A stretch of DNA of 64,000 bases from Candidatus Aenigmatarchaeota archaeon. GTDB lineage: Archaea; Aenigmatarchaeota; Aenigmatarchaeia; PWEA01; JACQIF01. Where the stretch lies: assembly GCA_016432325.1 (NCBI GenBank), contig CP066684.1, forward strand, positions 384,001 to 448,000, read 5' to 3'. Below are positions 1-64,000 of the stretch, one piece after another. The notes below the pieces were generated by a model that was not told the origin of the DNA, searched no databases, and saw nothing but the letters and a program-made list of their open reading frames with translations. How positions within the stretch are numbered: position 1 is the stretch's first letter; each line of letters begins with the position of its first letter. A program made the translations under genes and the position numbers.

Positions 1-231
1 CAAAGCTATGACGATTCCTGCGGCGCGTATCGTTCCTGCCGACCCCTGTATGCCTTGCAGTATCGGAACAACTTCTGGCGCGAACTCGGTCGCTCGCGGT
101 ATTGCGACAGGAGCCTGCGTCTCGACGGCGCCTGCGACGCTGAAAAGTCCGACTCCGATGACAATCAGGAGAATCCCTATCAGAACAAGCGCCACATATC
201 GAAGCAGTTCCGCGTCGAACTTGAGGGGCAT
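1..231 (-). CDS. Hypothetical membrane protein, runs off the window edge
   Basis: Manual translation MPLKFDAELLRYVALVLIGILLIVIGVGLFSVAG...; hydrophobic helices; divergent from rpl7ae. Confidence 0.65.
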   Translation of the reverse strand, partial: MPLKFDAELLRYVALVLIGILLIVIGVGLFSVAGAVETQAPVAIPRATEFAPEVVPILQGIQGSAGTIRAAGIVIAL

Positions 232-337
232 GGATATACGTGCCCGTTGTTGCCTTTAAAGCTTCTGCTTTAGGCTTCCCTCCGCGGTCGCAAAGCCTTT
301 AAATACCTTACCTTCGTTCCTAGACTACCAATGAACA

Positions 338-361
338 ATGATGTGCGTCTTAACGCGCTGA
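338..361 (+). promoter_or_regulatory. K-turn-like motif in the rpl7ae leader (candidate L7Ae autoregulation site)
   Basis: ATGATG (box C-like), stem GTGCGT/ACGCGC, CTGA (box D); downstream of TATA TTTAAATA 298-305. Confidence 0.55.
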
Positions 362-425
362 AGGAGGCGTTTGAAACTGCGGTTTCGCGCCTCCCGGTTC
401 GTATTAACGCACTGAAGGAGGTGTT
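346..425 (+). repeat. 26-bp direct duplication (346-371, 400-425) flanking a GAAAC-TGCG-GTTTC hairpin
   Basis: CGTCTTAACGCGCTGAAGGAGGCGTT vs CGTATTAACGCACTGAAGGAGGTGTT, period 54. Confidence 0.85.
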
Positions 426-428
426 CGT

Positions 429-842
429 ATGGCTGAAGATTTGAGTAAGATTTCCGAACAGAATGTTCGGAATACTTCGAAAGAGGACCTTTCGAAGAAA
501 GCGCTTGAAGCGGTCGAACTTGCAAGGAGCACCGGTTCCCTCAGAAGGGGAACGAATGAAGTTACAAAGGCGGTAGAACGCGGACAAGCAGAACTGGTCG
601 TTATAGCAAAAGACACGGATCCGCCTGAAGTGGTCATGCACTTGCCGCCGCTCTGCGAGGAGAAGAACATTCCGTACGTTCACGTGCCTAACAAGGAAGA
701 GCTCGGACGCGCTTCTGGGATAGAAGTCAAGTGCGCCGCTATCGCAATAGCCAAGGCAGGCGAAGCGAAGAAACTGATAGACGAAATAAGAAAGGCGAAT
801 GGCATGGAGAGCAAATCGCCTAAGGAAAAAAAGAAAGAGTAA
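429..842 (+). CDS. rpl7ae: 50S ribosomal protein L7Ae with a 16-aa N-terminal insertion
   Basis: [38 protein letters not shown]; SD GGAGGTG. Confidence 0.97.
447..498 (+). repeat. Double-hairpin element, in frame within rpl7ae
   Basis: AAGATTTCCGAACA-GAA-TGTTCGGAATACTTCGAA-AGAGGACCT-TTCGAAGA; homologous to 9924-9978 and 10853-10918. Confidence 0.85.
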
Positions 843-852
843 GGTGATTTGA

Positions 853-1056
853 ATCCCAGTCGATGCCGTTCCGGCCGAAGTCGTTCAGTTGCTCGGACGC
901 AGCGGCGTCAAGGGAGTCTTCAAGGTTCGGGCGAAGGTATTGGAAGGACCGGACAAGGGAAAGATTCTCCTGCGCAACGTCATGGGCCCCATACGCAAGG
1001 GCGACATACTGATGCTTCGCGAGACTGAGATGGAGAGCGCCGGCGGGTTCGGTTAA
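853..1056 (+). CDS. rps28e: 30S ribosomal protein S28e (absent from the ORF track; apparent ATC start)
   Basis: [21 protein letters not shown]...[30 protein letters not shown]; conserved position between rpl7ae and rpl24e. Confidence 0.93.
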
Positions 1057-1065
1057 GGCGATTTT

Positions 1066-1248
1066 ATGGACTGCACATTCTGCGGCGAAACAATGCAACG
1101 GGGAAAGGGAAAGATTGTCGTCAAGAAGACCGGCGAAACGTCCGCATACTGCTCTTCAAAATGCGAGCACAACGCGCTTCTGGGCCGCAGCGCAAGAAAG
1201 ATTCAGTGGACGCGCGTGTCGCGCGTCGCCAGAGGCAAGGAGAAGTAA
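1066..1248 (+). CDS. rpl24e: 50S ribosomal protein L24e
   Basis: CTFCG...GKG...YCSSKCEHN...R...WT zinc-finger motif. Confidence 0.95.
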   Translation: MDCTFCGETMQRGKGKIVVKKTGETSAYCSSKCEHNALLGRSARKIQWTRVSRVARGKEK

Positions 1249-2751
1249 TCAAGACACTCTTCTGACCAACGGCGTTGGAATGCGCTGCGGGACTTCGAGC
1301 GTTAGCGCACCAGACGCATCCGTCTTCTCGATGAATTTGTGTGTTCGCCTGCCCATGTCATCGATTCCTGTCAGCATCCATTCATTTTCCGGTTCAACTA
1401 TGGGATCCATCGGTTGGTCCGAGTGTCTGTGGAGCAGCGAGTACTCGTCCATCGTCAGCATGCGAACGCGGTCGTCTTCGATGCTCATTCTCCACGCCAC
1501 GTTTCTCCATCCCGGCGCGACCTTGCCGATGGTCACTATCGCCTCGGCCCCGCTGCCGTAGAATCCCAGTCCCACGTATTTGCCTTCTAGGCGCTCTCCG
1601 TGAATCGCGGCTTGCTTGAACATGGAAGCGAGGGCGATGGGCTGAGACGCCGTATAAGCGTTTCCTGTGGACCGCGACCATACGACCGAGTCCTCAAAAA
1701 CGCTGTCCATGTAGTTCCTGAACGGCTTGACCTGCCTGAGCTTCTTCATATGATCGCTCATCGCCTTGTCAAAAGCCTTCACAGAAGAGAACGACTCCAA
1801 AAGCGGTTCCTTCCCTATTTCCGCTTCTATCTCTTCGCCTTCGGCCGTGCCGCGGATGTCGTGGAGGAACCATCTCGCCATTCCCTTGCGTCCCATGTCA
1901 GGGAACGGTATGTGCAGAGCCGCCTTTCTCATTACGTCTTTCATCGGTTGGTTTTTGCCGACAATTCCCTTCCTTCTCGCAATTGTGCGCGCGGCGTCAG
2001 CGGCGTCGCGCATTGTATCCTGATAAACGTCTATTGACAACTGGCTGTCGACGAGAGGCATCTCCGCGTGGGATTCGAAACTCGTCGCGCCTCCCGGACT
2101 CCTGACGGCCATCTTGGTGGGCTTCCAGAAATCGTATGCGTCCCTCGAACTGTAGCCGCGCACTTCCGGGTCGAGCACGAGCAGTCTCGGATCTTGCTTT
2201 ATCCGTATGGCGACTCCGCCGAACCCGCCTGTTATCTCTCCTGCGCTGCCGAGAGGATATTTGCCATGGTCGACGGCCACTACGATGGCCTCTCTCCCGC
2301 TGACTCCCGGAGACGGATCCGCGAGTATCCAGTCCGCGCAGTCCAGAATGGCCGCGCCTGCGGCGTTGCACGCGAACTTGTACTCCATGGTATGCCAATG
2401 GTTCGTCCTGCTGGAACCAAGGTTCTGTCCAAGCATTCCCTTTACGTCTGTGGTGAACGGTTTGGCGTTATCGTAAGAACTCTCGGTGGCGCCGTACAGC
2501 CTGCCGATTTGCTCGGGCTGTATGTCGTTCTGAGCCATCAGCCGATAGACCGCTGTCGCGCCCACCGTCGCGATCGTTTGGCCTCCATCGGGAACTGCCG
2601 CATGCTGCACTCCGAGATGACGCAATTTCCCTTCGAACTCTTCGGCAGAAAGCTTTCCGCGTCTCGCCTCGATAAACTCCTCGCCCAAAAGGTCCAAACG
2701 CGTGGCTGGTACGTAGACGTAGATATCGTCGATACCGACAGACCTTGACAA
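1249..2751 (-). CDS. mvaS: Hydroxymethylglutaryl-CoA synthase (long bacterial/haloarchaeal type)
   Basis: VGIDDIYVYVP, ATESSYDNAKP, EYKFAC (catalytic Cys), HIPF, GNAYTAS, YGSG; TTG start at 2751 with SD GAGGGAG. Confidence 0.88.
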   Translation of the reverse strand: MSRSVGIDDIYVYVPATRLDLLGEEFIEARRGKLSAEEFEGKLRHLGVQHAAVPDGGQTIATVGATAVYRLMAQNDIQPEQIGRLYGATESSYDNAKPFTTDVKGMLGQNLGSSRTNHWHTMEYKFACNAAGAAILDCADWILADPSPGVSGREAIVVAVDHGKYPLGSAGEITGGFGGVAIRIKQDPRLLVLDPEVRGYSSRDAYDFWKPTKMAVRSPGGATSFESHAEMPLVDSQLSIDVYQDTMRDAADAARTIARRKGIVGKNQPMKDVMRKAALHIPFPDMGRKGMARWFLHDIRGTAEGEEIEAEIGKEPLLESFSSVKAFDKAMSDHMKKLRQVKPFRNYMDSVFEDSVVWSRSTGNAYTASQPIALASMFKQAAIHGERLEGKYVGLGFYGSGAEAIVTIGKVAPGWRNVAWRMSIEDDRVRMLTMDEYSLLHRHSDQPMDPIVEPENEWMLTGIDDMGRRTHKFIEKTDASGALTLEVPQRIPTPLVRRVS

Positions 2752-2946
2752 GCAGCTCCCTCGAAAGGACTCCCGATTAGGCGTGAACGCGATATATACG
2801 CGGCTTCGGCCATTGACGAACGCGACGTCGCTTGGTGCTAGAGGGCCGTATAGCCGTCCGTTGGGCACGAAAACGGGCCCATAGGACCTTTCTTGAACAC
2901 GATGCGTTTTTAAGCATGCGCTCCCACCAAGAAATCGGGTATCCTT

Positions 2947-4671
2947 ATGCCAATCCGCCAACCCATCGTATCAGTACTTGGCCACGTCGACCATGGAAAG
3001 ACAAGCCTGCTGGACCGCATTCGCACATCGTCCGTTGCAGCGAAGGAAGCCGGCGGCATCACGCAGCACATCGGCGCCACTGAGGTGCCGCTCTCCACGA
3101 TAAAAGAGATTTGCGCGTCGCTGCTCAGGGAACAGCAGATTAAGATTCCGGGCCTCTTGTTCATCGACACGCCGGGACACGAAGCGTTCACGACGCTGCG
3201 TCGCCGGGGCGGTTCCATCGCCGATCTGGCCGTTCTGGTCGTCGACGTAACAGAAGGCTTCCAGCCGCAGACCATCGAATCGCTGACGTTCCTGCGCGAG
3301 TTCCGCGTGCCGTTCATCGTAGCCGCAAACAAGATAGACAAAGTCCGGGGTTGGGTTCGCCACGCAGGCACGTTCGCGGATTCATACAAGAAACAGAACA
3401 AGGAGACGCGCGAACTGCTCGACAACAAGATATACGAGCTGATGGGGCAGCTGAGCGAGCACGGCTTCGTGGCCGACCGCTACGACCGCATCTCGGACTT
3501 CAGGTCAACCGTCATTATCGTGCCTGTATGCGCGGCGAATGGCGAAGGCGTCCCGGAATTGATGGCGATGCTTATCGGTCTCGCGCAGCAATTTTTGACG
3601 CAAAAGCTCGAAATAAAGGGCGACATAGGCGCCGGTTCTGTCTTGGAGATAAAGGAGGTCAAAGGCCTCGGAACGACGATAGATGTGATACTTTATGACG
3701 GCGTCGCGCGCAAGGGCGACTTCCTGGTCATTGGAGGAGAGACGCCGATAGTGACGACGGTCAAAGGCATATTCAAACCGCGGCCGCTCGCCGAGATGCG
3801 CGTTGAGAGGCAGTTTGCTCCAGTCGATGAAATCATCGCGGCGGCCGGCAGCAAAATGGTCGCGCCGAATCTTGAGGGAGTCATACCGGGCTCGCCCATA
3901 CGCGTCGTTCCGCACAAGAGCGACGTGGATGCGGCTGTGCGCGAACTCAAGCGTGAGGTCGAAACGGTGACGTTCGAGAGCAGCAACGACGGCGTGCTCG
4001 TCAAGGCGGACACTCTCGGCGCTCTTGAAGCGATGATAAAGATTATCACATCCAAGGGAATTGCGATAAGGAAGGCCCGTATAGGCCCCGTATCGCGCAC
4101 GGATGTGATGGAGCAGCGCGGCGTGGCCGAACCGTACAACGTGGTAATCTTCGCGTTCAACGTTCCTGTCGCGCCGGAAGCCGAGGCGCTCAGGGAGAGC
4201 GTCCATATCTTCGCCGGCAACGTGATTTACAGGCTCATCGAGGACTACGTCGCGTGGACGCACACCAGAAAGGAGGAGCTCAAGCTTGCGCGCCTTGAAG
4301 GAGTGGTGCGCCCAGGGAAGATAAGGCTCCTGCCCGGGATGGTCTTCCACGCGGCCAAACCCGCCATAGTCGGCGTTGAAGTTCTCGGGGGTCTGATAAA
4401 ACCGGGATACTCATTAGTGAAGGAAGGACGCATCGTGGGCCGTTTGTTGCAGGTGCAACACGAAGGCGCGAACGTTCAGGAGGCAAAGACCGGCGACCGT
4501 GTCGCCGTATCGATAGAGGGAGCCACCGTAGGCCGCGGTTTGGAAGAACGCGACGTTCTATACACTCTGCAGAGCAAGGAGAACGTCAAGAAGCTCGAAG
4601 AGCTTAAAGACCTGCTCACGCGCGACGAGATTGACGTGCTGGAAGAGATAAAGGGGCTCATGGGCGGCTAG
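2947..4671 (+). CDS. infB: Translation initiation factor IF-2 (aIF5B)
   Basis: IRQPIVSVLGHVDHGKT, GGITQHIGA, DTPGHEAF, NKID. Confidence 0.98.
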   Translation: MPIRQPIVSVLGHVDHGKTSLLDRIRTSSVAAKEAGGITQHIGATEVPLSTIKEICASLLREQQIKIPGLLFIDTPGHEAFTTLRRRGGSIADLAVLVVDVTEGFQPQTIESLTFLREFRVPFIVAANKIDKVRGWVRHAGTFADSYKKQNKETRELLDNKIYELMGQLSEHGFVADRYDRISDFRSTVIIVPVCAANGEGVPELMAMLIGLAQQFLTQKLEIKGDIGAGSVLEIKEVKGLGTTIDVILYDGVARKGDFLVIGGETPIVTTVKGIFKPRPLAEMRVERQFAPVDEIIAAAGSKMVAPNLEGVIPGSPIRVVPHKSDVDAAVRELKREVETVTFESSNDGVLVKADTLGALEAMIKIITSKGIAIRKARIGPVSRTDVMEQRGVAEPYNVVIFAFNVPVAPEAEALRESVHIFAGNVIYRLIEDYVAWTHTRKEELKLARLEGVVRPGKIRLLPGMVFHAAKPAIVGVEVLGGLIKPGYSLVKEGRIVGRLLQVQHEGANVQEAKTGDRVAVSIEGATVGRGLEERDVLYTLQSKENVKKLEELKDLLTRDEIDVLEEIKGLMGG

Positions 4672-4726
4672 GCTGTCCGGGACTCGGCCGCGAAGCCTAT
4701 AAATCATTTCGTTCTCCATTCAGTGC

Positions 4727-4789
4727 ATGGACGCCGGGAAACCATTGGTTTCAATCGTCCATTGAGTAGACGGTGAAGTTCAATGGACG
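4727..4789 (+). repeat. Start-duplication hairpin cassette
   Basis: ATGGACG...GAAACCATTGGTTTCAAT-CGTCCATTGA...GGTGA...ATGGACG, period 56. Confidence 0.85.
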
Positions 4790-5391
4790 TACTTGACGCT
4801 ATCCAGAAAAGGCGCTCTGTCACGGAGTTCCAGGAAAAGAAGGTGGAAATGGAGAAGGTAGGAGTCCTTCTGGAAGCGATACGATGGGCTCCTTCTGCCG
4901 GCAACAGGCAGCCATGGGAAGTCGTCGTTATCGATGACCGGAAAACCATAGAGGATCTCGCGGATATCGCCCACAACCAACATTGGTTAAAGAAGGCGCC
5001 TCTGGTCATGGTGGTCTGCATCAACCACAAGCTGGCCGAAGGGACCTTCGGTGTCCGCGGAAAGAACCTTTACGCCATCCAGGCCACGGCCACGGCCGCC
5101 GAGAATGCGATGCTCACGGCGACCGAACTGGGACTGGGAACGTGCTGGATTGACGTCTACGATGAAGAGAAGGCGTCACGGCTTCTGGCCTGTCCCAAGC
5201 ACACTGTGCCTGTGATTGCGTTGGCCGTCGGATATCCGCTGGCTGTCCCAAAGCCTCCTCCCCGCTATGAGATAGCGTCCTTCTCCTACTACAACGGCCA
5301 CGGCAAGCTGCTCGAGTTCGAGTGGAAGGGCATTGCAGAGCACCTGAAAGAGTTCAAGGAGAGATTGCTGAAGAGCCTTGAGAAGTACTGA
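4783..5391 (+). CDS. Nitroreductase family protein
   Basis: AIQKRRSV, APSAGNRQPW, LGLGTCWI. Confidence 0.93.
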   Translation: MDVLDAIQKRRSVTEFQEKKVEMEKVGVLLEAIRWAPSAGNRQPWEVVVIDDRKTIEDLADIAHNQHWLKKAPLVMVVCINHKLAEGTFGVRGKNLYAIQATATAAENAMLTATELGLGTCWIDVYDEEKASRLLACPKHTVPVIALAVGYPLAVPKPPPRYEIASFSYYNGHGKLLEFEWKGIAEHLKEFKERLLKSLEKY

Positions 5392-5415
5392 AGACGGAAC
5401 CGACGTCTGCTAAAA

Positions 5416-5505
5416 TCAGATGAAGACTGCTATAAGCATAACCATTATCCCGGCCAAGACCAAGAGCCTCTGGTTCTGCCTGGCGTACCAACCCATACTG
5501 TTCAT
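5416..5505 (-). CDS. Putative 29-aa single-TM small protein
   Basis: MNSMGWYARQNQRLLVLAGIMVMLIAVFI; TATA-like CTTAAATA upstream. Confidence 0.4.
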   Translation of the reverse strand: MNSMGWYARQNQRLLVLAGIMVMLIAVFI

Positions 5506-5612
5506 AGGTCTCGCACTAGTTTAGTAAATGATAGTTATTTAAGCGCGTTGTGTCTGCTCCACAACGAATTGATAAGCCATTCTCTCGTGAACGCAGAATA
5601 GTAGGAAGGGCG

Positions 5613-5751
5613 TTCCATACTTACCTGCCTTGGGGTAGGTTGGGTAAATGATGGAAGGGGTTCTTCCATACTTACCTGCCTCGAATTAGGTTGGGTAAGT
5701 GATGGAAGGGCGGGGTGTGGGGTGGTAGAATAGGATCGATCCGCCCTTCCA
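5613..5751. repeat. Two 51-bp tandem units, each an imperfect hairpin, plus a third hairpin
   Basis: TTCCATACTTACC...GGTAA(A/G)TGATGGAA at 5613 and 5664; TGGAAGGGCGG/CCGCCCTTCCA 5703-5751. Confidence 0.85.
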
Positions 5752-5894
5752 GTGTGGGGGTGTGTCATTGAATGACAATGATGATGCGGTTTGTTCATTT
5801 TTCCGCATACACTGGACACACTTGATTCATCCCGTGCAAAATAACGGGATAGGAGCGTACAACATTCTGTACGCCCCTCGTTGAAACAATGGGT

Positions 5895-7028
5895 TTACCT
5901 TATCATGGGTATTCCGAGGCTGTCGGAGTACGACACCGAGGAGCTCTCCCTGGTTTCCGCGCGGCCCAGCACGTACGGGCTCTTCACGCCGGTCACAATC
6001 GTTATGACCTGCACGCGGCCGTTGAACTCAGGCAGTACGCGCGCTCCCCAGATGACCTGCGCTTCAGGGTTGAGGTGCTTTATCACGTACTCTCCAATGG
6101 TGTTGATCTCTTCCAGCTTCAGGTCTTCTCCGCCGATGACCTGCACAATCGCCCCGTTGCCTCCTGCAATGTCCGCTTCGAGCAAGGGGTGCTTCAGGGC
6201 TTTTGCCACGGCCTGCGAGGCGCGTGCGCCAGAGTCGTCGTCTCCTATGCCTATCAGAGCTACGCCACCCGAGTGCATTATCGCCTTCACGTCAGCGTAG
6301 TCCAGGTTCACGAGCGACGGCTGCGTTATGGTCTCTGTAAGACCCTTTATCATCGTCGATACGAGCTCGTCTGCGACAGCGAACGCCTGCTTTACGGGCA
6401 GGTCGCCTGCGTACTGCAGCAGCTTCTGGTTCTCTATCACGATTACCGTGTCTGCAGCCGCGCGGAGCCTTGAAAGGCCGTCTTCTGCCTTGTTTATGCG
6501 GGTTCCTTCCATCTTGAACGGCATCGTCACCGTCGCTATTACGATGGCGCCCATCTGTTTCGCGATTTCGGCCACAACAGGCGCGCAACCCGTTCCTGTT
6601 CCGCCACCGAGCCCTGTCGTTATGAAGAGCATGTCGCAGCCGTCGAGGGCTTCCTTTATCTCGCGCCTGCTCTCCTCCGCGGCCTTGCGGCCTACCTCAG
6701 GATATCCTCCTGCTCCGAGACCCTTGGTAAGTTCCTTTCCTATCAGAATCTTCTTGTGGGCCTTTATCGAAGACAAGTGTCTGGCGTCTGTGTTCAGCGC
6801 TATCGTGGACGCTCCTGATATTCCCATTTCGGTAAGCGTGTTTATCGTGTTTGAACCGCCGCCTCCGCAACCCGCAACAAGTATGCGTGCCTGGTGCATC
6901 TCGAGTCCGAACTCCTCGCTTATCTTCTGGGCGTCAGAGCCTGTCGGTCCGCCTGCCAGAGAAGCCTGCTTCTGTGTTCCAGCGGCGCCGAATGTTTTTT
7001 CGAATGCGTTCTGTATTATTGAATCCAT
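5895..7028 (-). CDS. ftsZ: Cell division protein FtsZ (FtsZ2-like)
   Basis: GGGGSN, GLGAGG, GGGTGTG, NLDYADV, GGVA, C-terminal LGIPMIR tail. Confidence 0.97.
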   Translation of the reverse strand: MDSIIQNAFEKTFGAAGTQKQASLAGGPTGSDAQKISEEFGLEMHQARILVAGCGGGGSNTINTLTEMGISGASTIALNTDARHLSSIKAHKKILIGKELTKGLGAGGYPEVGRKAAEESRREIKEALDGCDMLFITTGLGGGTGTGCAPVVAEIAKQMGAIVIATVTMPFKMEGTRINKAEDGLSRLRAAADTVIVIENQKLLQYAGDLPVKQAFAVADELVSTMIKGLTETITQPSLVNLDYADVKAIMHSGGVALIGIGDDDSGARASQAVAKALKHPLLEADIAGGNGAIVQVIGGEDLKLEEINTIGEYVIKHLNPEAQVIWGARVLPEFNGRVQVITIVTGVKSPYVLGRAETRESSSVSYSDSLGIPMIR

Positions 7029-7163
7029 TTCAAATCCTCCCTCCTTTGTTTTTGATGACTTTTGGTGATCGTGAAGTTCTCACGGTCCCCCGATTTGTAG
7101 ACTGTAAAATATACTTTCGAGCGTAGATACGCTTTTTAAGTACCTTTTACAGACTATCCTCTA

Positions 7164-7320
7164 GAAGTTGTTTGCCCAAACTCTTCCGGACACTTGCCCA
7201 AGTGTTCTTCGTTACCAAATTCGGTGCGTGAAGGTTTCACGTGAACCCGTTGCCCAACGGGTGCAGTCCAATCGTTTGCCCGAACGAAGCGGATTGCGAG
7301 TGTGAAACACGGTTTCTGCA
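7164..7320. other. Cluster of four hairpins sharing a GCCC loop (candidate ncRNA or operator array)
   Basis: GCCC loops at 7174, 7196, 7252 and 7278, each with a different stem. Confidence 0.6.
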
Positions 7321-7493
7321 CGGTTTTAGTGTTTTTACTACCCGTGAGGACGCCTTATAAACATTTGTATAATGGAGAATATACATCCGACTAGACGAAT
7401 TGCAAATCGACAACTTACGAAGTTCTTGGAAAGCGAGGAAGTTCGAAACGCGTGCACATTCCGACAAAACGTGAAGGTTGCCGTCGCGCGGTC

Positions 7494-8054
7494 TTACTGT
7501 TTCTTCGGCCTTTCGAGCGCGTTGATTCTCTTGAGTTCACGCTCTATCTTGTCTATCGCGCGCTCGACGTCCGCGACGTTGCGCCCGCCTGTGCAAACTA
7601 TCTTCCCAGAGCCGAAAAGAAGGAACGCAACGTTGGGTTCGTCCATCCTGTAGACGAGGCCCGGGAACTGTTCGGGTTCGTATTCTGCATTCGGCAGGGA
7701 AAACGCTATCTCGTTAAGCTTGAGCGTGCCTTCGATGCGGGCCGAAGCCACTATATTCTCTATCCGTATCTTGGGCTTGTCGTTGATTTCGACCCCGATG
7801 CTCTTTATCGCTTCGATAACCTTGCCCATCGCTTTCCGCGCGAGCGCAGGCGAGCGGGCGCCTGTGCAGACGACCTTGCCGGAAGTGAATATCAGGGAAG
7901 CGGCCTTGGGCTCCTTCATGCGATAGACGAGGCCGGGGAACTGTTCGGGTTCGTATTCTGTGCCGGGAACCCTGGCGACAAGCTTGTTGAGCGGGACCTT
8001 GACGTTCAGAGTAGCTGACGCAACCACGTTTTCTATCCGAATATCCTTTGCCGT
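7494..8054 (-). CDS. tbp: TATA-box binding protein (start uncertain: ACG 8054 or TTG 8069)
   Basis: Two repeats of IENV/IVAS...EYEPEQFPGLVYRM...F.SGK.VCTG. Confidence 0.97.
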   Translation of the reverse strand, partial: TAKDIRIENVVASATLNVKVPLNKLVARVPGTEYEPEQFPGLVYRMKEPKAASLIFTSGKVVCTGARSPALARKAMGKVIEAIKSIGVEINDKPKIRIENIVASARIEGTLKLNEIAFSLPNAEYEPEQFPGLVYRMDEPNVAFLLFGSGKIVCTGGRNVADVERAIDKIERELKRINALERPKKQ

Positions 8055-8171
8055 ACGGATGCACCCCAAAGAACTGAGGGTATATAAAGGGTAGGGTATT
8101 TAAAGGCCGCGGACGGGCATGATTTGACCACTTACAAATGACTATTTAAGCGTTTGGTTGTTCTTTAAGCT

Positions 8172-8558
8172 GTGGCAAAACCGCGATCGAACAGACACCT
8201 GAAAATGAACGAACTCTTGCGTCAAGAAGGACCTATGTTCCACGACGACCTGTCAAAAGCACTCGGTATTAACACGGTCTCCCGCCTGTCTCAGGTGTTC
8301 ATGGATGGCAGGCTGGAAGGCCTGCATGTGGACCGCTTCCTCTACACAATAGGCAAGCAGTTTGGGATTTACTGGTCTACCGGCAACGGCTCTTACAATG
8401 AACGGATGGATAACGTTAACCGTGCCGATGCCGCGGATATGGTGGAACGCAGGATAGGCGCGCCGATAAAGGGCTACCGCGAAAGCCACTTTGCATATCT
8501 AATCCGCGGTCTCAAACGCACCGAAAGCGGCGTGTGGGTCGTGGATGAAGAAGCCTAA
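8172..8558 (+). CDS. Hypothetical protein, possible N-terminal HTH
   Basis: 128-aa ORF with own TATA; LLRQEGPMFHDDLSKALGI pattern. Confidence 0.55.
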   Translation: MAKPRSNRHLKMNELLRQEGPMFHDDLSKALGINTVSRLSQVFMDGRLEGLHVDRFLYTIGKQFGIYWSTGNGSYNERMDNVNRADAADMVERRIGAPIKGYRESHFAYLIRGLKRTESGVWVVDEEA

Positions 8559-8941
8559 GTCTCGTCAGCAAAGTCCTTGAGCGTCCGCTCACCAAGAAAC
8601 TTCTTCCTCGCGCCTTCCATCGTTCCGGATACGCCCAGAGAGTGGGGTATCACGCGGACGCCGCCTATGCTCGTTATCAGGGCCAGCGCGACGCGCACGT
8701 TCTCTACCTGCACATGGCCACAACGCACGAGGCCGCGCTGCCGCTTCTCGTCCCAGGCGTCCTTGACGAACCATACGTTCGTGCGCGCTGTCCCGAGCTC
8801 GCCCAGAAGAGTCAAAAGCGCATTCCAGAAGGCGTCCACTATCGCATCAAACCTGAGAGGCTTCTCGCTTATGATTTCAAAAGCCAGGTAGCGCTTCTTC
8901 TCGCGCAGGGTAGGAGGAAGCGTTTTCGGTTTGTCCGCCAT
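8555..8941 (-). CDS. rnp2: RNase P protein component 2 (Pop5/Rpp14)
   Basis: LPPTLREKKRYLAFEI, GELG, GVSGT. Confidence 0.95.
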   Translation of the reverse strand: MADKPKTLPPTLREKKRYLAFEIISEKPLRFDAIVDAFWNALLTLLGELGTARTNVWFVKDAWDEKRQRGLVRCGHVQVENVRVALALITSIGGVRVIPHSLGVSGTMEGARKKFLGERTLKDFADET

Positions 8942-8995
8942 TTACTGGTCACCTCTAATTCTTCCGAGCTGTAAAATTGAAACCGAAGGTTTCAT
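8942..8995 (-). other. Linker mini-ORF cassette MKPSVSILQLGRIRGDQ between rnp3 and rnp2
   Basis: TAA-t-ATGAAACCTTCGGTTTCAA...GAGGTGACCAGTAA-ATG. Confidence 0.7.
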
Positions 8996-8996
8996 A

Positions 8997-9704
8997 TTAC
9001 TCCTCGACCTCCACGCCCTTGTACAGTATCTTGCCTGCCAGCTTCTTCTTGTTCGCCTGCACGCGCGCCTCGCAGGTGTCGCTCACGGCGCGCATGGACT
9101 CCTCCAGGGTCAGCCCGAGAATCTGCGCCAGGGCCGCGAGTTCACGGGGATCGCGCAACCCCCACGCGTCCTTTGCGCCTGAAGTGACCACGATGGGCGT
9201 GCCGAACTCCTTGCAGAGCATCACGTTGCGTTCCATGTGGTTCAGGACGTGCGTGCGGACGCGCTTGTATGTCGTCAGAAGCTCCCCCATATTCAATTCG
9301 AGCGCAACGCCGTTCTGGGCCGCGCTCTGCGTGACCACGTGGTCTATGCCAGAGTCTACGCGCTTGAACTCGGGATGCGCTATGACGTCGACGCGGCCGT
9401 CTTCGGCCGCGGCCCTGTTTATCGCGTAGTCCCCGCCTGAAACAAGCACGAGCTCTGCGATTTCCCTGTACTTCGCAAGGGCGCGCTTCAGGGTCTTTAT
9501 CGAATCGGCCTGTATTTCCACGGCACCGACAAGCTCGAGGCCGCTTTTCTGCGAGGCGTCGCGCAGACGTTTCCTGAGCTCCCTGAAAGCGTCGAATTTC
9601 TGGTGGTATTCGACGACAGCGAGTCCTGAGAATCCGAGTGTCGCGGCTACCTCGACCGTCTTTTCCAGATCCTGCGCGTGAACGTGCAAGTCATAGAATT
9701 TCAT
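8997..9704 (-). CDS. rnp3: RNase P protein component 3 (Rpp30)
   Basis: MKFYDLHVH, GGDYAINRAA, DSGIDHV, SGAKDAWGLRDPREL; adjacent to Pop5. Confidence 0.93.
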   Translation of the reverse strand: MKFYDLHVHAQDLEKTVEVAATLGFSGLAVVEYHQKFDAFRELRKRLRDASQKSGLELVGAVEIQADSIKTLKRALAKYREIAELVLVSGGDYAINRAAAEDGRVDVIAHPEFKRVDSGIDHVVTQSAAQNGVALELNMGELLTTYKRVRTHVLNHMERNVMLCKEFGTPIVVTSGAKDAWGLRDPRELAALAQILGLTLEESMRAVSDTCEARVQANKKKLAGKILYKGVEVEE

Positions 9705-9923
9705 TCTATGTTTCCCTCACAGAGTTCGTGAACTCATAAATTTGCATACGTGCGGCTACCCCACAGATTGTTAATGTGAAGAGCCTCTTAAATAACCAAA
9801 AATCTGCCGGGAAACCTGTCCGATATCTTTTTATACTCGGATTGCAACGCATATAATTCTCAAACGCTTCGCGCAAGCGAGGAGAAAAAAAGGAAATGTC
9901 AGAAGAAGGCAATTCCACAGCGG

Positions 9924-9978
9924 AAGATTTTCGAACATCCTCGAGTGTTCGAAATACTTCGAACCGCCGGTTCGAAGA
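9924..9978 (+). repeat. Double-hairpin element, intergenic copy
   Basis: AAGATTTTCGAACA-TCCTCGAG-TGTTCGAAATACTTCGAA-CCGCCGG-TTCGAAGA. Confidence 0.85.
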
Positions 9979-10027
9979 GCACTGTAGTTTCATTCTAGAG
10001 CTCGGCATTTATTAAAGGTGAATTCTC

Positions 10028-10621
10028 ATGGTCAAACATCTCAAACTTGCTTCTCGACTCCAAGGTGCGTGGGAAACCGGACTGACCGGAGAAAAAATAT
10101 CCATAGGCTGCCGCGTTCCCAAGGAATTCTTCGTCACGAGCGGCGCGGGAGAGAGCGACATAACGATACACGCGGGCTCTTTCGACGAGGCGATGCGCGA
10201 CGCGGGAATAGAGAACTACAACCTGATGCACTACTCCTCCATAATGCCCGCGGGCGCGGTCGAAGTCGAGCGCCCGGAAGGCGCTGTGCACGGCTCCGTT
10301 CTGGAGACGATAATGGCCGTCTCCAACAGCGAGACAGGCGTGCGCGCCACGGCCGGCGTCGTGATGGGTTGGGTCTACGACAAGCGCACAGGCAAGAAGA
10401 TCGGAGGGCTCGTCGCGGAACACAACAGCCACGAAGACGAGGAGCACGCCGTGCGGATGCTGCGCGCGAGCGTAGAGAACATGTTCAAGAACAGATACGG
10501 CAACGAAGCGGAATTGCGAGACGTGCGCATCGTGACAAAGAGCATTGTGCCTGAAAAGCGCTATGGCACGGCCATGGTAGTCGTCGGTTTCACCAGTTAT
10601 GAAGTGCCTGTCCTGAATTAG
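10028..10621 (+). CDS. pdaD: Pyruvoyl-dependent arginine decarboxylase
   Basis: FVTSGAGES, SFDEAMRDAGIENYNLMHYSSIMP (Ser-Ser autocleavage site). Confidence 0.92.
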   Translation: MVKHLKLASRLQGAWETGLTGEKISIGCRVPKEFFVTSGAGESDITIHAGSFDEAMRDAGIENYNLMHYSSIMPAGAVEVERPEGAVHGSVLETIMAVSNSETGVRATAGVVMGWVYDKRTGKKIGGLVAEHNSHEDEEHAVRMLRASVENMFKNRYGNEAELRDVRIVTKSIVPEKRYGTAMVVVGFTSYEVPVLN

Positions 10622-10899
10622 TACCAGTCGACTTCGGGGCCTTTAACGTGTCTCTCCTGTTCGTGGGGCTGACAAGCCTTCTGGAGCTGGACCAGACTGA
10701 CGTGATGCATGGCCATAGCATAGGAGAACGCATCTATCTGTTTTAGCATCTCGGCAACCCGATATCCCAGATCTTCCATTTCCCCACTGGACACCGATGC
10801 GCGAGGACCATAGATAAACATGACTACGTCGCTAGCCGTAGTGCCTGTTTTGAGATTTTCGAAACCACAGTTTCGAATACTCAGAATCGGCGCATTCAT
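10618..10899 (-). CDS. Hypothetical 93-aa ORF whose N-terminus is element-derived
   Basis: ATGA overlap with the rpl15e stop; no recognisable motif. Confidence 0.4.
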
Positions 10900-10919
10900 C
10901 CATAGTGCCGATTCTGAGA
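10832..10919 (-). repeat. Synonymously recoded duplication of the rpl15e 3' end around a double hairpin
   Basis: TCT CAG AAT CGG CAC TAT GGA TGA vs TCT CAA AAC AGG CAC TAC GGC TAG. Confidence 0.9.
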
Positions 10920-11465
10920 CGGGCGCACTTTCTCCGCGCCTTTGCCGACGCTTCTCATGCCGCGCGACTTCCTTCCCGCAGACGTCAAGCCACGGAATAC
11001 GCGCCCCCTATTGGCTCCGTCAACGACCCACGAGACGTCACGGTCGCTGCGCACCGCCGGATGCGAATAGTCGACGAGAACAATCTCATACCACTCGCTC
11101 TTGCCGTCGCGGCCGACCCAGTATGAATTCAGGACTTCCAGATTGACAAACTTCTTCGCGGCGCGCTCTTCGGCAATCCACTGGTGCGACTTCTTCGGAG
11201 TTGCCCAGCGGCCCATGCTCCTCGGTTTGCGACCGCCCGACCAAGAGGGCTTCTTGCGGCCGCCGACATCGACGCGCACGCGCGCCATGACAAAGCCGGA
11301 CTTCGCCTTGTAGCCCAGCGCACGCGCGCGGTCTATCCGGGTGGGACGTTCGATGCGCGTAACTGTGTTTTCGGAACGCCATTTGATAAGTCTCTGTTTC
11401 CAAAGCTCTCCGAGCGCTTCTTGCGGCTTGTTCCATTTCTCTGCCACATACTTGTAGAATCCCAT
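10896..11465 (-). CDS. rpl15e: 50S ribosomal protein L15e
   Basis: [41 protein letters not shown]; ATG 11465 after SD GAGGTG. Confidence 0.98.
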
Positions 11466-11477
11466 CGTATACACCTC

Positions 11478-11525
11478 TTTTGGTTTGCGACCAATCCTTC
11501 AGGCGTGCACGCCCACATCGGAGGT
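11478..11525 (-). promoter_or_regulatory. Structured 5' leader of rpl15e (candidate r-protein leader)
   Basis: TCCGATGT-GGGCGTGCACGCC-TGAAGGA K-turn-like hairpin plus TTGGT-CGCAA-ACCAA hairpin next to the SD. Confidence 0.5.
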
Positions 11526-11578
11526 TTAGTGTAGTGAAAACCCAAGCTTTATATAGACGGCGGGACGTAGCAAAAACC

Positions 11579-11645
11579 ATGGGAGCCGCATGAAACTGAA
11601 GTTTCAAAGCTCCCATGAAGAATTGGTGATGTCATGGGAGCCGCG
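11579..11645 (+). repeat. Start-duplication hairpin cassette
   Basis: ATGGGAGCCGCA-TGAAACTGAAGTTTCAAA-GCTCCCATGA...GGTGA...ATGGGAGCCGCG, period 55. Confidence 0.88.
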
Positions 11646-11849
11646 CTGAAGTTCGTGTTCGGGCTTGTCTTGCTTCTTGTGGGACTCTACCTGATCGCGC
11701 CGATCGAGATACTCTCCAAACCTGCGCTGTTCGACTGGTACGGACCGTTCGTGGCTTTGGCCAAGGGCGCGATACCTCCTTTCCTCATACTGCTCGGCAC
11801 GCTCATCGTGTGGATTGAAGGCGAAGAGCTGAAGAGCGGGAAGAAGTAA
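11634..11849 (+). CDS. Small 2-TM membrane protein
   Basis: Two hydrophobic helices; WIEGEELK tail. Confidence 0.8.
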   Translation: MGAALKFVFGLVLLLVGLYLIAPIEILSKPALFDWYGPFVALAKGAIPPFLILLGTLIVWIEGEELKSGKK

Positions 11850-11888
11850 GAGGTATAAATCCTTTATTGTCGTATTCTCCGTGTAACC

Positions 11889-13007
11889 ATGATATATGCA
11901 GATTCTGGAGTTGACATCGAACTCGGGGACGACGTGTCGAAGGTTCTTTACGAGGCGGCAAAGCATACATGGAACAACCGCAAGGGCCGTCTTGGAGAAG
12001 TCGTGGAACTTTTCGAAGATTTCTCGGGCCTAAGAGCCGTCAACGTAGGCGGTCTTCCAGCAGACGCGTACATGAGCCTGGGATTCGATGGTGTCGGAAC
12101 CAAGATGGAAATCGGCGAGAGGATATCAAAGCACGATACGGTCGCCTATGACCTGTTCGCGATGGTGTGCGACGACGCCGTCGTGCGCGGTGCCGAGCCA
12201 GTTCTTATCGGCTCCATTCTCGATGTCCGCAGCCTCGGGGAAGAAGACAATTCTTACATGAAGTTTGTCAAGCAGCTCGCCACTGGATACATAGGCGCCG
12301 CCAAGGAGGCCAACGTCGCCGTAGTCAATGGAGAAGTCGCCGAGCTCGGCGCGCGCGTCAGCGGTTACGGGTCTTTCAACTACAACTGGGGAGCCGGCGT
12401 CGCCTGGTTCGCCAGAAGGAACCGAATGTTCACGGGCCGTGAAATAGTGGAAGGCGACTATCTCGTCGGCCTCCGTGAAGAAGGATTCAGGTCCAACGGA
12501 CTGTCGCTCGTAAGGAGGATTATGAAAAAGGCGCACGGCGATGACTGGCACGAGGAGAAGCACAACGGCAAGAATTTGGCCGAACTCGCCCTTCATCCCT
12601 CCCGCATTTACACTGGCGCGGCCGTCGAAATGTTTGGAGGATTTGACTGGAAACCTCGAGCGTCCGTCCACGGAATCGCGCATATAACAGGTGGCGGTGT
12701 CCCTGGCAAACTCGGAAGGGTTCTAAAGCCCAGAGGCTTGGGCGCGAACATAACAGACCCGTTTGAGCCGGCGGACCTAATGCTCCACTGCCAGGAGATT
12801 GGAGATGTAACGGACGCAGAAGCCTACAGAACCTGGAATATGGGACAGGGCATGATAGTCATAACAGACGAACCAGAAGACGTCGAACGTGTTGCCAAGA
12901 AGCGCCGGATAAACGCTAGGCGCATAGGCAGAGTATCCGCACGACCGGGCATACAGATAGCGAGCAAGGGACTAAACGCGAAAAAAGACGGCGTACTCTC
13001 GTTCTGA
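11889..13007 (+). CDS. purM: AIR synthase (PurM) family protein
   Basis: YADSGVDI, DGVGTK, GEVAEL, GFRSNGLSLVR, HITGGG, TWNMGQG. Confidence 0.88.
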   Translation: MIYADSGVDIELGDDVSKVLYEAAKHTWNNRKGRLGEVVELFEDFSGLRAVNVGGLPADAYMSLGFDGVGTKMEIGERISKHDTVAYDLFAMVCDDAVVRGAEPVLIGSILDVRSLGEEDNSYMKFVKQLATGYIGAAKEANVAVVNGEVAELGARVSGYGSFNYNWGAGVAWFARRNRMFTGREIVEGDYLVGLREEGFRSNGLSLVRRIMKKAHGDDWHEEKHNGKNLAELALHPSRIYTGAAVEMFGGFDWKPRASVHGIAHITGGGVPGKLGRVLKPRGLGANITDPFEPADLMLHCQEIGDVTDAEAYRTWNMGQGMIVITDEPEDVERVAKKRRINARRIGRVSARPGIQIASKGLNAKKDGVLSF

Positions 13008-13063
13008 CGGAATAGCGGCACGCCACACGTTCGGCTTATTATCTTTCTCTGCATAATGTTTCT

Positions 13064-14353
13064 ATGAAAGTCATTCCCGCGTCCCTGTGCGTCCGCTGCA
13101 AAGGCGGCAAGAATCTATGCGGTCTCGGTTACTGCCCCCTTCTCTCGCGCGTCCGGCTGAAGCCCACGTTCGACGCAACGCTCAAGGAGGAGTTCTTCGG
13201 TCCCAGCACGAACGTCTTTGTCGGGAGGTACGGCTACCCGCGCGTCAACGTCGGGCCTCTCAGCGTCATACAGATGGGCGATACCGACATGGACGTGATA
13301 GATGACCCTTCCAAATGGTTCGGGATGCCTTATCAGAAAATAATAGAGATGCGCTCCCTGATGATGCGTTCTGAGAAAAGAAACGAAGTCCGCGCGCGTA
13401 CGCGCTACGTGGAGGAAAACCAGTTGCTCGCTCTCGCGCAGAAGCCCGTGGACGTCGAACTCCATTTCAAGAAGAAACCCGTCTACAAGATGGACTTCTC
13501 CGACGTACACCAGCCGATGGGCCCGAGCGCGCGGCTGCAGGAGATGAAGATTGCCGGAAACGTAAGCGTGTCTCGCGCCGTCGAAGGCGTAACGAACGAC
13601 GAGTTGAAGGCGCGCGAAGCGATGGTAACGCTTTACCAGAAGGACGAGAGCGTCTACAAGATAATGGCCGTGCTTTCCTCAGGCGCGCTGGGCGTGCGCG
13701 ACAAGAAGCTCGTGCCGACGAGGTGGTCCATAACGGCGGTCGACGACACGCTGTCGAAGCACCTGCTCCAAAGCGTGCGGACGTACGCGCCGATAAACGA
13801 GTATCGCGTTTACGAGTCAGAATTCCTTTACAACCGTTTGTGCGTGCTCCTCGCGCCGGGCTCGTGGGAGTACGAAGCGTTCGAATCGTGGGCGCCTGGC
13901 TCGATGTGGGCGCGTTTCGCCAAGGAGTACTACATCATAGAGGAGTACGAATCGCATGAGGGTCGCAGCGACTACGCGGACGAGATGGGAGGATGCTACT
14001 ATTCGACTCGGCTGGCCGTGGCCGAAGCGCTCGCCGCGGAACGCCGACAGGCCCGTTGCATAGCCTTCCGCGAGGTGGACGACGGTTACATAATTCCGGT
14101 TGGGGTGTGGCAGGTCCGCGAGAACGTAAGAAACGCGATGCGCTCGGCGCCGCGGCGCTTCGCCACTCTCGAAGAAGCGTTAACGTACATACAAACCAGG
14201 ATGAAGATTCCTATGGACGCGTACAAGAAGCGGTCGCGCATTCTTGTGCAAAAGAGGCTGTCGGACTTCACGAGCAAAAGAGTGAAGCCCGAAACGGCAA
14301 CTTGGGAGGATTCCGTATCAATTGCACGAAGCGAACCGAGAAGCCTTAAATAA
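13064..14353 (+). CDS. nreA: Nre family DNA repair protein
   Basis: N-terminal CVRCKGGKNLCGLGYCP, LVPTRWSITAVD, PVGVWQVRENVR, PIP-box QKRLSDF. Confidence 0.93.
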   Translation: MKVIPASLCVRCKGGKNLCGLGYCPLLSRVRLKPTFDATLKEEFFGPSTNVFVGRYGYPRVNVGPLSVIQMGDTDMDVIDDPSKWFGMPYQKIIEMRSLMMRSEKRNEVRARTRYVEENQLLALAQKPVDVELHFKKKPVYKMDFSDVHQPMGPSARLQEMKIAGNVSVSRAVEGVTNDELKAREAMVTLYQKDESVYKIMAVLSSGALGVRDKKLVPTRWSITAVDDTLSKHLLQSVRTYAPINEYRVYESEFLYNRLCVLLAPGSWEYEAFESWAPGSMWARFAKEYYIIEEYESHEGRSDYADEMGGCYYSTRLAVAEALAAERRQARCIAFREVDDGYIIPVGVWQVRENVRNAMRSAPRRFATLEEALTYIQTRMKIPMDAYKKRSRILVQKRLSDFTSKRVKPETATWEDSVSIARSEPRSLK

Positions 14354-14373
14354 GTTCCCTCGCATTCACACTC

Positions 14374-15324
14374 ATGGAGTTCTTCGCCGACAAGTCATAC
14401 GTGAGCCGTCTCCTGACAAACGCCGACAGGCCCGCATACGCCGTTGACGTGAACGGCCTGCTGGCGCCCCAGGGAAAAATGGCCGAACGCACGACTCTGT
14501 TGGCGTATTATAAAAAGATCGGCAGGAGCACGCTGGACGACGCCGTGATGAAGTTCCCGAGGAGTATGCTCATACGGGCTGGTCTTGTCAAGCCTTCGAG
14601 GGAAGAGCTGGAGATACTCGACCTCTACTACAAGAAGAGCGGCGTCTCCAAGAAGCGGGCCGTGTATGGCGACGCGCTCGACCCTACTCTCCAGTTGATG
14701 GGAGACGCGGCGCTGTTTCTCAGAGGCGAGCCCGCCGAACTGCTCGAAAGGGACATCAACGTGGGTTTCGTGATGAGCGCCATGTACGAAGAATCCAAGC
14801 CGTTCATAGAGGAGATAAGAAGCATCCCGCGAACGCGAGCCATGTTCGTCTCAGGAGGCACCCCCGGCCAGATAGTCCGGAGGATGGCAGAGGCGTGGCG
14901 TTACGACGACTATATCGCACCCGCACTGGAGATTAAGAACGGCAGGTTCACAGGACGATTCGAAGGCAGCTACCAGGATGCAATAAACCTGAGACTCTCA
15001 CGCGCCCTCTGGGAAGACGAGCAGCTGAGAGGAAAGGTCGAAGAAGTCCATCCTGACATGCTCGTCCTGTGGGGCCACGACGAGGAGGATGTGGAGAAAA
15101 GAGCCTTCCTTGACAAGCTGAACGAACCGAACAACTACGTTCTTTTCGGCGTCAGGCCCTATGCCAAAGGCGTTCCGAGAAAGATTCTCAAGAAAGAGGA
15201 AGAGGCATTTGACAGGATTGCCGGCGGATTCGACGTGGTTTTCGACGACCTTCCCGAAGCGACGAGCTTTCTGCACGAAATACGCATGGAGATACACAAG
15301 AAGGACGCGGCCGTAAAGCACTGA
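14374..15324 (+). CDS. Divergent HAD-superfamily (SerB-like) protein
   Basis: AVDVNGLL (degenerate motif I), VSGG, LEIKNGRFTG. Confidence 0.55.
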   Translation: MEFFADKSYVSRLLTNADRPAYAVDVNGLLAPQGKMAERTTLLAYYKKIGRSTLDDAVMKFPRSMLIRAGLVKPSREELEILDLYYKKSGVSKKRAVYGDALDPTLQLMGDAALFLRGEPAELLERDINVGFVMSAMYEESKPFIEEIRSIPRTRAMFVSGGTPGQIVRRMAEAWRYDDYIAPALEIKNGRFTGRFEGSYQDAINLRLSRALWEDEQLRGKVEEVHPDMLVLWGHDEEDVEKRAFLDKLNEPNNYVLFGVRPYAKGVPRKILKKEEEAFDRIAGGFDVVFDDLPEATSFLHEIRMEIHKKDAAVKH

Positions 15325-16512
15325 TCACTTCGCCGCCGAAATTATCTCCACCACGTCCCCGTGCTTCAGCGCGTGCTCGCGACCGATGCGCTGGCGCGTG
15401 CGCACGTCCATCGCGTACAGGAAGTTCTTGGCGAAGTCCGTGTGTATGCGCGCGGCGAAATCATAAGCCGTCGTGCCGGGCGGCATCAGGAAACAGTCCG
15501 GCATCACTCGTCCTTCCGAATCCTCCAGCTTCCCGATGCCCCCGGGGAATATCGCGATATACTTCAGGAAATCGAAGACCGCGCGGTCGAGAACGTCCTG
15601 AACGCCTGTGGAACCGAAGCGGGCGAGCAGACTTTGTATCTTGTCAAGAGCCTCTTTCTGTTTCGTGTTGAGCTGCTTCTTTGTTTCGAACTTCCCCTCT
15701 CCCGGGTGGTATTCGACCAGCTCTCTCTTCGCCGCCTCGCGCAGCGCGAGTTCGGCGTCCGCGGCGCACGCTATTATCGTGTACGACGGGAACGCGTCGC
15801 GAAGGCGTTCAAGATTCTTCTCCGAGTCCGGCATGTCCATCTTGTTCGCGGCAATGAGAATCGGCTTCGTCTTCTTGCGCAGCTCTGTGGCGACGGTCTT
15901 CAGCTCCTCTTCTGTCCACTTGTCTATAGTCTTCTCGTGCAGGCGTGTTTTGTGCATGACGTCCTTGACGTGCTCGTCTGTGACGCGGAACGCGCCCATC
16001 TGTTTGACGAGCGTAGCCTCTGTCTTCTCTTTCGTCTGCACCGCGGTGCGCGCGAGCTTGTCCCAGCCTTTCTTCAGGATGCCGAGATACCAGAGGTCTA
16101 TTTCCTCTTCGAGGAAGCGCACGTCGTTGACAGGATCGTATCCCGTCGTCGCCTCGCCACGTTCATTCGTCATGCCGGAGGCATCGACGATATGCACCAG
16201 AACGTCGGCCTGGTTCAAATCGTTCAAAAACTGGTTCCCCAGTCCTTTCCCTTCGTGCGCGCCTGGCACGAGCCCTGCGACGTCTAGTAGTTCCACAGGC
16301 ACGTACCGCGTGCCGTCCTTGCAGTAACCGAAACGCGGGTTGCACTGCACTCCGAGGTCGCGGTCCGAGCACTTGACGCGCACGTAGCCGACGCCGCGGT
16401 TGGGTTTTATCGTGGTGAACGAGTAAGATGCGATCGCCACGTCTGCAAGCGTGACGGCCTTGAAGAACGTGCTCTTGCCGCACGAAGGCTTTCCTACGAT
16501 ACCGATGAGCAT
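15325..16512 (-). CDS. ychF: Redox-regulated ATPase YchF (archaeal, OBG family)
   Basis: GKPSCGKST, FTTIKPN, DVAGLVPGAHEGKGLGNQFL, ANKMD, TGS domain. Confidence 0.95.
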   Translation of the reverse strand: MLIGIVGKPSCGKSTFFKAVTLADVAIASYSFTTIKPNRGVGYVRVKCSDRDLGVQCNPRFGYCKDGTRYVPVELLDVAGLVPGAHEGKGLGNQFLNDLNQADVLVHIVDASGMTNERGEATTGYDPVNDVRFLEEEIDLWYLGILKKGWDKLARTAVQTKEKTEATLVKQMGAFRVTDEHVKDVMHKTRLHEKTIDKWTEEELKTVATELRKKTKPILIAANKMDMPDSEKNLERLRDAFPSYTIIACAADAELALREAAKRELVEYHPGEGKFETKKQLNTKQKEALDKIQSLLARFGSTGVQDVLDRAVFDFLKYIAIFPGGIGKLEDSEGRVMPDCFLMPPGTTAYDFAARIHTDFAKNFLYAMDVRTRQRIGREHALKHGDVVEIISAAK

Positions 16513-16563
16513 ACACGACGTTCTGACGTCGATTATTTAAGCGATTGTTGAACAAGCATACGC

Positions 16564-17139
16564 ATGTGGCTAGTCGACGTCTTCCACAAGATGCGGCGCG
16601 GACCTCAGATTCTGACGCAGAAGGACATAGGACTCATACTCGGGATGACAGGCGTGTCGAGCCCGTGGCGCGTGGTCGAGGCCGGCTCAGGCTCAGGCGC
16701 GCTCACGATGTTTCTGGCGAATGCAGTGCAGCCCAAAGGTCGCGTCTACTCATACGACTGGCGCAGCGAACACCAGGAGATCGCCAAGGAGAACGTCAAA
16801 CGCGCCGGGCTCACGAAATACGTGGAGTTCATTCACGGCGACATCGCCGCAGGAATCGAACAAAAGGACGTTGACATGGTTGTTCTGGATTTGGCAGAAC
16901 CTTGGCTGGTAGTGCCGCATGCCGAACGCGCACTGAAGGAAGGGAGCTTCTTCGTGTCTTACGTGCCGACGTTCGAGCAGATGAAGGAAACAGTGACGAC
17001 GCTCAGAGGCCACAGGTTCACGCGAGCGAAGGCGTACGACTATTCGATGCGCGAGTATCAAGTGGAAGAGAACGCCACGCGGCCCGAGAACATGGGCCTC
17101 GTGCACACAGGATTCCTTATATTCGCACGAAGAATCTAG
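16564..17139 (+). CDS. trmI: tRNA (adenine-N1)-methyltransferase, catalytic domain only
   Basis: RGPQILTQKD, EAGSGSG, LDLAEPW, TRP...HTGFL. Confidence 0.88.
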   Translation: MWLVDVFHKMRRGPQILTQKDIGLILGMTGVSSPWRVVEAGSGSGALTMFLANAVQPKGRVYSYDWRSEHQEIAKENVKRAGLTKYVEFIHGDIAAGIEQKDVDMVVLDLAEPWLVVPHAERALKEGSFFVSYVPTFEQMKETVTTLRGHRFTRAKAYDYSMREYQVEENATRPENMGLVHTGFLIFARRI

Positions 17140-17807
17140 CCGGCCGCGTCGCCGCTTTTCATCCGCTTTCCGAGGATTTTCTTTATGTGGGGCAGCGTAT
17201 CGTCGTACACGTGCGCGCTGGTGGAGAACGTTGAAATGGCGCCGAGACGCGCTCCGAGCTTGCCCGCGACGTACTTCTGCAGGACGTACGTCTGATAGAT
17301 ATTCGCGGGCCAGCCGAAGAACATGTCGTTGCTTCTTATGAACGCAGTCGCGTTCAGGGCTCCTTCGCGCAGCTTGAAGTCGAAGGCTACTATGCCCGGC
17401 ATCTCCCGCCCGCTTGCCTGCGAATCATGCCGCGTGTCCCACGTCAGCAGAACGGCTCGTCCCGTCTCCGGACGATTCTTGAGCAACGGTATCAGAAAGT
17501 CGTCCACCTGGTTTTTGCTGTCAACGTTGAAGAGTCTGGGGCCGTATGTGTAAATGTAGTTCCTAGTTTTGCCCGTGGGCATGACGCACTCCTCTATCTC
17601 CTCCAGCGAAGGATACACCCACCTTCCCAGCGAGTTTAGGGCGGTTATCGGTTCCTCTATCCTCTTTGCAACCTGAAGGACTGTCACGAGCAGATTGAGG
17701 CAGTCTATCGAATCCCTTTGCCTGTGGTGCACCGGTTTGCCGTGCTGCATCACGTACGCGAGCACGCTCTTCCACGCCTTCAATGCGTCTTGTGATATGA
17801 TCTCCAA
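17136..17807 (-). CDS. Thymidylate synthase-like protein lacking the catalytic Cys
   Basis: YTYGPRL, RSNDMFFGWPAN, SAHVY; MPG in place of PC; likely TTG start 17807. Confidence 0.8.
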   Translation of the reverse strand: MEIISQDALKAWKSVLAYVMQHGKPVHHRQRDSIDCLNLLVTVLQVAKRIEEPITALNSLGRWVYPSLEEIEECVMPTGKTRNYIYTYGPRLFNVDSKNQVDDFLIPLLKNRPETGRAVLLTWDTRHDSQASGREMPGIVAFDFKLREGALNATAFIRSNDMFFGWPANIYQTYVLQKYVAGKLGARLGAISTFSTSAHVYDDTLPHIKKILGKRMKSGDAAG

Positions 17808-17817
17808 TGGAAACGCC

Positions 17818-19419
17818 TCACGCAAACGTCTGCAGATTCTTCAGTTCGCCTTTGGGCGCGTCGGCCTCGTATGCGAAGAAAGGCAGCCTGTAAGTACTCA
17901 GCAGTATGTTCACTTCTCTAAGCGCCTCCTCTGGATTTGACTCGCCTTTCTTATGCAGAGTCATCTGGAAGCCGCCGCCTAACATGTCCGACAGCAGTTC
18001 TTTCGAGCGCACGTTCTCCCGGAAGCCGTCGGAATGGAAGTCTCTGAGAGACGAAATCTCGAGACGGTCGCGGTTCAACGGAGTTGAGAAGAGACCTGCC
18101 GGCGTCGACGGGTTAACCATCGAGAAAACGGCCTGGAAGCGTGTTGGCATGCCGCACGACACGTAAATGTCCTCTTGGCTCGTGCAGAACGCGCGCGTAC
18201 GCTTGCGCATTATCCTGAAGACGCCCTCCATCACGCCCGAGTCGTACGCAGTCCGCAAGAAATCGTAGTTCCAGAAGCGTATGTAGTCCCTTGCTATCAT
18301 AAGAGCGTCCCTGCCGCCTGAGAGGTTGAGCAGGTGCTTGAAGCACGCGTCTGTCCTGCGCGCCTGCATCGAACTGGCGGAGAAGAGCGTTTTGAGAGTT
18401 CTGTGCATCAGGTCTTCAAACGCGTTGAATGAAAACTCCGCAGACTCGCAGAACTTCTTTATGTCCACCATGAGAGTCGTCTGGGCCGCGACCAGCGCCT
18501 TCGGCTGTTTGTCCAATGCCAGCCATTCCGCGTCGTCGAACGTGTAAGGCCCCGCCTTGCCCATCAAATATGGGGATTTCACAATATCCTTGTTCTTGAA
18601 GAAGACCTTCCTGGCCTTGTAGACGTTGAAGACCTCCTCGAAAAATTCGTAGTTGCCCTGAAGTTCTTTCGTGCTGGTTTCAAAGATGAACTTCACCGTG
18701 TGTTCAGCCGGAGCGTTCATCTTGAGCATCTGCAAAAGCCTCTGCCTGCCCTGCGGGCTGAGCTGCGACGGATCGACGATTACACTGAACCGGCGGTCGA
18801 AGTCCTTGCAGTCCACAAGCATCCGCTTGCAGAACTCGACCAGCTTTTCCGCCGAGTTCGCGTTGACGTGATTGGTGAAGTTGTTGACCGCGATGACGTC
18901 GTTTATCTCCGAGTAGAGGGGAGCCGCGGCCCTGTAGAGGGAAGAGAGGTCCTCCATGTCAAGCACGACGGCGTTTGCGCTGTCAAGCCAAGCCTCGCCC
19001 CCGAAACGGACGGCTATCTTCTTTTCCTCAAACGCCCCCGTGGGAAGGTTTGCGACGCGCGGCTTAGACAAAACGAGACGCCTCTTCCTATAGTCTCCGA
19101 AGACTATCTCCTCGTCCCCGTCGATGTCAAGCGCGTAGTATTTCTCGCCGCTCGTGTCCGTCCGCGTAACGCGCACCAGCTCTTTCTCGATAAGCCTGTT
19201 CAGATGGTAGAGGACGCGCCTGTGAAGCTGGGCCTTCATGCCCTTGGCCCTCCTGACTTCCTGAGGTGGCACGTATTGGCTTGTCAGGACCTTGTCTATC
19301 CTGGAGAATTCGTCTGCGTAAACGACGGAAGCAACATCCGACGTGGACATCCCTTCCTGCCTTCCCCTGAAAGCCAGCAGGACGTCTTGAGAACGCTTTT
19401 CCTTCACGATCCCCACCAA
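17818..19419 (-). CDS. Large protein with N-terminal winged HTH and unknown C-terminal domains
   Basis: STSDVA...LHRRVLYHLNRLIEKELVRV...GEKYYAL. Confidence 0.75.
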   Translation of the reverse strand: MVGIVKEKRSQDVLLAFRGRQEGMSTSDVASVVYADEFSRIDKVLTSQYVPPQEVRRAKGMKAQLHRRVLYHLNRLIEKELVRVTRTDTSGEKYYALDIDGDEEIVFGDYRKRRLVLSKPRVANLPTGAFEEKKIAVRFGGEAWLDSANAVVLDMEDLSSLYRAAAPLYSEINDVIAVNNFTNHVNANSAEKLVEFCKRMLVDCKDFDRRFSVIVDPSQLSPQGRQRLLQMLKMNAPAEHTVKFIFETSTKELQGNYEFFEEVFNVYKARKVFFKNKDIVKSPYLMGKAGPYTFDDAEWLALDKQPKALVAAQTTLMVDIKKFCESAEFSFNAFEDLMHRTLKTLFSASSMQARRTDACFKHLLNLSGGRDALMIARDYIRFWNYDFLRTAYDSGVMEGVFRIMRKRTRAFCTSQEDIYVSCGMPTRFQAVFSMVNPSTPAGLFSTPLNRDRLEISSLRDFHSDGFRENVRSKELLSDMLGGGFQMTLHKKGESNPEEALREVNILLSTYRLPFFAYEADAPKGELKNLQTFA

Positions 19420-19434
19420 CGTTGCTTTCTGTAT

Positions 19435-19549
19435 AACCCTGAAGCTATTTAATCCCCGTTTCAGGATAATCCTGACACAGTTGTACTTTATTCTGACACG
19501 CTGAAAACAGAAGCGCTCCGTTCAGGGTTTCGTAGTATCGTGTCAGGAT
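19435..19549. promoter_or_regulatory. Divergent promoter region with repeated and inverted ATYCTGACAC motifs
   Basis: ATCCTGACAC 19469, ATTCTGACACG 19490, CGTGTCAGGAT 19539, TCAGGAT 19461. Confidence 0.55.
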
Positions 19550-19595
19550 AGCTCTTGCGGCGGGCATTAAGTGCGTCCCTGATGCAGAAGGAGGC

Positions 19596-20210
19596 GTGCC
19601 AGCCGTATCAGAATCGTTTGATGCAATCGGCCTCTCCGAATACGAAGGGCGGGCATATGCTGCTCTTTTGAGGGTTCCCGAAGCCACGGGCCCGTGGGTG
19701 GCTCGCTCCTCGGGAGTGCCCCTTTCCAAAATCTACGAAGTCATGGCCCGCCTTGCAGAGAAAGGATTTGCCCTCTGCGGGCCTGACGCCAAGCCGAGAA
19801 AATACAAGGCAGTAGATCCTTCGATATCAATTGAGGCATTTGTAGAGGCCAGGAAATCGCGTCTCGAGAATGCGAAGACCCTTCTTCTCGCAAGGCTCTC
19901 CACGAAGATGTCCAGCGAGCAGGACAGGAGCATCTGGATTGTGAAGGGCCAGTACGCTGTTGAAACTCTCATGACATCGCTCATAAGGAAAGCCTCGAAT
20001 AGCGTCGTCTACAGGCATTCCTCGGACAGGAACAAATTCGTTCGCGCCAGACTCGAGGAGGTCGCTGCAAAAGGCATTGCCGTGGATTCCAAGCCGAGCG
20101 AGACGACGGCTAACCTTCTGAACGTGGACGGCCGCGAGTTGCTCGTGTACGCAAGCAAAGGCGAAGTGCTCTGGATACGCGATCCGCGCTACCTCAGGCG
20201 AGGCGAATAG
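19596..20210 (+). CDS. TrmB family transcriptional regulator
   Basis: GLSEYEGRAYAALL, SGVPLSKIYEVMARLAEKG, PRKYKAVDP. Confidence 0.9.
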   Translation: MPAVSESFDAIGLSEYEGRAYAALLRVPEATGPWVARSSGVPLSKIYEVMARLAEKGFALCGPDAKPRKYKAVDPSISIEAFVEARKSRLENAKTLLLARLSTKMSSEQDRSIWIVKGQYAVETLMTSLIRKASNSVVYRHSSDRNKFVRARLEEVAAKGIAVDSKPSETTANLLNVDGRELLVYASKGEVLWIRDPRYLRRGE

Positions 20211-20241
20211 GTTTTTATACTGCGGCAACCAAACCGCTCTC

Positions 20242-20913
20242 ATGGTCTTTGGAACGCTCAAGAAACTGGTCGGGGGCAAGAAGGAACCGCAGGGCCCGCC
20301 TGTCAGGCCTATCCTCGAATCCAGACCGAGACATCTTCCCCCCGAAGCCGCGCGCATACCCACGCTCGAAGACATTCCCGGCATGCAAGGCCCTCCTGAA
20401 ATTCCTGAGCCTCCTCTGACGCCTTCCATGCAAGGACGGTTTGGAACAACAGTTCCAGAGCCTCCCATGGCTCCTACAATGCAGGGATTGCGTGGAACGC
20501 TTGGCTCGGAATCCCAAATGGCGCCGCAGTCCTCTCCTTTCGAAACGTCTTCTGCAGAACCTCCTTTGCCACCGCAGATGGAGGAACGCAGGAAGCAGAG
20601 AATCGAAACGTTCAGGCGTTCGCGCGAACCGCTTCAATGGCCGCCTCCCCCGGAAGGGAGGTTCGGAACAGCTGTTCCGATGGTCGCGTCAGCGCCTTCA
20701 TCGGAATGGGCTCCGACTCCTTCTCCTGTCACACCACCACAGCAGTGGCCTGCCCCGCAGCAACAGGCTCCGCCCGAACGTCTGCAAAGACGACCGCAAA
20801 CGGTCGAAGGAGGCCTCGCAACAGTCATAGACCATCTCGATCGCATCGAGCAGAGGATAATCGATCTGGACAGGCGGCTCGCGATGTTGGAGAGCGCGGC
20901 AAGGATACGCTAG
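20242..20913 (+). CDS. Proline-rich disordered protein with C-terminal coiled coil
   Basis: P-rich core; IDHLDRIEQRIIDLDRRLAMLE. Confidence 0.75.
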   Translation: MVFGTLKKLVGGKKEPQGPPVRPILESRPRHLPPEAARIPTLEDIPGMQGPPEIPEPPLTPSMQGRFGTTVPEPPMAPTMQGLRGTLGSESQMAPQSSPFETSSAEPPLPPQMEERRKQRIETFRRSREPLQWPPPPEGRFGTAVPMVASAPSSEWAPTPSPVTPPQQWPAPQQQAPPERLQRRPQTVEGGLATVIDHLDRIEQRIIDLDRRLAMLESAARIR

Positions 20914-21116
20914 CGTCTGGCCGTCCTGCGGACGATGATTGAAAACACCGCGCCCAGAGGAGGCACGAGAATGGCCTGCATCCCGACCCACGCCAGATAT
21001 TGGTCCCACGTTGTCTTTACTACGAACAACATGTAAGGTGGCAGCATGACTGTCCAGTAGACGAAGGACATGAGCGCGTCCTTGGCAAACTGCTTCGCGA
21101 ATTCCTTCCGAATCAT
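20910..21116 (-). CDS. Small membrane protein
   Basis: Two TM segments; ATGA-coupled to the upstream gene. Confidence 0.7.
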   Translation of the reverse strand: MIRKEFAKQFAKDALMSFVYWTVMLPPYMLFVVKTTWDQYLAWVGMQAILVPPLGAVFSIIVRRTARR

Positions 21117-21613
21117 TCGAAGACGACCTCCGCCTTCTTTCCCGTGACCGCGCGGACTATCGCTTCCACTTCTTCCTTGCGCAATTGCGGAGGGGCGCTC
21201 CTGCGCTTCACGCGGAGTTTGTAACGTTCACCGTCTGCGCCAAATACCTTGTTTATTCCAACCAACGTGGTTTTTCCCAGAAGTTCCTTCGCAACGTCCT
21301 CCACGGTTCCTTCTTCCACTATCTTGATGCGCTTGCCGAGCCTTTCCTGCAGCGTCGTTATAATCGTGCCTCCCTTGCCTATCATCTTTCCCGCGACTCC
21401 CTTCGGCACAATGAGCAGGATTATGTTATCCACTTCGCGCGCAGACTTGAACCCTCCGGCTTCTATGGACTTGAACTTGTCTTTTAGCGAGTACAGGATA
21501 CGCGATATCTCAATCTCCGTGTGCGTTATCTCGCCAGTATCAAGCTTGCGCTGGCAACCCGCGCAGAGTATGTCCTCGTTTTTCAAACAGACTTCGCAGA
21601 GGGGTGATTTCAT
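21113..21613 (-). CDS. NusA-like KH-domain protein with N-terminal Zn finger
   Basis: CEVC...LCAGC, GKMIGKGG, LGKRIKIVE. Confidence 0.85.
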   Translation of the reverse strand: MKSPLCEVCLKNEDILCAGCQRKLDTGEITHTEIEISRILYSLKDKFKSIEAGGFKSAREVDNIILLIVPKGVAGKMIGKGGTIITTLQERLGKRIKIVEEGTVEDVAKELLGKTTLVGINKVFGADGERYKLRVKRRSAPPQLRKEEVEAIVRAVTGKKAEVVFE

Positions 21614-21663
21614 GCCTGATGTGAGCGAACAACGTTTATATGCGTTTGCGCGAGCGTCTTCTC

Positions 21664-21912
21664 ATGCCCTCCACAGAAGAACAACTTAAAACGGAAATCA
21701 AGAAATGGACTGCGCGTCTCGACGACTCCCTGATGAACACGCGCGGGACGACTCAAAAAGGAGTTGAATTTCTCACGAACGTCAAGGCGTACCAAGAAGA
21801 CTCCCTTCATTTCATGGAACGCGGCGACCTCGTCCGCGCGTTCGAGGCGCTGCTGTGGGCATGGGCCTATCTGTCCATAGCGAAGGAACTAGAGATGGTG
21901 ATGGAGAAGTAG
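21664..21912 (+). CDS. DUF357 family protein
   Basis: AYQEDSLHFMERGDLVRAFEALLWAWAYL. Confidence 0.85.
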   Translation: MPSTEEQLKTEIKKWTARLDDSLMNTRGTTQKGVEFLTNVKAYQEDSLHFMERGDLVRAFEALLWAWAYLSIAKELEMVMEK

Positions 21913-21957
21913 TTGTGAAGCAGGGCTTCGCGCCCTGCTCCGTTTCTTATGCGGCGT

Positions 21958-22386
21958 TTAAACGTCCAGAACCACGAAAGCCTGCCAGCCTTCGCGCGTT
22001 CGTTCGACACGGAACATGTGGTATGTGATTGCCTTCACGTCCACAGAAAGGTCGTGTCTCTTCGAATCCAGCTTTTCTCCGTAGAGCGTGGCTTTGCATG
22101 CGATTTCGCTTATCTCGTCTATCTTAATCTTGCCGAACAGTAGGCGCTCCGCGTCTTTGAGGAACACGAACTCCTGCAGGAAGTTGAACATCAGGTTCTC
22201 GACGTCAGAACCCTCGACGTCTACGGTCTTCGTGACCTTCGTGTGCACGCTCGCGAGGTTGCGGACCATCGTATTCGTCACGGCCAAACCCGCGGATTCA
22301 AAAAGTTCCTTCAGGTCTTTTCCCGAAGCTTCGAATGCAACGTCGGCGAGCGAGACGTCTTCTACGAAATGATATGACATGGTCAT
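21958..22386 (-). CDS. Archease
   Basis: ADVAFEASG, DVKAITYH, VLDV C-terminus; next to rtcB. Confidence 0.95.
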   Translation of the reverse strand: MTMSYHFVEDVSLADVAFEASGKDLKELFESAGLAVTNTMVRNLASVHTKVTKTVDVEGSDVENLMFNFLQEFVFLKDAERLLFGKIKIDEISEIACKATLYGEKLDSKRHDLSVDVKAITYHMFRVERTREGWQAFVVLDV

Positions 22387-23936
22387 CCCTTCACGTTGCC
22401 CACAGGGATGAGACGCACCACAGGCTTCGAAATGTCTGCCTTTGCCGTGGCGTCGATGACCTCATCGATGTCCTTGTAAGCGAATCCGGCCTCCTCGGCG
22501 AGGCCCGAGTATGACACGGACTTCACGTAGATTCCTTTCTTTATCATCGGATTTATGACCAGTTCTTCCACTTTTCTTCTCTCTATTGCTCGGGCCTTGT
22601 CTCTCGGCATGTCTCTGGTGTTTCCCACAATCTCGCGTATGGCGCGCGTGCGGGACATCGTGCGCCCCGCGCCGTGGGCCGTCGAACCAAACGTCTGTTC
22701 TTCGGCGCCCTTGGTTCCGACAAGCAGGTACGAACCGGTTTCCATGGACCCGCCGATTATAACGGGCTGGCCTATGTCGCGGTACGCTTTCGGAATATTA
22801 GGGTTTCCCGGGCCGAGAGAACGCGTCGCGCCCTTTCGGTGTATCAGAAGCTTCTTTTTCTTGCCGTCGACCTCGTACTCCTCCAGCTTCGCCGTGTTGT
22901 GAGCCACGTCGTATATCTGTCTCATGCCAAGCGCCTCGGCGTCCTTTCCGAAGATTTGAGCGAAGGCCTCGCGAATCCTGTGCGCTATCATCTGGCGGTT
23001 CGCAAAGCTGAAGTTGATGCCGCACTTCATGGCGGCGAAGTAGTCCTGTCCCTCTTTCGACGTGAAAGGCGCGCAAGCCAGTTCGCGGTCAAGAATCTTG
23101 ATGCCGTACTTGCTCTCCATCACGCTCAGGAAGAGCTGCAGGTAGTCCGTAGCCACCTGATGGCCGAAACCGCGCGAACCGCAGTGGAACATCACGACCA
23201 CTTGTCCGGGGAATATTCCGAGTTTCTTCGCGTACTCCTCGTCGAAGATGTTCTCCTTCTTCACGACCTGTATCTCAAGATAGTGGTTGCCGGAGCCGAG
23301 CGTTCCGACCTGACCGAGCCCGCGCTTAACGGCTTTGTCGCTGACACGCGACTCGTCGGCTCCCTCGGCATTGCCTTCCTCCTCTGTGACGGCTAGGTCT
23401 TCCTTCCAGCCGTATCCCTTCTCGACGCACCATTCCGCGCCGCTGCTTATCATCTCCCTGAACTGACCGTGGCTCAGCTTGGCAAACCCCGCCGCGTCGT
23501 CAAAGGCCGCGGAGCCGACTCCCGCAGGCACGCGGTCATAGAGGAGATTCACGAGCTGCTTCAGCTTGGGCTCGACGTCTTTCCATGTCAAGTCCGTCCT
23601 GAGAAGACGCATGCCGCAGTTGATGTCGAATCCTATTCCTCCGGGAGAGATGACGCCGCCGTTTTCAATATCCATCGCGGCGACGCCTCCTATAGGGAAG
23701 CCGTACCCGGAGTGGCCGTCGGGCATGCACATAGCGGCGCGCACAATTCCGGGAAGAGTGGCGACGTTCGTTATCTGATCAAAGACATGGGCGTCCATCT
23801 CACCGAGAAGTTTTTTTGTGGTAAACACCTGCGCAGGCACGCGCATGCCCTGCTTGAAGGACGTGGGCACCTCCCAAATCACATCGCTTATGCGATTGAA
23901 ATCCGGCTTCTTGAACTCCCTGTCGTGGAAAGACAT
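22383..23936 (-). CDS. rtcB: RNA ligase RtcB (start 23936 or 23963)
   Basis: MPDGHSGYGFPIGGV, GFDINCG, GSGNHYLE, HCGSRG, HRKGATR, HGAGR, YKDID. Confidence 0.97.
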   Translation of the reverse strand: MSFHDREFKKPDFNRISDVIWEVPTSFKQGMRVPAQVFTTKKLLGEMDAHVFDQITNVATLPGIVRAAMCMPDGHSGYGFPIGGVAAMDIENGGVISPGGIGFDINCGMRLLRTDLTWKDVEPKLKQLVNLLYDRVPAGVGSAAFDDAAGFAKLSHGQFREMISSGAEWCVEKGYGWKEDLAVTEEEGNAEGADESRVSDKAVKRGLGQVGTLGSGNHYLEIQVVKKENIFDEEYAKKLGIFPGQVVVMFHCGSRGFGHQVATDYLQLFLSVMESKYGIKILDRELACAPFTSKEGQDYFAAMKCGINFSFANRQMIAHRIREAFAQIFGKDAEALGMRQIYDVAHNTAKLEEYEVDGKKKKLLIHRKGATRSLGPGNPNIPKAYRDIGQPVIIGGSMETGSYLLVGTKGAEEQTFGSTAHGAGRTMSRTRAIREIVGNTRDMPRDKARAIERRKVEELVINPMIKKGIYVKSVSYSGLAEEAGFAYKDIDEVIDATAKADISKPVVRLIPVGNVKG

Positions 23937-23995
23937 TTTATCCCTTTCGATATTCGATGACATGCTTAAATACGCGGGTGGAGTCTCCGTTTCAC

Positions 23996-24643
23996 ATGGG
24001 CTCCAAAGCAGACGCCATTGTAGTTCTTGGCGGCGGTTTGACATCCGACGGCGGCCTCCCCAAGTGGACAGTTGCCCGTCTGGAAGAGGCGCTGAAGCTC
24101 TACACCGGACAATACGTCGTCGTTCTGGGAGGCATGAGCGTACATGTCCCGGCCGTATTGGACGCCGACAAATTTCCCGTATTCGAAGCATTCGTCGAGG
24201 CCGATTATCTCACGCGTCGAGGTGTGGATCCGCTGCGCGTGTTAAAACAGTGGGCTTCCTTCGATACCATAGGAGAGGCATTCTTCACCCGCGTAATGCA
24301 CACAGACCCTCTTAACATCAGGAGGCTTATTGTGATAACATCCGAATTCCACATGCCGCGCACGCGAGAGCTTTTCACATGGATTTTCGGACTCGACGGC
24401 CCCAGGCCTCCTTACGAACTGGAGTTCGTCGCAACACCCAACGAGGGAATGGACGCCGATATCTTGGCTATCCGGCTCGCGAAAGAAGACAAGGCGCTGG
24501 AAGAGATGCGGCCTATCATGAAAAGCGTCCGGAGCATGGAAGAGTTTCACCGCTATCTGTTCTCGCGGCATGGTGCTTATGCCGTGGCGAAGAAAGTCAG
24601 CCGCGAGAGCGGGGATATTCTTAAAACATATAGGAGCGGCTGA
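23996..24643 (+). CDS. YdcF/DUF218 family protein
   Basis: AIVVLGGG, SFDTIGEA, ITSEFHMPR. Confidence 0.88.
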   Translation: MGSKADAIVVLGGGLTSDGGLPKWTVARLEEALKLYTGQYVVVLGGMSVHVPAVLDADKFPVFEAFVEADYLTRRGVDPLRVLKQWASFDTIGEAFFTRVMHTDPLNIRRLIVITSEFHMPRTRELFTWIFGLDGPRPPYELEFVATPNEGMDADILAIRLAKEDKALEEMRPIMKSVRSMEEFHRYLFSRHGAYAVAKKVSRESGDILKTYRSG

Positions 24644-24679
24644 AGGGGTTTAATAGCAACGACGCCCATACAACCTAAT

Positions 24680-25618
24680 ATGAAGTTCCGCGCTCTGGGC
24701 TCTACGGGTTTGAGCGTCAGCGAGATAGGAATGGGCTGCTGGGCCATAGGAGGCGACCAGTTCGGCAACTCGTACGGGCCCACGGACGACGACGTTTCGC
24801 TGGCCGCGATAAGGAAGGCCGTGGACATGGGAGTCGCGTTTTTCGACACAGCGGACGTGTACGGCCACGGACACAGCGAGGAGCTTCTCGGAAAGGCTCT
24901 CGCGAACGTGCGCGACCGCGTGTTCATAGCGACGAAGGTCGGCTACGATTTCTACCAGAAACGCGGCAAGGTTTTCGATGAAGAATACGTCCGCTTTGCT
25001 CTCGAACAGTCCCTCAAAAGGCTCGGCACGAACTACATCGACCTCTACCAGATGCACAACCCTTCGCTCGCAGAGGCGCAAAGCGAAAACGTCTGTGCGG
25101 TCTTCAGGGAGCTCAAGAAAGAAGGGCTGATACGCCACTGGGGCATTTCGATACACGACCCGAAAGAGGGCGTGATTGCAATCAAGACGACCAAGCCCGA
25201 AACGATTCAGGTCGCCTATAATATATTCAACCAGTCCGCGGCACAAGAGCTTTTCGCGGTTGCGAAAGAGAACGGGGTGGGAATCATAGCACGCGAGCCG
25301 CTGGCCAACGGCTTCCTGTCAGGCAAGTACGACGAGACGTCGACGTTCCAGCCCGGGGACGTGAGGAACGACGCGATTGCCAAAGACACGATCGTCACGT
25401 ACGTGCGCATGGCCCGCCGCGTCCATGAACTGCTCAACGAACGCAAAGAAACTCTTGCGCAGCTCGCGCTGAAGTTCGTACTGCAACACGACGCAGTTTC
25501 CGTGGCGATTCCTGGAGCGAAGACGCCAGAACAGGCCGAGGAAAATGCGATGGCCAGCGACGTAATGCCGCTGCAAACCGGCGAGCTGGCGCGGTTGCGT
25601 GGTCTCTATGCGGCGTAG
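24680..25618 (+). CDS. Aldo/keto reductase
   Basis: LGSTGLSVSEIGMG, FDTADVYG, ATK, IDLYQMH, PLANGFL, IPGAK. Confidence 0.95.
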   Translation: MKFRALGSTGLSVSEIGMGCWAIGGDQFGNSYGPTDDDVSLAAIRKAVDMGVAFFDTADVYGHGHSEELLGKALANVRDRVFIATKVGYDFYQKRGKVFDEEYVRFALEQSLKRLGTNYIDLYQMHNPSLAEAQSENVCAVFRELKKEGLIRHWGISIHDPKEGVIAIKTTKPETIQVAYNIFNQSAAQELFAVAKENGVGIIAREPLANGFLSGKYDETSTFQPGDVRNDAIAKDTIVTYVRMARRVHELLNERKETLAQLALKFVLQHDAVSVAIPGAKTPEQAEENAMASDVMPLQTGELARLRGLYAA

Positions 25619-26114
25619 TTACGCGGGTTCATACAGGGACAAAATTGCCGTGTTAGAGAAACTGCTGGACGGCTTTGAAGGCAAGCGCGTGTTGGAGATA
25701 GGTTGCGGAGGAGGCGAAGTCGTGCGCGCTCTGGAAGATACGGGCGCGATAGCAAGCTGCGCGGACGTTGAAAACAGACACGCAAGCGCTTCTCATGTCA
25801 ACTGTTCCGCGACAGAGATATCGCAGATGTTCGAAGGCGAGAGTTTCGACTGCGTTCTCGCGCTTGCCCTGTTCGGTTCGCCGCTCGCGCAGTGGTGCAT
25901 GGAGAACGGCACGAACCTGCGGGAAACTGAAATGACGATACTCGGGCAGGCTCGCGCTGTTCTGAAACCCGGAGGCCTCTTCATCGTCTACAACGCCGAC
26001 TCCTGGCTTCCGCACCTCACAGAGCTGAAAACGAGAGACTTCGAGGCTACGGGCTTCTCGTTGGAAGCCGCGACAGGGAACGACACGCTGATTCTCAGGG
26101 CGGAAAAGCCATAA
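25608..26114 (+). CDS. Class I SAM-dependent methyltransferase
   Basis: VLEIGCGGG, SFDCV, VLKPGG. Confidence 0.85.
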   Translation: MRRSYAGSYRDKIAVLEKLLDGFEGKRVLEIGCGGGEVVRALEDTGAIASCADVENRHASASHVNCSATEISQMFEGESFDCVLALALFGSPLAQWCMENGTNLRETEMTILGQARAVLKPGGLFIVYNADSWLPHLTELKTRDFEATGFSLEAATGNDTLILRAEKP

Positions 26115-26221
26115 GCGTTGCCCGTGGTCGCGCGTCGGGCATCCCTATATAAACCCCGCGCGCCATCTTTTCGCAGGCATTTTTATGCCTTTCCGAGCGA
26201 GATTGCAGAGGTGTTCGTAAG

Positions 26222-26500
26222 ATGCCCGAATTCAAGTCCCCATACACGCGCGGTTACCACCACACGAAGAGCCGCGGGGCCGAGTCCAACGTGATATGCA
26301 GCTTCTGCGGCCGCACAGTGCCGCGCTACAAGACGATAACGCAGTCGCGGGGCTTCCGCCTCAACGACCCCGCCATAATGCAGGCGATGGACGACCGCCG
26401 CTTCATCCACACATTCGCGCGCAAGGAGTACGCCTGCCCGTCCTGCGCGCGCGGCATGAAAATCGTGAAGAAGAGGGACTACGGGAATCAGAGACGATAA
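26222..26500 (+). CDS. rps26e: 30S ribosomal protein S26e
   Basis: RG...VICSFCGRTVPRYK...YACPSCA...IVK. Confidence 0.85.
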   Translation: MPEFKSPYTRGYHHTKSRGAESNVICSFCGRTVPRYKTITQSRGFRLNDPAIMQAMDDRRFIHTFARKEYACPSCARGMKIVKKRDYGNQRR

Positions 26501-26532
26501 CCCTTTTTATAGATATGCCGTGTTTATGGTAC

Positions 26533-27132
26533 ATGGTATTTACCGTAAGCGTCCGGGATACGAGAATTCTTGACGAATCTCTCAGGGCGCGTCGGCCAGT
26601 CACTCTGCCCGACGAATGCACGCACAACAGCCATGTTGTAAGACACCTGCTTTCTTTCGCACCGCGAGTACTGCCTGCGTTCGGAAACCTTGACGAAGAG
26701 GACGTGAAGCGCGTCGCGGACTCTGTCGCCTACCTAATGAGACCCGACTTGATAATTCACGGCATGATTGGTATGGGCCCGCGGCCTGTGGTAACCAAGA
26801 CGCTTCCTGTCATTCATGGGGAAGACGGGGTGCACGTCCACCTGAGAAACGACCCGAAGGTTCTGTCTCCTGACTGGAAGCTGGGGAAGAAAAACGAGTA
26901 TCTGTGGAATACGGGCGCCGAACTTTTCAGATGTTATTCGGGGACTCTGAGCGAGATGCCGTACGCCCTTAAGGAACTGGGAGTCGGCACAGACTACATG
27001 AAACCGGCGTTCGGGCTGGCAGACCTGACCGCGTTCCTTCTGGACCCTAGGGACTTGACGGATTACGACTATACGCCTGAGGAGATAGGCCGCTTCACCC
27101 GCACGCTGGTCAAAGAGATGCGTGAGGTATAA
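26533..27132 (+). CDS. Hypothetical protein flanked by 14-bp direct repeats
   Basis: ATG about 23 nt after TTTTTATA; no recognisable motif. Confidence 0.65.
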   Translation: MVFTVSVRDTRILDESLRARRPVTLPDECTHNSHVVRHLLSFAPRVLPAFGNLDEEDVKRVADSVAYLMRPDLIIHGMIGMGPRPVVTKTLPVIHGEDGVHVHLRNDPKVLSPDWKLGKKNEYLWNTGAELFRCYSGTLSEMPYALKELGVGTDYMKPAFGLADLTAFLLDPRDLTDYDYTPEEIGRFTRTLVKEMREV

Positions 27133-27164
27133 CCCTTTTTATTCCATCGGAACGTAACTTATAC

Positions 27165-29036
27165 ATGGCTCTGGACATTCTCGGAAAGATACGCAACCTC
27201 AGAGGCGCGCTCAGGCCAATCGCGCCGAAGAAGGCGCCCACATACCAGTTCGTCCTCAGCGAGGCAGGCGGCCTTGTCATCCTTCCTGAAGAAAAAGACA
27301 CCAAGAAAATCAGCTTCACGTACGATCTCATACCTCCTTATTCGCGCGCCCAAATCCGGTGGAGCGACAGCGACCGTTCGCTCGTATATCGCCTCAGCGA
27401 GCCTACGCTGGACGACGCCGAACAGAAGGCCTATAACCTGATAACAACCTCTCTCGTAGAGCTTGTGGACGTCCAGCTGTCGACGATAAAGAACCAGAAG
27501 GAAGCGATGAACTATCTCGAGCAGAAGGTCCGCCAAATCGTTGAAGAACTTGAAATCGTGCTTGACAAGGCTTCCTACAACAAAGTGATGTATTACATCT
27601 ACAGGAACTTCGTCGGTCTCAACAAGATAGAGGCTCTGATGCACGACCCTTACATAGAGGACGTCGGCTGCGTCGGCTACCACACGCCGATATACGTCGT
27701 CCACAAGCGTTACGGCTCCATGCCTACGAACGTAATATACGACAACGAGGACGAGCTCAAGGAGTTCGTCATCAAGCTCGCGGAGAGGTGCGGCCGCTAC
27801 GTCTCGTACGCGGAGCCCCTTCTGGACGGGTCGCTGCCGGACGGCTCGCGCGTCCAGGCGTCCTTGGCAGAGGACGTCACGACCAAAGGTCCCACGTTCT
27901 CTCTGAGAAAGTTCACGAAAGAGCCTATATCGCCCATCGAAATAATAGACCTCAAGACTGCTTCGCCGGAAGTGATGGGCTATCTATGGCTGATAATCGA
28001 GCAGGGCGTTTCGATGCTGATATGCGGCGGAACGGCCACAGGAAAGACGACTCTGCTCAACGCCATAAGCATGTTCATCCCGTCCGAGGAAAAGGTCGTG
28101 TCCATAGAGGATACGCGCGAGTTGCAACTGCCGCACAAGAACTGGATACCGGCAGTCGCGCGCACGGGCTTCGGCGTTCCGGAAGCCGGGGGCGAGCGTT
28201 ACGGGGAGATAGACATGTTCGACCTTCTGAAGGAGTCGTTCAGGCAGAACCCGGACTACGTCATAGTCGGCGAGATACGAGGCAAGGAAGCGTACGTCAT
28301 GTTCCAGGGCATGGCGTCCGGCCACCCGTCAATAGGAACGATGCACGCGGCAGGCGTGGAGACCGTGGTAAAGAGGCTCATGTCTCCGCCCATCGAACTG
28401 TCGCCGAGCCTCGTCGAGATTCTTGACGTCGTCATCACGCTCGTGTTCGCGCAAGAGAAAGGCAAGTCCTCTAGGCGCGTAAAGAACGTCACGGAGATAC
28501 AATCCGTGGAACAGACAGGCAACGCGCGCACAGGAACGGCCTACAGGTGGATACCGGCGAACGACACGTTCGAACCCGGAGAAGGAACGTACGTGCTGAG
28601 CAAGCTCGCGACGATAAAGGGGATACAGCTCGCCGATATGAAGCGCGAAGTCGCGGCGCGCGCAGCCGTGCTCGAGTGGATGTACGAGAACCGTGTGTTG
28701 GGCTGGAGAGATGTCGTCGCGATAATAGACCGCTACCACCAAGACCCGAACGGCGTTCTGGCCGAGCTCGGCTTGGCCCAGAAGGGCCTGCGTTCGACCA
28801 TAGGCAGGCGCGCCGCTGCGAAGTCCATGGCCATACCAGAAGAGCCGCAGAAACCAGCGGAGGTCGAAGAAGAGCCTGCGCCGCCCAAGCCCGAAGCCTT
28901 TGAGATACCGGCTGTGATAAGACCGACGTTCGAGGAGACGCCGGTCGCCGAAACAATCGCAAAACCTTTGAAGAAGGAGGGCGCCAAGAAGCCGCCGGCG
29001 TCCAGAGCCAAGAAGAGGCCCAAGAAGAACTCCTGA
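27165..29036 (+). CDS. Type II/IV secretion (pilus assembly) ATPase
   Basis: GGTATGKTT, SIEDTREL, RQNPDYVIVGEIRG, TMHA. Confidence 0.95.
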   Translation: MALDILGKIRNLRGALRPIAPKKAPTYQFVLSEAGGLVILPEEKDTKKISFTYDLIPPYSRAQIRWSDSDRSLVYRLSEPTLDDAEQKAYNLITTSLVELVDVQLSTIKNQKEAMNYLEQKVRQIVEELEIVLDKASYNKVMYYIYRNFVGLNKIEALMHDPYIEDVGCVGYHTPIYVVHKRYGSMPTNVIYDNEDELKEFVIKLAERCGRYVSYAEPLLDGSLPDGSRVQASLAEDVTTKGPTFSLRKFTKEPISPIEIIDLKTASPEVMGYLWLIIEQGVSMLICGGTATGKTTLLNAISMFIPSEEKVVSIEDTRELQLPHKNWIPAVARTGFGVPEAGGERYGEIDMFDLLKESFRQNPDYVIVGEIRGKEAYVMFQGMASGHPSIGTMHAAGVETVVKRLMSPPIELSPSLVEILDVVITLVFAQEKGKSSRRVKNVTEIQSVEQTGNARTGTAYRWIPANDTFEPGEGTYVLSKLATIKGIQLADMKREVAARAAVLEWMYENRVLGWRDVVAIIDRYHQDPNGVLAELGLAQKGLRSTIGRRAAAKSMAIPEEPQKPAEVEEEPAPPKPEAFEIPAVIRPTFEETPVAETIAKPLKKEGAKKPPASRAKKRPKKNS

Positions 29037-29089
29037 CCTCCTTTCGTCTATTTTATAAACGGACTTGACATAATAGATTTGGTGTTTGG

Positions 29090-29168
29090 TTGGCAGACAG
29101 AGTAAAAACAGCGGTTTTTAAAGTCCGCCATGCAGAGGTTGGTGAATCATGGCAGACCGAGTAAAAAG
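29090..29168 (+). repeat. Start-duplication hairpin cassette
   Basis: TTGGCAGACAGAGTAAAAA-CAGCG-GTTTTTAAA-GTCCGCCATG...GGTGA..ATGGCAGACCGAGTAAAAA, period 59. Confidence 0.88.
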
Positions 29169-29853
29169 CGGCATCCCGGGCCTCGACGACGTCATAGGCG
29201 GCGGCTTCGTCCGCGGCTCGCTGATTCTCCTCACGGGCACGACAGGAACGGGCAAGACCGTGATGGCGTCGCAGTACATATACAACGCGCTGGCCCGCTA
29301 CAAGGAGAACTGCGTCTACATCTCGTTCGAGGAGCGCGCCGAGGACATTAAGAGGAACATGGCCAACTTCGGCTGGAACTTCGAAGAGTACGAGCGCAAC
29401 GGGAACCTGATATTCGTCAAGTACGACCCGTTCCACATGGAGGACATCTACGGGCTCATCGAAAACCACATAAGGGACGTCGGCGCCACGCGAGTCGTCC
29501 TGGACTCGATAACGGGTCTTGGCCTGAACGTGCGCGACCCGTCCGACCTGAGAACGGCCATATTCAACATCGGCCGCATATTGAAGAAACTCGGCTGCAC
29601 GTCCCTGCTGACGTCAGAAACGCCGTCGGACAATCATCTGGTGCTGAGCCGCTACGGCGTCGAGGAGTATGTGGCCGACGATGTCATCGTGCTCTATTAC
29701 ATTCCCGTAGATACGGAGTTCAGGCGCGCCATGACCGTATGGAAGATGCGCGGTTCCGAGCATTCGAAAAAGATACATCCTTTCCGCATCACGGAGAAGG
29801 GAATCACGATATACCCGCACGAGGAGACCGCCCTCAAACTCGAGAGGGGCTGA
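29149..29853 (+). CDS. KaiC/FlaH-like RecA-family ATPase (single domain)
   Basis: SGIPGLD, GTTGTGKT, SFEE, VLDS, KMRGSEHS. Confidence 0.92.
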   Translation: MADRVKSGIPGLDDVIGGGFVRGSLILLTGTTGTGKTVMASQYIYNALARYKENCVYISFEERAEDIKRNMANFGWNFEEYERNGNLIFVKYDPFHMEDIYGLIENHIRDVGATRVVLDSITGLGLNVRDPSDLRTAIFNIGRILKKLGCTSLLTSETPSDNHLVLSRYGVEEYVADDVIVLYYIPVDTEFRRAMTVWKMRGSEHSKKIHPFRITEKGITIYPHEETALKLERG

Positions 29854-29857
29854 GACA

Positions 29858-30736
29858 GTGCTGGAAGAGTTCAAAATATTGGCGGTGCGGCTGTTCGGCA
29901 GGTGGGCCGACCGCTACGCCGCGAGCTTCGAGGGCATCAGAAAGCCCCTGTCAGAGAGCGGCCTCAAAATACTCTTCCGCACCTACGTGTGCATGGTATT
30001 TTTGTCCGCGTTTCTGGCGTTCGCCGTTTCGCTGCCCGTCTCCCTTGCACTGTCGGCGTTCGCCGTAAAGGACGGGGTGCTGACGCCTGTCGTTGCCGTC
30101 GTGTTCTCAGTCTTTGCCGGCTCGCTTGGGTTCATCATAGCATACTACTATCCATCGTCGCGCGCAAGCGACCGCAAGAGGAACATCGCCGCGAACCTGC
30201 CCTTCGCCGTGAACCACATGGCCGCAATAGCCGCGTCAGGCGTACCGCCTAACGTCATATTCAAGCTTTTGGCCGAGTTCGGGGAGTACGAGGAGATAAG
30301 CAGGGAGTGCGCGAAGGTCGTGCGCGGCGTGGAGTCTTTCGGCCAAGACATCACCACGTCCATATCGCAGGTCGCGGCTGACGTGCCGTCGAACGAATTC
30401 CGAGAACTGCTCTACGGAATGCTGTCGATAATCAAGACCGGCGGCAACCTCAAGCTCTACCTGCAGAACCAAGCCAAGGAGGCGCTCTTCTACTACCGCA
30501 TCCGCAGGCAGGAGTATCTCGAGGCCCTATCGACATATGCGGACTTCTACACCGCCGTTCTCATCGCGGCTCCGCTGTTCCTCGTCTCGATACTCGCGGT
30601 GATAAACATAATCGGCGGCAAGCTCGGCGGCCAGAGCATAGACACGATAATGACGCTGGGCATCTTCATCGGCATCCCGGCGATAAACACCATATTCCTC
30701 GGCTTCATCCACGCGACACAACCGGAGCAGGCGTAA
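29858..30736 (+). CDS. Type IV pilus platform protein (TadC/GspF-like)
   Basis: LPFAVNHMAAIAASG, GEISRE-like motif, TGGNL; TM helices. Confidence 0.9.
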   Translation: MLEEFKILAVRLFGRWADRYAASFEGIRKPLSESGLKILFRTYVCMVFLSAFLAFAVSLPVSLALSAFAVKDGVLTPVVAVVFSVFAGSLGFIIAYYYPSSRASDRKRNIAANLPFAVNHMAAIAASGVPPNVIFKLLAEFGEYEEISRECAKVVRGVESFGQDITTSISQVAADVPSNEFRELLYGMLSIIKTGGNLKLYLQNQAKEALFYYRIRRQEYLEALSTYADFYTAVLIAAPLFLVSILAVINIIGGKLGGQSIDTIMTLGIFIGIPAINTIFLGFIHATQPEQA

Positions 30737-30738
30737 GC

Positions 30739-31665
30739 ATGTTGATAGAACTGGTTCAGAAACTGAAGGACGTGCTCGGCATCAGGCAAACGAAGGGCAA
30801 GAACCGCGGCTACAGCACGCGCTTCGAGAAATGGGCGGGCAAGAGTTCCCAGAGGCAGATACTGGTTTACGGCTCTCTGTTCGCAGGCGCGGCTCTCGTC
30901 ACGATAAGCTTCTTTTTCTTCCAAGGCTCGAGGCAGGCCTTTGCGATACTCAACCTTCTCGGCGCGTCGATAGCGATTGGCCCTTCGATGATCATAAGGT
31001 ACAACGAGTACCGCACGCTCAAGAGGATAGAGTCCACGTTCCCGCAGTTCCTCAACGACATCGTCGAGTCCACGAACGCCGGCCAGACGCTTCCGCAGGC
31101 TATAAAGTCGGCGTCACGCAACGAGTACGGACCGCTGTCCCCGTATGTCAAAAAGATAGCGGCGCAGATAGACTGGGGCATACCCTTCGACAAGATACTC
31201 GAAAACATGGCGTCGAGCCTGAACAGCAAACTGCTGCGCCGAACGGTTTCAACGATAATAGAGACCCACCGTTCCGGCGGCAACATCTCGGACGTTCTTC
31301 GTGCGGTGAGCGAGTCCGTAACGGAGATAGACCGCATACGCGAAGAGCGCAAGGCGCACGTCTACTCGCAGATGATTACGGGATACACGATATTCTTCGT
31401 CTTTTTGGGCGTCATCGTGGGCATGCAGAAGTTTTTGATACCGACTCTCCTGATAACAGGCGAGGGCGCCGCAGGCATCGGCCTTTCAGGCACCGCAGGC
31501 CTCGTGACGCGCTACCAGTTCCTCTTCCAGGCGCTGATTGTGATACAGGCCATATTCTCCGGGTTTGCGATAGGCAAAATGTCAGAGGGATCGATGGTCG
31601 CCGGCGTCAAGCACGTTATCGTGCTCTTCTCGGTCGGAATGATGGCGATAGTGCTGATATTATAA
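30739..31665 (+). CDS. Type IV pilus platform protein (TadC/GspF-like)
   Basis: FPQFLNDI, YGPLS, WGIPF, SGGNISDVL, GKMSEG. Confidence 0.9.
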   Translation: MLIELVQKLKDVLGIRQTKGKNRGYSTRFEKWAGKSSQRQILVYGSLFAGAALVTISFFFFQGSRQAFAILNLLGASIAIGPSMIIRYNEYRTLKRIESTFPQFLNDIVESTNAGQTLPQAIKSASRNEYGPLSPYVKKIAAQIDWGIPFDKILENMASSLNSKLLRRTVSTIIETHRSGGNISDVLRAVSESVTEIDRIREERKAHVYSQMITGYTIFFVFLGVIVGMQKFLIPTLLITGEGAAGIGLSGTAGLVTRYQFLFQALIVIQAIFSGFAIGKMSEGSMVAGVKHVIVLFSVGMMAIVLIL

Positions 31666-31667
31666 CG

Positions 31668-31898
31668 TCAACCGCTGCCGGTTTCTATAGAGTCAAGTAT
31701 TCTCTCGGCCTCCACAAACTCGATTGCCGCAGCCCCTCCAGAGGCTATACCAACCGCGTACGTTGGCACGTAGATGAGTGCCGAAGCCGGGCCCGTTGTG
31801 CTCAGTGTCAGTCCTATGCCAACCAACCCGAGGCATATACTAACGAAGACGGAGAAGAATGTCAGTTTTCTTGTATGGAGGGCATCGAGGTATGGCAT
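31668..31898 (-). CDS. Small membrane protein
   Basis: MPYLDALHTRKLTFFSVFVSICLG; two TM segments. Confidence 0.55.
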   Translation of the reverse strand: MPYLDALHTRKLTFFSVFVSICLGLVGIGLTLSTTGPASALIYVPTYAVGIASGGAAAIEFVEAERILDSIETGSG

Positions 31899-31903
31899 GT
31901 CGT

Positions 31904-32104
31904 TCACCTCCAAGCTCTCCGCATTCCAGAGAGACCCAACGCTATAAGAGCCACGCCAGCTATCAGTCCGACAGCGGACGTGACGGTGTTCACGGGTGCC
32001 GTACCTATCGCGGCTTGGAAAAAGAAAGACATTGACACTATTAGAAGCAGGACTCCTGCGAGCAGTATGAAGAGGGATATCGTTCCGTCGTCCCATTTTA
32101 CCAT
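31904..32104 (-). CDS. Small membrane protein
   Basis: MVKWDDGTISLFILLAGVLL; SD GGAG; two TM segments. Confidence 0.6.
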   Translation of the reverse strand: MVKWDDGTISLFILLAGVLLLIVSMSFFFQAAIGTAPVNTVTSAVGLIAGVALIALGLSGMRRAWR

Positions 32105-32238
32105 GGTTCTCCTTCGGAACGCCCGTATTAAAACATATCTGTCATCACCACCGCCGGTGGTGATATTTTGGAAAGAAGCCCGTCGAGGAGCTTTAACGCC
32201 CATTTAACGTTTTTATTCGGGGTTTCGTTACGTACTTC

Positions 32239-35200
32239 GTGGGTTTGATGGGTATTGGCACACGCGTTGCGACAGCTCTGATACTCGTTCTCGTAATAAC
32301 GCCGTCGCTCGTGCTGGCCGCCGACACGAACAGCGGGCCTTTCAGGGGGGACGCGTTCCTGAAGATATCGGAGGACCTGACGCCGACGGACGCGGTCTTC
32401 TACAAACTGACCACCGACCTTACAGAAGGTGCCGCCGCCGACCCCGAAAACAACGACTGGGACTTCAACGCCGCCGTGAACGTAACGGTTCACTTCCTCA
32501 ACGCAACCTCTGGCACGCCTCCTCCTATACCCAACGGCGGCGCCACCGACATTTTCAGGATAGAACTCTACTACGACAACACGACAACGGCCGATCCAGT
32601 TGCTTTCCTGTACAACGCACTGGTTCCGCCAGTCAACGACACGAACTTCACGTTCATGGTGTACGCCCGCGGAGCCAACATCTCAGGCACCACGGCCAAC
32701 ACTCCATTCGCCCTCGTGGCGCCCAATGATACCACTCTGTACGCCAGCTTTCAAAAAAATGGCCCTTCGGTCGCCAAGAGCACGGACAGCGGGACGACGT
32801 GGACTGTAGATCAGGTCAACAAAAGAGGCAACACTGGCATAACACAGATCCGGTTGGATGCCGTCAACACGACTCTCGTCTACATCGCTTACGACGATAA
32901 TCCCAACAAGTCTGTCGAGGTGGCGAAGACGACGGACGGCGGGACGACGTGGGCCATAACTAACAACAGCAACCCCGTTGCGACGAGCGGCACCACGACA
33001 ACAAGGCTGTCCATGGACGCCTTCAACGACACCGTGGTCTATCTGTCGTACAAAGACGGAACGGACAACGATCTGAGAGTGATGAAGACGACGGACGGCG
33101 GGACGACGTGGGCCACGACCAACGGTAGTAGCCCAGTAGATTCTGCAGGGGATGTCGGTTCGGACAGTTCCATCATCGCAATCGATGCAAACACAGTATA
33201 CGTGGCGTATCGATATACGACAGAGGCAGATCTAAAAGTGGCGAAGACGACGGACGGCGGGACGACGTGGACGATAGCGAACAACAGCTTCCCTGTCGAT
33301 CAGATCGGCGGCCAAGAGACTTCAATCTCCGCGCTGGATGCCAACACGGTATTTGTAGCTTATCAGAGAGGGAATCCGCGCGGCTTCGGAGTGGCTAAGA
33401 CGACGGACGGCGGGACGAATTGGACCATCCTGAACGGCACAAATTCAATAGACCCCCTCGTTACCGTGCGCTGGACATCCATCCAAGCGATAAGCAACGA
33501 CACGCTCTACGTAGCGTACCAGGACAACACGCATGAAATCGTCAAGGTGGCGAAGACGACGGACGGCGGGACGAATTGGACACTGACGACCGTAGACTCT
33601 TCGTCTGCCATGGGGAGAGGCGTAGGCCTCGTCGCGAAAGACGCTAACAACCTCTATCTGGGCTACCGCGACTTCAACAACAGCCTGGCCAGATTCTCCA
33701 AGACCACGGACGGCGGCGAAGGATGGAGCGGGTACGGGTCCGGTGTCTTCCGTCTCAAGATGCGCGTCCGTTCGGTGACTGGCGCGACCACGGACTACGA
33801 CGCCGACACAGAAGCGGGGATAACCGATGCGACACAGCAGGTAACATACGACTCCACGCGTGCACAGGGCTTTGTTCGCGTAAACACGGGAGTCACGAAG
33901 TTCACCTCATACAAAGATATCAACTACACGCAGAACGAAACGCGCTTCATGCGCGGCGAAACCGTATACATGAAGGTCAATACTAACGCGGCCGCGTGGA
34001 ACGAGACCGGTGCCGAAAGCATGCGGCTTACGCTGACAGGTCCCACAACGACCCTTGTGAGTTTCCCTTTCAACCTCACGCGAAACGACAACGCCTATAG
34101 ATTTAATTGGACAATGCAGTCAGGCGTTGACCTTAATGACTACGATGTCGTGCTGAACGTTACGGGCAACACGAGCGCATTCACATCTGGCGACCTATGG
34201 ACGCAATTCAACTCCTCAAGCGTCGGCTTCGTCAACGCAAACAAAACGAACTTCTCCACGACGCTCATGACAGATCCAGACGGCGTGCTCAGCGATACGA
34301 ACGCCTCCTTCTGGGTGGAGGATGGGCTGCGCGTCGCTCAAGACTATGGCCCGCGCCTGAACGGCTCGAACTCGTCTACGATAAACGCGTACGTCCAGCG
34401 CGGTGAGGTAGTCAACGTCTCGTTCATTGTTCTCGACGAGTGGAACCGCACGTTCGCAAACCGCGAGATATTCTGGAACGCGAACACGAGCGGATATGAA
34501 CCCGCGATTGCCCGCGTGAACACGAGCCGCGCCGCGTACGTGGCGTGCGACGGCTACGATACGTCCTTGTCTGTCGTAAACACCACGACCGTTTACGTGG
34601 CCCACAGGAACAGGTGCTCGCTGGGCGTCAAGTTCACCAAGACGACAAACGGCGGCCAGTCGTGGAGCGGCGTGAACGTCTCCACTCTCGGAATTGCGCC
34701 GTCGCTGGAGGCGTTTAACTCCACGCTGATATACGTGAGCTACACAGACGACGAGGATGCCGACAAGTACAAATTCAACGTCTCCAAGAGCACGGACGGC
34801 GGGACGACGTGGACCGTGACGAACAACAGCAACCCCGTAGCCGGACCGGCGAGGCTCGTTGGCCGCTATGGAGACATGGATGTGGTGGATGCGGATACTG
34901 TGTACGTCGTCTACGCCGACAGCGCACAGAACCTCACTGTCGCAAAGACTACCAACGGCGGAACGTCTTGGACGATAACGAACAACAGCAACCCTGTAGC
35001 CGGGGATGCCCGCTCACCAACATTAAGAAATTCTATTGCGGCAGTCAACTCCACGCTGGTTTATGTGGCATACTACGCCAGTGGCAACGATCTCGCCATT
35101 GCGAAGACAGCCAACGGAGGCACATCATGGAACGTGACGACCGTGGACTCGGCAGGCGATGTCGGAGACAATCCGTCCATCGATGTTGTGGACGCCAACA

Positions 35201-36414
35201 CGCTATACGTCAGCTACTACGACAATACCAACGATGACCTGAAGTTCGCGAAGACCACGAACGGAGGGATTACGTGGTCTGTGCAGACATTGGACTCCGC
35301 GGGTAGTGTCGGCCAGTACTCGTCTCTCGACGCGCTGGACGCGAACACGATATACATAGCGTATTACGACGGCGACAACGCGGACCTGAAGGTGATAAGG
35401 AGCGTCGACGCGGGCCAGACGTGGAACATATTCCCAGACGGGACAACCGTGGACGCCGAGGCAGGCAACATACAGGTCGGTCCTGAACCATCCATCATTC
35501 TCGCCTCTGACAGGGCCGCGTGGATAAGCTATAACCGCTTCGATCCCGCGGGCTCTGCCGGGGAATATCTAAAGGTCGCGCGTCTCAACCTCACGCGGTT
35601 GCGCGTCACTGACGCCAACGGTCGCGTAACCGACAACATCACTGTCGAATCCAACTGGACAGACACGTATGCGTCGACGACGCCCGGACAGACGGAAACG
35701 CGAGACTACGCGGTCCACGCTCACTTCCCCTACAACATCACGTCCGCCGCGCAGGGCGCGTACGGCGAGAACGCGTCGCAGGCGTACGCGTTCGACGTCG
35801 ATTCGCAGTACTACGTCGACACCCACGTGCAGAACACGACGACGCTGAGCAAGGACAATCTCAACGACGACAACGAGCAAACGAGCTATGCGGTAGGCAC
35901 CGATACCGTATACGTCTGGGTCCACGCGCGCAACGTGCGCAGCGAGGAGGCGAGCGGGAAAAGCGCGACGACGTACGTATACGCATCCGGCGGCAGCCGC
36001 GGCGGCGCAGACGCCACGTATACCGGAACGACAGGCTCGGACGGCTGGACAGCCCAATTGGGCAGTTTCGCGGCCGTGTCTCCCTCAGGCACGTGGTACT
36101 TCGATTCGGACGTAACGGGCGACAACAACACGGGAACAGACGCTGAAGCGGTGACGTTCACGATAGGCGCTTTCAGCGTGTCGGGCAAGGTCTTCCACTG
36201 GGCGAACGGCACTGCTGTGAACAGCGTCACTGTTACGGCAGTGCTCATAGATGCAGGCGTTTCCATAGAGACCAAGACCGACACGACAGACACGAACGGC
36301 GCTTTCGACGTCGCCTTCGGCACCACGCCGACAGCTGATAAAGAGTACACAATAAACATCACAGTCGCCAAAGGCTCTCTCGTGTCGTATCTAATCCAGA
36401 GGGTGAGAGCGTGA
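32239..36414 (+). CDS. Giant secreted surface protein A: Ig-like scaffold with two BNR/Asp-box beta-propellers
   Basis: Signal peptide; 13 (S/T)x(D/N)xGxxW Asp boxes; many N-x-S/T sequons. Confidence 0.9.
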   Translation: MGLMGIGTRVATALILVLVITPSLVLAADTNSGPFRGDAFLKISEDLTPTDAVFYKLTTDLTEGAAADPENNDWDFNAAVNVTVHFLNATSGTPPPIPNGGATDIFRIELYYDNTTTADPVAFLYNALVPPVNDTNFTFMVYARGANISGTTANTPFALVAPNDTTLYASFQKNGPSVAKSTDSGTTWTVDQVNKRGNTGITQIRLDAVNTTLVYIAYDDNPNKSVEVAKTTDGGTTWAITNNSNPVATSGTTTTRLSMDAFNDTVVYLSYKDGTDNDLRVMKTTDGGTTWATTNGSSPVDSAGDVGSDSSIIAIDANTVYVAYRYTTEADLKVAKTTDGGTTWTIANNSFPVDQIGGQETSISALDANTVFVAYQRGNPRGFGVAKTTDGGTNWTILNGTNSIDPLVTVRWTSIQAISNDTLYVAYQDNTHEIVKVAKTTDGGTNWTLTTVDSSSAMGRGVGLVAKDANNLYLGYRDFNNSLARFSKTTDGGEGWSGYGSGVFRLKMRVRSVTGATTDYDADTEAGITDATQQVTYDSTRAQGFVRVNTGVTKFTSYKDINYTQNETRFMRGETVYMKVNTNAAAWNETGAESMRLTLTGPTTTLVSFPFNLTRNDNAYRFNWTMQSGVDLNDYDVVLNVTGNTSAFTSGDLWTQFNSSSVGFVNANKTNFSTTLMTDPDGVLSDTNASFWVEDGLRVAQDYGPRLNGSNSSTINAYVQRGEVVNVSFIVLDEWNRTFANREIFWNANTSGYEPAIARVNTSRAAYVACDGYDTSLSVVNTTTVYVAHRNRCSLGVKFTKTTNGGQSWSGVNVSTLGIAPSLEAFNSTLIYVSYTDDEDADKYKFNVSKSTDGGTTWTVTNNSNPVAGPARLVGRYGDMDVVDADTVYVVYADSAQNLTVAKTTNGGTSWTITNNSNPVAGDARSPTLRNSIAAVNSTLVYVAYYASGNDLAIAKTANGGTSWNVTTVDSAGDVGDNPSIDVVDANTLYVSYYDNTNDDLKFAKTTNGGITWSVQTLDSAGSVGQYSSLDALDANTIYIAYYDGDNADLKVIRSVDAGQTWNIFPDGTTVDAEAGNIQVGPEPSIILASDRAAWISYNRFDPAGSAGEYLKVARLNLTRLRVTDANGRVTDNITVESNWTDTYASTTPGQTETRDYAVHAHFPYNITSAAQGAYGENASQAYAFDVDSQYYVDTHVQNTTTLSKDNLNDDNEQTSYAVGTDTVYVWVHARNVRSEEASGKSATTYVYASGGSRGGADATYTGTTGSDGWTAQLGSFAAVSPSGTWYFDSDVTGDNNTGTDAEAVTFTIGAFSVSGKVFHWANGTAVNSVTVTAVLIDAGVSIETKTDTTDTNGAFDVAFGTTPTADKEYTINITVAKGSLVSYLIQRVRA

Positions 36415-37037
36415 GGGCGGCAGCCGGACTTTTCATAGACGTTTTTGCGCGGAAGAGCGCAAAAAGGTCTGAGCACGTGAACTCCAAAGGGTTGTCGATG
36501 ATAATATCGCATGTGCTGGGACTGGCCCTCATGATAGCCGCCTTTGCCGTCGTGTCCGTCGGAATGCTGGGGTATTTCACCACCGTCTCCCATGAAACGC
36601 AGGAAGCTCAGGCGTCGCTAGTGGCTCGCGCCGTCGCAGAAGAGATAGTCAAGATGGAGACGCTCTACAGAGATTCCGACACTCGACCCACTCAGAACAA
36701 TACGAACGTGACTCTCGCGGACGTTTACATGGACGTCCCTCTGAGAATAAGTGGTCACGCGTACTCGATAGAGTTCTTTCCAAGATCAGACCTATGGGTG
36801 GTGAGCAACGCAACAATAAACGGATTGGTGGAGACGCCGCTGAGCGAGGACAGGCCGTACAGCAAGATGCGCATACAAACCGAAGGGTCGGCGGCGATAA
36901 CCCTCGACTACGACATCTACAACATTTTCGCCAAGACCGAAGGTTCTGCAGGGCATACGGACCGCATAAGGCTGCGTTACACGCGCTCGCTCCTGCAAGG
37001 CGCGCTGACGGACAGCATAATATTATCGGGTGCATGA
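36411..37037 (+). CDS. Class III signal peptide pilin-like protein
   Basis: SKG|LSMII followed by a hydrophobic helix. Confidence 0.8.
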   Translation: MRAAAGLFIDVFARKSAKRSEHVNSKGLSMIISHVLGLALMIAAFAVVSVGMLGYFTTVSHETQEAQASLVARAVAEEIVKMETLYRDSDTRPTQNNTNVTLADVYMDVPLRISGHAYSIEFFPRSDLWVVSNATINGLVETPLSEDRPYSKMRIQTEGSAAITLDYDIYNIFAKTEGSAGHTDRIRLRYTRSLLQGALTDSIILSGA

Positions 37038-37038
37038 C

Positions 37039-37863
37039 ATGCTAAGTAAGAAAGGGTTCAACCAGGTTGATTTGGCAGTAGGCCTGTCTCTGATGCTGGC
37101 CGTGATGACCTTCGCGATAATCTACACGAATACTGCTATCGCGCCTCAGGTTAGCAGCGTGCAGTCCTTCGAGCTGCGGGCCACGGCAAAGGCCCTCGGG
37201 GACATGATATTCGAAGACCGAGGCGTCCCGACAGACTGGCCCTATCAGGAGCCCGTTCGGCCGTCGCTCATGGAGTACATCTACGCTGTCCCGCTCTCCG
37301 TGCGCGAAACGAACGGCACCGGATTGTCCAACGGAGTAATCAGCGTAAACCTGACGACGGGCGAACGCGCGTACAACGGCAGCATAAAGGTCTACGACGG
37401 GAACACGAGCCTCGCCACGAACGTTGTGGCCAGCGGCGATACGGACAGCGACGGCCTGCTCGAATGGGCCAACATTTCGTTCAGGTTCAGCATAGGCCCG
37501 CGGGAGAAGAAGCTGCTCAACGTTTATTACTCCGCGGACAACACGACCGCGGCAGCGTACACGTCACTCACGCAGACCGCGAACACGACGTTCAACGTCA
37601 CGATATTCGGCGAGCAGAGCCTCAAGGGGCTGACGCCGCTGAAGCTCGGACGGATAAACAACAAAACGTCAGCCTACCTGCGCCCCCTCTTCGGCATCAA
37701 GCGCGACTTCAGGATAGAGATCGCAAACGTCACAGGCACCGCGTACGCCGCCGGCGACGACCTTCCGAAGACCACCAACGTCGTTGTCAACGAACGTCTC
37801 ATTCCTTCCCAGAACAGGACTGCTCACATAAATCTGGTAAAAGCAACTCTGTGGATATGGTGA
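37039..37863 (+). CDS. Class III signal peptide pilin-like protein
   Basis: KKG|FNQVD; GVPTDW motif. Confidence 0.85.
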   Translation: MLSKKGFNQVDLAVGLSLMLAVMTFAIIYTNTAIAPQVSSVQSFELRATAKALGDMIFEDRGVPTDWPYQEPVRPSLMEYIYAVPLSVRETNGTGLSNGVISVNLTTGERAYNGSIKVYDGNTSLATNVVASGDTDSDGLLEWANISFRFSIGPREKKLLNVYYSADNTTAAAYTSLTQTANTTFNVTIFGEQSLKGLTPLKLGRINNKTSAYLRPLFGIKRDFRIEIANVTGTAYAAGDDLPKTTNVVVNERLIPSQNRTAHINLVKATLWIW

Positions 37864-37867
37864 TTCA

Positions 37868-37957
37868 ATGAATTTACCGCTCAGAAGGCCAAGAGGCGCA
37901 CGAAAAGATTCGCTTTTCGGCGCACCGAAAACCGACGTTTTCGGAGGTGACCAGTAA
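37868..37957 (+). other. Linker mini-ORF cassette (29 codons) with two hairpins
   Basis: CGAAAAG-ATTCG-CTTTTCG, CCGAAAAC-CGAC-GTTTTCGG; ends GAGGTGACCAGTAA-ATG, identical to 8942. Confidence 0.7.
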
Positions 37958-38353
37958 ATGTACGGGAAAGGACTGACTTACACGCTCGAAGCAGTCATAG
38001 CGCTCTCGCTCGTCGCGGTTTCCATGATAGCGGTCTTCAACGGACTGACCGTTCCGCAGGGAGCCCAGTTGCGTTTCGGTGAAGAGAACGCCTTCTCGTG
38101 CCTTAAGAGCCTGGACAGCGACGGCAAGCTGCGGGCCGACGCGGTGGCGCGCAACGCAGGGGCGATATCCAACAACCTGATAGGGTGCATTCGCGGCTCG
38201 TTCAATCATACTGTGCAGGTCTGCCAGGGCACGTGCACAAGCGTGACTCTTGACAGGGACGAGGACGTCGCATCAGTGGAGTATTACATCGCCGGGCACA
38301 ACACGACAAACCCGACGCTTGTGGTGGTATACGCATGGTCTTCCCTAACGTGA
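37958..38353 (+). CDS. Class III signal peptide pilin-like protein
   Basis: GKG|LTYTLEAVIA. Confidence 0.85.
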   Translation: MYGKGLTYTLEAVIALSLVAVSMIAVFNGLTVPQGAQLRFGEENAFSCLKSLDSDGKLRADAVARNAGAISNNLIGCIRGSFNHTVQVCQGTCTSVTLDRDEDVASVEYYIAGHNTTNPTLVVVYAWSSLT

Positions 38354-39078
38354 AAGGACAGATGATGCTGATGATGGCAATCATCATAGTGCTCGTCGTC
38401 ATAGCCATACGCATCGAGGCGGACAGCGTCTCAACCATCGAGAGCTTCGACTTCCAGAGGGGAGGCGAACACGAAGCCTTCGACAACGTGCTGCGCGAGT
38501 TGGCGACCAGCGGCCGTCTCGCGTTCACTGAGAATCCGGACGGCGCCTACGTGGACGCGCGCCTGTCGAACTTCACGGCCTTCGTCAGAAAGAAGAAAGA
38601 CGTTTCCGTAATCTACGCCGTCGTCTCCTACAAGCCATCGAACAGGTTCAACGTCACCGTGCGCAACTACCTCGGCGACGAGATGGTCGGCGTGCTAGTT
38701 GAGCACAACGTCTCCGGTTCCGCGACGTCAGCGTCCCTCGGAAGCCTCGCAATCGGCGCTTTCAACAACACGACCGCGACCAGCGCCGTCGCGTCAGAAA
38801 GACCTGTGGAAGTGAACGTCTCTTACACGACGCGCGGCAGCGGGGAGAATTTCAAGCACACGTTCACGGCCATAGTGGGCCCAGCCTACAACTACACGAC
38901 TGTCTACGCCCAGATGACGCTCAAGAGCGGCGATTCATCCCTATCTGACGCGTTCGCATACACGCTCGTCGCGAACTCGAGCTCGGCTGCCGCTTACGCG
39001 ACGCCCTACGGAACGCCTTACGCGTATCCCTATCCGGACCCGATTCCGTACTTGACGCCTTACGGGTCGCCTGCATAG
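38335..39078 (+). CDS. Class III signal peptide pilin-like protein with Tyr/Pro-rich tail
   Basis: KG|QMMLMMAIII. Confidence 0.8.
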   Translation: MVFPNVKGQMMLMMAIIIVLVVIAIRIEADSVSTIESFDFQRGGEHEAFDNVLRELATSGRLAFTENPDGAYVDARLSNFTAFVRKKKDVSVIYAVVSYKPSNRFNVTVRNYLGDEMVGVLVEHNVSGSATSASLGSLAIGAFNNTTATSAVASERPVEVNVSYTTRGSGENFKHTFTAIVGPAYNYTTVYAQMTLKSGDSSLSDAFAYTLVANSSSAAAYATPYGTPYAYPYPDPIPYLTPYGSPA

Positions 39079-39125
39079 TCCCTGATAGCGTCACTAGTGC
39101 CCGCGGGCTGCCTACTCGGATAGAA

Positions 39126-39590
39126 TCAGCAGACGTAGCCGCCGCCGGAAAGCGCGCAGGTGTAGATGGCTTCGCGTGGGCACGTCTTGCTCTGTATCTG
39201 CACGCGGGAAGGCTGTGTCGTTATGCCTGTGACCGCAAAGGTCTGCAGGTCTCCTGAACCCATGGCGACATTCGAGTTTGGAGGAGTGCTTTCCAAAAAG
39301 TCGACCTCGCTCGTGAATGTGACTATCCTGAAGTTGGTCAGGTTCTGCGTGCCCCTGTTGCGCGCCAGAACTGAAATCTTGCCTGCCGACGCGTCGTAGG
39401 TGGCTGCCGTGATCTCCAGTATCGCGCGCTGGCAGCCGCTGCTGAACTCTTCCGCCGCCTGTCCGGATTCGGTTATCTGTTCGCTCGTGAACGTGCGCGC
39501 GAAGACTGCGATGAAGGTCGCGACAGTTATCGTGAAGGCGATGAGCAAGACGGTTGCGATAAGAGGGCTGAGACCCTTCACGTTCCTCAT
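39126..39590 (-). CDS. Archaellin/type IV pilin N-terminal domain protein
   Basis: KG|LSPLIATVLLIAFTI. Confidence 0.92.
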   Translation of the reverse strand: MRNVKGLSPLIATVLLIAFTITVATFIAVFARTFTSEQITESGQAAEEFSSGCQRAILEITAATYDASAGKISVLARNRGTQNLTNFRIVTFTSEVDFLESTPPNSNVAMGSGDLQTFAVTGITTQPSRVQIQSKTCPREAIYTCALSGGGYVC

Positions 39591-39640
39591 GCGGTTAATG
39601 CATTTCCTTGATTTATAAATGCCGTGCGCGTACTAGGCCC

Positions 39641-40114
39641 ATGCGGCCCCAGAAGGGAATATCCCCGATTATAGCCGTGGTTCTGCTCATCGGCCTCACT
39701 GTGGCCTCCGCGGCCGTGCTGGTCAATTTCTACGCGCCCTTCCAGCAGGCCCGGCAGTCGGAGATAGAGCAGAAGGGTTCAACAGAAGCGGAATGCGCGT
39801 TCGCCTCCATAGAGTTCACGGACGACGACGTCGCGTCCAACCTCACGGCAAGCACGGACACCGTAAACGTCACCGTCGACAACACTGGAAGCGTGGACCT
39901 ATACGACTTCCAGATAACGGTAACGATAAGCAATATAGCCTACAGTTACGAACCCGACAACGTGACCAAGAGGACGGCCGCTGTGCCCATGAAACCGGGG
40001 GACAAGGTTGTGTTCGTGACTAACGTAACGGACAACCTGTCCGGAACGATAACGTCCGTGGAGGTCGTTGGCCGCAACTGCCCCAGAGCGGCGAGAAAGA
40101 AGGTTGACTTATGA
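39641..40114 (+). CDS. Archaellin/type IV pilin N-terminal domain protein
   Basis: KG|ISPIIAVVLLI. Confidence 0.92.
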   Translation: MRPQKGISPIIAVVLLIGLTVASAAVLVNFYAPFQQARQSEIEQKGSTEAECAFASIEFTDDDVASNLTASTDTVNVTVDNTGSVDLYDFQITVTISNIAYSYEPDNVTKRTAAVPMKPGDKVVFVTNVTDNLSGTITSVEVVGRNCPRAARKKVDL

Positions 40115-40668
40115 GCATGTACGAAATATGCGATTTCGACATTTTCAAATGTCGTTTGAAAAGTTCGTACGGCGGGCGTACGAACATACCGAAAGGCCGC
40201 GGCCTTTCGTGCAAAGGAGTGAGCCCGCTGATCGCGACCGTACTGCTGATAGCGTTCGCCATAGCCGCGGCCGGCATACTCGCCAACTTCGTCCTGCCGT
40301 TCACGCAGTCCACTGTGTCAGAAAGCACTTCGCGGGGCAGCAGCGACATCAGCTGTTCGTACGCCAACATCATCATAGACGAGGCCTCATGGAACTCCAC
40401 TTCGAACACGCTCTCTCTTACAATCGAAAACAACGGCCGTGAAACCCTGAAGAACTTCAAAGCCTCCATCGTCAGAACGAACAACACCGTATCGACCCTG
40501 ATACTCGCGCCGACAGGCGCGGAGATGCAGCCCGGAGACATAGAGACGTTCACAAACGCGACAAACGTGGCGCCCTGCAGCGACATCAGCTCGGTCACGG
40601 TGCGTTCGGACACGTGCCCGACAGACGCCCGCCACGAAATACAGAAGGCATCCATAACAAGCTGTTAG
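40111..40668 (+). CDS. Type IV pilin with palindrome-expanded leader
   Basis: KG|VSPLIATVLLIAFAI after a 36-aa leader. Confidence 0.9.
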   Translation: MSMYEICDFDIFKCRLKSSYGGRTNIPKGRGLSCKGVSPLIATVLLIAFAIAAAGILANFVLPFTQSTVSESTSRGSSDISCSYANIIIDEASWNSTSNTLSLTIENNGRETLKNFKASIVRTNNTVSTLILAPTGAEMQPGDIETFTNATNVAPCSDISSVTVRSDTCPTDARHEIQKASITSC

Positions 40669-40675
40669 TGATAAG

Positions 40676-41407
40676 ATGAAAGGACTCTCCCCTGTCATAG
40701 CCGCGGTCTTCGTACTGGCCATTTCGCTCGCCGCGATAGTCATAGTCCTCAAGGTCGGCATCCCCTCCTTCACCGAGGCCCGCGAGTTTGCGACCCTTAC
40801 GGAAGCTAAAGGGGTCCTGCTTGCCATAGACAGCGCGATACGGGAGGTCGCTTCAGAAGGGGAGGGCAGCACGCGGCGCCTGCAGCTGCGCATCACCGAC
40901 GGGACGTACGTGATAGACAACAAGAGCCAAGAGGTGCGTTTCGAGCTGCAAACGGAGTCTGAAATCGTCGCGCCCTGCGTCGGCGTCCGCGAGGGCCCGA
41001 TACTGATTAATTCCGGCGGCGACGTCACCGGCGCCGAACGGGACGAGAACAACGACGGCATCACCGATCTCATTCTGGAGAACTCCAAGATGATGCTGGT
41101 GATAAACAAGACAGGCACGTCCGCCAGCCTCGCCGCGGTCGACACAGGCAAATTGATTTTGAAGATGTGGATAAAGGGCCCCAACGTCAACGTCACGCCG
41201 AGCGACTCCACGATACGGCTCGATAACGTAGCCAACTCCAACCGCGGTTCGGGATACACGGAACTTCTCGACTCCGGAACGAAGATGGGACGCGGCCGCA
41301 TACGCGCGCATCTCGAGAACGCGGGCGGCATAGACTACGACGTAATCTACAACCTGTTTTGCGGCGACTACGTGCGCATAGACGTGCAGAACGCGGTCTA
41401 CAGGTGA
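40676..41407 (+). CDS. Class III signal peptide pilin-like protein
   Basis: MKG|LSPVIAAV; IREVASEGEGSTR. Confidence 0.87.
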   Translation: MKGLSPVIAAVFVLAISLAAIVIVLKVGIPSFTEAREFATLTEAKGVLLAIDSAIREVASEGEGSTRRLQLRITDGTYVIDNKSQEVRFELQTESEIVAPCVGVREGPILINSGGDVTGAERDENNDGITDLILENSKMMLVINKTGTSASLAAVDTGKLILKMWIKGPNVNVTPSDSTIRLDNVANSNRGSGYTELLDSGTKMGRGRIRAHLENAGGIDYDVIYNLFCGDYVRIDVQNAVYR

Positions 41408-41411
41408 TTGC

Positions 41412-42002
41412 GTGCGCGCCCTCTTCTTCGCCGCGCTTGTCCTGTGTCTAATTGCCCTGCTTCCGGCGCAAGCCTTGGCAGGAGGGGTATTCCAGACAAA
41501 GCTCGTCCTGAACTACAGTATAAGCGTGAACGACACCGTATACATCGGAGAGAACCGAAGCCCGGCCACGAACGTCTGGTATCCGAACAACCTGACCAAA
41601 CGGTTCGCGTGCACGCAGAACGCCACCATAGCATCGAGCCCGGTTGCAGTCGTGCTCGCTTCAGGAGGTGGCTTCCGCAACCTCAACTACACGAACAGCA
41701 CGCACAACCGCACCGTCGAAATAACCCAAGACTACGGCTCGCCGTTCTACATCTTCGCGGCTGACACGAACTGCACGCGCATCATCAAGAACTACCCGGC
41801 GATAGAGGATGGCCGCGTGGCTGTCATGGGCAGCGTGCCTGACGTGTCAACCACGGGCATCGTTGCGTGGATTCCGTACGCGCGCATCAACATCACCCTG
41901 CCGCTCAGCATGCCAAAAGGCACGTGGGACCTCATTGTGCAGAACAACGGAACGGCGCGCAACATCAGCAGCGTATGGTTCAGGCTGCTGGGACATGAGT
42001 AG
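41412..42002 (+). CDS. Secreted protein homologous to the C-terminal domain of surface protein B
   Basis: Signal peptide; RFACTQ...ITQ...NCT pattern shared with the 42008 C-terminus. Confidence 0.75.
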   Translation: MRALFFAALVLCLIALLPAQALAGGVFQTKLVLNYSISVNDTVYIGENRSPATNVWYPNNLTKRFACTQNATIASSPVAVVLASGGGFRNLNYTNSTHNRTVEITQDYGSPFYIFAADTNCTRIIKNYPAIEDGRVAVMGSVPDVSTTGIVAWIPYARINITLPLSMPKGTWDLIVQNNGTARNISSVWFRLLGHE

Positions 42003-42007
42003 GAGGC

Positions 42008-45000
42008 GTGAAGATGCGGTTTAAGCTGATCGCCATGTTTCTCGTTCTCCTGATAGCGCCGTCGCTCGTGCTGGCGGCCAACACGGCATCCGGCCCGTAC
42101 AAGGGGGACGTCTATCTGAAGATATCGAAGGACGTGGGCGGTGATTCCCTGACGTACAAGCTCACGACCTCGTCCACGGAAGGCGCGGCCGCGAGCCCGC
42201 AGAACAACCCGTGGGAACTGGAAGCCGGCGGGAACATCACGTTCAGGCTGCTCACGGCCACGGCAGGAACCGTCCCTACGTGCAACAACGTCGGCCCGGA
42301 CAACCCTTGCGTATACTCGATAGTCATGTACTATGACAACGCCACGAGCGACAACAACATCATACGTGTCATCAGCAACAGCACGTCGGCGTTCGCCAAC
42401 AACACTCTGATTAACGTCTACGCCACGAGCGACGGCACGTCAACCGGCGCGCCCCGTGCCGGAGTGTTTCGCCTGCGCATGCGCGCCAAGTCCGTTGCGG
42501 ACACTGAAGTTACGGACTACGACGCGTCGTCGGACGTGGGAATAACAGACACGACGCAACAGCTCACCTACGATGCGGCGTTCGCGAAGGGCTTCGCCCG
42601 CGCGCGTTTCAACGTGACGAACTTCACCGCTTACAAGGACTCGGCGTACGCAACAAACGACACGCGCTTCATGCGCGGGGAAACGGTCTATTTGGAATTC
42701 AAGACGGATGCGTCAGCATGGAACACCACAGGCGTGGAGACCGTAGTTCTGACCATCGAGGGAACCGGTTCTACGCTGGCGTCGTTCGCGTCGAACGCAA
42801 CGTACGCGAACAACACGTACCGCGCGACATGGGCGATGCCTGTGGACGCCGACCTGAACCAGTACAGGACGACGCTGAGTATAACAGGGACATCCAAAGC
42901 ATTCGTGGGCACGTACACGGACCAGTTCTCCGGGCAGACCGAGGATCTGGTGCTGAACAACGGCTCTACGGTGACGCTTAGCGGAACTCTAACGTACAGA
43001 GAGATAGTGATAAGCAACGGCAAGATAGCGGTTGACGGTTCCCTGACGCTCCGCGCGGACAAAGGAATCATCGTTCAGGCAGGCACATTCATCAACGCCA
43101 CAGGACGCGGGGATTCTGGCGGAGTGGGCGGGGTTGGCAGCGAGGACTGCGCTCTCGGAAACCACGCAGATGACGGCGTAGGAGACGGTAAGGGAACGGC
43201 AGGCGTTTCGACTCCTAGCGCGCAGGGCGGAGCTGCGGGAGGTGCAGGAGGTCACGGAGGAGCTGGGTCAGGCGGCATATCGGTTCCCGCCACGGCAGGA
43301 ACCGGCGGCGGAACGCATGGCAGCCAAACAGACAGAACCAGCAAGAAGGGGTCAGGAGGAGGAGGAGGAGATTATGGATGCAGCGTGGAGTCGCCGGGCG
43401 TGGGTACGTCTGTCGTCAGTGGGGGAAATGGGGGGGGAGGTGGAGGCATAGTCGTTCTTGAAGCCGACGACAACATTACAATATCAGGAACCGTGGAAGC
43501 TAACGGCGGCGCAGGCCAAGCAGGTAATGTAAGACTCGTCAGTCCTACCCCTGCAGCAGGAGGCGGAGGAGGTGGTGGAGCCGGAGGCACGATAATACTC
43601 AATTCTTCCAAGATAATAATCAACAGCGGGGGAATTGTCACAGCCACGGGAGGCGATGGAGGCCAAGGCAAGAGATTCCAGAATTCACCAGGAAACCCCG
43701 ACATCATAACAGATTGCTCTGGCAGCGGTGGAGGCGGAGGCGGAGGAAGGATAAAGATATTCGCCGTTGAACTGACCAACGGAGGAAGCGTACTCGTTAC
43801 ACAGGGATTTATGTTAAATACAGAATGCGGCTTCAATAGCGCCGACGGCGTGACGGGCACAAAATACACCGAAGCCGGCGAGCAGTGGACCAACTTCAGC
43901 GCCAAGAGCTTCGGACGTTCGACAGACACTCTTTCAGATTTCTCCGTCAACAACATGACAGATCCTGACGCGTTCGCGACGACGGCGAACGCATCCTTCT
44001 GGGTTGAAGAAGAACTCCGCGTAACGCACGACTACGGGCCGCGCCTGAACTTCTCGAACAGCTCTGCGATAAACGCGTACGTCCAGCGCGGCGAGAACCT
44101 CAACTATTCGTTTGTCGTTCTCGACGAATGGAACCGGACGTTCGCGTCGCGCGAAATCAACGTCAGCGTCAACGCCACGGCCTTCGAGAGGAACTTCTCC
44201 ACGGCGACCACGAGCGCCGCCGCACGCGTGACGAGCAACATCACTGTCGGCACGGACTGGCTCGATTCGTACACGAACACGACGCCCGGCGCGCTCGAGA
44301 ACAGGAACTACACGTTCCGCGTGCGCTACCCGTCGAACGTCACGTCGGACGCTCAAGGTTCCGTTGGTTTCAATACGTCGCAGGACTACATGTTCGATGT
44401 GGATGACGAGCTGTACGTCGACACCCACGTGCAGAACACGACGACGCTGAGCAAGGATCCTCTGGACGACGGCACGGAACAGAGTTCATATGGCGTCGCG
44501 AAAGAAACCGCCTACGTATGGGTTCACGTCTGGAACGTGCGCAGCGAGGAGCAAAATGACAAGAACGTCACGACATGGGTATACCACAACAGCAAGAGTC
44601 GCAGCGACCCAACGTCCACGTTCACAGGCACGACAGGTTCGGATGGCTGGACCGCACAGCTAGGAAGCGTTGCGGCGCAGGTGCCGACAGGCGTCTGGTA
44701 CTTCGACTCTGATGTAGGCGCGGACGCATACAACAATTCCGGCACGGACAATGAAGGCGTCTCGTTCTTCTCGGTGCCGCCGGTGAACGTGACGTTCCGC
44801 CTCAATTTCAGCGTGGGCGCGATAAACAACGGGAACCTTGCGAACCGGTGGTCGTGCGTGCAGGACACGGGCAACAGAACGTTCGTGGCGTTCGTCTTTG
44901 CCGGCGGCGAACCCCTCGCGACCGGACAGTACAACACCACCCCGACGGGCTGGAACGTAAACATCACGCAGAAAGTGGCCGAATCCACGTATCTCGCGTA

Positions 45001-45247
45001 CGCCAACGGCACGTGCACGAACGTGCAAAACAACGAGGAGGATATTAGCAAAGGTCTGTTCAAGAACAGGAACTTCCCCGCGTTCGCGACAGGCGACATC
45101 GCGCGCTACACGGTAAAGCTCGCGCTCGAATACGCCAACGTCCGTTTCAACAACAATTTGACGTGGGCGGAGGGTTCGCACAGGATTATACTCACCAACA
45201 ACAAGACCACGTCCACTACCGTCAACATCACGTCTAGCCGCCAGTGA
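42008..45247 (+). CDS. Giant secreted surface protein B: same scaffold as A with a glycine-rich insert
   Basis: Shared TRFMRGETVY, ASFWVE, VLDEWNRTFA, YVDTHVQNTTTLSKD, GTTGSDGWTAQLGS. Confidence 0.9.
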   Translation: MKMRFKLIAMFLVLLIAPSLVLAANTASGPYKGDVYLKISKDVGGDSLTYKLTTSSTEGAAASPQNNPWELEAGGNITFRLLTATAGTVPTCNNVGPDNPCVYSIVMYYDNATSDNNIIRVISNSTSAFANNTLINVYATSDGTSTGAPRAGVFRLRMRAKSVADTEVTDYDASSDVGITDTTQQLTYDAAFAKGFARARFNVTNFTAYKDSAYATNDTRFMRGETVYLEFKTDASAWNTTGVETVVLTIEGTGSTLASFASNATYANNTYRATWAMPVDADLNQYRTTLSITGTSKAFVGTYTDQFSGQTEDLVLNNGSTVTLSGTLTYREIVISNGKIAVDGSLTLRADKGIIVQAGTFINATGRGDSGGVGGVGSEDCALGNHADDGVGDGKGTAGVSTPSAQGGAAGGAGGHGGAGSGGISVPATAGTGGGTHGSQTDRTSKKGSGGGGGDYGCSVESPGVGTSVVSGGNGGGGGGIVVLEADDNITISGTVEANGGAGQAGNVRLVSPTPAAGGGGGGGAGGTIILNSSKIIINSGGIVTATGGDGGQGKRFQNSPGNPDIITDCSGSGGGGGGGRIKIFAVELTNGGSVLVTQGFMLNTECGFNSADGVTGTKYTEAGEQWTNFSAKSFGRSTDTLSDFSVNNMTDPDAFATTANASFWVEEELRVTHDYGPRLNFSNSSAINAYVQRGENLNYSFVVLDEWNRTFASREINVSVNATAFERNFSTATTSAAARVTSNITVGTDWLDSYTNTTPGALENRNYTFRVRYPSNVTSDAQGSVGFNTSQDYMFDVDDELYVDTHVQNTTTLSKDPLDDGTEQSSYGVAKETAYVWVHVWNVRSEEQNDKNVTTWVYHNSKSRSDPTSTFTGTTGSDGWTAQLGSVAAQVPTGVWYFDSDVGADAYNNSGTDNEGVSFFSVPPVNVTFRLNFSVGAINNGNLANRWSCVQDTGNRTFVAFVFAGGEPLATGQYNTTPTGWNVNITQKVAESTYLAYANGTCTNVQNNEEDISKGLFKNRNFPAFATGDIARYTVKLALEYANVRFNNNLTWAEGSHRIILTNNKTTSTTVNITSSRQ

Positions 45248-45302
45248 GAGCCTAAAAGGAGCCTCGTCAAGGTTTATCAAGCCGTTCCTGTTAAAGGTCA
45301 CT

Positions 45303-46655
45303 ATGTACTCGCAGCGTCTGCTCAAGATTTTCGGGGGCGCGGGCATAAAGATAGGCGACCGCATACGCGTTACGCGGGGGGGTCGTATATACGAAGGTCT
45401 GCTGATGCCCAGACCGGGCGCCGGCTCTCCGGATTGCATTATTCTGAAACTCGACAGCGGCTACAACGTCGGTCTGGCCTACGAAACCGGCGCAAATCTA
45501 ACGAAGTCGGCAACGGCGGAGCCAAAAGCCGTGGAACGTGAAGCGAAATACGAACTTGGAAAGGGGAGTCATAGGGACGCATTCAATTTTGACTCTTCCA
45601 AACCCCCCGTGTCTTTCATAACCACAGGAGGCACGATATCTTCAAAGGTTGACTACCGCACAGGCGGCGTCACAGCGCTGGTCGAACCGAAAGAACTGCT
45701 CCATCTCGCGCCCGAAATGTCCAAGTTCGTCAACGTACGCACTTTCGCGAGCCCGTTCACGCGCATGAGCGAGAACATGGGCTTCGACGATTACGCGGCT
45801 CTCGCTTCCGCTGTGTTCAAGGCGATGAAAAAGGACGAAGGCGTCATAGTAACGCATGGAACCGATACTCTGCACTACACTGCCGCGGCCCTCTCGTTCG
45901 CGATTCGGGACCCCGCCAAACCCGTGGTGCTCACGGGCTCGCAACGTTCGTCAGACCGCGGCTCCACAGACGCTTCGATGAACCTTTTATGCTCGGCCAT
46001 CGCAGCGGCATCGGATATGGCAGAAGTGGGCGTCTGCATGCACGGCACGAGCGACGACGCGTACGCGCTGTTCAACCGCGGCACGAAGGTGCGCAAGCTC
46101 CACGCGTCAAGGCGCGACGCGTTTCGTCCTGTGAACGCGCTGCCTCTGGCGCGCGTCTATCCGGACGGTAAAATCGAGCGTCTTTCCCCGTACAGAAAAC
46201 GCGGGGAGGGTGTCACGCGTTTGGATGCGGAATTTTACCCAAAGGTCGCGCTGCTCAAGGCGTATCCGGGCTGCAAGCCGGACATCGTAGACTACTACGT
46301 TTCCAAGGGCTACAAGGGAATCGTTGTCGAGGCTCTGGGTCTCGGCCAGGTTCCGACAGAAACAGGCCGCTCGTGGCTCAACGCGATTCGCAAAGCGATA
46401 GACGGCGGCGTCACGGTCGTCTTCGCGCCGCAGACTATATACGGCCGCCTGAATCCGTACGTTTATGCGGAGGCGCGTCTCGCACACGACGCAGGCGTCG
46501 TATACGCTGAAGACATGCTGCCGGAGGTTGCGTACGTGAAGCTCGCATGGGTTCTGGGCCACACAAAAATAGCAGAACGCGTGCGCGAGATGTTCCTGAC
46601 GAATATCGCGGGAGAGATGTCGTCGCGCACGACGCCTGAGACGTTCCTCTATTAG
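45303..46655 (+). CDS. gatD: Glu-tRNA(Gln) amidotransferase subunit D
   Basis: KLDSGYNVG, TGGTISSKVDYRTGGV, HGTDT, GSQRSSDRGS. Confidence 0.97.
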   Translation: MYSQRLLKIFGGAGIKIGDRIRVTRGGRIYEGLLMPRPGAGSPDCIILKLDSGYNVGLAYETGANLTKSATAEPKAVEREAKYELGKGSHRDAFNFDSSKPPVSFITTGGTISSKVDYRTGGVTALVEPKELLHLAPEMSKFVNVRTFASPFTRMSENMGFDDYAALASAVFKAMKKDEGVIVTHGTDTLHYTAAALSFAIRDPAKPVVLTGSQRSSDRGSTDASMNLLCSAIAAASDMAEVGVCMHGTSDDAYALFNRGTKVRKLHASRRDAFRPVNALPLARVYPDGKIERLSPYRKRGEGVTRLDAEFYPKVALLKAYPGCKPDIVDYYVSKGYKGIVVEALGLGQVPTETGRSWLNAIRKAIDGGVTVVFAPQTIYGRLNPYVYAEARLAHDAGVVYAEDMLPEVAYVKLAWVLGHTKIAERVREMFLTNIAGEMSSRTTPETFLY

Positions 46656-46664
46656 GTGCATTTG

Positions 46665-48506
46665 ATGGACGCATACGATTACGAGAAACTCGGCCTCAAG
46701 GTCGGCATAGAGATACACCAGCGCCTGCGGACGCGCAAGCTGTTCTGCGATTGCACACCAACAAATGGCGAACCGTTGGCGAATATACACAGAAAACTGC
46801 GCGCCTCGGCCGGCGAGTTGGGAATGATAGACCCGGCGGCGCTATATGAACAGATGCGCGGACGCGAGTTTAACTATTCTACGTACAAGGACGCGTCGTG
46901 TCTGGTCGAGATGGACGAGGAGCCGCCGCATGCCGTGAACGCGGACGCGCTGCGCGCGGCCCTGCAGGTCGCGAAGATGCTCGCGTGCGAAATCCCGGAC
47001 GAACTGCACGTCATGCGCAAGACCGTGGTGGACGGTTCAAACACATCCGGCTTCCAGAGGACGATGGTCGTCGGCCTCGGCGGTTCCTTAAAGACGTCGT
47101 TTGGAGACGTGCGCATAGAAGGCCTTTCGCTGGAAGAAGAGTCGTCCCAGATACTGGAACGCACAGAACGCGGAGTAAAATACGGGCTGGACAGGCTCGG
47201 CATCCCGCTCGTAGAGATAGGCACCGCGCCTGACGCGCACACGCCCGCGCAGGCAAAGGAGGTTGCGGAAGCGCTGGGCATGCTTTTGAGAAGCACGGGA
47301 CTCGTGCAGAGGGGTATCGGAACGATACGGCAAGACGTGAACGTATCAATACGCGGAGGGGCGCGCGTGGAGATAAAGGGCTTCCAGGATTTGTCTATGC
47401 TTGACGCGCTCGTACGAAACGAGGCTGAGCGCCAGTACTCGCTTCTTGGCATGGCCGAAGACCTGCGCAACAGAGCCGCCAGCGCTTCGTCAGCCAAGGA
47501 CGTCACGCGCGTCTTCTCGGCCACTCAGAACAGGATAATATCGCAAGCCGTTGCGAACAACAAGCGCGTCTATGCGTTTGTGCTCAAAGGATTCGGCGGC
47601 CTTCTGAAGCGCAAGATATCGTGGGACCGAACATTCGGACGGGAGCTGGCGTCGTATGCCATGGTGCAAGGCGTCAAAGGAATGATACACACGGACGAGG
47701 ACATGGAAGGCTACGGCCTTACGCGGGAGTTCGGCGCGCTGCGCAACGAGCTGGGCGCGTCAGAGAAAGACGCCATATGCATAATCGCAGAAGACGATGA
47801 AACCGCAAAGCGCGCGTGCGCAGCTGTCATAGAAAGGGCGCTGTTCGCGCTGAGCGGCGTGCCGGAGGAGACCCGCGCGCCCAACGCGGACGCCACGTCG
47901 TCCTACGCGCGACCGCTTCCCGGAGGCGCGCGGCTGTATCCCGAAACCGACGTGCCGCCGATAGTCGTGGACAGGAAGGCTCTGAAAGCGATGGAGATGC
48001 CCGAAAGCCTAGACGCCAAACAGAAGCGGCTCGTGAAGATGGGCGTCCCCGAACAGGCGGCCCGGGAACTCGTGCGGTCGGAAATGATATCCATATTCGA
48101 GGAGGCCGGCAAGATAAACGCCAAGAGGGCAGCCGAACTCCTAACGTCCACAATCACGTCCCTGAGGAGGGAAGGAGTCAGAGTAGACCGCATAGCGAGC
48201 GCGGATATGGTGAAGCTTCTGCGTGAGCTGGAAGGAATCCCAAAGGAGGCCGTTCTGGACGGTTTGAAGGCTCTGGCAGAAGGCAAGCCATACGCGACGG
48301 CCATGAAAACGGCCCGAATGAGCGCCCAGGAGCTGGCCGACGCCGTAGACGAGGTAATACGTACGGACATCGAACTTGTCAACAGGGAAGGAGAGGCCGC
48401 ATTCAAGAAGCTTATGGGCCCCCTGATGGATCGCGTGCGCGGACGCGTTCCAGGCGAGGCCGCGGCCGAAGCTCTGAAGAGGCGGCTGAAGAGTTTTCTG
48501 AAGTGA
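46665..48506 (+). CDS. gatE: Glu-tRNA(Gln) amidotransferase subunit E
   Basis: GLKVGIEIHQ, MRKTVVDGSNTSGFQRT, RGIGTIRQDVNVSI, RLYPETD. Confidence 0.97.
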   Translation: MDAYDYEKLGLKVGIEIHQRLRTRKLFCDCTPTNGEPLANIHRKLRASAGELGMIDPAALYEQMRGREFNYSTYKDASCLVEMDEEPPHAVNADALRAALQVAKMLACEIPDELHVMRKTVVDGSNTSGFQRTMVVGLGGSLKTSFGDVRIEGLSLEEESSQILERTERGVKYGLDRLGIPLVEIGTAPDAHTPAQAKEVAEALGMLLRSTGLVQRGIGTIRQDVNVSIRGGARVEIKGFQDLSMLDALVRNEAERQYSLLGMAEDLRNRAASASSAKDVTRVFSATQNRIISQAVANNKRVYAFVLKGFGGLLKRKISWDRTFGRELASYAMVQGVKGMIHTDEDMEGYGLTREFGALRNELGASEKDAICIIAEDDETAKRACAAVIERALFALSGVPEETRAPNADATSSYARPLPGGARLYPETDVPPIVVDRKALKAMEMPESLDAKQKRLVKMGVPEQAARELVRSEMISIFEEAGKINAKRAAELLTSTITSLRREGVRVDRIASADMVKLLRELEGIPKEAVLDGLKALAEGKPYATAMKTARMSAQELADAVDEVIRTDIELVNREGEAAFKKLMGPLMDRVRGRVPGEAAAEALKRRLKSFLK

Positions 48507-48605
48507 GACACGCAGTGCGACAAACGCACGACCCCTTATTAGAGACTCTGTTTTAAATACAGACTTTGCCAACTTTGAGTGAGACATAGTGCGACAAGAG
48601 TGACA
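48503..48605 (+). promoter_or_regulatory. Direct-repeat array GTG(A/C)GACA around a TATA box
   Basis: Copies at 48503, 48515, 48579, 48589 plus GAGTGACA 48598; TATA 48551-48559. Confidence 0.6.
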
Positions 48606-48607
48606 TT

Positions 48608-49711
48608 ATGAGCGAGGCCTGGTTTTCGCAGTTCGGATGGAACGAGAATCCATTTAAAATACAGCCCGATCCTGAGCATGTCGTTGGTTTCGTCGACCTG
48701 CGCGCGCGAATAATGGCTTACGTCGAGTCTCATGACCCGTTCCTCATAGTAGGCCCCACAGGCGCCGGCAAAACGACGCTCCTGTTATGGACGGCCACGC
48801 AGACAAACGCGCGATACGTATACCACAACTTCCTCGACGAGCGCAGCGACGCGTCCTTGAGACGCAAGGTACGCGGCGGGTTGCTGGGATTCTTCGACCG
48901 ACGCCCTATCATAGCACTTCTGGACGAAGTACAGGAGATGGCGCCCGAAACAGCACGCTACCTTAGAGGTATCTTCGACCAACACGGCATACAGTCAGTG
49001 GTAATGGCCGCGATGACAGACAAGCTCCCCAACCTTGAAGAACCTTTACTCTCGCGCATAGGCGAGAGGAAAATATACGTGCGCAACGTGGATGAGCGCG
49101 AGTCCATGCAGATTATCAGGCAACGCGTCTTCGCGAAGGGCAAGGACAATCCGTTTGACGAGGATGCGCTGCGCATCGCGTTCGCATACGCGGAGTATTC
49201 TCCCAGAAAGATACTGGAGACCTGCGAAAAGCTATGCATCGACGGCGCGTCGAAGGGAAAGACCCGCATAGACGCGGACTTCGCGTCGCTCGTCCTGAAA
49301 CCGAAGGAGCCGACGCTCGCCGCGGTCAAGAACGCCATCGTGACTCCTCCCTCCGGCGAGATAAAGCGTCTCGTGCGCGAGAAGCTCAGGAAGATAATGG
49401 AGTCCGATGCCGGAACGGAGATAAGGAAGACACCTCCCGCAACGCCGATAGTCCAGACCGTCAAGCCTGCGACCGTCGTGGACGCCCTTTCGCCGACACA
49501 AAGAAAAATATACGAGGCGTTGCGCGCCAAGGACATGACGACCGATGAACTGGCCCGCGCCGTAGGCATCACGCGCGCCTCGGCTGCCAAGCAGTTGTCG
49601 CGTCTCGCCCTGAACACGGATGCAGAGCTTCTGACGTCCAGGGGAATAACAAAACCTCTGGTGGTCCAGAAAGGCAGCGGCCGCCCTGTCGTTTACGGAG
49701 TGAACAGCTAA
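48608..49711 (+). CDS. ExeA-like AAA+ ATPase with C-terminal HTH
   Basis: FGWNENPF, GPTGAGKTT, LLDEVQ, LSPTQRKIYEAL...ELARAVG. Confidence 0.85.
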   Translation: MSEAWFSQFGWNENPFKIQPDPEHVVGFVDLRARIMAYVESHDPFLIVGPTGAGKTTLLLWTATQTNARYVYHNFLDERSDASLRRKVRGGLLGFFDRRPIIALLDEVQEMAPETARYLRGIFDQHGIQSVVMAAMTDKLPNLEEPLLSRIGERKIYVRNVDERESMQIIRQRVFAKGKDNPFDEDALRIAFAYAEYSPRKILETCEKLCIDGASKGKTRIDADFASLVLKPKEPTLAAVKNAIVTPPSGEIKRLVREKLRKIMESDAGTEIRKTPPATPIVQTVKPATVVDALSPTQRKIYEALRAKDMTTDELARAVGITRASAAKQLSRLALNTDAELLTSRGITKPLVVQKGSGRPVVYGVNS

Positions 49712-50232
49712 ACAAGCGACTTGAGTATGACCTTCAGGATGGCCGAGTCGCTGATGACCCCAAGAACACGTCCCGCCTCGTCTATGACAGCAACTATCTC
49801 CACGTTGTTCTCATCCATGACCGTCATCGTGTCGAACAGGCTCGTGTGGGGGAACGCCGCCGCTTTCTTGCGCATTATCTCCGCGATTCTCTTGTTTCCC
49901 AGAGAGAGGAACTCTTTCTCGTAACTGACGGCGCCATGACGGTGCTGGCTCAATTCGAGAGATTTTTCCTCGAACGCCTTAAGCATGTCGTGGTGGGTGA
50001 CGACTCCTTTGAGAATTCCCTCCTGCGCCACAGGAGCCCCTTCTATCCCCTTTTCCACGAAAATGTTGGCGGCTTCGCGGATCGTCGCCTGCGGGCTAAG
50101 CACAACAAAACGCTTCTCCATGATGTCGCGCGCTGTCAGGGTTTCGAGCGCGTGAAGGGCCTCCGGCCTGGGTCCGGCTCCCATGGCGCCGAAGATGCTT
50201 TCCATGACTTCCTTTGACGAACGGACTGACAT
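49708..50232 (-). CDS. CBS domain protein
   Basis: TARDIM, GAPV...GVVT, VAVIDEAGRVLGVIS. Confidence 0.9.
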   Translation of the reverse strand: MSVRSSKEVMESIFGAMGAGPRPEALHALETLTARDIMEKRFVVLSPQATIREAANIFVEKGIEGAPVAQEGILKGVVTHHDMLKAFEEKSLELSQHRHGAVSYEKEFLSLGNKRIAEIMRKKAAAFPHTSLFDTMTVMDENNVEIVAVIDEAGRVLGVISDSAILKVILKSLV

Positions 50233-50274
50233 CGTTAATCCACAGAGAGCTTAGTCGGGCCTCTTATAAAAGGC

Positions 50275-53200
50275 TTACCCATCGGCGAGGGGGATGTCGC
50301 CTGTACGGGCCCGGCGGCCGGAGCCTATGCGCAGCGTGTGCGGCACCGAACCGCCGGCTTCCACGCCCACATTGCGGAAGCTGAACACCTCGAAAACGGC
50401 CTGAGCCGTGTCTGTCAGGGCATCCGTCGAGTTCACGAAGACGTCCATTATCCAGTCGCCTTCGTCAGGACCTTCGGGTATCGTGTAGTTGTATTCGTAC
50501 AGATAGCCATCTTCTCCTGACACGCTCACCTGCGAAATGTTCGTCATCTGGGATATGTTAACGAACTTCGTGCCGTTCACGGACGTTATGTTCAGGAACG
50601 CGCGGTCGATGAGGTTGCGCGTCGACGAATGCGTTATCTGGCTGCGTATCGTCACGACCTCCTGCTCTTCGAAGCTGACCTGGCCGACGAGCTGGTCGTT
50701 GTAGGTGTTCAGCGACTGGATGGTCAGCGTTACAGAGACGGCGCCCACAGTGAATGTTACTGTCGCGTTGCCTGAATTGCCGTCAAACGTAACCGTTGCG
50801 TTGGTTCTCCACGTTCCCGTGTCCGTCGTATCTGTGAAACGGAAGTCCGTCTCGTTGAAATAGCCTGTTGAGTTAGTGGTCGTGAAGACATGGTCGTGTT
50901 TGACGTACGAAGGCGTGGCGTTCTGCAGGCTCAACGTGATGTTGCGCGTTGAATTCTCCGCCTGCTCTGCGCCCAGAGCGAACGTCGGATCAGGGAACGT
51001 GTACGAACGCACGACGTAATCGTCGACCCATCCGTTGTAGAAGTTCGTGCCTGCGGCGCTGCCTATCGTGCGGTACTCTATCTTGTTCCAGGCATTCTCT
51101 ATGTCGCTGGCTGTCGCGCCCACAGAGGCGTTCTTCGTCGCCAGAAGGTCTCCCGTGTCGTTGTAGACGTAGAGCATTACATGCGTGGCGTTGAGCGAGG
51201 CTTCCAGATAGCCCTGGAAAGGCGAGTCGCGCGTGTCCGTCCCTGACACGGCTGACGCGCCCACGACGTCGTCATCATCCACCCTGCCTTCTACGTCGAC
51301 ATCAAGCGCGGCCTGCCTGCCCGTCGCGTGCGCGCGCAGCTTGTCCGGTACCGCATCCACGGACTCGACGAGACCGAAGAACGCTTCAATGTCCGCTGGA
51401 GTGAGGCCGCCGTTCGTTATGGTGCCGTTGAAGTGGAATCTTGTCGAGTTGCCGCTTACCGACGAGGACAGCGTCTGCTCGCGCACGAGCGGGGTCGCGA
51501 CAGGACATTCGTTTCCGGTCTGATTGAACTCTATCCGTTTGTCTGTGGAATTCCACCTTATGTACGAGTTGGTCGGGCTGCACGTGGCGGCCGGCGTCGC
51601 CAGCGAAGGGTCTGCGTCGTACGCGTCGTAGAACGCGAAGACGTTCGTGCCGTTGCTCTTCGATTCGGCGGCCGGATAACCGTAGTACATCGTCATCACG
51701 CGCGTAGAGGACGCGGGTATCGTAGGCATCTTGACCCAGATTTTCGTCGTCGTGCGGTTGGTCGTCGTTTCTATCCAGTACGACAGCTCTGCGCCGTCGG
51801 CATCCACGAACCTGACGTCAGAAGCGTTCGCGTTGAGCTTTCCGGCGCTCGTCAAACTCTGTGTGTTTATCGTCAGCTGTACGGGATGGTTCGTGCGCGC
51901 GACGGTGCTCCGGGCGTTCGATACGGTGATGTTTTGCCTGTACTCGAAACTGTGGTTCCACCAGAATGGGAACGTGAGGCTCGAAGCCGACGTGCCGTTG
52001 GCGAAGCGGACGCGAACGTCCATGCTTGTATTGGAAGGTACGCTGTATGGATCCACGTTGTTTGATATCGTTATCGTCAGTTCGTCCGTATACTTGAACG
52101 CGTTAGACGTCGTTTCGTCGAACGTGTTGCCTCCTGACCCCGTGGAGTTGATGGCCACGGTGCTCCAGTTGCCAAGCTGGTCGTCTGCGGCGAGAGTGTA
52201 CGACGTATGGTTCAGCCATCCGTTGTTGAACCCGACGAGCAGGTCGCTCTTCACTGTCGCCGAGGGGTCGCGTATGCGCACGCGGCCCGTTCCGGCGTTC
52301 ACGTACTGTCCCCGGCCGCCTGTCAGGCGGTAGTCTATCTGCGGACTGGGGCCGCCGCGATTGAAGACGTCCACGGGTATCGTGGTCGCGTTGACATAGT
52401 ACTGGCTGTCGATGTCCAGCACGTTCGTGGCGTTCGCGTCGTTGCCGTTCACGGCGCTGCTCGTGGTGCCTCCGTCATAGAAACGCGCGTCATACTGCCA
52501 GCTCTCGTTCAGGCCTGGCGTGTTGTTCGTGTATGTGTCGTTCGGGGCGCTTCCTGTGTTCACGTTCATAACGGCGCTGAAGCGGCCTGTCGTGGCGCTG
52601 ACAGAAGAAGTGTTCTCGAAGGCGCCGTTGCCGTAAGTGAAATTGAACAGCTGCACCGTCAGCGTTCTGGACGCATCGCCCGTCGGACTCTTGATTCTGT
52701 AGGTCCCGCCGTCCGAATGGAAGAGGATTGCCGTGATGTTTATGGTCTCGTTCTTGTTGTATATTTTCAGCGGCGTCCCGGTGGTCTCGCCGTAGATGTT
52801 GTTCTCCACGTTGGACGTGGCATTAAGGATTATCGTGTTGTTGACGACGAAGGTGGAGCCCGTCGCCTCTGCCATTGTATTGTTGAAATTGAAGGTCAGG
52901 TTTGCCGCTACCACGATGTGCTTGGCGGTCCATGTGCCCACGGCGTCTCCGTTGGGCGTTGTCCTGTCCCAGTTGATTGTCACGCCCGTATCGTTTCCCG
53001 TCGTCAGGTTCGTATTGTATTGCTCGGCGTTTGAAGGGTCATAGAGACGGACTGTCACGGAGGCGTTGATGCGCGGGGCATCATTGCGCGCGCCGACTAT
53101 CGTGGCGTTGATGCGATTGATGTCGCCCCTCATCACATCGCCAAAGAGCCTCGCGTCCGTGGAGTAGTACAGGGTGCTGTCGACGTCTACGTACGTGAAT

Positions 53201-54702
53201 GATGTCTGGTTTTCAATGTAGGCCCCCAACGCAGGATCCGTGGTGGTGTTCGGATAGTGTATGTGGAAAGCGTACTCTTTGCTCTCGTCCGTTCCGGGCG
53301 ATGCGCTTGCGTACGAATCCCCGCAGTCGTTTGCGATGCGGTCCGACCTGACGCCTGTGCCGCCGCTCGAGTTCAGGGCGACCGACGCGTTCAGCGTGCA
53401 GTGGCTCGTTGTAGTGTTCATCTCAACGCGCACGCTCCGCGCGCCAAGGCCCCTTCCCCAGGCGTCGCCGAGAATGAAGCTGTATTCCAGCGGCTCTCCC
53501 CTGTTGAGGGTCTTGTTGAGAACCGTAACCACATTTCTTGCCCTCGGCATTCCGGCGTCCATCACGAGCGTCAGGGTCTTCTCTACCCAGAAAGCGGCGG
53601 CCCTGACAGGCGAGCCGCCGGGCGCCAGGTCGGTCTGTATCGGCACCTCGCTCGCCGTCTGATTGACGAATCCCACGCCTGTGGAGGAGAAGTTCGTCCA
53701 CGACTCCCCGAGAAGCCTCGAGTTCGTCGAAAGATTCAGCGTCACGTTGTAGTCCTGCAGCGCCGCCGATTCAGGCATCGCCCAGAACACGCGGAACGAC
53801 TTGTTCGTGGAGTTTACGGCCAACGGCGACCTGAAGACCTCATGACTCGTCCTGTTGTAAACCAGAAGCGTCATGTTGGCCGGCGCGGCGGACCAGTTGG
53901 CGTTGCCTGTCGGAATGCTCGCGTTGGCGCTCAGGTTGAACTCCATATACACCCTGTCGCCGAGGACGAACTTCTTTTCCGCGGCCAGAAACGTGCTGTT
54001 GGCTGTCAGCAATGACGTCACATTGGCCCTTGCCTTTATCCAACCGACCGTCTGTTTGGACTTCTCAAACTGGCAGTCCGCACCCGGCACCAGACCGAAC
54101 GACGTGTCTGTCTGGTCCGAATCGCCGTGCCAGTCTTCGGCTTCTATGGCGCCGCTGGTGGAGACGACCATCACTGCCATGCGGAACGTGCCCGTATGGT
54201 TCAGGCCCGTTATCCACGCGCTTGTGGAACCCGTCCTGTTCCATGCGTTTATTTTGCCGAGGTCCGCCGTCCCGCTCACAAAATCCGTTCCCGTCCCGAC
54301 AGTAATCTGGGTCCTGTTGTACGCGTAGAAGGTGCCTGTCTTGGGGACTCGCCACCACGTACCGACCGTATCCTTCCACTGACTGCTCATGTTTACGTCG
54401 TCCCACAGGAGGGCAGACGTCACGTAAAGGTTTCTCGTCGTCGCGGACTGTTCAATGTTGTAGGACAGGTTGAAATCCGGATTGTCGTTAGCGTTCCAGT
54501 CGCTCTGTCCGTCGTCCTGTATGAACCTTACCTGAGCCTCGAAACCGCAGGCTGCCAGTATGTTCGAGACGTTCGCTGTCGCGTTCGCGGGCACCGCCGT
54601 GACTCCGTTATACGTAGCGGCCGACACGTCATGCGCAAGCATGATAAAAACGAAAGAAACGACGACGACCGCCAAGATAGAACGTCCGGAACCCATTTCC
54701 AC
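50275..54702 (-). CDS. Giant secreted surface protein C: related scaffold with a DUF2341-like insert
   Basis: GTFRM, FVLGDRVY, WTNFS, AFWVE, DSY...PG; WWNHSFEYRQNITV...DVRF...LSYWIE...IWVK...MYYG. Confidence 0.88.
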   Translation of the reverse strand: MEMGSGRSILAVVVVSFVFIMLAHDVSAATYNGVTAVPANATANVSNILAACGFEAQVRFIQDDGQSDWNANDNPDFNLSYNIEQSATTRNLYVTSALLWDDVNMSSQWKDTVGTWWRVPKTGTFYAYNRTQITVGTGTDFVSGTADLGKINAWNRTGSTSAWITGLNHTGTFRMAVMVVSTSGAIEAEDWHGDSDQTDTSFGLVPGADCQFEKSKQTVGWIKARANVTSLLTANSTFLAAEKKFVLGDRVYMEFNLSANASIPTGNANWSAAPANMTLLVYNRTSHEVFRSPLAVNSTNKSFRVFWAMPESAALQDYNVTLNLSTNSRLLGESWTNFSSTGVGFVNQTASEVPIQTDLAPGGSPVRAAAFWVEKTLTLVMDAGMPRARNVVTVLNKTLNRGEPLEYSFILGDAWGRGLGARSVRVEMNTTTSHCTLNASVALNSSGGTGVRSDRIANDCGDSYASASPGTDESKEYAFHIHYPNTTTDPALGAYIENQTSFTYVDVDSTLYYSTDARLFGDVMRGDINRINATIVGARNDAPRINASVTVRLYDPSNAEQYNTNLTTGNDTGVTINWDRTTPNGDAVGTWTAKHIVVAANLTFNFNNTMAEATGSTFVVNNTIILNATSNVENNIYGETTGTPLKIYNKNETINITAILFHSDGGTYRIKSPTGDASRTLTVQLFNFTYGNGAFENTSSVSATTGRFSAVMNVNTGSAPNDTYTNNTPGLNESWQYDARFYDGGTTSSAVNGNDANATNVLDIDSQYYVNATTIPVDVFNRGGPSPQIDYRLTGGRGQYVNAGTGRVRIRDPSATVKSDLLVGFNNGWLNHTSYTLAADDQLGNWSTVAINSTGSGGNTFDETTSNAFKYTDELTITISNNVDPYSVPSNTSMDVRVRFANGTSASSLTFPFWWNHSFEYRQNITVSNARSTVARTNHPVQLTINTQSLTSAGKLNANASDVRFVDADGAELSYWIETTTNRTTTKIWVKMPTIPASSTRVMTMYYGYPAAESKSNGTNVFAFYDAYDADPSLATPAATCSPTNSYIRWNSTDKRIEFNQTGNECPVATPLVREQTLSSSVSGNSTRFHFNGTITNGGLTPADIEAFFGLVESVDAVPDKLRAHATGRQAALDVDVEGRVDDDDVVGASAVSGTDTRDSPFQGYLEASLNATHVMLYVYNDTGDLLATKNASVGATASDIENAWNKIEYRTIGSAAGTNFYNGWVDDYVVRSYTFPDPTFALGAEQAENSTRNITLSLQNATPSYVKHDHVFTTTNSTGYFNETDFRFTDTTDTGTWRTNATVTFDGNSGNATVTFTVGAVSVTLTIQSLNTYNDQLVGQVSFEEQEVVTIRSQITHSSTRNLIDRAFLNITSVNGTKFVNISQMTNISQVSVSGEDGYLYEYNYTIPEGPDEGDWIMDVFVNSTDALTDTAQAVFEVFSFRNVGVEAGGSVPHTLRIGSGRRARTGDIPLADG

Positions 54703-54787
54703 ACCGCTAGAAAACGGATAGGGAGAGACCCATTATTAAACGCGTCAAACAGCGAAATGTTTTATACTGAAACCAAGCACTTCTCGT

Positions 54788-55273
54788 ATGCTCGGCTTCG
54801 TGGAACGATATCTTGGATTCAGGGTAAACTGGACGAGGGTGGCGTTCCTCGCGGCGGCCGTTGTCGCGATAGCCGTCGCCGTTCTCGGCCTGCTTCCCGC
54901 GTCTCCTGCAGGCATTCCATTTGCGCCAAGCCAGACGGAATTCCAACGCCAGGAACAGCAGTTTCTGGAAAAGGTGGAGAGCGGCGAAGTGGAACCTGTT
55001 CTCACGCAGGAGGTCCGCGTGACGAGCGCCGGCTTTGACCCGCAGTTCGCACTGATAGAGTTCGTGCAGGCAACGCAACCCGGAGAGCGCGGGGTCGCGC
55101 GGGTGCTGATAAGGAACGCGGACTCGCGCGTACGGACTATCGTATTGGGACAGAACGACGTTCGCACGCTCACGCCTGGATATCAATTCACGTTAACGTT
55201 CAACGCACCGACAGAAATCGAGATATGGGACAAGGACGCGCCTTCTGTAAGAGGAAAGATTTTCGTCAGATAG
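54788..55273 (+). CDS. Membrane-anchored cupredoxin-like protein lacking copper ligands
   Basis: TM anchor; GFDP, NAD..VRT, LTPG..F..TF..P, GKIFV. Confidence 0.65.
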   Translation: MLGFVERYLGFRVNWTRVAFLAAAVVAIAVAVLGLLPASPAGIPFAPSQTEFQRQEQQFLEKVESGEVEPVLTQEVRVTSAGFDPQFALIEFVQATQPGERGVARVLIRNADSRVRTIVLGQNDVRTLTPGYQFTLTFNAPTEIEIWDKDAPSVRGKIFVR

Positions 55274-55317
55274 GCCGACGAAAACCCGAGAGGCATCTCA
55301 AGATCTTTGTAAGGCGA
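55256..55317 (+). repeat. Synonymously recoded duplication of gene end KIFVR around two hairpins
   Basis: AAG ATT TTC GTC AGA TAG vs AAG ATC TTT GTA AGG CGA, period 44. Confidence 0.85.
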
Positions 55318-55323
55318 GCGGGC

Positions 55324-56133
55324 TCAGCTCTTGGGAATATCCTTGGTCTTCGCCATGACGGTCGTGTTCACCCAGATTTTCTCCACGGGGTCCACGCGCA
55401 GCGACGAATTGAAGCCGAAGACGCGGCCAACCGTTATGTTCACCGTGTTAGCCGAGCCTGTGAAGTTTATCATGTAGACGCTCGTTCCGGTGCGGGAAAC
55501 GGAGCTTGTGAATGTGCGGTTCAGGACCGATATGTGCAGGGTCATGTTTCCGGACGTTTCGGATATCGTGGATATGTTGGCCGCGGAAACGCCTGACGTG
55601 AGCGGCACCACAAAGACCTCATAACGGGTGATGAAGTTCGCGCTCGTATCCTTCTGGAGAACGCTTATGTTGTTCTTCGCAAAGTCCGAATAGTTGTAGG
55701 CGGCGTTCATGCCTGTTATCGTGAAAAACGACTGGTTGGCCGGAACGCTCGCATTGAAATCCAGCGCGTATGAAAGGTTCATCTGGTCGGCCAGGAAATC
55801 GCGGTAGGCCTTGAACGACACGTTATAAGGCTGGACGCGCGGCGCCTTGTCGGTGAAGTTCACGAACGTATGGGTTCGATTGGCCGTGACGCGAACGCCG
55901 ACATCCGCGAGCTTTTGCACGTGCGAGCCCGCGTAGAGGAACGCCTGCGGGATGCCGATGTCCTCGCTTGTGGCGAGTTCGAGGTCGCTGGCAAAGACCC
56001 TGTAGTTGGTCAGAAGCGAAACAAGCGAGACGGCTATGAGGACGGACATCAATGTGAAAACGATTCCCTTTGCGACGTTTTCAGTCTTCCCTCTTCTTCG
56101 GGAAGGCGTAAAGACTATTCCGCGCCGGCTCAC
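55324..56133 (-). CDS. Pilin-like protein with duplicated cleavage motif
   Basis: RG|IVFT...KG|IVFTL. Confidence 0.82.
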   Translation of the reverse strand: MSRRGIVFTPSRRRGKTENVAKGIVFTLMSVLIAVSLVSLLTNYRVFASDLELATSEDIGIPQAFLYAGSHVQKLADVGVRVTANRTHTFVNFTDKAPRVQPYNVSFKAYRDFLADQMNLSYALDFNASVPANQSFFTITGMNAAYNYSDFAKNNISVLQKDTSANFITRYEVFVVPLTSGVSAANISTISETSGNMTLHISVLNRTFTSSVSRTGTSVYMINFTGSANTVNITVGRVFGFNSSLRVDPVEKIWVNTTVMAKTKDIPKS

Positions 56134-56621
56134 AAGGACACCCCGAGACGGACCTTGGCTATGGCCGTCATGTTCTTCACCTGCGACGACGCGGATTCGT
56201 TGACCATTATGGGAACGGGCCTGGACGCGTATACCGCGTCCCTTTCCTCCGGTATCATATTGACCGTCAACGTGCGGTCGAACGTGAGCCCGCCGGTGGG
56301 CGTTACGTTGAAATAGTCCACGATGAACGCATAGCGGACAAACGACGGCAGCGTCTGGTTCACAGTGGCGTTTATCGCGTCCGCGTTCCTCGAGTCGAAC
56401 GCGCCTCTCTCCTCCATCACGGCCAGCGTGTCGATGGACATGCGTTCGAGGACGGCCTCGCTTCTCGACGGCTGTTCGACGGTGAAGGAGAACGACAGGA
56501 TTGCAAAGGCTATTATGGCCGCGCCGATGAGCGAATCGACTGTGAAGACAAAGCCCTTTGTGCTGTTTTCAAGCTTCCCGCGCTGCGCTTGTGAAGCAGT
56601 AAAAACAAAGTTTTTGTCCAT
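56130..56621 (-). CDS. Pilin-like protein with duplicated leader motif
   Basis: KNFVFT...KG|FVFTVD. Confidence 0.85.
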   Translation of the reverse strand: MDKNFVFTASQAQRGKLENSTKGFVFTVDSLIGAAIIAFAILSFSFTVEQPSRSEAVLERMSIDTLAVMEERGAFDSRNADAINATVNQTLPSFVRYAFIVDYFNVTPTGGLTFDRTLTVNMIPEERDAVYASRPVPIMVNESASSQVKNMTAIAKVRLGVSL

Positions 56622-56622
56622 G

Positions 56623-57249
56623 TCATGGCCTCCACAGCGTCACGCGCAGAGTGCAGTTGCGCGAATTCTCCGTCATCACGTAGCGGTCTATTGAAATCTG
56701 TTCCTTGGCGCCCGCCGGCTGGGCGCCTACTGTCAGGTTCGTGGACTGGACCGTGCAGTTGGAGCCGCCGCTTGTCAGCAGCTGCACGTAAAGGCTGTTT
56801 GGTCCTGTCGAGAGGTTGCCGCGCAGGTCTTTGGCCGTCATCCGCGTCAGCGCGATGAGCTTGTCATCCGCAAGGCGATGGTCTCCGTATGCCAATCCCA
56901 CGCTCTTGATATTCGTCGAGTTGTACCAGCCGTCGGGCTCTCCTGACGTAAGAACGAGCTGGTCGCTAAGCCCGATGAGCCTGTCCTGCGTTCTCCTGAA
57001 CTCCTCGGAGTCTGCCACGGAATGGGATATGGAAGACTCCGCGTGCAGGACGCCCGCTATCGATATCGTGAATATGACAAGCGCCAACACGACGTCCAGA
57101 GAGACGGCCTGTCCCTTTCCCGACAGAAGGAGGGAAAACTGAAACCGCGTTTCAGATTTTCCTGCCCCAAGGGCGGGAAAATCGTTCGCACGCGGCGAGG
57201 CCGCGGCCCCGCCGTCTTCAGCACGTCTGCACATTCGTACCGTCCGCAT
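56623..57249 (-). CDS. Pilin-like protein with palindrome-expanded leader
   Basis: KG|QAVSLD; TSGEPDGW. Confidence 0.82.
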   Translation of the reverse strand: MRTVRMCRRAEDGGAAASPRANDFPALGAGKSETRFQFSLLLSGKGQAVSLDVVLALVIFTISIAGVLHAESSISHSVADSEEFRRTQDRLIGLSDQLVLTSGEPDGWYNSTNIKSVGLAYGDHRLADDKLIALTRMTAKDLRGNLSTGPNSLYVQLLTSGGSNCTVQSTNLTVGAQPAGAKEQISIDRYVMTENSRNCTLRVTLWRP

Positions 57250-57796
57250 TCCAGCACTTCACCTCTATATTGTCACCCGTGTTGTTGACGTTCACGAGCG
57301 CCGTTCTCAGATCCGCGTCCTTTACCTTCGCCGTTATCAGTCTCGCCGATATTATAAGGGTCTCGTTCCTCGGCCCCGGCCACGTCATCTCCACCTTGCG
57401 ATATTTGCCGAGAACCTTGAACGTGGTCGCGTTCTGCACTCCCGCCCGGGCGGCTACCGTGATGTTCGTCTGGAAGCCCTTGCCGCCTATGGCCGCGGCG
57501 TCGATGGCGCCGGACACCTTCTCCACCTCGCGCTGCGCCGCAAACTGCTGGCGCGCCTTTTCGACGTTCAGGTTGCGTTCGTTGAGGGAAAATAATATGA
57601 TTGAAGCGAGAACAAGGACGATGCCTGCCACGACCATGAACTCGATCCCTGTTTGCGCCTTTCCCGTGCACGAGAAGCTTCGCTTCTCGGCATGTTCGGC
57701 CTTCGGGCCGAACTTTTCGGACCGAGTCCGAAAATGTCGGGACCTGTGGGTCCCGTACACCCGCAGGAGGGAAACCGTTTTCACATTCAATACCAT
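57218..57796 (-). CDS. Pilin-like protein with palindrome-expanded leader
   Basis: KA|QTGIEF. Confidence 0.82.
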   Translation of the reverse strand: MVLNVKTVSLLRVYGTHRSRHFRTRSEKFGPKAEHAEKRSFSCTGKAQTGIEFMVVAGIVLVLASIILFSLNERNLNVEKARQQFAAQREVEKVSGAIDAAAIGGKGFQTNITVAARAGVQNATTFKVLGKYRKVEMTWPGPRNETLIISARLITAKVKDADLRTALVNVNNTGDNIEVKCWNADGTNVQTC

Positions 57797-57800
57797 TAAA

Positions 57801-58262
57801 TTACCCCGCAGACGGCCTGAGGCTCTGCACCTCAAGCGTATAGTTCATGGCAACAGAGCCTCCCGAACCGCCCTGGCTGACTCCCCTGAAAACGTACGTG
57901 CCTGCCGCGCCGGGCAGCGTCCCCGTAACGTTGCAGGCAGTCGTCGCCGTCACCGCGCTTTCCGCGTCCTTCGACGTCAGTATCAGCTTTATCGTCCTGT
58001 TGCCTATAGAGCTGGCCATCAGGTTAACCTCCCGCGGAATGTAGACGTCCCTGCGCGACGTCGTGTTTTTCGGCGCCGTGCACAGGAAATTCGCCATGTC
58101 CGCAAGCTCGTTCGCGGCCACGCGCGCCTCTGCGACGCGCAGCGAGGCTGTCTGGTTCGCGAATAGGTTCAGGGAAGTCGCGAGCACCACGACCAGCGCC
58201 GCCGTCAGGAAGACCGCTAGCATCATATACTCTACGGACGTCTGGCCGGCGCGCGACTCCAT
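57801..58262 (-). CDS. Class III signal peptide pilin (QxSxE type)
   Basis: RAG|QTSVEY. Confidence 0.85.
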   Translation of the reverse strand: MESRAGQTSVEYMMLAVFLTAALVVVLATSLNLFANQTASLRVAEARVAANELADMANFLCTAPKNTTSRRDVYIPREVNLMASSIGNRTIKLILTSKDAESAVTATTACNVTGTLPGAAGTYVFRGVSQGGSGGSVAMNYTLEVQSLRPSAG

Positions 58263-58300
58263 GTGCTAGATTGGAGGGCCTCATATAAAACCGCCCGGCC

Positions 58301-58711
58301 TCATTTGGCCGTTATGTTCACGGCCGTCGCTTCACGTTCGACCTCGAACGCGTAAGTACCGCCTACCGACGGCAGGCTGCCGTTGAGTTCGCATCTCGAC
58401 GTGGCCGACACGAACTCGAGCCTGTCCTTGTAGCGCAGGGCGAACGCGACTGTCCTGTTGGCGACGGAACTGTTCATTGGGTCAATGTGAAGCGGTACGG
58501 GAAGCAGTACCTCTGTCTTCGAACCTTGCGGCTGAAGGCATATCTCGTTGGCCGCGTCAGTGAGCGACGTAACGGTAAGCCGGGCCTGGCTCAGCGAGCC
58601 CTCAAAGGAGCGGCCGCCCATGAAGTCTGCGGATATGAAGAACAGCACCGTGAAGAGCAGCGCGCCGATGAGGGAGATGGAAATATATTCTATCGCGGCT
58701 TGCGCTTTCAT
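58301..58711 (-). CDS. Class III signal peptide pilin
   Basis: MKA|QAAIEY; paralog of 57801. Confidence 0.85.
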   Translation of the reverse strand: MKAQAAIEYISISLIGALLFTVLFFISADFMGGRSFEGSLSQARLTVTSLTDAANEICLQPQGSKTEVLLPVPLHIDPMNSSVANRTVAFALRYKDRLEFVSATSRCELNGSLPSVGGTYAFEVEREATAVNITAK

Positions 58712-58750
58712 GACCAATCTAAGGCCGTCCCCGTATAAAACGGCCCGTCA

Positions 58751-59371
58751 TCAGTCCGTCTGGGCTCTGGCCTTGAGTGTCGTCGACGGCGCATAGATGA
58801 CGTTCGTCTCGGTATCGGTGTAGTTGAATGTCAGCTTTACGGAGTAGATGCCTCCTATGCTCTTGGTTATGCCGTGAAGCGTCGTGTTTATGGGCAGGAC
58901 CCGCGTCGCCGTCTCTCCGGGGAACAGTGTTGCAGGCGTAACGTTCGTCACCAGTTGCGTCAGCGTGGACTTGTCTATTTCTGTTACGTTAATCGAATTG
59001 AGCGTTATCTTGTTGGCGCCGTTGTTTTGGACCACCACGGTGAACGTATCGTTGACGTTGTCCCCGCCCGTAACGCCCCATTTGTGGCCGATGACTGCCA
59101 GCTGTTCGAACTGTTGCGAAAGCGACGAACCCGAGCTTGACAAGGAGAATCCTATATCGCCTATGTTGAGGCTGAAGATGGCCACGCCCACGATAACCAC
59201 TATGGCGATGGCCCACGCGTAGTTCATGAGATACTCGATGGCGGCCTGTCCGCGCCTGTTCCCCGACGGTATCTCAACACCACGCCTGCTGGCGCGGTTC
59301 ATTAGATACTCGATGGCGGCCTGTCCGCGCCTTTGCATTTGCCGTATTGGTTTTCCTGCCGTCCTTTTCAT
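58751..59371 (-). CDS. Pilin with tandemly duplicated signal-peptide motif (start 59371 or 59386)
   Basis: RRG|QAAIEYLMN present twice, then YAWAIAIV. Confidence 0.87.
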   Translation of the reverse strand: MKRTAGKPIRQMQRRGQAAIEYLMNRASRRGVEIPSGNRRGQAAIEYLMNYAWAIAIVVIVGVAIFSLNIGDIGFSLSSSGSSLSQQFEQLAVIGHKWGVTGGDNVNDTFTVVVQNNGANKITLNSINVTEIDKSTLTQLVTNVTPATLFPGETATRVLPINTTLHGITKSIGGIYSVKLTFNYTDTETNVIYAPSTTLKARAQTD

Positions 59372-59412
59372 AGTAGCCGTCAACATTTCAGAAGAACAGA
59401 ATAAAAAGACGC

Positions 59413-59943
59413 TCAGCCTGCCTGCACCGTGCCCGTGAAGTTCCTCGAAGGTTTGAATGTCAGGCCGCTCACGTCGTCTATGTACGATACGGTTACTTGT
59501 ATCTCGTACGACTGGCCTACGTTTCCGCATCTGATGCCCCTGCCGCCTGTGGACGTGTTCCTGCATATCTGAGTCTGCCCTGGGAATATGTCAGGCGTAC
59601 CTGTGCAGTCCGTGAGGACCGTCGAGCTCTCGTTGCTGGCGTTAAGGTAGATGTCCTTTATCTGCCCGGCGCCGTTGTTCTGCACGGAAACGGAGAAACG
59701 ACCTTCGCTGTCGCACAGGTAGCCCACGACCGCGAGCTGTTCGCCTGCCTGCGTTATCTGGGAAGACTGCGACGTCAGGGAGTTGCGGATGCCTCCTATA
59801 TTGAGCTGGAAGATGGCGATGCCGACGATGATTATGAGAGCTATGGCCCACGCGTAGTTCATTAGGTATTCGATGGCAGACTGTCCCTTCGGGGAGGGAC
59901 GCCTGTTGTCGTGGGGTTTGTTGGCAGAACGCATACTCTTCAT
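59413..59943 (-). CDS. Class III signal peptide pilin
   Basis: KG|QSAIEYLMNYAWAI. Confidence 0.88.
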   Translation of the reverse strand: MKSMRSANKPHDNRRPSPKGQSAIEYLMNYAWAIALIIIVGIAIFQLNIGGIRNSLTSQSSQITQAGEQLAVVGYLCDSEGRFSVSVQNNGAGQIKDIYLNASNESSTVLTDCTGTPDIFPGQTQICRNTSTGGRGIRCGNVGQSYEIQVTVSYIDDVSGLTFKPSRNFTGTVQAG

Positions 59944-59970
59944 GCCTTAAAGTAAGGGCTCTGTATATAA

Positions 59971-60336
59971 ATGTGGATGAGTCCTAGGGAACTTATGCCC
60001 CCGTACGTGACTGCCGCATTCGCCATCCTTCTGGGCTTCGAGATTCTGGCCGCGTACGCAACTGCCGCTACCGCGCTGCGTGCTGGAGGCGTCTACGGCA
60101 GGAGTCTCCAGTCTATTCTGGCCGCCGTTCTGTTCCTCGCCTGCGCGACTGCCGTGCGTCTGGGCTTTTACACCGGAATCCTGCCCCGCGCAGACGCGCT
60201 GGCCGTGGAGTCCTGCTTCTACACCTTCGCGTTCCTGAACTTCCTGCCCGCGACGCTGATGTGGAGAGGACTTGGAAGGGAGCGCGTCTCGTCCATCTCG
60301 GCCAACATAAAGGAGTTCTACGGTGAGATTACATGA
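59971..60336 (+). CDS. Small multi-TM membrane protein
   Basis: Three hydrophobic helices. Confidence 0.65.
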   Translation: MWMSPRELMPPYVTAAFAILLGFEILAAYATAATALRAGGVYGRSLQSILAAVLFLACATAVRLGFYTGILPRADALAVESCFYTFAFLNFLPATLMWRGLGRERVSSISANIKEFYGEIT

Positions 60337-61007
60337 CGTTCACTGAAATCCTGTATACGGGAAAGGCCGTCCCCATGTTCGCCTATGTGACGCTGACGCT
60401 CCTCGCGTTTTTCGTCCTTATGCGCAATCCGCGGGCGCCTCTCAACCGCATCTTCTTCTTTCTGGCGATGGTCTCCTCGTTCTGGAACGTGGCGATGTTT
60501 CTAGTTCTCGGCTCGCAGACGCCTGAAGAGGCCGCGACGAACTGGAAGCTGTACGAACTGGCCGTCCTGCTGCTCGTTCCAACGTGGGTCAGTTTCGCCC
60601 TGCGTTTTGCCGGCAAGAGCGTCGCGCCGTCTCTCGTGTACGCGCCCAGCATGGCATTCGTTCCGCTGCTTTTTTTCACGGACCTGCTCTTCAAGGGAGT
60701 GACGCACGACGGCGCGTTCTACTATGAAGTGAACGGAGGAACGATGTTCGCCGTGTACAGCCTGTATATCCTCTCGTACATCCTTTACGGCCTCTACAAG
60801 TTGGTCGGCGCATACTTCTATTCCGCGGCAGAGGACAGGATGCGCATAAAGTGGGTGACCGGAGGGATAGGTGTCGTCGTTCTGACAGGCTCCATCGATA
60901 CGCTGCTCTCGTTGAGCGGCGCGACCGTACTGCCCATCGCCCCTGCAACCTCATTGATCGCCGTGGCGGCGATTGCCTATTCGTTCACTGTGGGTGAAAG
61001 CGCATGA
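60333..61007 (+). CDS. Stand-alone histidine-kinase N-terminal 7TM-like domain
   Basis: RNPRAPLNRIFF...W...PTWVSFALRF; no kinase domain follows. Confidence 0.7.
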   Translation: MTFTEILYTGKAVPMFAYVTLTLLAFFVLMRNPRAPLNRIFFFLAMVSSFWNVAMFLVLGSQTPEEAATNWKLYELAVLLLVPTWVSFALRFAGKSVAPSLVYAPSMAFVPLLFFTDLLFKGVTHDGAFYYEVNGGTMFAVYSLYILSYILYGLYKLVGAYFYSAAEDRMRIKWVTGGIGVVVLTGSIDTLLSLSGATVLPIAPATSLIAVAAIAYSFTVGESA

Positions 61008-61282
61008 GCGACATCGGCCTGCTTCTGGGTCTTTTCGGGATTGCCGTGGGCCTCGGAGCCATAGCGGTGCTTTTCTTCAACGCCGACCGTGCCCTGCCCG
61101 CGTACAGGAGGATTAACGAACTGTTTTCCATCGTACTTCTGTCGATGCTTGTTGGCGCGTCTAGCCTTCTCCTTGGATTCCTGCTCTCTATTGAAACCTA
61201 CCCGGATGCGATAGCCGTCGTCTCGCAGATGGCCGGCGCTGCCGTCATCATATACGCCGTCAGGAACGCGGAGGCGCGCTAA
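61004..61282 (+). CDS. Small 3-TM membrane protein
   Basis: Hydrophobic; ATGA-coupled. Confidence 0.65.
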   Translation: MSDIGLLLGLFGIAVGLGAIAVLFFNADRALPAYRRINELFSIVLLSMLVGASSLLLGFLLSIETYPDAIAVVSQMAGAAVIIYAVRNAEAR

Positions 61283-62223
61283 GCGCTGAGTCCAACCAGC
61301 CCGGCGATGAGGCCTTTCGCCACGAAAAAGACCGCGAAAGACGTGGCCAGGAAAAAGGGCACGAACTTCAGCCCGACGCGCATGCTGCCGTCCTTGACTA
61401 TCCCTATTCCGAGAGACGTGAAGAAGCTCGTTATCGCTATGGCGGCGAGGAAGAAGTTTCTGAGCATATCTGCCGGAGGAACCGATGTGGAAAAAGACAG
61501 CAGGCCGAGAGGCGAGCCCCCTGTTCCCTGCGCAGAGGCGACGGCGAATATCTCGCCGCTTGCCTCGACAAGATAAGACGAAAGAGCGAACAGCAGAGGA
61601 GACGCCACGAGAGCCGCGAAGCCCAGGAAAAGCGTGTATGTTGTTGTCGATGCGCGTATGTCGCGCGTTATGTTCCGCATGTCGTTGATGTTGCGCGCCA
61701 TTGCCGTGCATACTGTGTCGACGTTGACCCCGCTTTCGACGCTGCGGCACAGCGTTTCGATCGTCTTCGCATAGAGCTGCGATTCCACACGCGCGCGCGT
61801 GGCGCGCAACGCGTCCACCATCGAGACGCCGGTGTTCATCTCTATGACGGCCGTCGACATCTCGACACCGAGCTGCCCGAACTCGTCTGTCATCAGGAGC
61901 TGCATGGAGTCTTTTATCGGCAGTCCGGCCTTCACGTTGGACGCCAGCAGTTCGAGCGCGTCTGTCAGCGAATCCTCTACCTCCCGCGCCTTTGCGTAAG
62001 CCATGTAATCGAGAGCGAACACCGTGCCAACGAATATTATCACAAACGCCAAAACGGCGCCCGCGGCTGTCACCAGCACGCTCTGCGTTATGAAGAACAG
62101 CGACAGCGCCGCGGCGGCGCTCAGGGGCAGGGCCATCTTGACCTGCAGTTTCATCCACTCCGCGGGCTTAATGCGGAGAGACGTCTTCTCCAGCCTGCTC
62201 CTGACATAACTCTCGTAACTCAA
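61279..62223 (-). CDS. Type IV pilus platform protein (TadB/TadC-like)
   Basis: LTDALELLASNVKAG, EFGQLG, GIGIVKDG. Confidence 0.9.
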   Translation of the reverse strand: MSYESYVRSRLEKTSLRIKPAEWMKLQVKMALPLSAAAALSLFFITQSVLVTAAGAVLAFVIIFVGTVFALDYMAYAKAREVEDSLTDALELLASNVKAGLPIKDSMQLLMTDEFGQLGVEMSTAVIEMNTGVSMVDALRATRARVESQLYAKTIETLCRSVESGVNVDTVCTAMARNINDMRNITRDIRASTTTYTLFLGFAALVASPLLFALSSYLVEASGEIFAVASAQGTGGSPLGLLSFSTSVPPADMLRNFFLAAIAITSFFTSLGIGIVKDGSMRVGLKFVPFFLATSFAVFFVAKGLIAGLVGLSA

Positions 62224-62226
62224 GCG

Positions 62227-63099
62227 CTACACCTCCACAAGCGGCCTCCTGCTCCTCAGGAAGCCGATGGCCGACGCGTGGAACATCAGAAGGAAGAACG
62301 TCAGCATGTAGACGAGCGACTCCGTTATCGCCAGCCCTGTGAAAGTGGACAGCATGACCATGAGCGTCAGCCCCATCGAAGGAAGAACGATTCCCACCAT
62401 CAGGTAGAGCGTGGCCCAGAGATTTATCTCCTGGCCGTACGCCTTTACCTGGGCCTTCGTCTCTTCTGTCAGGTTCTCTATGACGACGGAGAGAAGCGTC
62501 GGTATGTCAGCGCCGCTCCTTATTCCGTTGAAGATTCTCAGCATCGCCGACTTGTATAGCTTGCTCGTGTTCTTGCGCATGCTGCGTTCCATGGCGTCCT
62601 CCAGCGGCGTGCCGATTCTTATGTCCTTGACGATTTCATTCATCTCTTCAGAAAGGTGGCCGTAGCCTTCCGTGAGGAGATCGAGGGAGTCGACGAACGA
62701 CATTCCCGCGTCGAGTTCGACCGATATGTCGCGAAGCGCGAAGAGCAGTTCGCGGTCGATGAGTTGCGCGCGCTTGTGCGCCTGTACCTTCGGGAAGCTC
62801 ATCCAGTACAGCAGCGTCACCGCGCCCATCGACAGGCCTGCGATGAGGGAGAACCCGAAAAACTGCAGGGCCTGGCCGGCAAAAATGGCCAGGGAAAATA
62901 CGGTCAGGAACGCCAGGGAGCCCATAAGGACCGCGTTGGCCAGTCCCAGCGTCGCATACTCATCGGCCGTTTCTTCGGCGTGTATCGCGTCGAGATAATA
63001 TTTCAGGGAGGGGCTGAGCTGAACCATCGCCGCCGCAGGTCCCCTGAAAAACCGCCGTGTGAACGGCAGCGTCTTGCGTATCGGAAACGGAGGGATCAT
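62227..63099 (-). CDS. Type IV pilus platform protein (TadC-like)
   Basis: IDRELLFALRD, GYGHLSEE, GTPLEDAM, SGAD. Confidence 0.9.
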   Translation of the reverse strand: MIPPFPIRKTLPFTRRFFRGPAAAMVQLSPSLKYYLDAIHAEETADEYATLGLANAVLMGSLAFLTVFSLAIFAGQALQFFGFSLIAGLSMGAVTLLYWMSFPKVQAHKRAQLIDRELLFALRDISVELDAGMSFVDSLDLLTEGYGHLSEEMNEIVKDIRIGTPLEDAMERSMRKNTSKLYKSAMLRIFNGIRSGADIPTLLSVVIENLTEETKAQVKAYGQEINLWATLYLMVGIVLPSMGLTLMVMLSTFTGLAITESLVYMLTFFLLMFHASAIGFLRSRRPLVEV

Positions 63100-63144
63100 T
63101 TACCAACCTCGTTCAAAACAAGTAAAATTGCCGCGCGTTTTCAT
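63100..63144 (-). other. Linker mini-ORF cassette MKTRGNFTCFERGW
   Basis: TGA-c-ATGAAAAC...CAATTTTAC...GAGGTTGGTAA-ATG; shares motifs with 8942-8995. Confidence 0.6.
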
Positions 63145-63145
63145 G

Positions 63146-64000
63146 TCAGACACCTTCAGCGCCGCGGTCTCCTTCAGGAGGCTTGCCCCTGCTCATCGCC
63201 CCGAGCAGGTCCTCCTTGTCCGTGTAGTACGCGTTTATGACCTTCGACACCTCTTCGATGCTCCTGACATTCTCCGCGAGCATCCAGTTGAGTATGCGCG
63301 TCTTCTCTTCAAGGTCCTGATCCATCTCCTGCCTGGTCATGCCGCTGAAGAAGAGCAGCTCTTCGACGAGGCGGGCGCTCTCTCCCACCCGTTCAAGAGC
63401 GTCCTTGCGCGCGTTCCACCTGAAGAGGGTGTTTGCCTTGACGTCGACGCGTTCAAACGAGTCGCCGGTGGATGTGATCTCGGCCACCTCAAGGGTGCGC
63501 CTGAAGCCCAGCCGCTTCTGCCTGTACTGGACGAGCGCCAGATGCATGGAAGCCATCATCGTCTTCGGCACGTTGATTGGCGGGTTCAGGAGACGGCGGA
63601 AGATGCCGTCGATGCGCGTGGCGTGGAGCGTTGAGTACGTCGAATGTCCTGTGTCCGAAGCCTCGAACAGGGTCTGCGCCTCCTGCGAGGTGCGGACTTC
63701 TCCCAGAACGATGCGATCCGGGCGCATGCGCATGGCGCTCAGCATCAGGTCGAGCACGGTTATCTGGTCCGCCTTTTCCCCGACCGACGCGCGCGTCGTA
63801 AGCGGTATCCAGTGCAGCGTCTCCGGAAGGTTCAATTCGCGCGCGTCCTCTATGGATATTATCCGCTGCTCCGGAGGGACGAACAGGAGAACGGCGTTGA
63901 GAAGCGACGTCTTCCCCGAGGCCGTGCCGCCTGCTATGAGCATGTTGAGCTCGTACTGCACAGACGTCCACAGAAGCGCGGCCACCTCGGGCGAGAGCGT
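63146..64000 (-). CDS. CpaF/VirB11-family pilus assembly ATPase (5' part outside the window)
   Basis: GGTASGKTS, SIEDAREL, RMRPDRIVLGEVR, TGH, TLHA. Confidence 0.93.
   Translation of the reverse strand, partial: TLSPEVAALLWTSVQYELNMLIAGGTASGKTSLLNAVLLFVPPEQRIISIEDARELNLPETLHWIPLTTRASVGEKADQITVLDLMLSAMRMRPDRIVLGEVRTSQEAQTLFEASDTGHSTYSTLHATRIDGIFRRLLNPPINVPKTMMASMHLALVQYRQKRLGFRRTLEVAEITSTGDSFERVDVKANTLFRWNARKDALERVGESARLVEELLFFSGMTRQEMDQDLEEKTRILNWMLAENVRSIEEVSKVINAYYTDKEDLLGAMSRGKPPEGDRGAEGV

Follow-up and report, generated by a model that had tools for sequence, protein, structure and literature searches.

Hairpin units that duplicate gene ends in an Aenigmatarchaeota genome, with spare rpl15e ends that differ almost only at silent sites

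Why should a small genome carry the ends of its genes twice, with a hairpin between the copies and with differences that fall almost entirely at silent sites? The question arises from 64,000 nt of contig CP066684.1 (positions 384,001 to 448,000; hereafter the window) of a Candidatus Aenigmatarchaeota archaeon, a tiny groundwater archaeon whose genome, assembled from a metagenome, measures 875 kb and is 88% coding. It is sharpest at rpl15e, where sequence past the stop codon should decay, yet the spare gene ends are nearly unchanged in protein. The initial annotation had proposed at least nine loci with the order copy, hairpin, copy and a period of 43–75 bp. All nine are present in the genome and were confirmed in independently assembled contigs; the layout held, with a measured period of 44–75 nt.

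A hairpin-TA-hairpin family at gene ends

Each unit is built of two hairpins, 1 and 2, joined by a TA linker, and has the near copy, which adjoins the gene body, on one side and the far copy on the other (Table 1). One arm of hairpin 1 is the target copy (a start, a stop region or a tRNA end), paired with the unit's own complementary arm, and hairpin 2 is the family core. Only the inner core and the TA linker are common to all units, the outer arms being site-specific, and folding puts both ends of a unit close together. Units can stack as arrays with a fixed junction. Their polarity relative to the DNA was fixed in 15 of 15 cases, whether at a start, a stop or a tRNA end, and an identical core loop lies on the gene-directed strand at starts and at tRNA ends. 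TATA boxes are likewise duplicated, tRNA 3′ ends are echoed in 6 of 21 candidates, and the same hairpin core occurs inside a tRNA-Phe intron of this genome. Because the tRNAs here carry multiple introns, relaxed ARAGORN predictions were treated as noise. Multi-unit arrays, tRNA-end and TATA targets and the insert at 57095–57190 go beyond what the initial annotation described.

The core pattern GAAAC-N3-6-GTTTC occurs 54 times genome-wide against 6–8 expected from Markov-5 simulations, which bears out the earlier view that shared cores tie the loci into a family, and 26 double-hairpin modules were counted across the genome and its relatives against 0 in three simulations. Rfam gave no family match at gathering score. 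Generic terminal-repeat scans were too noisy for statistics; a core-anchored scan resolved 19 of the 54 cores, against 9% with swapped flanks. Silent-only echoes were also present at the histone and TFB genes, while gene-swapped controls gave mostly non-silent differences, so that the silent-site bias noticed earlier lies well above chance. Echoes in weakly conserved genes show non-silent differences, and a few are clearly decayed. Among relatives, units are present or absent by locus, the empty-site orthologs proposed as a check were found, and the same layout recurs in five species. The trait is patchy, since 800 kb of G019, from the same order and another family, contain no silent-only echo; by count of the core pattern alone, enrichment extends to G074, G188, G245 and G017. 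Viral contigs contained no match to one strict module pattern. The units form a genome-wide hairpin-TA-hairpin family in this Aenigmatarchaeota genus, and the earlier view that the family is mobile is supported.

Table 1. Units and associated genes in the window (G and L numbers are our labels for relatives and other genomes)
Position	Strand	Feature	Remarks
349–426	+	rpl7ae leader unit	Copies 349–372 and 403–426, including ribosome-binding site; core 373–386; period 54
429–842	+	rpl7ae host gene	PF01248
435–497	+	rpl7ae in-frame 48-nt double-hairpin module	Filled in L236; empty in G001, L237, L238
4727–4789	+	Nitroreductase-start unit	Far start 4727; core 4738–4752; arm 4756–4765
8938–9012	-	Unit at RNase P p30 / Rpp14/Pop5 gene junction	Empty in G001, L227, L228
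9924–9977	+	Free-standing double-hairpin module upstream of arginine decarboxylase gene	
10832–10855	-	rpl15e far copy, peptide and stop as in near copy	7 silent differences; out of frame
10856–10879	-	TA linker and core hairpin of rpl15e unit	
10880–10891	-	rpl15e arm	Complementary 12/12 to near copy, 9/12 to far copy
10896–10919	-	rpl15e near copy	Working last 7 codons and stop
10896–11465	-	rpl15e host gene	PF00827
11579–11645	+	Unit at start of 71-aa protein	Far 11579–11590, core, arm, near 11634–11645
22383–23936	-	RtcB RNA ligase	Bears on RNA-level removal only
29090–29166	+	kaiC-like gene-start unit	Period 59; empty in G001
55256–55317	+	Gene-end unit	Near 55256–55273, far 55300–55314
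56053–56121	-	In-frame 54-nt unit, pilin-like leader	Longer in-frame insert in G001
56541–56615	-	In-frame 57-nt unit, pilin-like leader (FVFT locus)	Empty in G001
57095–57190	-	Multi-hairpin insert with core, leader of next pilin-like gene	
59222–59332	-	In-frame 75-nt unit, pilin leader	Copies 35/36 identical

The in-frame module of rpl7ae comprises the original codons (435–449), hairpin 1 (452–472), TA and hairpin 2 (475–497). Its copies differ at 7 of 15 nt, all silent, with a period of 48; the second copy is the 3′ arm of hairpin 2, so that it was this generic stem that had been taken for a recoded duplication. The far copy resembles the empty-site orthologs, and in one G001 gene, too, the far copy is closer than the near copy to the peptide of the empty ortholog. 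The rpl7ae leader unit is absent from four relatives, and its arm fits the far copy better; the complementarity of an arm to one copy, as first described, is clear at rpl15e. Other units supply new signals: at the nitroreductase start (period 56) a new SD lies in the loop and the working start is at 4783, and the unit at the RNase P gene junction provides an SD and the stop-start overlap. The unit of the 71-aa protein (period 55) is filled in L228 and empty in L227.

At 55256 the copies differ at 4 of 15 nt with a period of 44, and the far copy, at 55300, has lost its stop; G001 keeps the near copy and the arm with a decayed far copy. The copies at 56121 and 56067 likewise differ at 4 of 15 nt (period 54). 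At the FVFT locus (period 57), where three differences in 12 nt had been reported, inclusion of the two preceding codons gives four silent and two non-silent differences. In the G001 ortholog of the pilin at 59332 the far copy is strongly diverged. Lengths of the in-frame leader inserts differ by multiples of three, with the frame kept, and some of the second copies at pilins are probably the unit's own hairpin stem.

The spare ends of rpl15e

In the window the two rpl15e copies differ at 7 of 24 nt, all silent, with a period of 64. The last eight codons stand in two or three tandem copies in each of five species (the source and four relatives); the site is filled in all five with an identical junction, and L227 and L229 carry whole-unit arrays. 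Silent sites between these species are saturated, and yet the seven spare ends of the five deeply diverged species show one amino-acid change in total. First and later copies are separated by 36 silent and 2 non-silent base differences, and the spare copies among themselves by 98 silent against 12 non-silent pairwise differences, all 12 of which trace to one codon. All seven arms match their own copy (11–12 of 12 positions, against 7–10 of 12 for the next copy), middle copies retain perfect arms, and the variable paired sites of the unit are compensatory in 4 of 4 cases. Adjacent copies differ as much as copies from different species (5.6 against 5.2). A hand count of G-U pairs between arm and next copy gave 9 in the sense and 6 in the antisense direction, which is uninformative as to a strand bias.

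Given 36 silent against 2 non-silent differences and arms that match their own copy, the copies outside the ORF either were in use until recently or are under protein-level selection. The spare copies bear the signature of such selection, and the pattern suggests that unused copies take turns as the working end. The terminal copies are old and position-orthologous, and the copy types keep one cyclic order throughout (post hoc p about 0.009), as would be expected of stable inheritance more than of random shuffling. The 5′ and 3′ halves of the copies look mosaic. Pattern scans for further rpl15e relatives gave chance matches only, and the joints listed for four runs of a single study, whose contigs drop rare variants, included no skip at rpl15e.

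Cassette exchange and its alternatives

The reading that we prefer, with confidence evenly balanced for and against it, is that the units are non-autonomous DNA micro-cassettes of about 45–75 nt that join the DNA at one exact junction, take the place of the old end and may later leave. A unit would fold as a single-stranded dumbbell and be inserted, and sometimes removed, with the copy's first base as the exact boundary, the incoming copy pushing the resident gene end outward. Each copy would serve in turn as the working end over time, within or between lineages, so that divergence between the copies would be confined to silent sites. Pairs that are still nearly identical probably soon disappear, which would leave the diverged ones, and an insertion would persist only if the unit restores the signal that it breaks. 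The residues needed at rpl7ae, and probably at some pilin leaders, happen to be spelled by the unit's generic stem. As a guess, the folded DNA would be nicked or recombined by an enzyme of the host or of a virus; could the site-specific arm arise by fold-back synthesis? Capture of diverged ends by short-patch recombination, one of three options offered by the initial annotation, comes close to this reading.

In favour of the cassette reading are the stacked arrays with one junction, the silent-site excess at rpl15e, histone and TFB, the arms that fit their own copy, the uniform polarity, the tRNA-end and TATA targets, the presence or absence of units among relatives, and the G001 far copy that is closer to the peptide of the empty ortholog. 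Against it count the missing mobilising enzyme, the lack of an excised allele among the listed joints, the filled rpl15e site in all five species, the constant cyclic order of the copies, and the lack of a match to the one module pattern in viral contigs. The proposed search for HUH and RT genes found none: no Y1 HUH, RT, Cas1, resolvase, IS110 or TnpB was detected in the genome, which is 90% complete by markers. Two tyrosine recombinases score 39 and 24 bits with TIGR02249, far below the cut-off of 265 for an integron integrase; one of them sits in a tRNA-flanked island. The window had been said to hold no candidate enzyme; it does encode RtcB, with no shown link to the units.

An absent mobile-element enzyme would be expected if a first insertion were followed by ordinary recombination, short-patch or unequal, between copies and with alleles of other strains or paralogous pilins, which would add or remove units and promote spares to the working position; we consider this explanation unlikely. 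The near-identity of the pilin pair at 59332, beside a deeply diverged pair in G001, looks like recent homogenisation, and the mosaic halves of rpl15e copies point the same way. However, such recombination predicts arm mismatches or identical neighbours, neither of which is seen at rpl15e, and it leaves the fixed junction and polarity unexplained. Retention of the units in DNA, with occasional removal from RNA or ribosome skipping and with the far copy translated in place, would suit the stable copy order, the old terminal copies and the fold that joins the unit ends; EndA and the RNA ligase RtcB are both encoded, and a tRNA-Phe intron carries the same hairpin. We nevertheless regard it as improbable. 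No strict bulge-helix-bulge that would remove a unit was found at any register at 11 window loci or in the units of relatives, and the relaxed form gave three scattered matches only, the tRNA-Phe 59/60 intron control being detected as a relaxed form. Element orientation tracks the DNA and not the transcript, TATA boxes are among the targets, and several far copies are decayed. Together with the frame-keeping leader inserts, whose lengths vary by multiples of three, the missing splice motif and the DNA-strand polarity weaken the earlier option of removal at the RNA or translation level.

The earlier options also included a rewriting of the near copy that is error-prone or templated by the hairpin and is then filtered by selection, with the far copy left as a frozen recent fossil; we find this distinctly improbable. 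Far copies that resemble empty-site orthologs (at rpl7ae and in the G001 gene) and the non-silent differences in weakly conserved genes favour it, but rpl15e would require seven recent events independent of one another, with 3–7 silent changes apiece and almost no others, and rewriting of the near copy alone fails for spares that differ among themselves almost only silently. It is also at odds with the perfect arms of middle copies, the lack of an RT, and the variable columns of the rpl15e copies, in which no adenine bias was present. Strain-chimeric assembly or neutral slippage scars, for which the metagenomic origin of the assembly and the few decayed echoes might speak, seem scarcely credible: window positions 3050–21465 are matched at 100% identity by contigs of three sequencing runs, which disposes of the suspected chimera at rpl15e, the layout is shared by five species, change in spare copies is silent-only, and the control G019 has no such echoes.

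Whichever mechanism holds, some process periodically uses the rpl15e spares, either precise cycling of DNA cassettes or an unrecognised RNA or ribosome skip. The units show selfish DNA living in a compact genome by rebuilding the signal that it interrupts, and they give a concrete lead on the origin of archaeal tRNA introns. The rpl15e end is a defined 64-base junction and is directly testable. A bolder proposal, which we hold less likely than not, is that DPANN archaea harbour a new class of DNA dumbbell cassettes that lack genes, rely on a host enzyme for movement, build their own target-specific arm and rotate synonymous ends through essential genes and whose core, common to tRNA introns, may link gene-end insertion to intron gain.

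Comparison with known systems

No description of such units was found in the literature, searched mostly without subscription papers. REP/BIME or IS200/IS605 ends would call for a Y1 HUH transposase or TnpB, diversity-generating retroelements for an RT and adenine-specific variation, and casposons or CRISPR for a Cas1-family integrase, none of which was found here. Translational bypass, as in byps and T4 gene 60, is needed to make the protein and relies on matched take-off and landing codons; at the units matching codons are present, and every gene is complete without a hop. The coding palindromes of M. jannaschii are small palindromic repeats in frame within genes. Rickettsia palindromic elements and MITEs (PMC10969869) resemble the units at rpl7ae and the pilin leaders in being small palindromes in frame within genes. 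In contrast to both, our units have arms that derive from the target, and their duplicated termini remain synonymous, with no common terminal inverted repeats, near-identical copies or detected cognate transposase. Integrative elements such as e14 and phage 21 at icd, and casposons, restore a tRNA or gene 3′ end. As with these elements and with insertion by long target duplication (PMC2853133), the target end is duplicated, the gene stays intact and tRNA 3′ ends are used; however, our units are about 60 nt long and gene-free, have many unrelated targets and hold an inverted target arm. Archaeal bulge-helix-bulge introns (PMC5829648) share the core, seen in the tRNA intron, and the EndA and RtcB background, but no splice motif surrounds the units in mRNAs.

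The units resemble integron cassettes in their arrays and in an arm that matches the unit's own start. The integron attC site is a folded single-stranded site whose outer arm fits the start of its own unit better than that of the next. Unlike attC, the outer stem here lacks the conserved AAC/GTT triad and is target-specific, AAC/GTT lying at the tip of the inner hairpin. Archaeal integrons carry gene cassettes with attC sites (bioRxiv 10.1101/2022.02.06.479319), whereas our units have no cargo gene or integron integrase and are dispersed at dozens of gene ends. In Rhs/VgrG loci, according to the part of PMC8125069 that cites Jackson et al. (2009), an incoming 3′ end pushes out its predecessor, and orphan ends stack downstream and may reattach later. 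The 3′ ends stacked downstream of an intact rpl15e are similar to what that account describes. Rhs tips are modules of kilobase size, with toxin and immunity parts, that alter function; here, with no toxin tips or immunity genes, the exchanged ends are synonymous stretches of 7–12 codons in housekeeping genes, every unit comes with a hairpin arm of its own, and the targets extend to 5′ ends, tRNA ends and promoters.

Hairpin units in the genome and its relatives

The genome under study (G000) is a single contig of 874,869 bases, the window being bases 384001-448000. G001, a Ca. Aenigmatarchaeota MAG, belongs to the same genus and is the nearest relative, with proteins ~63% identical at the median; all 90 of its contigs were compared, together with rpl15e or rpl7ae contigs from further relatives. 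The initial annotation had described at least nine loci (window 346-59332) at which recoded gene termini are duplicated around hairpin micro-insertions. Recounting on the sequence found every named locus, with periods and difference counts as described. Contigs 100% identical to window 3050-21465 are present in three sequencing runs, all from one study and possibly the source of the assembly itself; because of this identity, the suspicion of a chimeric assembly falls away for that stretch. Loci elsewhere, where they have orthologs, are supported by comparison across species.

The core GAAAC-N3-6-GTTTC occurs 54 times in the genome, versus 6-8 times in simulations. Of these cores, 52 fall outside called genes and 39 are at most 110 bases ahead of a start, compared with 25 ± 3 when intergenic points are drawn at random. 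Searches for the double-hairpin module (hairpin-TA-hairpin) gave 26 instances in G000 and its relatives and none in simulations. The hairpin-unit phenomenon is real and exceeds chance. An extended core has 7-15 copies in other Aenigmatarchaeota (G074, G188, G245 and G017) versus 0-2 in most of 250 genomes; scanning of G019, from another family, revealed no such echoes of gene ends, and the units had no match in Rfam.

Anatomy, polarity and targets

Resolved units have the far copy at one end, followed by the core hairpin, a short linker, the arm, a loop and finally the near copy. In 15 out of 15 cases it is the near copy that borders the gene body: 12 starts have this order on the sense strand and three ends have it on the antisense strand. 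At starts and tRNA 3′ ends alike, the core loop seen most often is carried by the strand that leads into the gene; unit orientation therefore follows the DNA and not the transcript. Targets include start codons with their SD, the stop regions of rpl15e, histone and TFB, TATA boxes, and tRNA CCA ends (6 of 21 candidates). Most tRNA genes observed in G000 are multi-intron. Further features are listed below.

Further features observed (G000 positions on contig C1; L227 is a contig from a relative)
Sequence	Position	Feature
Window	331-447	Upstream ORF in frame through the rpl7ae leader unit, overlapping the rpl7ae start, in which the two copies encode nearly identical octapeptides
Window	338-343	Box C-like motif, rpl7ae leader
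Window	358-361; 412-415	Box D-like motif, in both copies of the rpl7ae leader unit
Window	5600-5710	Intergenic pair of imperfect direct repeats, each ~55 bases with hairpins inside; not related to the core, and minor variant contigs diverge at this site
Window	36411-36500; 40111-40230	Palindromic stretches in two more pilin-like leaders, resembling in-frame inserts
G000	178650-178760	5′-end array: two stacked units ahead of a gene start, each supplying an SD and a start of its own
G000	277000-290500	Island-like region abutting a tRNA gene and ending in a tyrosine recombinase (~395 aa, cysteine motif at the C-terminus)
G000	776800-784200	Island-like region ending in the same kind of recombinase
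G000	850342-850415	TATA-duplicating unit in the divergent promoter of the EndA gene
G000	757376	Unit near-identical to that of the EndA promoter
G000	851840-852060	tRNA-Phe with three introns, two with the family core flanked by TA
L227	9830-10000	rpl15e modules at both gene ends, among them a silently different spare start

Selection and turnover of the copies

The rpl15e end is filled in all five species having this C-terminus, and in two of them (L227 and L229) it carries three copies and two units. All twelve copies start at the identical base, and apart from a single Gly-to-Glu change their seven residues and stop do not vary. Between first and later copies, 36 differing bases are silent and 2 are non-silent, where neutrality predicts ~19% silent; the nominal p is 7e-11 even when 45% silent is allowed, the pairs not being independent. 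Arms match their own copy at 11-12 of 12 positions and the next copy at 7-10 of 12. Of the paired columns, four vary, and every one of them does so in a compensatory way. Pairing cannot be the source of the signal, since variation in the unpaired half of the copies is also almost exclusively silent; the His-Tyr codons of the terminal copy do, in two species, pair with a downstream arm. Silent sites among the five species are saturated, about half of the shared codons differing, and a neutral spare copy of such age would be unrecognisable. Spare copies have therefore either been selected in place or all been working ends recently. One cyclic order of copy types holds in every array (post hoc p about 0.009). 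Codon choice in the copies departs from genome-wide usage: Arg codons have a purine in third position without exception, and Ser is mostly encoded by a rare codon.

The rpl7ae insert is shared with the relative on contig L236 and absent from three others. The two filled species do not differ in its second copy, and the far copy has Leu changed to Ser in L236. The proposal of a recoded duplicate does not hold for this gene: the insert stem recurs at two unrelated G001 loci (L148 and L166), and the second copy is a generic module, kept by selection, whose stem spells the needed residues. The leader's box C/D-like motifs may form a K-turn for L7Ae autoregulation, with the unit inserted inside it. 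Such autoregulation is known from Sulfolobus. Relatives' rpl7ae leaders have a similar small hairpin.

Near copies of the pilins and of locus 55256 also appear to resemble family stems. Far copies decay in places: that at 55300 lacks its stop and is gone in G001, and those of the pilins lack the glycine of the cleavage motif. In weakly conserved genes the echo differences are non-silent, and one such pair has its far copy, not its near copy, matching the empty ortholog. An out-of-frame pilin far copy of G001 differs silently at 6 of 7 shared codons, while the same pair is identical at 35 of 36 bases in G000; pairs have thus been renewed after the species split.

Proposed displacement, its rivals and known systems

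What is observed comprises the layout and polarity of the units, their arrays, the tracking of each copy by its own arm and the signature of selection. As the best reading, we give an even chance to a process in which whole units would displace the resident gene end at the DNA level, the copies serving in turn as the working end. Units would be excised and re-enter, presumably through an enzyme. Genome searches found no Y1 transposase, RT, Cas1, resolvase, IS110 or TnpB; G000 has two tyrosine recombinases, which are not integron integrases, one EndA gene and, inside the window, an RtcB gene. The joints listed for four runs contained no excised allele, although contigs drop rare variants.

Among the alternatives, plain unequal recombination ranks highest and is itself unlikely. 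Skipping of units in RNA or by the ribosome is less probable again. No splice motif brackets the units, and inserts are in frame (48, 54, 57, 60 or 75 bases) wherever the far copy is the sole start, the frame being kept even in the longer G001 ortholog of the 54-base pilin insert; such inserts are thus read through rather than removed. The frame is arbitrary wherever the loop supplies a new SD and start. One-sided rewriting of a gene end is improbable, and an artefact or neutral scar highly so.

A literature search of incomplete coverage found no description of such units. They share a logic with integron cassettes and their attC sites, yet defining tests place them outside these, and likewise outside DGRs and casposons. 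They work like Rhs C-terminal displacement (PMC8125069), yet do not belong to it by its defining tests, nor to BHB introns (PMC5829648) or MITEs/RPEs (PMC10969869) by theirs. The units are a variant of small palindromic elements with an unplaced behaviour: spare gene ends that spell the same peptide are stacked in arrays and selected at the protein level.

Follow-up and report, generated by a model that had tools for sequence, protein, structure and literature searches.

An in-frame twin-hairpin insert in the L7Ae gene of an Aenigmatarchaeota genome belongs to a dispersed family of palindromic repeats

The gene for ribosomal protein L7Ae in this archaeon contains a 48-nt twin hairpin at positions 450–497 of the window, the stretch of 64,000 nucleotides analysed here. 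By sequence and structure comparison, the insert is a member of a dispersed, apparently non-autonomous family of repeats of about 42–54 nt that has expanded in one genus of the Aenigmatarchaeota (DPANN). We consider it rather likely that it is a palindromic micro-insert resembling the Rickettsia palindromic elements (RPEs), that it is translated through into a 16-residue N-terminal tail, and that its pairing is kept at the DNA level.

The L7Ae gene with and without the insert

The host gene is the open reading frame at 429–842 on the forward strand (137 codons). Its product was recognised as L7Ae (eL8) both by the Ribosomal_L7Ae domain, Pfam PF01248 matching residues 24–116 (E=5e-30, 103 bits), and by its likeness to solved archaeal L7Ae chains in the PDB, which align from residue 18 onward (E about 5e-41). 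The operon neighbours are S28e and L24e. The protein begins with M-A-EDLSK, continues with 11 residues and then reads EDLSK-KAL, exactly the arrangement given by the first-pass annotation, in which EDLSK occurs twice around 11 residues and 16 amino acids are extra. The first copy is located at 435–449 and the second, subsequently referred to as the echo, at 483–497 (both on the forward strand). They are indeed encoded differently, as the annotation had noted: 8 of the 15 bases are shared and 7 are not.

The insert itself (450–497, forward strand; 16 codons) is exactly 48 nt long and open in all six frames. Both of its hairpins are perfect inverted repeats with 9-bp stems, which bears out the earlier description of an in-frame twin hairpin inside L7Ae. 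Hairpin 1 (452–472, arms 452–460 and 464–472) has a TTCGAAC-type stem and a 3-nt loop. It is followed by a 2-nt linker, TA (473–474), and by hairpin 2 (475–497, arms 475–483 and 489–497) with a 5-nt loop; all three lie on the forward strand. The echo is spelled within hairpin 2, starting at the final base of the 5' arm and running through the loop to the end of the 3' arm. The borders of the insert can slide by the 4-nt word AAGA, which is present at both junctions. The fold has an energy of −17 kcal/mol as DNA, where it is the same on either strand, and of −22 kcal/mol as sense RNA. The corresponding z-scores are −4.9 for RNA and −6.7 and −7.7 for the two DNA strands, and none of 200 shuffled sequences was as stable.

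An AlphaFold model of L7Ae calculated with the homolog alignment showed a pLDDT below 50 for residues 1–16 and above 90 for helix 1 (residues 18–35). In this model, residues 1–16 are predicted to be disordered, and helix 1 to open with the echo as its first turn. Among 36 homologs, L21 and K24 hardly vary.

In a genome of the same genus (G001), L7Ae begins with M-V-DDLSK-KAL and lacks the insert; its codons agree with those of the first EDLSK copy at 13 of 15 bases (L002/L057). In 39 related genomes, the L7Ae alignment begins only at about residue 17 of the protein described here. Because the codons of the insert-free gene match the first EDLSK and the relatives align only from about residue 17, the comparison identifies 450–497 as an insertion, with the first EDLSK being older and the 48 nt new. 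The insert is missing from G001, from contig L122, from the homologs P0005 and P0006 and from 38 further relatives. Among about 1000 homologs in a large protein collection, only P0002 carries it; P0004, P0005 and P0006, which are about as close as P0002, are insert-free. A related-locus search of metagenomes for a further filled L7Ae allele found none.

P0002 is encoded on Logan contig L121, where the gene order is the same as here and the 48-nt insert occupies the identical codon position. The two L7Ae genes share 75% nucleotide identity, and their third codon positions are 48% identical. Despite this divergence, both filled alleles fold alike (9 bp with a 3-nt loop, 2 nt, 9 bp with a 5-nt loop). 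Hairpin 1 has undergone two double compensatory changes (T:A to C:G and A:T to C:G) without losing a single pair, its 3-nt loop reads as the reverse complement in L121, and the linker is CG there. Hairpin 2 together with base 498 is identical at 24 of 24 positions, the longest identical run in the gene; the next longest runs, of 17 and 16 nt, fall in the most conserved protein segments, and the flanks of the insert are 63–71% identical. This identity of hairpin 2 against the flanks could reflect strong constraint or a recent spread. At the protein level, 4 of the 9 residues encoded by hairpin 1 are changed, and those of hairpin 2 are unchanged. The start and first copy of L121 are identical to the insert-free gene of the same genus at 20 of 21 positions. 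This first copy reads DDSSK and has thus lost the near-invariant leucine equivalent to L21; it is therefore the second copy on which the fold must rely.

The four lineages compared are about equidistant, the neighbouring 447-aa protein being 64–73% and IF-2 79–81% identical, and the two filled ones (this genome and L121) form the most distant pair of the four. A single gain therefore needs precise losses; otherwise, the insert must have been gained repeatedly at the same site or transferred. With a hairpin placed between AAGA repeats, such exact losses are plausible.

The leader of L7Ae (window 331–428) contains features of its own. A box C/D-like pair (ATGATGT ... CTGA) around a 3-bp stem lies just 5' of the ribosome-binding site, and GATGA...CTGA or GGAA-like motifs are found at the corresponding position in L121, L122 and G012. 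L7Ae autoregulates its synthesis via K-turns in its leader, and the box C/D-like pair would fit such autoregulation. A 26-nt stretch including the CTGA and the ribosome-binding site is present twice, 54 nt apart, flanking a separate hairpin (GGAGGCG/CGCCTCC, inner GAAAC/GTTTC). G012, which belongs to another family of the order, has a twin-hairpin unit in its own L7Ae leader (L013 1873–1921, minus strand), placed between a TATA-like box and the GATGA...CTGA motif.

A dispersed family of twin hairpins

The genome studied here (G000; 875 kb in one contig, 56% G+C, 90% completeness) is rich in such structures. With a stem of at least 8 bp and a loop of 3–9 nt as criteria, we counted 249 perfect hairpins, compared with 78–98 in shuffled sequences; the corresponding numbers for G001 are 128 and 50. 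At 35 places in G000, two to four hairpins abut and form arrays. The consensus of 26 two-hairpin units starts with ATTT, has TTCGAAC-like arms and a short A/TA linker, continues with a second hairpin from CTT and ends in GAAGA. A covariance model built from the alignment of these 26 units detected about 37 loci in G000 and about 30 in G001 (73% complete), as well as 1–7 in some genomes of two other families of the order; in 19 genomes from other orders of the class, it found none. The L7Ae copy is among the best matches in G000 (54.7 bits). The motif TTCGAAC-N3-5-GTTCGAA occurs 13 times in G000, 6 times in G001 and once in G003; 38 other genomes and a reversed control lack it. An Rfam search of the whole window did not reveal any known family.

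Two further copies lie in the window. The first-pass annotation had aligned the insert with 9924–9978 and 10853–10918, and both regions proved to contain family members. Copy B (9926–9980, forward strand; 55.9 bits) has the same fold and is situated between the genes for RNase P p30 and pdaD; copy C (10855–10921, forward strand; 30.7 bits) forms part of the L15e gene end discussed below. The compensatory change reported between the stems of the L7Ae copy and copy B is correct and consists of one C:G to T:A pair in hairpin 1; the loop sequences do differ among the copies, as had also been stated. Copy B is contained in a 39-codon ORF upstream of pdaD (window 9896–10015) that has its own Shine-Dalgarno-like run. 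This ORF reads copy B in the frame that the L7Ae gene uses for its own copy, so that V-R-N-T-S results in both. The four arms of copy B permit alternative pairings, and an attenuator made up of four mutually complementary arms and a small ORF was considered; this reading was set aside on the grounds that copies C and D lack the alternative pairing.

Hairpins are also found in other arrangements. A three-hairpin module occurs in at least five near-identical copies in G000 (C1, at about 13806, 273227, 370026, 448810 and 607609) and in two copies in G001. It opens with a palindrome of the TTTAAAAC type (TATA-like), continues with the hairpins CTTACGAAC and TTTGCGAAC, and may be promoter-associated. 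In addition, hairpin arrays lie directly 3' of tRNA genes (C1, about 830040–830140 and 641100–641200), and behind them the 3' end of the tRNA is repeated over about 10 nt, up to CCACCA.

We also compared the genic copies by aligning all long G000 ORFs with a six-frame translation of G001, and reciprocally. G000 has in-frame inserts with an empty site in G001 in L7Ae, uL5 and a 973-aa protein (48 nt each), and others of 45, 42 and 54 nt; inserts of 48, 48 and 24 nt in G001 face empty sites in G000. Thus, at least nine in-frame, stop-free units reside in conserved genes whose sister site is empty in the other genome. Adjacent alignment pieces in different frames did not reveal a hairpin insert that breaks a conserved gene in this comparison. 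Within genes, the unit occurs in both orientations relative to the sense strand. The hairpin arrays are poor in stop codons, with 4.94 of 6 frames open compared with 2.85–3.08 in shuffled or arm-shuffled sequences and 4.12 in random genomic pieces. With regard to placement, 4 of the 37 model matches are inside alignable conserved coding sequences, 6 at the N- or C-terminal edge of conserved ORFs and 13 between ORFs. The remaining 14 lie in ORFs without a match in G001, CysRS among them; these ORFs are mostly short and probably spurious. One twin-hairpin insert of 54 nt (C1 52548–52596, minus strand) follows roughly the eighth codon of a gene for a membrane protein; the 7-nt word TTCGCAA is repeated exactly on its two sides, and the G001 ortholog is insert-free.

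The twin-hairpin unit may be called mobile only in the sense of its presence and absence at orthologous sites, since neither a consistent target-site duplication nor a Y1 or TnpB transposase was found. Flanking repeats in single cases measure 4 to 26 nt, but around the 35 arrays their mean of 5.74 is no higher than the 5.88 of cross-paired controls, and a fixed duplication around the arrays is therefore not discernible. The outer arms of the unit resemble inverted-repeat ends, but with no regular target-site duplication a classical MITE was rejected. Profiles for the Y1 (HUH) transposase (PF01797) and for TnpB (PF07282) had no match in the single-contig, 875-kb, 90% complete genome, although the control genomes were matched. 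Consequently, a mini-element derived from IS200/IS605 was discarded. The same holds for membership among the REPs, as the consensus of the 26 units carries neither a GTAG nor a CGTC tag at its ends and no RAYT was found. What the family does share with RPEs is that it is a multi-copy, dispersed palindromic repeat with in-frame, stop-free genic copies and empty sites in relatives.

The end of the L15e gene (window about 10830–10945, minus strand) shows an unusual arrangement. The final seven codons and the stop codon are encoded twice around a twin hairpin, namely copy C at the 3' end of the gene, whose hairpin 2 consists of the terminal codons of L15e itself. One end copy is read in frame, whereas the other, beyond the twin hairpin, is out of frame and untranslated. 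The same arrangement is found in G001 (L078 2850–3000). Among the four end copies of the two genomes, all differences are synonymous, including those in the stop codons, and the non-coding hairpin arm has followed three synonymous changes of the coding arm. Between G000 and G001, the cassette shows four compensatory pairs. A BHB scan at this cassette did not detect a motif. A copy that is never used should not evolve only synonymously, and a selfish element that is simply translated through leaves this pattern unexplained.

Maintenance of the stems and origin of the insert

In the family alignment, 91% of the cells pair, and 59 cells are changed on both sides compared with 14.6 in shuffles; as the copies were picked as perfect Watson-Crick hairpins, this count is circular for pairing and mute on wobble. 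The orthologous comparisons provide an independent test, because those copies were not chosen for pairing. In the two orthologous cassettes (L7Ae here and in L121, the L15e tail in G000 and G001), the four hairpins have undergone 6 double compensatory substitutions and no pair is broken, so that pairing of the insert has been kept over a long divergence. All of these stem changes lead from one Watson-Crick pair to another. When hairpins with one mismatch were oriented to the ORF strand, G:T mismatches (55) were not in excess over A:C mismatches (71) on the sense strand, in a test that is diluted by chance hairpins (143 of 336 expected). Since there is neither an RNA wobble signature nor a strand preference, it is most likely as DNA that the stems are kept complementary. 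A flip of the DNA would fit the loop of hairpin 1, a single case, which reads as the reverse complement in L121. The first-pass annotation had concluded from the conserved structure that the element is probably recognised as ssDNA or RNA. Conservation of pairing was borne out by the orthologous cassettes, but recognition was not, given the missing G:T excess, the mixed orientation and the lack of a hairpin-recognising transposase of the Y1 or TnpB type. Further copies exist, the stems covary and the orthologs do not share the N-terminus, three points on which that annotation had made its reading depend. The insert hairpins were also inspected by eye as a K-turn or K-loop, the binding site of L7Ae; this reading was dropped, the stems being fully Watson-Crick with no tandem G.A motif.

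The following course of events would account for the insert. A unit would have entered L7Ae after codon 7 and displaced the original EDLSK from the domain, and the last five codons of the insert itself would have restored the first turn of helix 1. This copy probably survived as the hairpin-2 arm of the family reads L-S-K in frame and the loop either read E-D or was selected to do so. An insert that cuts the conserved start of a helix would survive only if it restores it, which we infer to be a matter of survivorship, possibly with later selection on the loop. More generally, units of this nearly stop-free family would land anywhere, and copies with a length divisible by three and an open frame could persist in genes wherever the protein tolerates them. 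The palindromes might be kept up by selection on a cruciform, a hairpin or a protein site, or by correction of one arm from the other. The insert would stay in the mRNA and be translated, giving L7Ae a disordered tail of 16 residues; the 48-nt length and the open frame, kept in both filled lineages, point toward translation. When the nine in-frame inserts were examined for an echo at the protein level, L7Ae alone stood out. Such a five-residue echo is unlikely for a random insert, because its BLOSUM score is 24 compared with at most 17 in cross-paired controls. However, the hairpin-2 arm giving L-S-K is a common variant in the family, found at two unrelated loci in G001, and therefore only the E-D of the 5-nt loop is specific to the site.

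Several other explanations have to be weighed against such a translated palindromic insert. It seems unlikely that the twin hairpin, although translated, has been co-opted as a cis-acting RNA that sets the translation rate or stability of the L7Ae mRNA near its K-turn-like leader. An RNA role would suit the retention of pairing between genes with no more than 48% identity at third codon positions, the standing of hairpin 2 as the longest run without a difference, the strong RNA fold (−22 and −25 kcal/mol; region z = −5), the twin hairpin in the L7Ae leader of G012 and the location of many units at gene starts. Against it, units inside genes occur in both orientations and in many unrelated contexts, G:U is not in excess over A:C on the sense strand and close relatives do well without the insert. 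Slightly less probable is a site-specific, homing- or integrase-like cassette that brings along a re-spelled gene end, so that the echo was born with the insert and L7Ae was entered in two lineages. Such a cassette would account for the patchy spread over four equidistant lineages, for an echo-bearing hairpin 2 that is identical at 24 of 24 positions between flanks of 63–71%, and for the fact that the echo differs from the resident first copy in the same way in both lineages. The purely synonymous differences of the spare L15e end, the L7Ae ribosome-binding site duplicated around another hairpin and the tRNA 3' ends duplicated around arrays could be read in the same manner. It is contradicted by the internal in-frame inserts, none of which has an echo, and by the lack of a general flanking repeat. 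The L-S-K arm, being common at unrelated G001 sites, leaves only E-D as site-specific; the exact hairpin-2 word has no other occurrence in the genome and metagenome contigs, and the searches with the Y1 transposase and TnpB profiles yielded no recombinase candidate.

That the 48 nt are removed, as an intron of the splicing endonuclease, or skipped by a ribosome hopping from AAG at 447–449 to AAG at 495–497, the mature protein being the insert-free form, is very unlikely. Splicing or bypass had been hinted at in the first-pass annotation, and some features are suggestive: identical AAG codons flank the insert in both alleles, hairpin 1 begins right after the first of them, the spacing resembles the 50-nt gap of phage T4 gene 60 (10.1101/2022.08.31.505936), and removal would fit the conserved spare end of L15e. 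Nevertheless, a relaxed BHB scan at 450/498 found no motif able to remove the 48 nt, nor is there one that would excise the L15e cassette, and the insert was accordingly rejected as an archaeal BHB intron. As a bypass element it was rejected because the codon after take-off is an ordinary isoleucine codon (ATT or ATC) and not a stop, the inserts are in frame and open and the nascent chain comprises only 7 residues. Moreover, removal would place no demand on length or frame, yet every verified genic insert has a length divisible by three, lacks stops and leaves the frame intact. In L121, where the first copy has decayed and lacks the near-invariant leucine, a hop from AAG to AAG would produce a defective helix. 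Least probable of all, and hardly credible, is an origin in place, in which a locally duplicated stretch became palindromic by drift and its likeness to the other loci is accidental. Slippage might be suspected from the AAGA words at the junctions and from the repeated peptide, but about 37 other loci here and about 30 in G001 have matching hairpins, linkers and end words, and the two EDLSK copies agree at only 8 of 15 bases.

A wider reading is also improbable, but it is kept alive by the distribution over the most distant pair, the L7Ae echo and the spare end of L15e. It supposes an undescribed archaeal micro-element that inserts at chosen gene ends, promoters and tRNA ends and either carries along or generates a re-spelled copy of the sequence it displaces. 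Both copies would then be under selection, because the cassette would be taken out, or the copies used in alternation, in the DNA or the RNA. The L7Ae insert, which two non-sister lineages share with an identical echo-bearing hairpin, would represent one homing event.

Comparison with known palindromic inserts

By mode of life, RPEs and intragenic REPs appear closest to the twin-hairpin unit, and by shape the double-hairpin elements of mitochondria; both likenesses are analogies. RPEs are about 100–150 bp long and encode a conserved peptide, and such inserts are expected to be expressed within the protein, as was reported for RPE-1; REPs carry GTAG or CGTC tags and are paired with RAYT transposases (PMC10969869; PMC3733652). 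As in those cases, we are dealing with geneless, dispersed palindromic repeats that lie open and in frame in unrelated, often essential genes, are missing in the orthologs of relatives and reside in small genomes of host-dependent organisms, a similarity by analogy and not by homology. Unlike RPEs, the unit measures 42–54 nt, is composed of two abutting hairpins of 8–10 bp whose stems vary freely, and is found in an archaeal host. Furthermore, re-encoding of the displaced EDLSK is not a described feature of RPEs. The unit differs from REPs in having neither tag nor RAYT.

Double-hairpin elements of Allomyces mitochondria and other repetitive hairpin elements are described as lying in spacers and genes, varying between close species, lacking flanking duplications and not being removed from transcripts (Paquin, Laforest & Lang 2000, as reviewed in PMC2800124; PMC4478555). 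They and the mitochondrial G+C clusters share with the archaeal unit the two hairpins and a size of tens of bases, which is a likeness in shape. They are organellar, however, whereas the archaeal units are part of a cellular chromosome and lie within genes for ribosomal proteins and a tRNA synthetase. In the bypass inserts of phage T4 gene 60 and of Magnusiomyces mitochondria ('byp'), a stop or undecodable codon follows the take-off site and the insert may be out of frame (PMC5009743, 10.1101/2022.08.31.505936). The L7Ae insert resembles them as a roughly 50-nt insert in a coding sequence, with a hairpin beside the take-off codon and a matching landing codon, the latter also in L121; it differs from them in that it is open and in frame, comes after only 7 residues and is accompanied in L121 by a decayed first copy.

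Archaeal BHB introns are known from tRNA, rRNA and the cbf5 mRNA and are defined by two 3-nt bulges separated by a 4-bp helix. They are likewise short structured inserts in archaeal genes, but the 48 nt are not surrounded by a BHB motif.

In the literature we searched, there was no description of in-frame palindromic micro-inserts in archaea. The hosts in which palindromic repeats are known to lie in frame in essential genes are Rickettsia, some other bacteria and mitochondria; here, they are found in an ultra-small DPANN genome. A unit of 48 nt has entered L7Ae, uL5 and a tRNA synthetase, and its hairpins outlast the saturation of synonymous sites. For annotation, this means that stop-free units give rise to spurious ORFs and odd N-termini in this lineage. 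The family offers a compact system for studying how palindromes are kept up without a transposase and how proteins absorb inserts, and for asking whether the spare end of L15e is the mark of a new mode of moving or removing DNA.

Follow-up and report, generated by a model that had tools for sequence, protein, structure and literature searches.

A start-duplicating double-hairpin insert that has probably turned a leaderless archaeal nitroreductase gene into a leadered one

INTRODUCTION

Why do the first seven bases of an archaeal nitroreductase gene occur twice, with a hairpin, a mirror image of the start and an SD motif between the two copies? The question touches on two matters that remain open in archaeal gene expression, namely how genes move between leaderless and SD-led initiation, and how short upstream ORFs (uORFs) and structured 5′ leaders originate. 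The gene belongs to a Candidatus Aenigmatarchaeota archaeon (GenBank assembly GCA_016432325.1, contig CP066684.1; here G000), whose single-contig genome has 874,869 bp, a G+C content of 56% and an estimated completeness of 90%. The window that we analyzed is a 64,000-nt stretch of this contig, bases 384,001–448,000, and coordinates are those of the window unless they are given as genome positions. An earlier note, made from the letters of the window, had proposed two readings of the duplicated start: a two-state translational switch, or an element that rescues the expression of its host gene by carrying its own SD.

RESULTS

The gene start and the upstream promoter

The site is the 111-nt spacer between an aIF5B/IF2-type GTPase gene (2947–4671) and a nitroreductase-family gene of 202 aa (4783–5391, + strand; PF00881, Pfam E = 2e-29). 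Its start was compared with those of 19 same-order orthologues and of the closest database homologues (57–71% identity). The homologues, 39–71% identical, all align from residue 1 as M[DE]xL[DE]AI, so the real start is at 4783, and the second of the two ATGGACG copies is indeed the one that begins the protein, as had been claimed. The leader described below is absent at the 19 orthologous loci, where the genes begin ATGGA.

Upstream of the first ATGs of 839 long ORFs, a T/A-rich box at −29 to −23 was the sole strong signal, accompanied by a weaker G-rich signal at −11 to −8. We built a promoter matrix from the 263 genes with a TATA signal at −29 to −23. Its best match in the spacer, at 4689–4710 (+ strand; TATA CTATAAAT at 4698–4705), scores 9.2, which lies in the top 0.08% of background (99.92nd percentile) and at the 90th percentile of gene-aligned scores. 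The start that it implies is exactly 4727, the first base of the first ATGGACG, and the matrix thus backs the proposal that this copy sits in a leaderless position. About 230 genes of G000 have a leaderless-type promoter and few of these have an SD too; an SD-like motif precedes 34% of the remaining genes. Because the 16S rRNA of G000 ends in GGAUCACCUCCU, GGTGA is a genuine SD core in this organism.

Architecture of the nitroreductase leader

The two copies of ATGGACG (4727–4733 and 4783–4789, + strand) form an exact 7-nt direct repeat with a spacing of 56 nt, and 49 bases (4734–4782) separate them. To judge from its position, copy 1 is probably the displaced original start of the gene, at the 5′ end of the transcript. 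It opens a uORF of 12 codons (4727–4765, + strand; peptide MDAGKPLVSIVH; stop TGA at 4763–4765) that reads ATG GAC GCC GGG AAA CCA TTG GTT TCA ATC GTC CAT TGA. The uORF passes through hairpin 1 (GAAACCA-T-TGGTTTC, 4738–4752, + strand), the signature hairpin of the insert family introduced below, and terminates 17 nt upstream of the real ATG, within the 5′ arm of hairpin 2.

That 5′ arm, CGTCCATTGA (4756–4765, + strand), is the reverse complement of the real start region. We call it the mirror arm: it is complementary at 10 of 10 positions to 4780–4789 and at 7 of 7 to 4727–4733. With its 3′ partner TCAATGGACG (4780–4789, + strand), which contains the real ATG (4783–4785) and the whole of copy 2, it makes hairpin 2, a perfect 10-bp stem. 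The loop motif GGTGAAGTT (4772–4780, + strand) includes the SD GGTGA (4772–4776), 6 nt before the real ATG. All of the sequence features listed in the earlier note are thus present, with coordinates off by at most 1 nt. The complementarity also confirms that the arm can form 7 bp with copy 1 or 10 bp with the real start, the two pairings being mutually exclusive, although the arm coordinates implied earlier were 1 nt off.

Two details set this copy apart from the family norm. Its hairpin 1 contains no internal ATG, and the stem-loop is one base longer than the commonest form of 14 nt; the extra base shifts the frame, so that the decoy ORF ends at the TGA inside the mirror arm. Exact pieces of 15–28 nt from the nitroreductase cassette are unique in the genome, and the family is defined by architecture and short motifs, not by long identity.

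Two small matches lie just upstream of copy 1 on the + strand. TCCAT (4715–4719) is complementary to ATGGA (4727–4731), and TCCATTCAGT (4715–4724) recurs as TCCATTGAGT (4758–4767). Both may have arisen by chance or be a remnant of some older event.

A family of cassettes in the genome

The same order of parts recurs genome-wide in cassettes of 51–57 nt, each with a start copy, a GAAAC...GTTTC hairpin, a mirror of the start, a GGTGAWG loop and the real start. We took a census of all hairpins with 5-bp stems and 3–7-nt loops, in which GAAAC...GTTTC was the most enriched stem of G000 (67 observed, 3.1 expected; 22-fold). At 23 of these 67 hairpins there is both a flanking direct repeat of at least 6 nt and a mirror of at least 6 nt, compared with a mean of 5.0 and a maximum of 9 for random sites. 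A count that does not depend on the stem sequence gave 17 twin hairpins with an adjoining direct repeat of at least 8 nt, a figure that excludes five artefact matches in a terminal run of N, against 1–3 in decoy windows. Decoy windows and shuffles served as controls for this count; a reversed-sequence control was dropped as uninformative, because reversal preserves repeat relations.

Layouts nearly identical to that of the nitroreductase leader lie at genome positions 72172, 46714, 755663, 395591 (window 11591), 297997, 481594, 722260 and 757410. At 72172, for example, the order is ATGAACC-aaa-TGAAACcaccGTTTCA-aaa-GTTCATG-cagtgcaGGTGAAGaac-ATGAACC. Spacing between repeats is 56 nt at the nitroreductase gene and 51–57 nt in other copies, and in five copies hairpin 1 lies exactly 27 nt from the ATG despite mirrors of 7–10 nt, which suggests that the mirror overwrites sequence of the element and does not add to it. 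Cassettes are also found at the 5′ ends of tRNA genes and between genes of G000. We considered whether the palindrome might be an operator for a transcription factor and rejected this reading, as the same stem, with loops of 3–7 nt, occurs at 67 places that include gene ends and tRNA genes.

The neighboring cassette in the window (11579–11641, + strand) precedes the gene for a predicted membrane protein of 71 aa (start 11634). It consists of a TATA box, CATGGGAGCCGC, TGAAACtgaaGTTTCA, the 10-nt mirror GCTCCCATGA, GGTGATG and a second CATGGGAGCCGC; its spacing is 55 nt, and it lies 6.9 kb from the nitroreductase copy.

Since a MAFFT alignment of 16 cassettes was structurally inconsistent, we built a covariance model, R1, from four other copies with matching geometry, among them the cassette at 11579–11641, with both hairpins as structure. 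In this leave-one-out design R1 finds the nitroreductase cassette at 4725–4788 over its full length (model positions 1–61) with 32.4 bits, at E = 2.3e-6 in the window and 3.1e-5 in the genome, the best match in the window after the training copy. Weaker R1 matches in the window, at 10848–10918 (+ strand; E = 0.013; flanking repeat TAGTGCC) and 57128–57180 (+ strand; E = 0.083; flanking repeat GGGAAAA), each have a GAAAC hairpin and do not stand at a protein start. In the leader of the L7Ae gene (338–430, + strand), a GAAACtgcgGTTTC hairpin (373–386) lies between two copies of CTGAAGGAGG, and R1 matches the hairpin only (E = 0.2–0.4).

An Rfam search with the nitroreductase leader matched no family. 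In the literature we found neither a published description of start-duplicating double-hairpin inserts of this kind nor a published name for them, and the family is apparently undescribed.

Empty sites and distribution in relatives

To see whether the cassettes are insertions, we compared G000 with the only other species of its genus (here G001; all 90 contigs), which shares about 75% DNA identity in genes. At least ten cassettes of G000 face empty orthologous sites in G001. At genome position 297997, G001 has a TATA box, 25 nt and ATGAAGTGCC, and G000 has the same followed by a cassette and a second ATGAAGTGCC. At 68223, an SD and ATG that occur once in G001 occur twice in G000, 60 nt apart. 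The cassette at 392979 (window 8949–9006, − strand) separates a stop codon from the start codon of the following gene; in G001 the stop TAG and the ATG abut. At 321308 and 122282 the duplicated stretch includes the original SD and measures about 17–27 nt with mismatches.

The nitroreductase locus itself falls in an assembly gap of G001, with contig C27 ending in the 3′ end of the IF2 gene and C65 starting in ftsZ; the G000 protein found no nitroreductase match in G001, where the locus is this gap. Scans of metagenome contigs for nitroreductase relatives reached at most 48% identity, and four DNA sequencing runs from one groundwater study, probably the source of the locus, showed the cassette unchanged and yielded no contig without the insert. 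G001 contig C63 bears a strong cassette (4925–4998; R1 E = 1e-10) that ends 10 nt before the end of the contig. We considered this as the missing nitroreductase start and rejected it: by synteny it belongs elsewhere, and the contig contains no more than 10 nt of the gene. Short-read assemblies may break at cassettes, with the end of C63 and the G001 gap at the nitroreductase locus as examples.

One gene, rpl44e, has a start cassette in both G000 (genome about 370,400–370,520) and G001 (C59 1484–1547, − strand). In each, repeat and mirror match the first codons of that species' own gene (ATGATAAT... and ATGGAAGTC..., respectively), so that either the parts of the cassette have evolved in concert or the two insertions are independent.

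We surveyed R1 matches in 41 relatives. There are 16 copies in G000, 4 in G001 and 1–3 each in the same-order families f3, f4 and f6, with none in the nine genomes of family f5 and none in 19 genomes of other orders. The pattern TGAAAC-N3-7-GTTTCA occurs 35 times in G000, twice in G001 and 0–9 times in 39 other relatives; the backwards control gave 0. A stricter pattern gives 9 copies in G000; none of 370 other genomes of the phylum has more than 2. A clear cassette is present in another family of the order (genome G009, contig C21 2276–2338, + strand; R1 E = 8.5e-8), where GAAACCtaGGTTTC and the mirror TTTTGCAT lie between the copies of an 18-nt repeat, GGTGAAGTTTATGCAAAA, which includes GGTGAAGTTTATG. 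The range of the family is limited to this order of DPANN archaea, with a strong expansion in G000.

SD motifs and decoy ORFs across cassettes

An SD-like loop motif is present in 9 of the 14 cassettes that a long ORF follows and in 0 of the 21 others. The GGTGAWG motif recurs in other cassettes, and the two bases after GGTGA are AG or TG in 6 of 9 SDs of cassettes compared with 10 of 69 ordinary SDs. A strong promoter aims at copy 1 in 8 of 16 start cassettes.

In at least 6 of the 16 start-associated copies (72172, 46714, 755663, 297997, 481594 and 722260), the decoy ORF that begins at copy 1 stops in the TGA of GGTGA, 4–7 nt before the real ATG, and in four further start cassettes it ends within 0–4 nt of the real ATG. 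The decoy ORF is often in frame with the ATG inside the ATGAAAC stem. The copy at 757410, with a spacing of 51 nt, is the only one whose spacing is a multiple of three; it has no stop and no SD, and the protein is extended by 17 residues. The uORF peptide is not conserved between cassettes.

Predicted folding and competing readings of the leader

In the predicted fold, hairpins 1 and 2 together reach −18.9 kcal/mol, and the alternative pairing of the mirror arm with AUG1 reaches −15.5 kcal/mol. Across the predicted ensemble the SD is unpaired with a probability of 0.95–1.0, AUG1 is essentially always unpaired, and the unpaired probability of AUG2 is about 0. Before copy 2 has been transcribed, the hairpin of AUG1 with the arm is the stable predicted fold.

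Does the arm then toggle a switch? In a dedicated riboswitch or attenuator, a signal such as uORF stalling, temperature or a ligand would decide whether the arm pairs with AUG1 or with AUG2. The two exclusive pairings of similar energy would suit such a device, as would the AUG1:arm hairpin, which would form first during transcription, and to this extent the two-state switch of the earlier note is structurally possible. For the regulatory part of that proposal we found no support. Orthologues of the nitroreductase lack the leader, the layout recurs in front of unrelated genes and tRNA genes, no Rfam family matched, the peptide varies from cassette to cassette, and AUG2 would be reachable in both states. 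We consider a dedicated switch unlikely. The label "anti-start arm" likewise implies a repressor, and the arm is more likely to be a structural by-product of the element.

A reading that we hold to be equally improbable is that the insert acts as an internal promoter. The 3′ half of hairpin 1 and the A-rich spacer (TTTCAAT/TTTCAAAA) would restart transcription a few bases before the real ATG, leaving the uORF and SD unused and the gene effectively leaderless. In several cassettes TATA-like matches scoring 1.7–5.4 (99th percentile of background, 3.9) do aim 0–6 nt upstream of copy 2, and the constant 27 nt from hairpin 1 to the ATG in five copies would fit this reading. At the nitroreductase locus, a weak second TATA-like match inside the cassette (4739–4761; score 2.0–2.5, 98th percentile) implies a start near 4777, and by this model transcripts could begin there and bypass both uORF and SD. 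However, the score of 2.5 is low beside the 9.2 of the upstream promoter. Moreover, the loop contains GGTGA exclusively ahead of protein starts, which speaks for a transcribed leader with an SD in use, and in most copies the decoy ORF ends precisely in the SD, which would be pointless if it were untranslated.

Two further explanations are much less probable still. That a 7-nt repeat, a 10-bp inverted repeat and an SD coincided by chance in an ordinary leader would agree with the unexceptional folding stability of the whole leader (z = −0.8) and with the rare coincidences to be expected when very many windows are scanned, but this explanation is highly unlikely given the leave-one-out R1 match, the 22-fold enrichment of the hairpin type and, 6.9 kb away, a cassette with the same order of parts and nearly the same spacing; what is beyond chance is the architecture of the cassette, not its folding energy. 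Removal of the insert from the RNA, intron-like or at a bulge-helix-bulge, would restore a leaderless mRNA, and the direct repeats would permit scarless removal of one 56-nt unit, but this too is very improbable, as hairpin 2 is a perfect 10 bp without a bulge-helix-bulge and the selection of SDs and the design of the uORF frame imply that the insert stays in the mRNA.

DISCUSSION

Bases 4734–4782, together with the seven duplicated bases, are a copy of a family of small double-hairpin inserts, and we think it probable that this copy made a leaderless gene leadered in a manner that preserves its expression. Of the two readings first proposed for the locus, an element that rescues host expression through its own SD is thus the one that is well supported, by the covariance model (E = 2.3e-6 in the window), by the ten empty sites in G001 at other cassettes and by the distribution of the loop SD (9/14 compared with 0/21).

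How might the conversion have come about? The nitroreductase gene would originally have been leaderless, with about 22 nt from the TATA box to ATGGACG. An insertion just behind the first seven bases of the gene would have left the old start as a decoy at the 5′ end of the mRNA and placed the gene behind a leader of 56 nt. The insert would supply the GAAAC...GTTTC hairpin, the arm that mirrors the start, the GGTGA in the loop of hairpin 2 and the reading frame in which the decoy ORF stops after 12 codons. On the present sequence, conversion of a leaderless into a leadered gene is the likely outcome.

The leader could be read as follows. Leaderless initiation on AUG1 would lead to translation of the 12-codon uORF, and the translating ribosome would melt the 10-bp hairpin that hides AUG2, after which the exposed SD could recruit a subunit to AUG2. 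Because the uORF stops 17 nt upstream of AUG2, unmasking of the hairpin is favored over true reinitiation, and the use of AUG2 would be mostly fresh initiation rather than termination-reinitiation. If AUG1 instead holds the arm, hairpin 2 could not form, and both SD and AUG2 would be open. Since both folding states would leave a route to AUG2, an expression-preserving, self-compensating insertion is a better reading than a regulated switch. The sequences show the anatomy of the leader, its membership of the family, the presence or absence of other copies in the two species and the promoter geometry; we infer the transcription start site, the translation of the uORF, its coupling to the hairpin, and the making or moving of the element.

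It is curious that a family with so many copies comes without a recognizable enzyme. Searches of the 90%-complete genome with PF01797, PF07282, PF00665 and PF00078 gave no match, and the controls matched; among those four families, no Y1/IS200 (RAYT) transposase, TnpB, rve (DDE) integrase or reverse transcriptase was detected. The flanking repeats measure 7 nt at the nitroreductase gene, 6–14 nt where exact at other copies, up to about 27 nt with mismatches, and 18 nt in G009. Classical transposition is doubtful, given that no enzyme was found among these families and that direct repeats vary between 7 and about 27 nt, and the element can be called only putatively mobile. One possibility, which we put forward tentatively, is an undescribed process in which a short hairpin module comes to rest where a transcription unit begins, duplicates a variable length of its target and acquires a reverse-complement copy of that target, perhaps by template switching. 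The outcome would be an insert that compensates for itself, with an SD of its own and a stop that closes the ORF of the displaced start. By this tentative scheme the targets of the module would be leaderless ATGs, SD-led starts and the 5′ ends of tRNA genes.

The locus matters beyond a single gene. Together with the other copies and the empty sites of G001, it would form a dated natural before-and-after series in which one small insertion makes the change from leaderless to SD-led initiation. The family also poses a mechanistic puzzle, in that the mirror arms are target-specific and the duplications variable, with no recognizable transposase. Its host genome is among the smallest of any cell, and such a genome would be expected to contain little selfish DNA. 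Annotation is affected too: cassettes give rise to false upstream starts and mini-ORFs, and breaks in metagenome contigs seem to fall where cassettes lie. If the undescribed process is real, it would be a natural and ongoing route from leaderless genes to SD-led genes with uORFs, and structured leaders and tRNA introns of DPANN archaea might in part derive from it.

How do the cassettes compare with known systems? In the attenuation leaders of ermC and cat, and in the coupling of coat and replicase in MS2, the downstream start is buried in a hairpin behind a short upstream ORF, and a ribosome on that ORF opens the hairpin. The nitroreductase leader resembles these in having a short uORF and then a start-hiding hairpin that, by the proposed model, a ribosome could open. 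It differs from them in that its SD lies in the loop and not in the stem, and in that its uORF starts on a leaderless AUG. Unlike the ermC and cat leaders, it is not conserved with its gene, being absent at 19 orthologous loci, and it recurs at unrelated genes. An archaeal intron would be marked by a bulge-helix-bulge site, two 3-nt bulges separated by 4 bp; hairpin 2 is instead predicted to be a perfect 10-bp stem with no such bulges.

With respect to termination-reinitiation, a stop-to-start distance of −8 to +10 nt is considered predictive of coupling (PMC6728339, PMC10666635), and in Haloferax and E. coli termination-reinitiation is down 40–80% at +14 nt and almost gone at about 20 nt (PMC10666635). 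The other cassettes with a stop 4–7 nt before the ATG, at least six in number, fall inside this range, whereas the gap of +17 nt at the nitroreductase gene lies outside it, at a distance where coupling was much weakened and differed from gene to gene. Template-switch mutations are known to create or extend perfect hairpins (PMC8794818), and expansion of inverted repeats has been described (PMC13100816). By analogy, template switching could write a reverse complement into the arm without an enzyme and without a change in length, which would fit the constant 27 nt. However, it leaves unexplained the shared GAAAC hairpin, the GGTGAWG motif and the direct duplication.

Bacterial palindromic inserts, such as Rickettsia palindromic elements (RPEs), the Correia elements of Neisseria and REP/REPIN sequences, are short (about 50–150 nt), hairpin-forming and multicopy, and expand in particular lineages. 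RPEs enter genes in frame, Correia elements contribute promoters and processing sites, and by preserving function such inserts are tolerated even within or beside essential genes. The cassettes are likewise short, hairpin-forming, numerous and lineage-specific, are present or absent at orthologous sites and probably preserve function. They differ in sitting on gene starts and transcript 5′ ends, with an SD and a closing frame, and in having a target-specific mirror arm and variable flanking repeats with no fixed target duplication. Compared with MITEs, of which a general prokaryotic review is available (PMC10969869), they have no terminal inverted repeats: the two termini of the insert (CCGGGAAAC... 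and ...GGTGAAGTTCA) do not form such a pair, and the inverted repeats are internal. Nor is their target-site duplication of fixed length, and no cognate transposase was found among the four families searched. REP/REPIN systems differ further in that G000 has no RAYT gene (PF01797 unmatched). The cassette is a new member of a small-insert family that differs from MITEs, REPs and RPEs in several defining respects.

Follow-up and report, generated by a model that had tools for sequence, protein, structure and literature searches.

Mini-ORFs at aenigmatarchaeal gene starts as probable bridges across short hairpin insertions

Why are some neighbouring archaeal genes held apart by a short open reading frame that starts right behind the one and stops right against the other? 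The question is raised by three such mini-ORFs (sites 1-3, Table 1) in the window, i.e. the whole stretch of 64,000 nucleotides analysed here. An earlier note on this DNA had given their positions and described them as beginning 1-4 nt behind a stop codon and ending in a TAA that abuts the next ATG, and this description is accurate in all respects, the start lying 1 nt past the upstream stop at sites 1 and 3 and 4 nt past it at site 2. Likewise, the identical end claimed for two of the sites is exact, the 17-mer GAGGTGACCAGTAAATG being found at 8939-8955 (-) at site 1 and at 37944-37960 (+) at site 2, and the ATGAAA..CAATTTTAC pattern is indeed common to the mini-ORFs of sites 1 and 3. The mini-ORFs had furthermore been called hairpin-bearing, which is true of sites 1 (-13.6 kcal/mol) and 2 (-29.7 kcal/mol, z -2.6) but not of site 3, where folding is no better than that of shuffles (z +1.7). 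The old Shine-Dalgarno (SD) sequences of the mini-ORF starts lie within the final codons of the upstream genes, as GAGGAG in Rpp30 at site 1 and as GGTGA at site 2.

Table 1. Features of the window that bear on the mini-ORFs
Feature	Position	Strand	Remarks
Site 1 element and mini-ORF	8942..8995	-	17 codons + TAA; Rpp30/Pop5 junction
Site 1 core hairpin	8978-8994	-	
Site 1 element-borne SD	8945-8955	-	
Site 1 stop	8942-8944	-	
New Pop5 ATG	8939-8941	-	
RNase P subunit Rpp30	8997..9704	-	Pfam PF01876, E 4.5e-40
RNase P subunit Pop5/Rpp14	8555..8941	-	behind site 1; Pfam PF01900; N-terminus agrees with orthologues in five genomes
Site 2 element and mini-ORF	37868..37957	+	29 codons + TAA; SD 37944-37954, main ATG 37958
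Gene upstream of site 2	37030..37863	+	weak DUF7287 match, pilin-like
Gene downstream of site 2	37958..38353	+	131 aa; no Pfam family; G001 orthologue, 58% identity
Site 3 mini-ORF	63100..63144	-	14 codons + TAA; diverged probable member, CM only E 3.9
T2SSE-type secretion ATPase	63146..64000, continues past window	-	upstream of site 3; Pfam PF00437; full length in genome 542 aa
T2SSF-type membrane protein	62227..63099	-	behind site 3; Pfam PF00482, orthologue alignment
Mini-ORF before Rpp30	9706..9747	-	SD-like GAGGGA; stop TAG 1 nt ahead of ATG
11-codon mini-ORF	26185..26220	+	ends 1 nt before S26e gene start; by-eye resemblance
39-codon ORF	9896..10015	+	before pyruvoyl arginine decarboxylase gene; two TTCGAA-type hairpins
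Further core-hairpin insert	11579..11633	+	before 71-aa gene at 11634
Core hairpin	372..387	+	before L7Ae-family gene (429-842)

A hairpin repeat family at gene starts

The earlier note had called for a genome-wide count of the common end. In the 875-kb, 90%-complete genome of this groundwater archaeon the 17-mer occurs just twice, both times within the window, yet it proves to be the end of a repeat family of about 19 copies, which is observed directly. The 12-nt core GACCAGTAAATG is found seven times and always immediately ahead of an ORF, an nhmmer profile gives 16-19 matches and a covariance model (CM) 19 at E<0.01, site 1 scoring 58.6 bits (E 7e-11), and conservation extends beyond the shared 17-mer into the 5' half of the repeat. 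Nearly all copies directly precede real gene starts, among them those of Pop5, L1, L14, S12, histone and SMC, and the mini-ORF stop lies directly against the main ATG in 16 of 19 copies, with gene starts taken from a crude gene caller and confirmed by orthologues for six genes. The folds of the basic units are weak (z -0.9 to -1.8), and site 2 is a unit that lacks the core hairpin and into which a double hairpin of 51 nt (37896-37946) is nested. Genome-wide, 17 mini-ORFs with 10 codons or more abut a predicted start, against 4.95 in shuffles (3.4-fold); none of 100 shuffles reaches 17, so that the arrangement goes beyond chance, and the repeat accounts for 13-14 of the 17. Judged by their sequences, the three mini-ORFs are members of this family of short hairpin inserts at start codons, site 3 being a probable one.

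A wider set comprises about 30 inserts with a common TGAAAC-N3-6-GTTTCA hairpin, the core of which is intergenic in 27 of 30 cases, compared with an intergenic share of 12% of the genome. The mini-ORF ends between -4 and +7 of the main start in 19 of 25 hairpin leaders, but as each copy brings its stop along as part of the element, this clustering is not independent evidence. Half of a second genome (G019), taken as a replicate census, holds five core hairpins only, too few for statistics. The notion that the mini-ORFs lie inside operons is too narrow, for although operon-internal copies do start 1-4 nt past the upstream stop or overlap it, about half of the copies follow promoters.

Three further mini-ORFs had been pointed out in the window, and all of them exist, but the one at 9896..10015 stops 12 nt ahead of the ATG and is outside the unit family. 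That at 9706..9747 repeats the opening 18 nt of Rpp30 (six codons) in degenerate form (14/18) and continues with an SD and a stop. In the same-genus genome G001 the Rpp30 start is likewise duplicated over 18 nt and carries a 23-nt insert, with a mini-ORF that ends in an ATGA overlap. The mini-ORF at 26185..26220 may possibly be a diverged unit and gives no match by CM or BLAST. The insert at 11579..11633 repeats 11 nt of the gene start directly and brings a new SD (GGTGAT), and its mini-ORF stops after four codons, while at 372..387 the SD region is duplicated but the start codon is not, for which reason there is no mini-ORF.

Insertion polymorphism and reading frame

Sequence comparison with relatives identifies the spacers as insertions, and their polymorphism can be read directly from the genomes. 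In G001 the site 1 element is absent and Rpp30 and Pop5 abut (TAG|ATG), the site 3 element is likewise absent from the T2SSE/T2SSF junction (stop-start gap 2 nt), and the L1 and L14 starts are also without an element. Since the orthologous pairs of sites 1 and 3 thus abut in a relative, as the earlier note had expected, these spacers are not conserved UTRs. At the site 2 junction G001 has two different hairpin inserts, each between 10-nt direct repeats, while two other genomes (G004, G017) have none. A zinc-finger gene abuts S12 in three further genomes from the order (S12 has no match in G001), the upstream ORF ends at most 10 nt from the L14 start in 65 of 76 archaeal L14 loci, and in G019 both Pop5 and L14 carry inserts of independent origin, flanked by direct repeats of 14-15 nt. 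The position of the mini-ORF ATG is that of the gene ATG in G001, with the same SD (for L1 GGAGGTTGTTC). An L14 alignment search gave Aenigmatarchaeota MAGs as best matches (55-64% identity), and a related-locus search with Rpp30 gave no match. Contigs from four groundwater DNA runs of one study, compared with window positions 1-20000, confirm the assembly across site 1 and include no allele without the element there, contigs being prone to lose rare variants; contig joints at 3066-3160 were rejected as inserts, as they are GTPase genes of other organisms aligned to aIF5B.

The direct repeats at the inserts vary from 3 to about 15 nt, and the two ends of the element make up an imperfect inverted repeat (TTTAC / GTAAA) that is the complement of the duplicated target. 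A search for a mobilising enzyme by PF01797, PF07282 and PF01541, for Y1 transposase, TnpB and GIY-YIG genes, found none in the 90%-complete genome. Against Rfam, 12 loci were without a match at E<=1 and the window without one at the gathering score, and a tRNA scan of the window was likewise negative. TTTAC as the TATA box of a promoter was rejected because no constant spacing survives in the copies with nested hairpins, a DNA operator for a transcription factor because of the covarying stems and of an arm spacing that ranges from 25 to 122 nt, and no feature supports an integron attC site, a CRISPR or a BHB-intron.

Insert lengths range from 39 to 126 nt and are multiples of three in 10 of the 11 architectures found by homology (binomial p about 1.3e-4), namely 39 (5+34, 6+33, 4+35), 54 (20+34, 21+33), 57 (23+34, 24+33), 87, 90 and 126 nt, and in the same 10 the reading frame is open up to the abutting stop. 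In several length variants +1 and -1 differences compensate each other, and different copies read the shared element sequence in different frames, so that the peptide is not conserved. Covariation in the hairpin stem runs counter to the peptide. These properties argue for selection on the frame of the mini-ORF and not on its product, a conclusion which we draw firmly from the sequence comparison, and a conserved micro-protein was rejected on account of the varying frame. Full bridging is however not obligatory, since the copy at genome position 853970 has fallen out of frame and meets its stop 11 nt too early, and that at window position 11579 stops after the four codons mentioned above.

The proposed relay and its rivals

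The reading that we favour, and consider reasonably probable, is that the mini-ORFs are translated bridges of short hairpin insertion elements which land on start codons, and that they relay ribosomes. An insert duplicates the ATG, at times with up to about 15 flanking bases, and the old start of the gene, served by its old SD or old stop-start junction, then opens a mini-ORF of 12-41 codons that crosses first the hairpin and then an SD carried by the element, and whose stop, TAA or TAG, lies immediately beside the new ATG. Ribosomes from the old site would melt the hairpin together with a weak stem in which the new AUG is paired; having terminated, they would most likely start again at the neighbouring AUG, assisted by the second SD, whereby the gene and any operon coupling would stay functional. 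In H. volcanii a spacing of about 22 nt is enough to abolish coupling (PMC10666635), so that inserts of 46-94 nt, if left unbridged, would be expected to uncouple the genes. The element-borne SD, with the core GAGGTGA, is observed at -17 to -7, and SD use in this genome amounts to 21% of starts against a background of 6%, with a peak at -14 to -8; translation of the mini-ORFs, re-initiation and spread of the elements are steps that we infer.

The most serious alternative, which we hold to be rather unlikely, accepts the same insertions but no relay. The main gene would initiate independently at the element SD, which is indeed well placed, and the mini-ORF would merely terminate before or at the gene, a termination that would prevent ribosomes from the old start from entering it out of frame. 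The two copies with early stops are in agreement with this, and as a frameshift would in most copies drive ribosomes into the main ORF, avoidance of such interference predicts frame conservation by itself; hence the compensating lengths that keep the mini-ORF in frame to its stop, although predicted by the relay idea of the earlier note, fit this weaker reading equally. Any nonsense mutation in the mini-ORF would however then suffice, and yet the stop is kept against the ATG in all but three of the 19 copies; furthermore, operon-internal copies occupy junctions that are tightly coupled in relatives.

It is less probable still that the insert is a domesticated regulatory leader, in which the hairpin and T-rich tract serve as an attenuator or as an operator for an RNA-binding protein in a housekeeping regulon. 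Conservation and covariation of the hairpin extend over two families of the order, it is followed in AT-rich relatives by a T5-6 tract, and the sequence immediately past it can pair with the main AUG. Presence at the same gene differs among close relatives, however, the downstream genes are functionally unrelated, and a leader-peptide attenuator in particular is contradicted by frames that differ among copies, by the unconserved peptide and by a tract of T3-4 only in the 875-kb genome. Lastly, chance ORFs in ordinary spacers, with the shared 17-mer as a mere strong SD, would fit the SD core within that 17-mer and its just two exact copies, but this reading is already refuted by the conserved 5' half, the excess over shuffles, the empty sites of the sister genome and the compensated frame, and we grant it next to no probability.

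A bolder reading we put forward as speculation. Aenigmatarchaeota may harbour an undescribed hairpin element that targets start codons, has no recognisable transposase and is partly templated by its target, and that may have been shaped into a portable 'bicistronic' initiation cassette (old start, relay ORF, own SD, stop|start), on which the host might now depend for housekeeping genes such as those for RNase P subunits, ribosomal proteins, histone and SMC.

Resemblance to known systems and significance

In layout the inserts resemble most closely the mycobacterial MIRUs (Supply et al. 1997, as summarised in PMC12548453), which that summary presents as short, apparently mobile repeats at start codons that at times occur in tandem, as do the archaeal repeats. 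The archaeal inserts likewise occur between or before genes in many copies (about 19 by CM or nhmmer), contain an internal ORF that runs in host orientation and is coupled at both ends to its neighbouring genes, and vary in presence at start codons among relatives (G001, G019). Their stop abuts the start (TAA|ATG), whereas the MIRU stop/start overlap is given as 4 nt in the same summary (PMC12548453). They also differ in their archaeal host, in their conserved hairpin core with arms partly complementary to the target, and in that many copies lie on promoter-proximal and not operon-internal starts. Homology to MIRUs across domains is not to be expected. Bacteria furthermore possess MITE-like palindromic repeats such as Correia/NEMIS, REP/REPIN and the Rickettsia palindromic elements (RPEs), and these are similarly small, gene-less, hairpin-forming and polymorphic among relatives; RPEs also preserve reading frames, but there the frame is that of a host protein and here that of a leader. 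Duplications of 3 to about 15 nt and the start codon as target set the archaeal inserts apart from these repeats. Synthetic bicistronic designs, as outlined in PMC12548453 (ref. 78), similarly combine a first start, a short leader cistron with a second SD in its 3' end, and a stop beside the ATG of the gene, and would share the benefit of a ribosome that melts local structure, but they are engineered and immobile, and the resemblance would be functional only.

The insert family amounts to a natural experiment on archaeal translational coupling, in which dozens of insertions at essential gene starts would be tolerated only where a short ORF passes the ribosome on. The inserts could serve as ready-made constructs for the study of termination-reinitiation, leaderless initiation and use of a second SD. 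They also create false 'spacers' and may mislead start-codon calls in the annotation of DPANN genomes, and they prompt one to ask how hairpin DNA with no gene of its own can spread where a genome has no visible transposase.

A repeat family at gene starts

The genome is a single contig of 874,869 bp (C1), the window being C1:384001-448000, and its L14 finds its closest matches in Aenigmatarchaeota MAGs. The three mini-ORFs that the earlier note placed between coupled genes are present exactly as it described them, as is the identical 17-mer common to sites 1 and 2; counting this 17-mer genome-wide, as that note had suggested, gives no further exact copy. Site 1 is a strong member of a repeat family (covariance model E 7e-11); at site 2 the unit is interrupted by a nested 51-nt double hairpin, and site 3 is a diverged look-alike only (E 3.9). 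The 12-mer GACCAGTAAATG occurs seven times in the genome, every copy immediately 5' of an ORF, and the aligned neighbourhoods share a roughly 35-nt conserved unit, which runs TTTAC, GCTCAGA, a variable stretch of 7-9 bases, GAGGGACC, a single base and GTAA, followed by ATG, and often has the hairpin ATGAAAC-N4-GTTTCAT on its 5' side. Family copies number 16-19 by nhmmer and 19 at E<0.01 by covariance model, and the genes served are functionally unrelated (L14, L1, S12, histone, SMC, KaiC-like, HerA-like, TrmB, M1 peptidase, T2SSE/F and Pop5). The model also matches the same-genus genome G001 and one other taxonomic family of the order, with no matches in the remaining families searched, and an Rfam search of the element matched no family.

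The hairpin core TGAAAC-N3-6-GTTTCA is found 30 times in the genome (27 intergenic) as against none in the control. In many of these copies the local gene start is duplicated over 9-18 nt, and the arm 3' of the hairpin is the complement of the duplicated target. Of 25 core-hairpin leaders, 19 have a mini-ORF that ends between -4 and +7 relative to the main start, often at a TGA within GGTGA. A second subfamily ends in ATTGGTGAAGTnC before the ATG, its mini-ORF stop being a TGA inside the SD, 5 nt upstream of the start. The window copy near the FtsZ-like gene consists of two tandem variant units, with hairpin ATGGAAG..CTTCCAT and then CTTACC..GGGTAA, with a longer GC-rich hairpin after them; within window 1-20000, metagenome contigs show minor variants at 5730-5739 only. 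The three 39-nt units at L013 lack an upstream ATG and overlap, in a different frame, with the last part of the preceding ORF. Hairpins of the type TTCGAAC-N4-GTTCGAA, which recur as nested inserts and also lie between the divergent Rpp30 and arginine decarboxylase genes, appear to form a second family of hairpin modules.

Positions of elements and related features (window numbering unless prefixed)
Feature	Position	Neighbouring genes
Site 1 mini-ORF	8995-8942 (-)	Rpp30, Pop5
Site 2 mini-ORF	37868-37957 (+)	two pilin-like genes
Site 3 mini-ORF	63144-63100 (-)	T2SSE ATPase, T2SSF membrane protein
Further copy	372-387	
Further copy	11579-11633	
Further copy, in stretch without genes	5595-5740	202-aa gene, FtsZ-like gene
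ATTGGTGAAGTnC subfamily, examples	C1:297996, 755663, 31823, 72172	
TTCGAAC-type hairpins	9896-10015	
TTCGAAC-type hairpins	C1:103657-103783	
Head-to-tail units (L013)	C1:488084-488176	immediately 5' of T2SSE ATPase gene
Duplicated start (L043)	G001:C48	upstream of Rpp30
HVO_2753-like small zinc-finger gene (L017)	C1:802450-802704	immediately 5' of S12
16S rRNA gene (L006)	C1:637095-639272	

Insertion at gene junctions

Judged by sequence comparison with relatives, the elements are insertions. The orthologous pairs do abut in G001, as the earlier note had anticipated, with the Pop5 ATG directly after the Rpp30 stop and the T2SSF start 2 nt after the T2SSE stop. In the same genome L1 starts with SD, ATG, GCG, AAG and no element, L14 has an ATGA overlap with its upstream gene, and a search for S12 gave no match. 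Of 76 archaeal L14 loci, 65 have an upstream ORF that ends at most 10 nt from the L14 start. Site 2 holds two different inserts in G001, each bordered by a direct repeat of 10 nt. G019 carries independent inserts at Pop5 and L14, between 14-15-nt direct repeats, and these are absent from its genus-mates G004 and G017. The mini-ORF ATG occupies the position of the gene's own ATG in the sister genome and is served by the former SD or stop-start junction; the second SD is borne by the element.

At L043 the first 18 nt of Rpp30 are duplicated together with a 23-nt insert bearing AGGAGGT, and the mini-ORF has an ATGA overlap with the real Rpp30 start. The zinc-finger gene also adjoins S12 in three further genomes of this order, and in G000 its stop falls within an incomplete copy of the 3' module of the element.

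Frame conservation and proposed translational relay

Among length architectures counted only from copies found by homology (n=11), 10 stay in frame, with no stop before the abutting one (binomial p ~1.3e-4): they comprise 39 nt (5+34, 6+33, 4+35), 54 nt (20+34, 21+33), 57 nt (23+34, 24+33) and nested-hairpin copies of 87, 90 and 126 nt. Genome-wide, abutting mini-ORFs number 17 versus 4.95 in shuffles, and all three stop codons are in use. Since the reading frame of the shared sequence differs between copies and hairpin covariation costs amino-acid changes, it is the open frame ending at the start codon that is selected, not the peptide.

This genome shows an excess of SD motifs at -14 to -8. 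The 3' end of the 16S gene is GGATCACCTCCT, and GAGGTGA-CCAG in the element is the complement of its terminal CUGG(A)UCACCUC. The 16S rRNA gene itself is 2178 nt long, compared with 1478 positions in the model, and thus contains insertions or introns totalling about 700 nt. Folding energies of the basic units are weak, and RNAalifold pairs UAUUUAC with GUAAAUG, a predicted pairing that would occlude the main AUG.

The reading that fits best is a termination-reinitiation relay, in which the ribosome would terminate at the mini-ORF stop and reinitiate at the main gene with help from the second SD. Coupling in H. volcanii breaks down when the spacing reaches about 22 nt (PMC10666635). Its chief rival holds that the mini-ORF need only stop in time, without handing the ribosome on. 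A regulatory leader, to which the predicted AUG pairing might be assigned, is less likely, and a chance origin is excluded.

Searches of the genome for Y1 transposase, TnpB and GIY-YIG genes found none, and our literature search gave no account of such elements in DPANN. The nearest known analogues are the MIRUs, described as start-codon inserts with a coupled internal ORF (PMC12548453); the archaeal elements differ from these in host domain, structure and junction, but, like them, insert at start codons and have an internal ORF, which would likewise be coupled.
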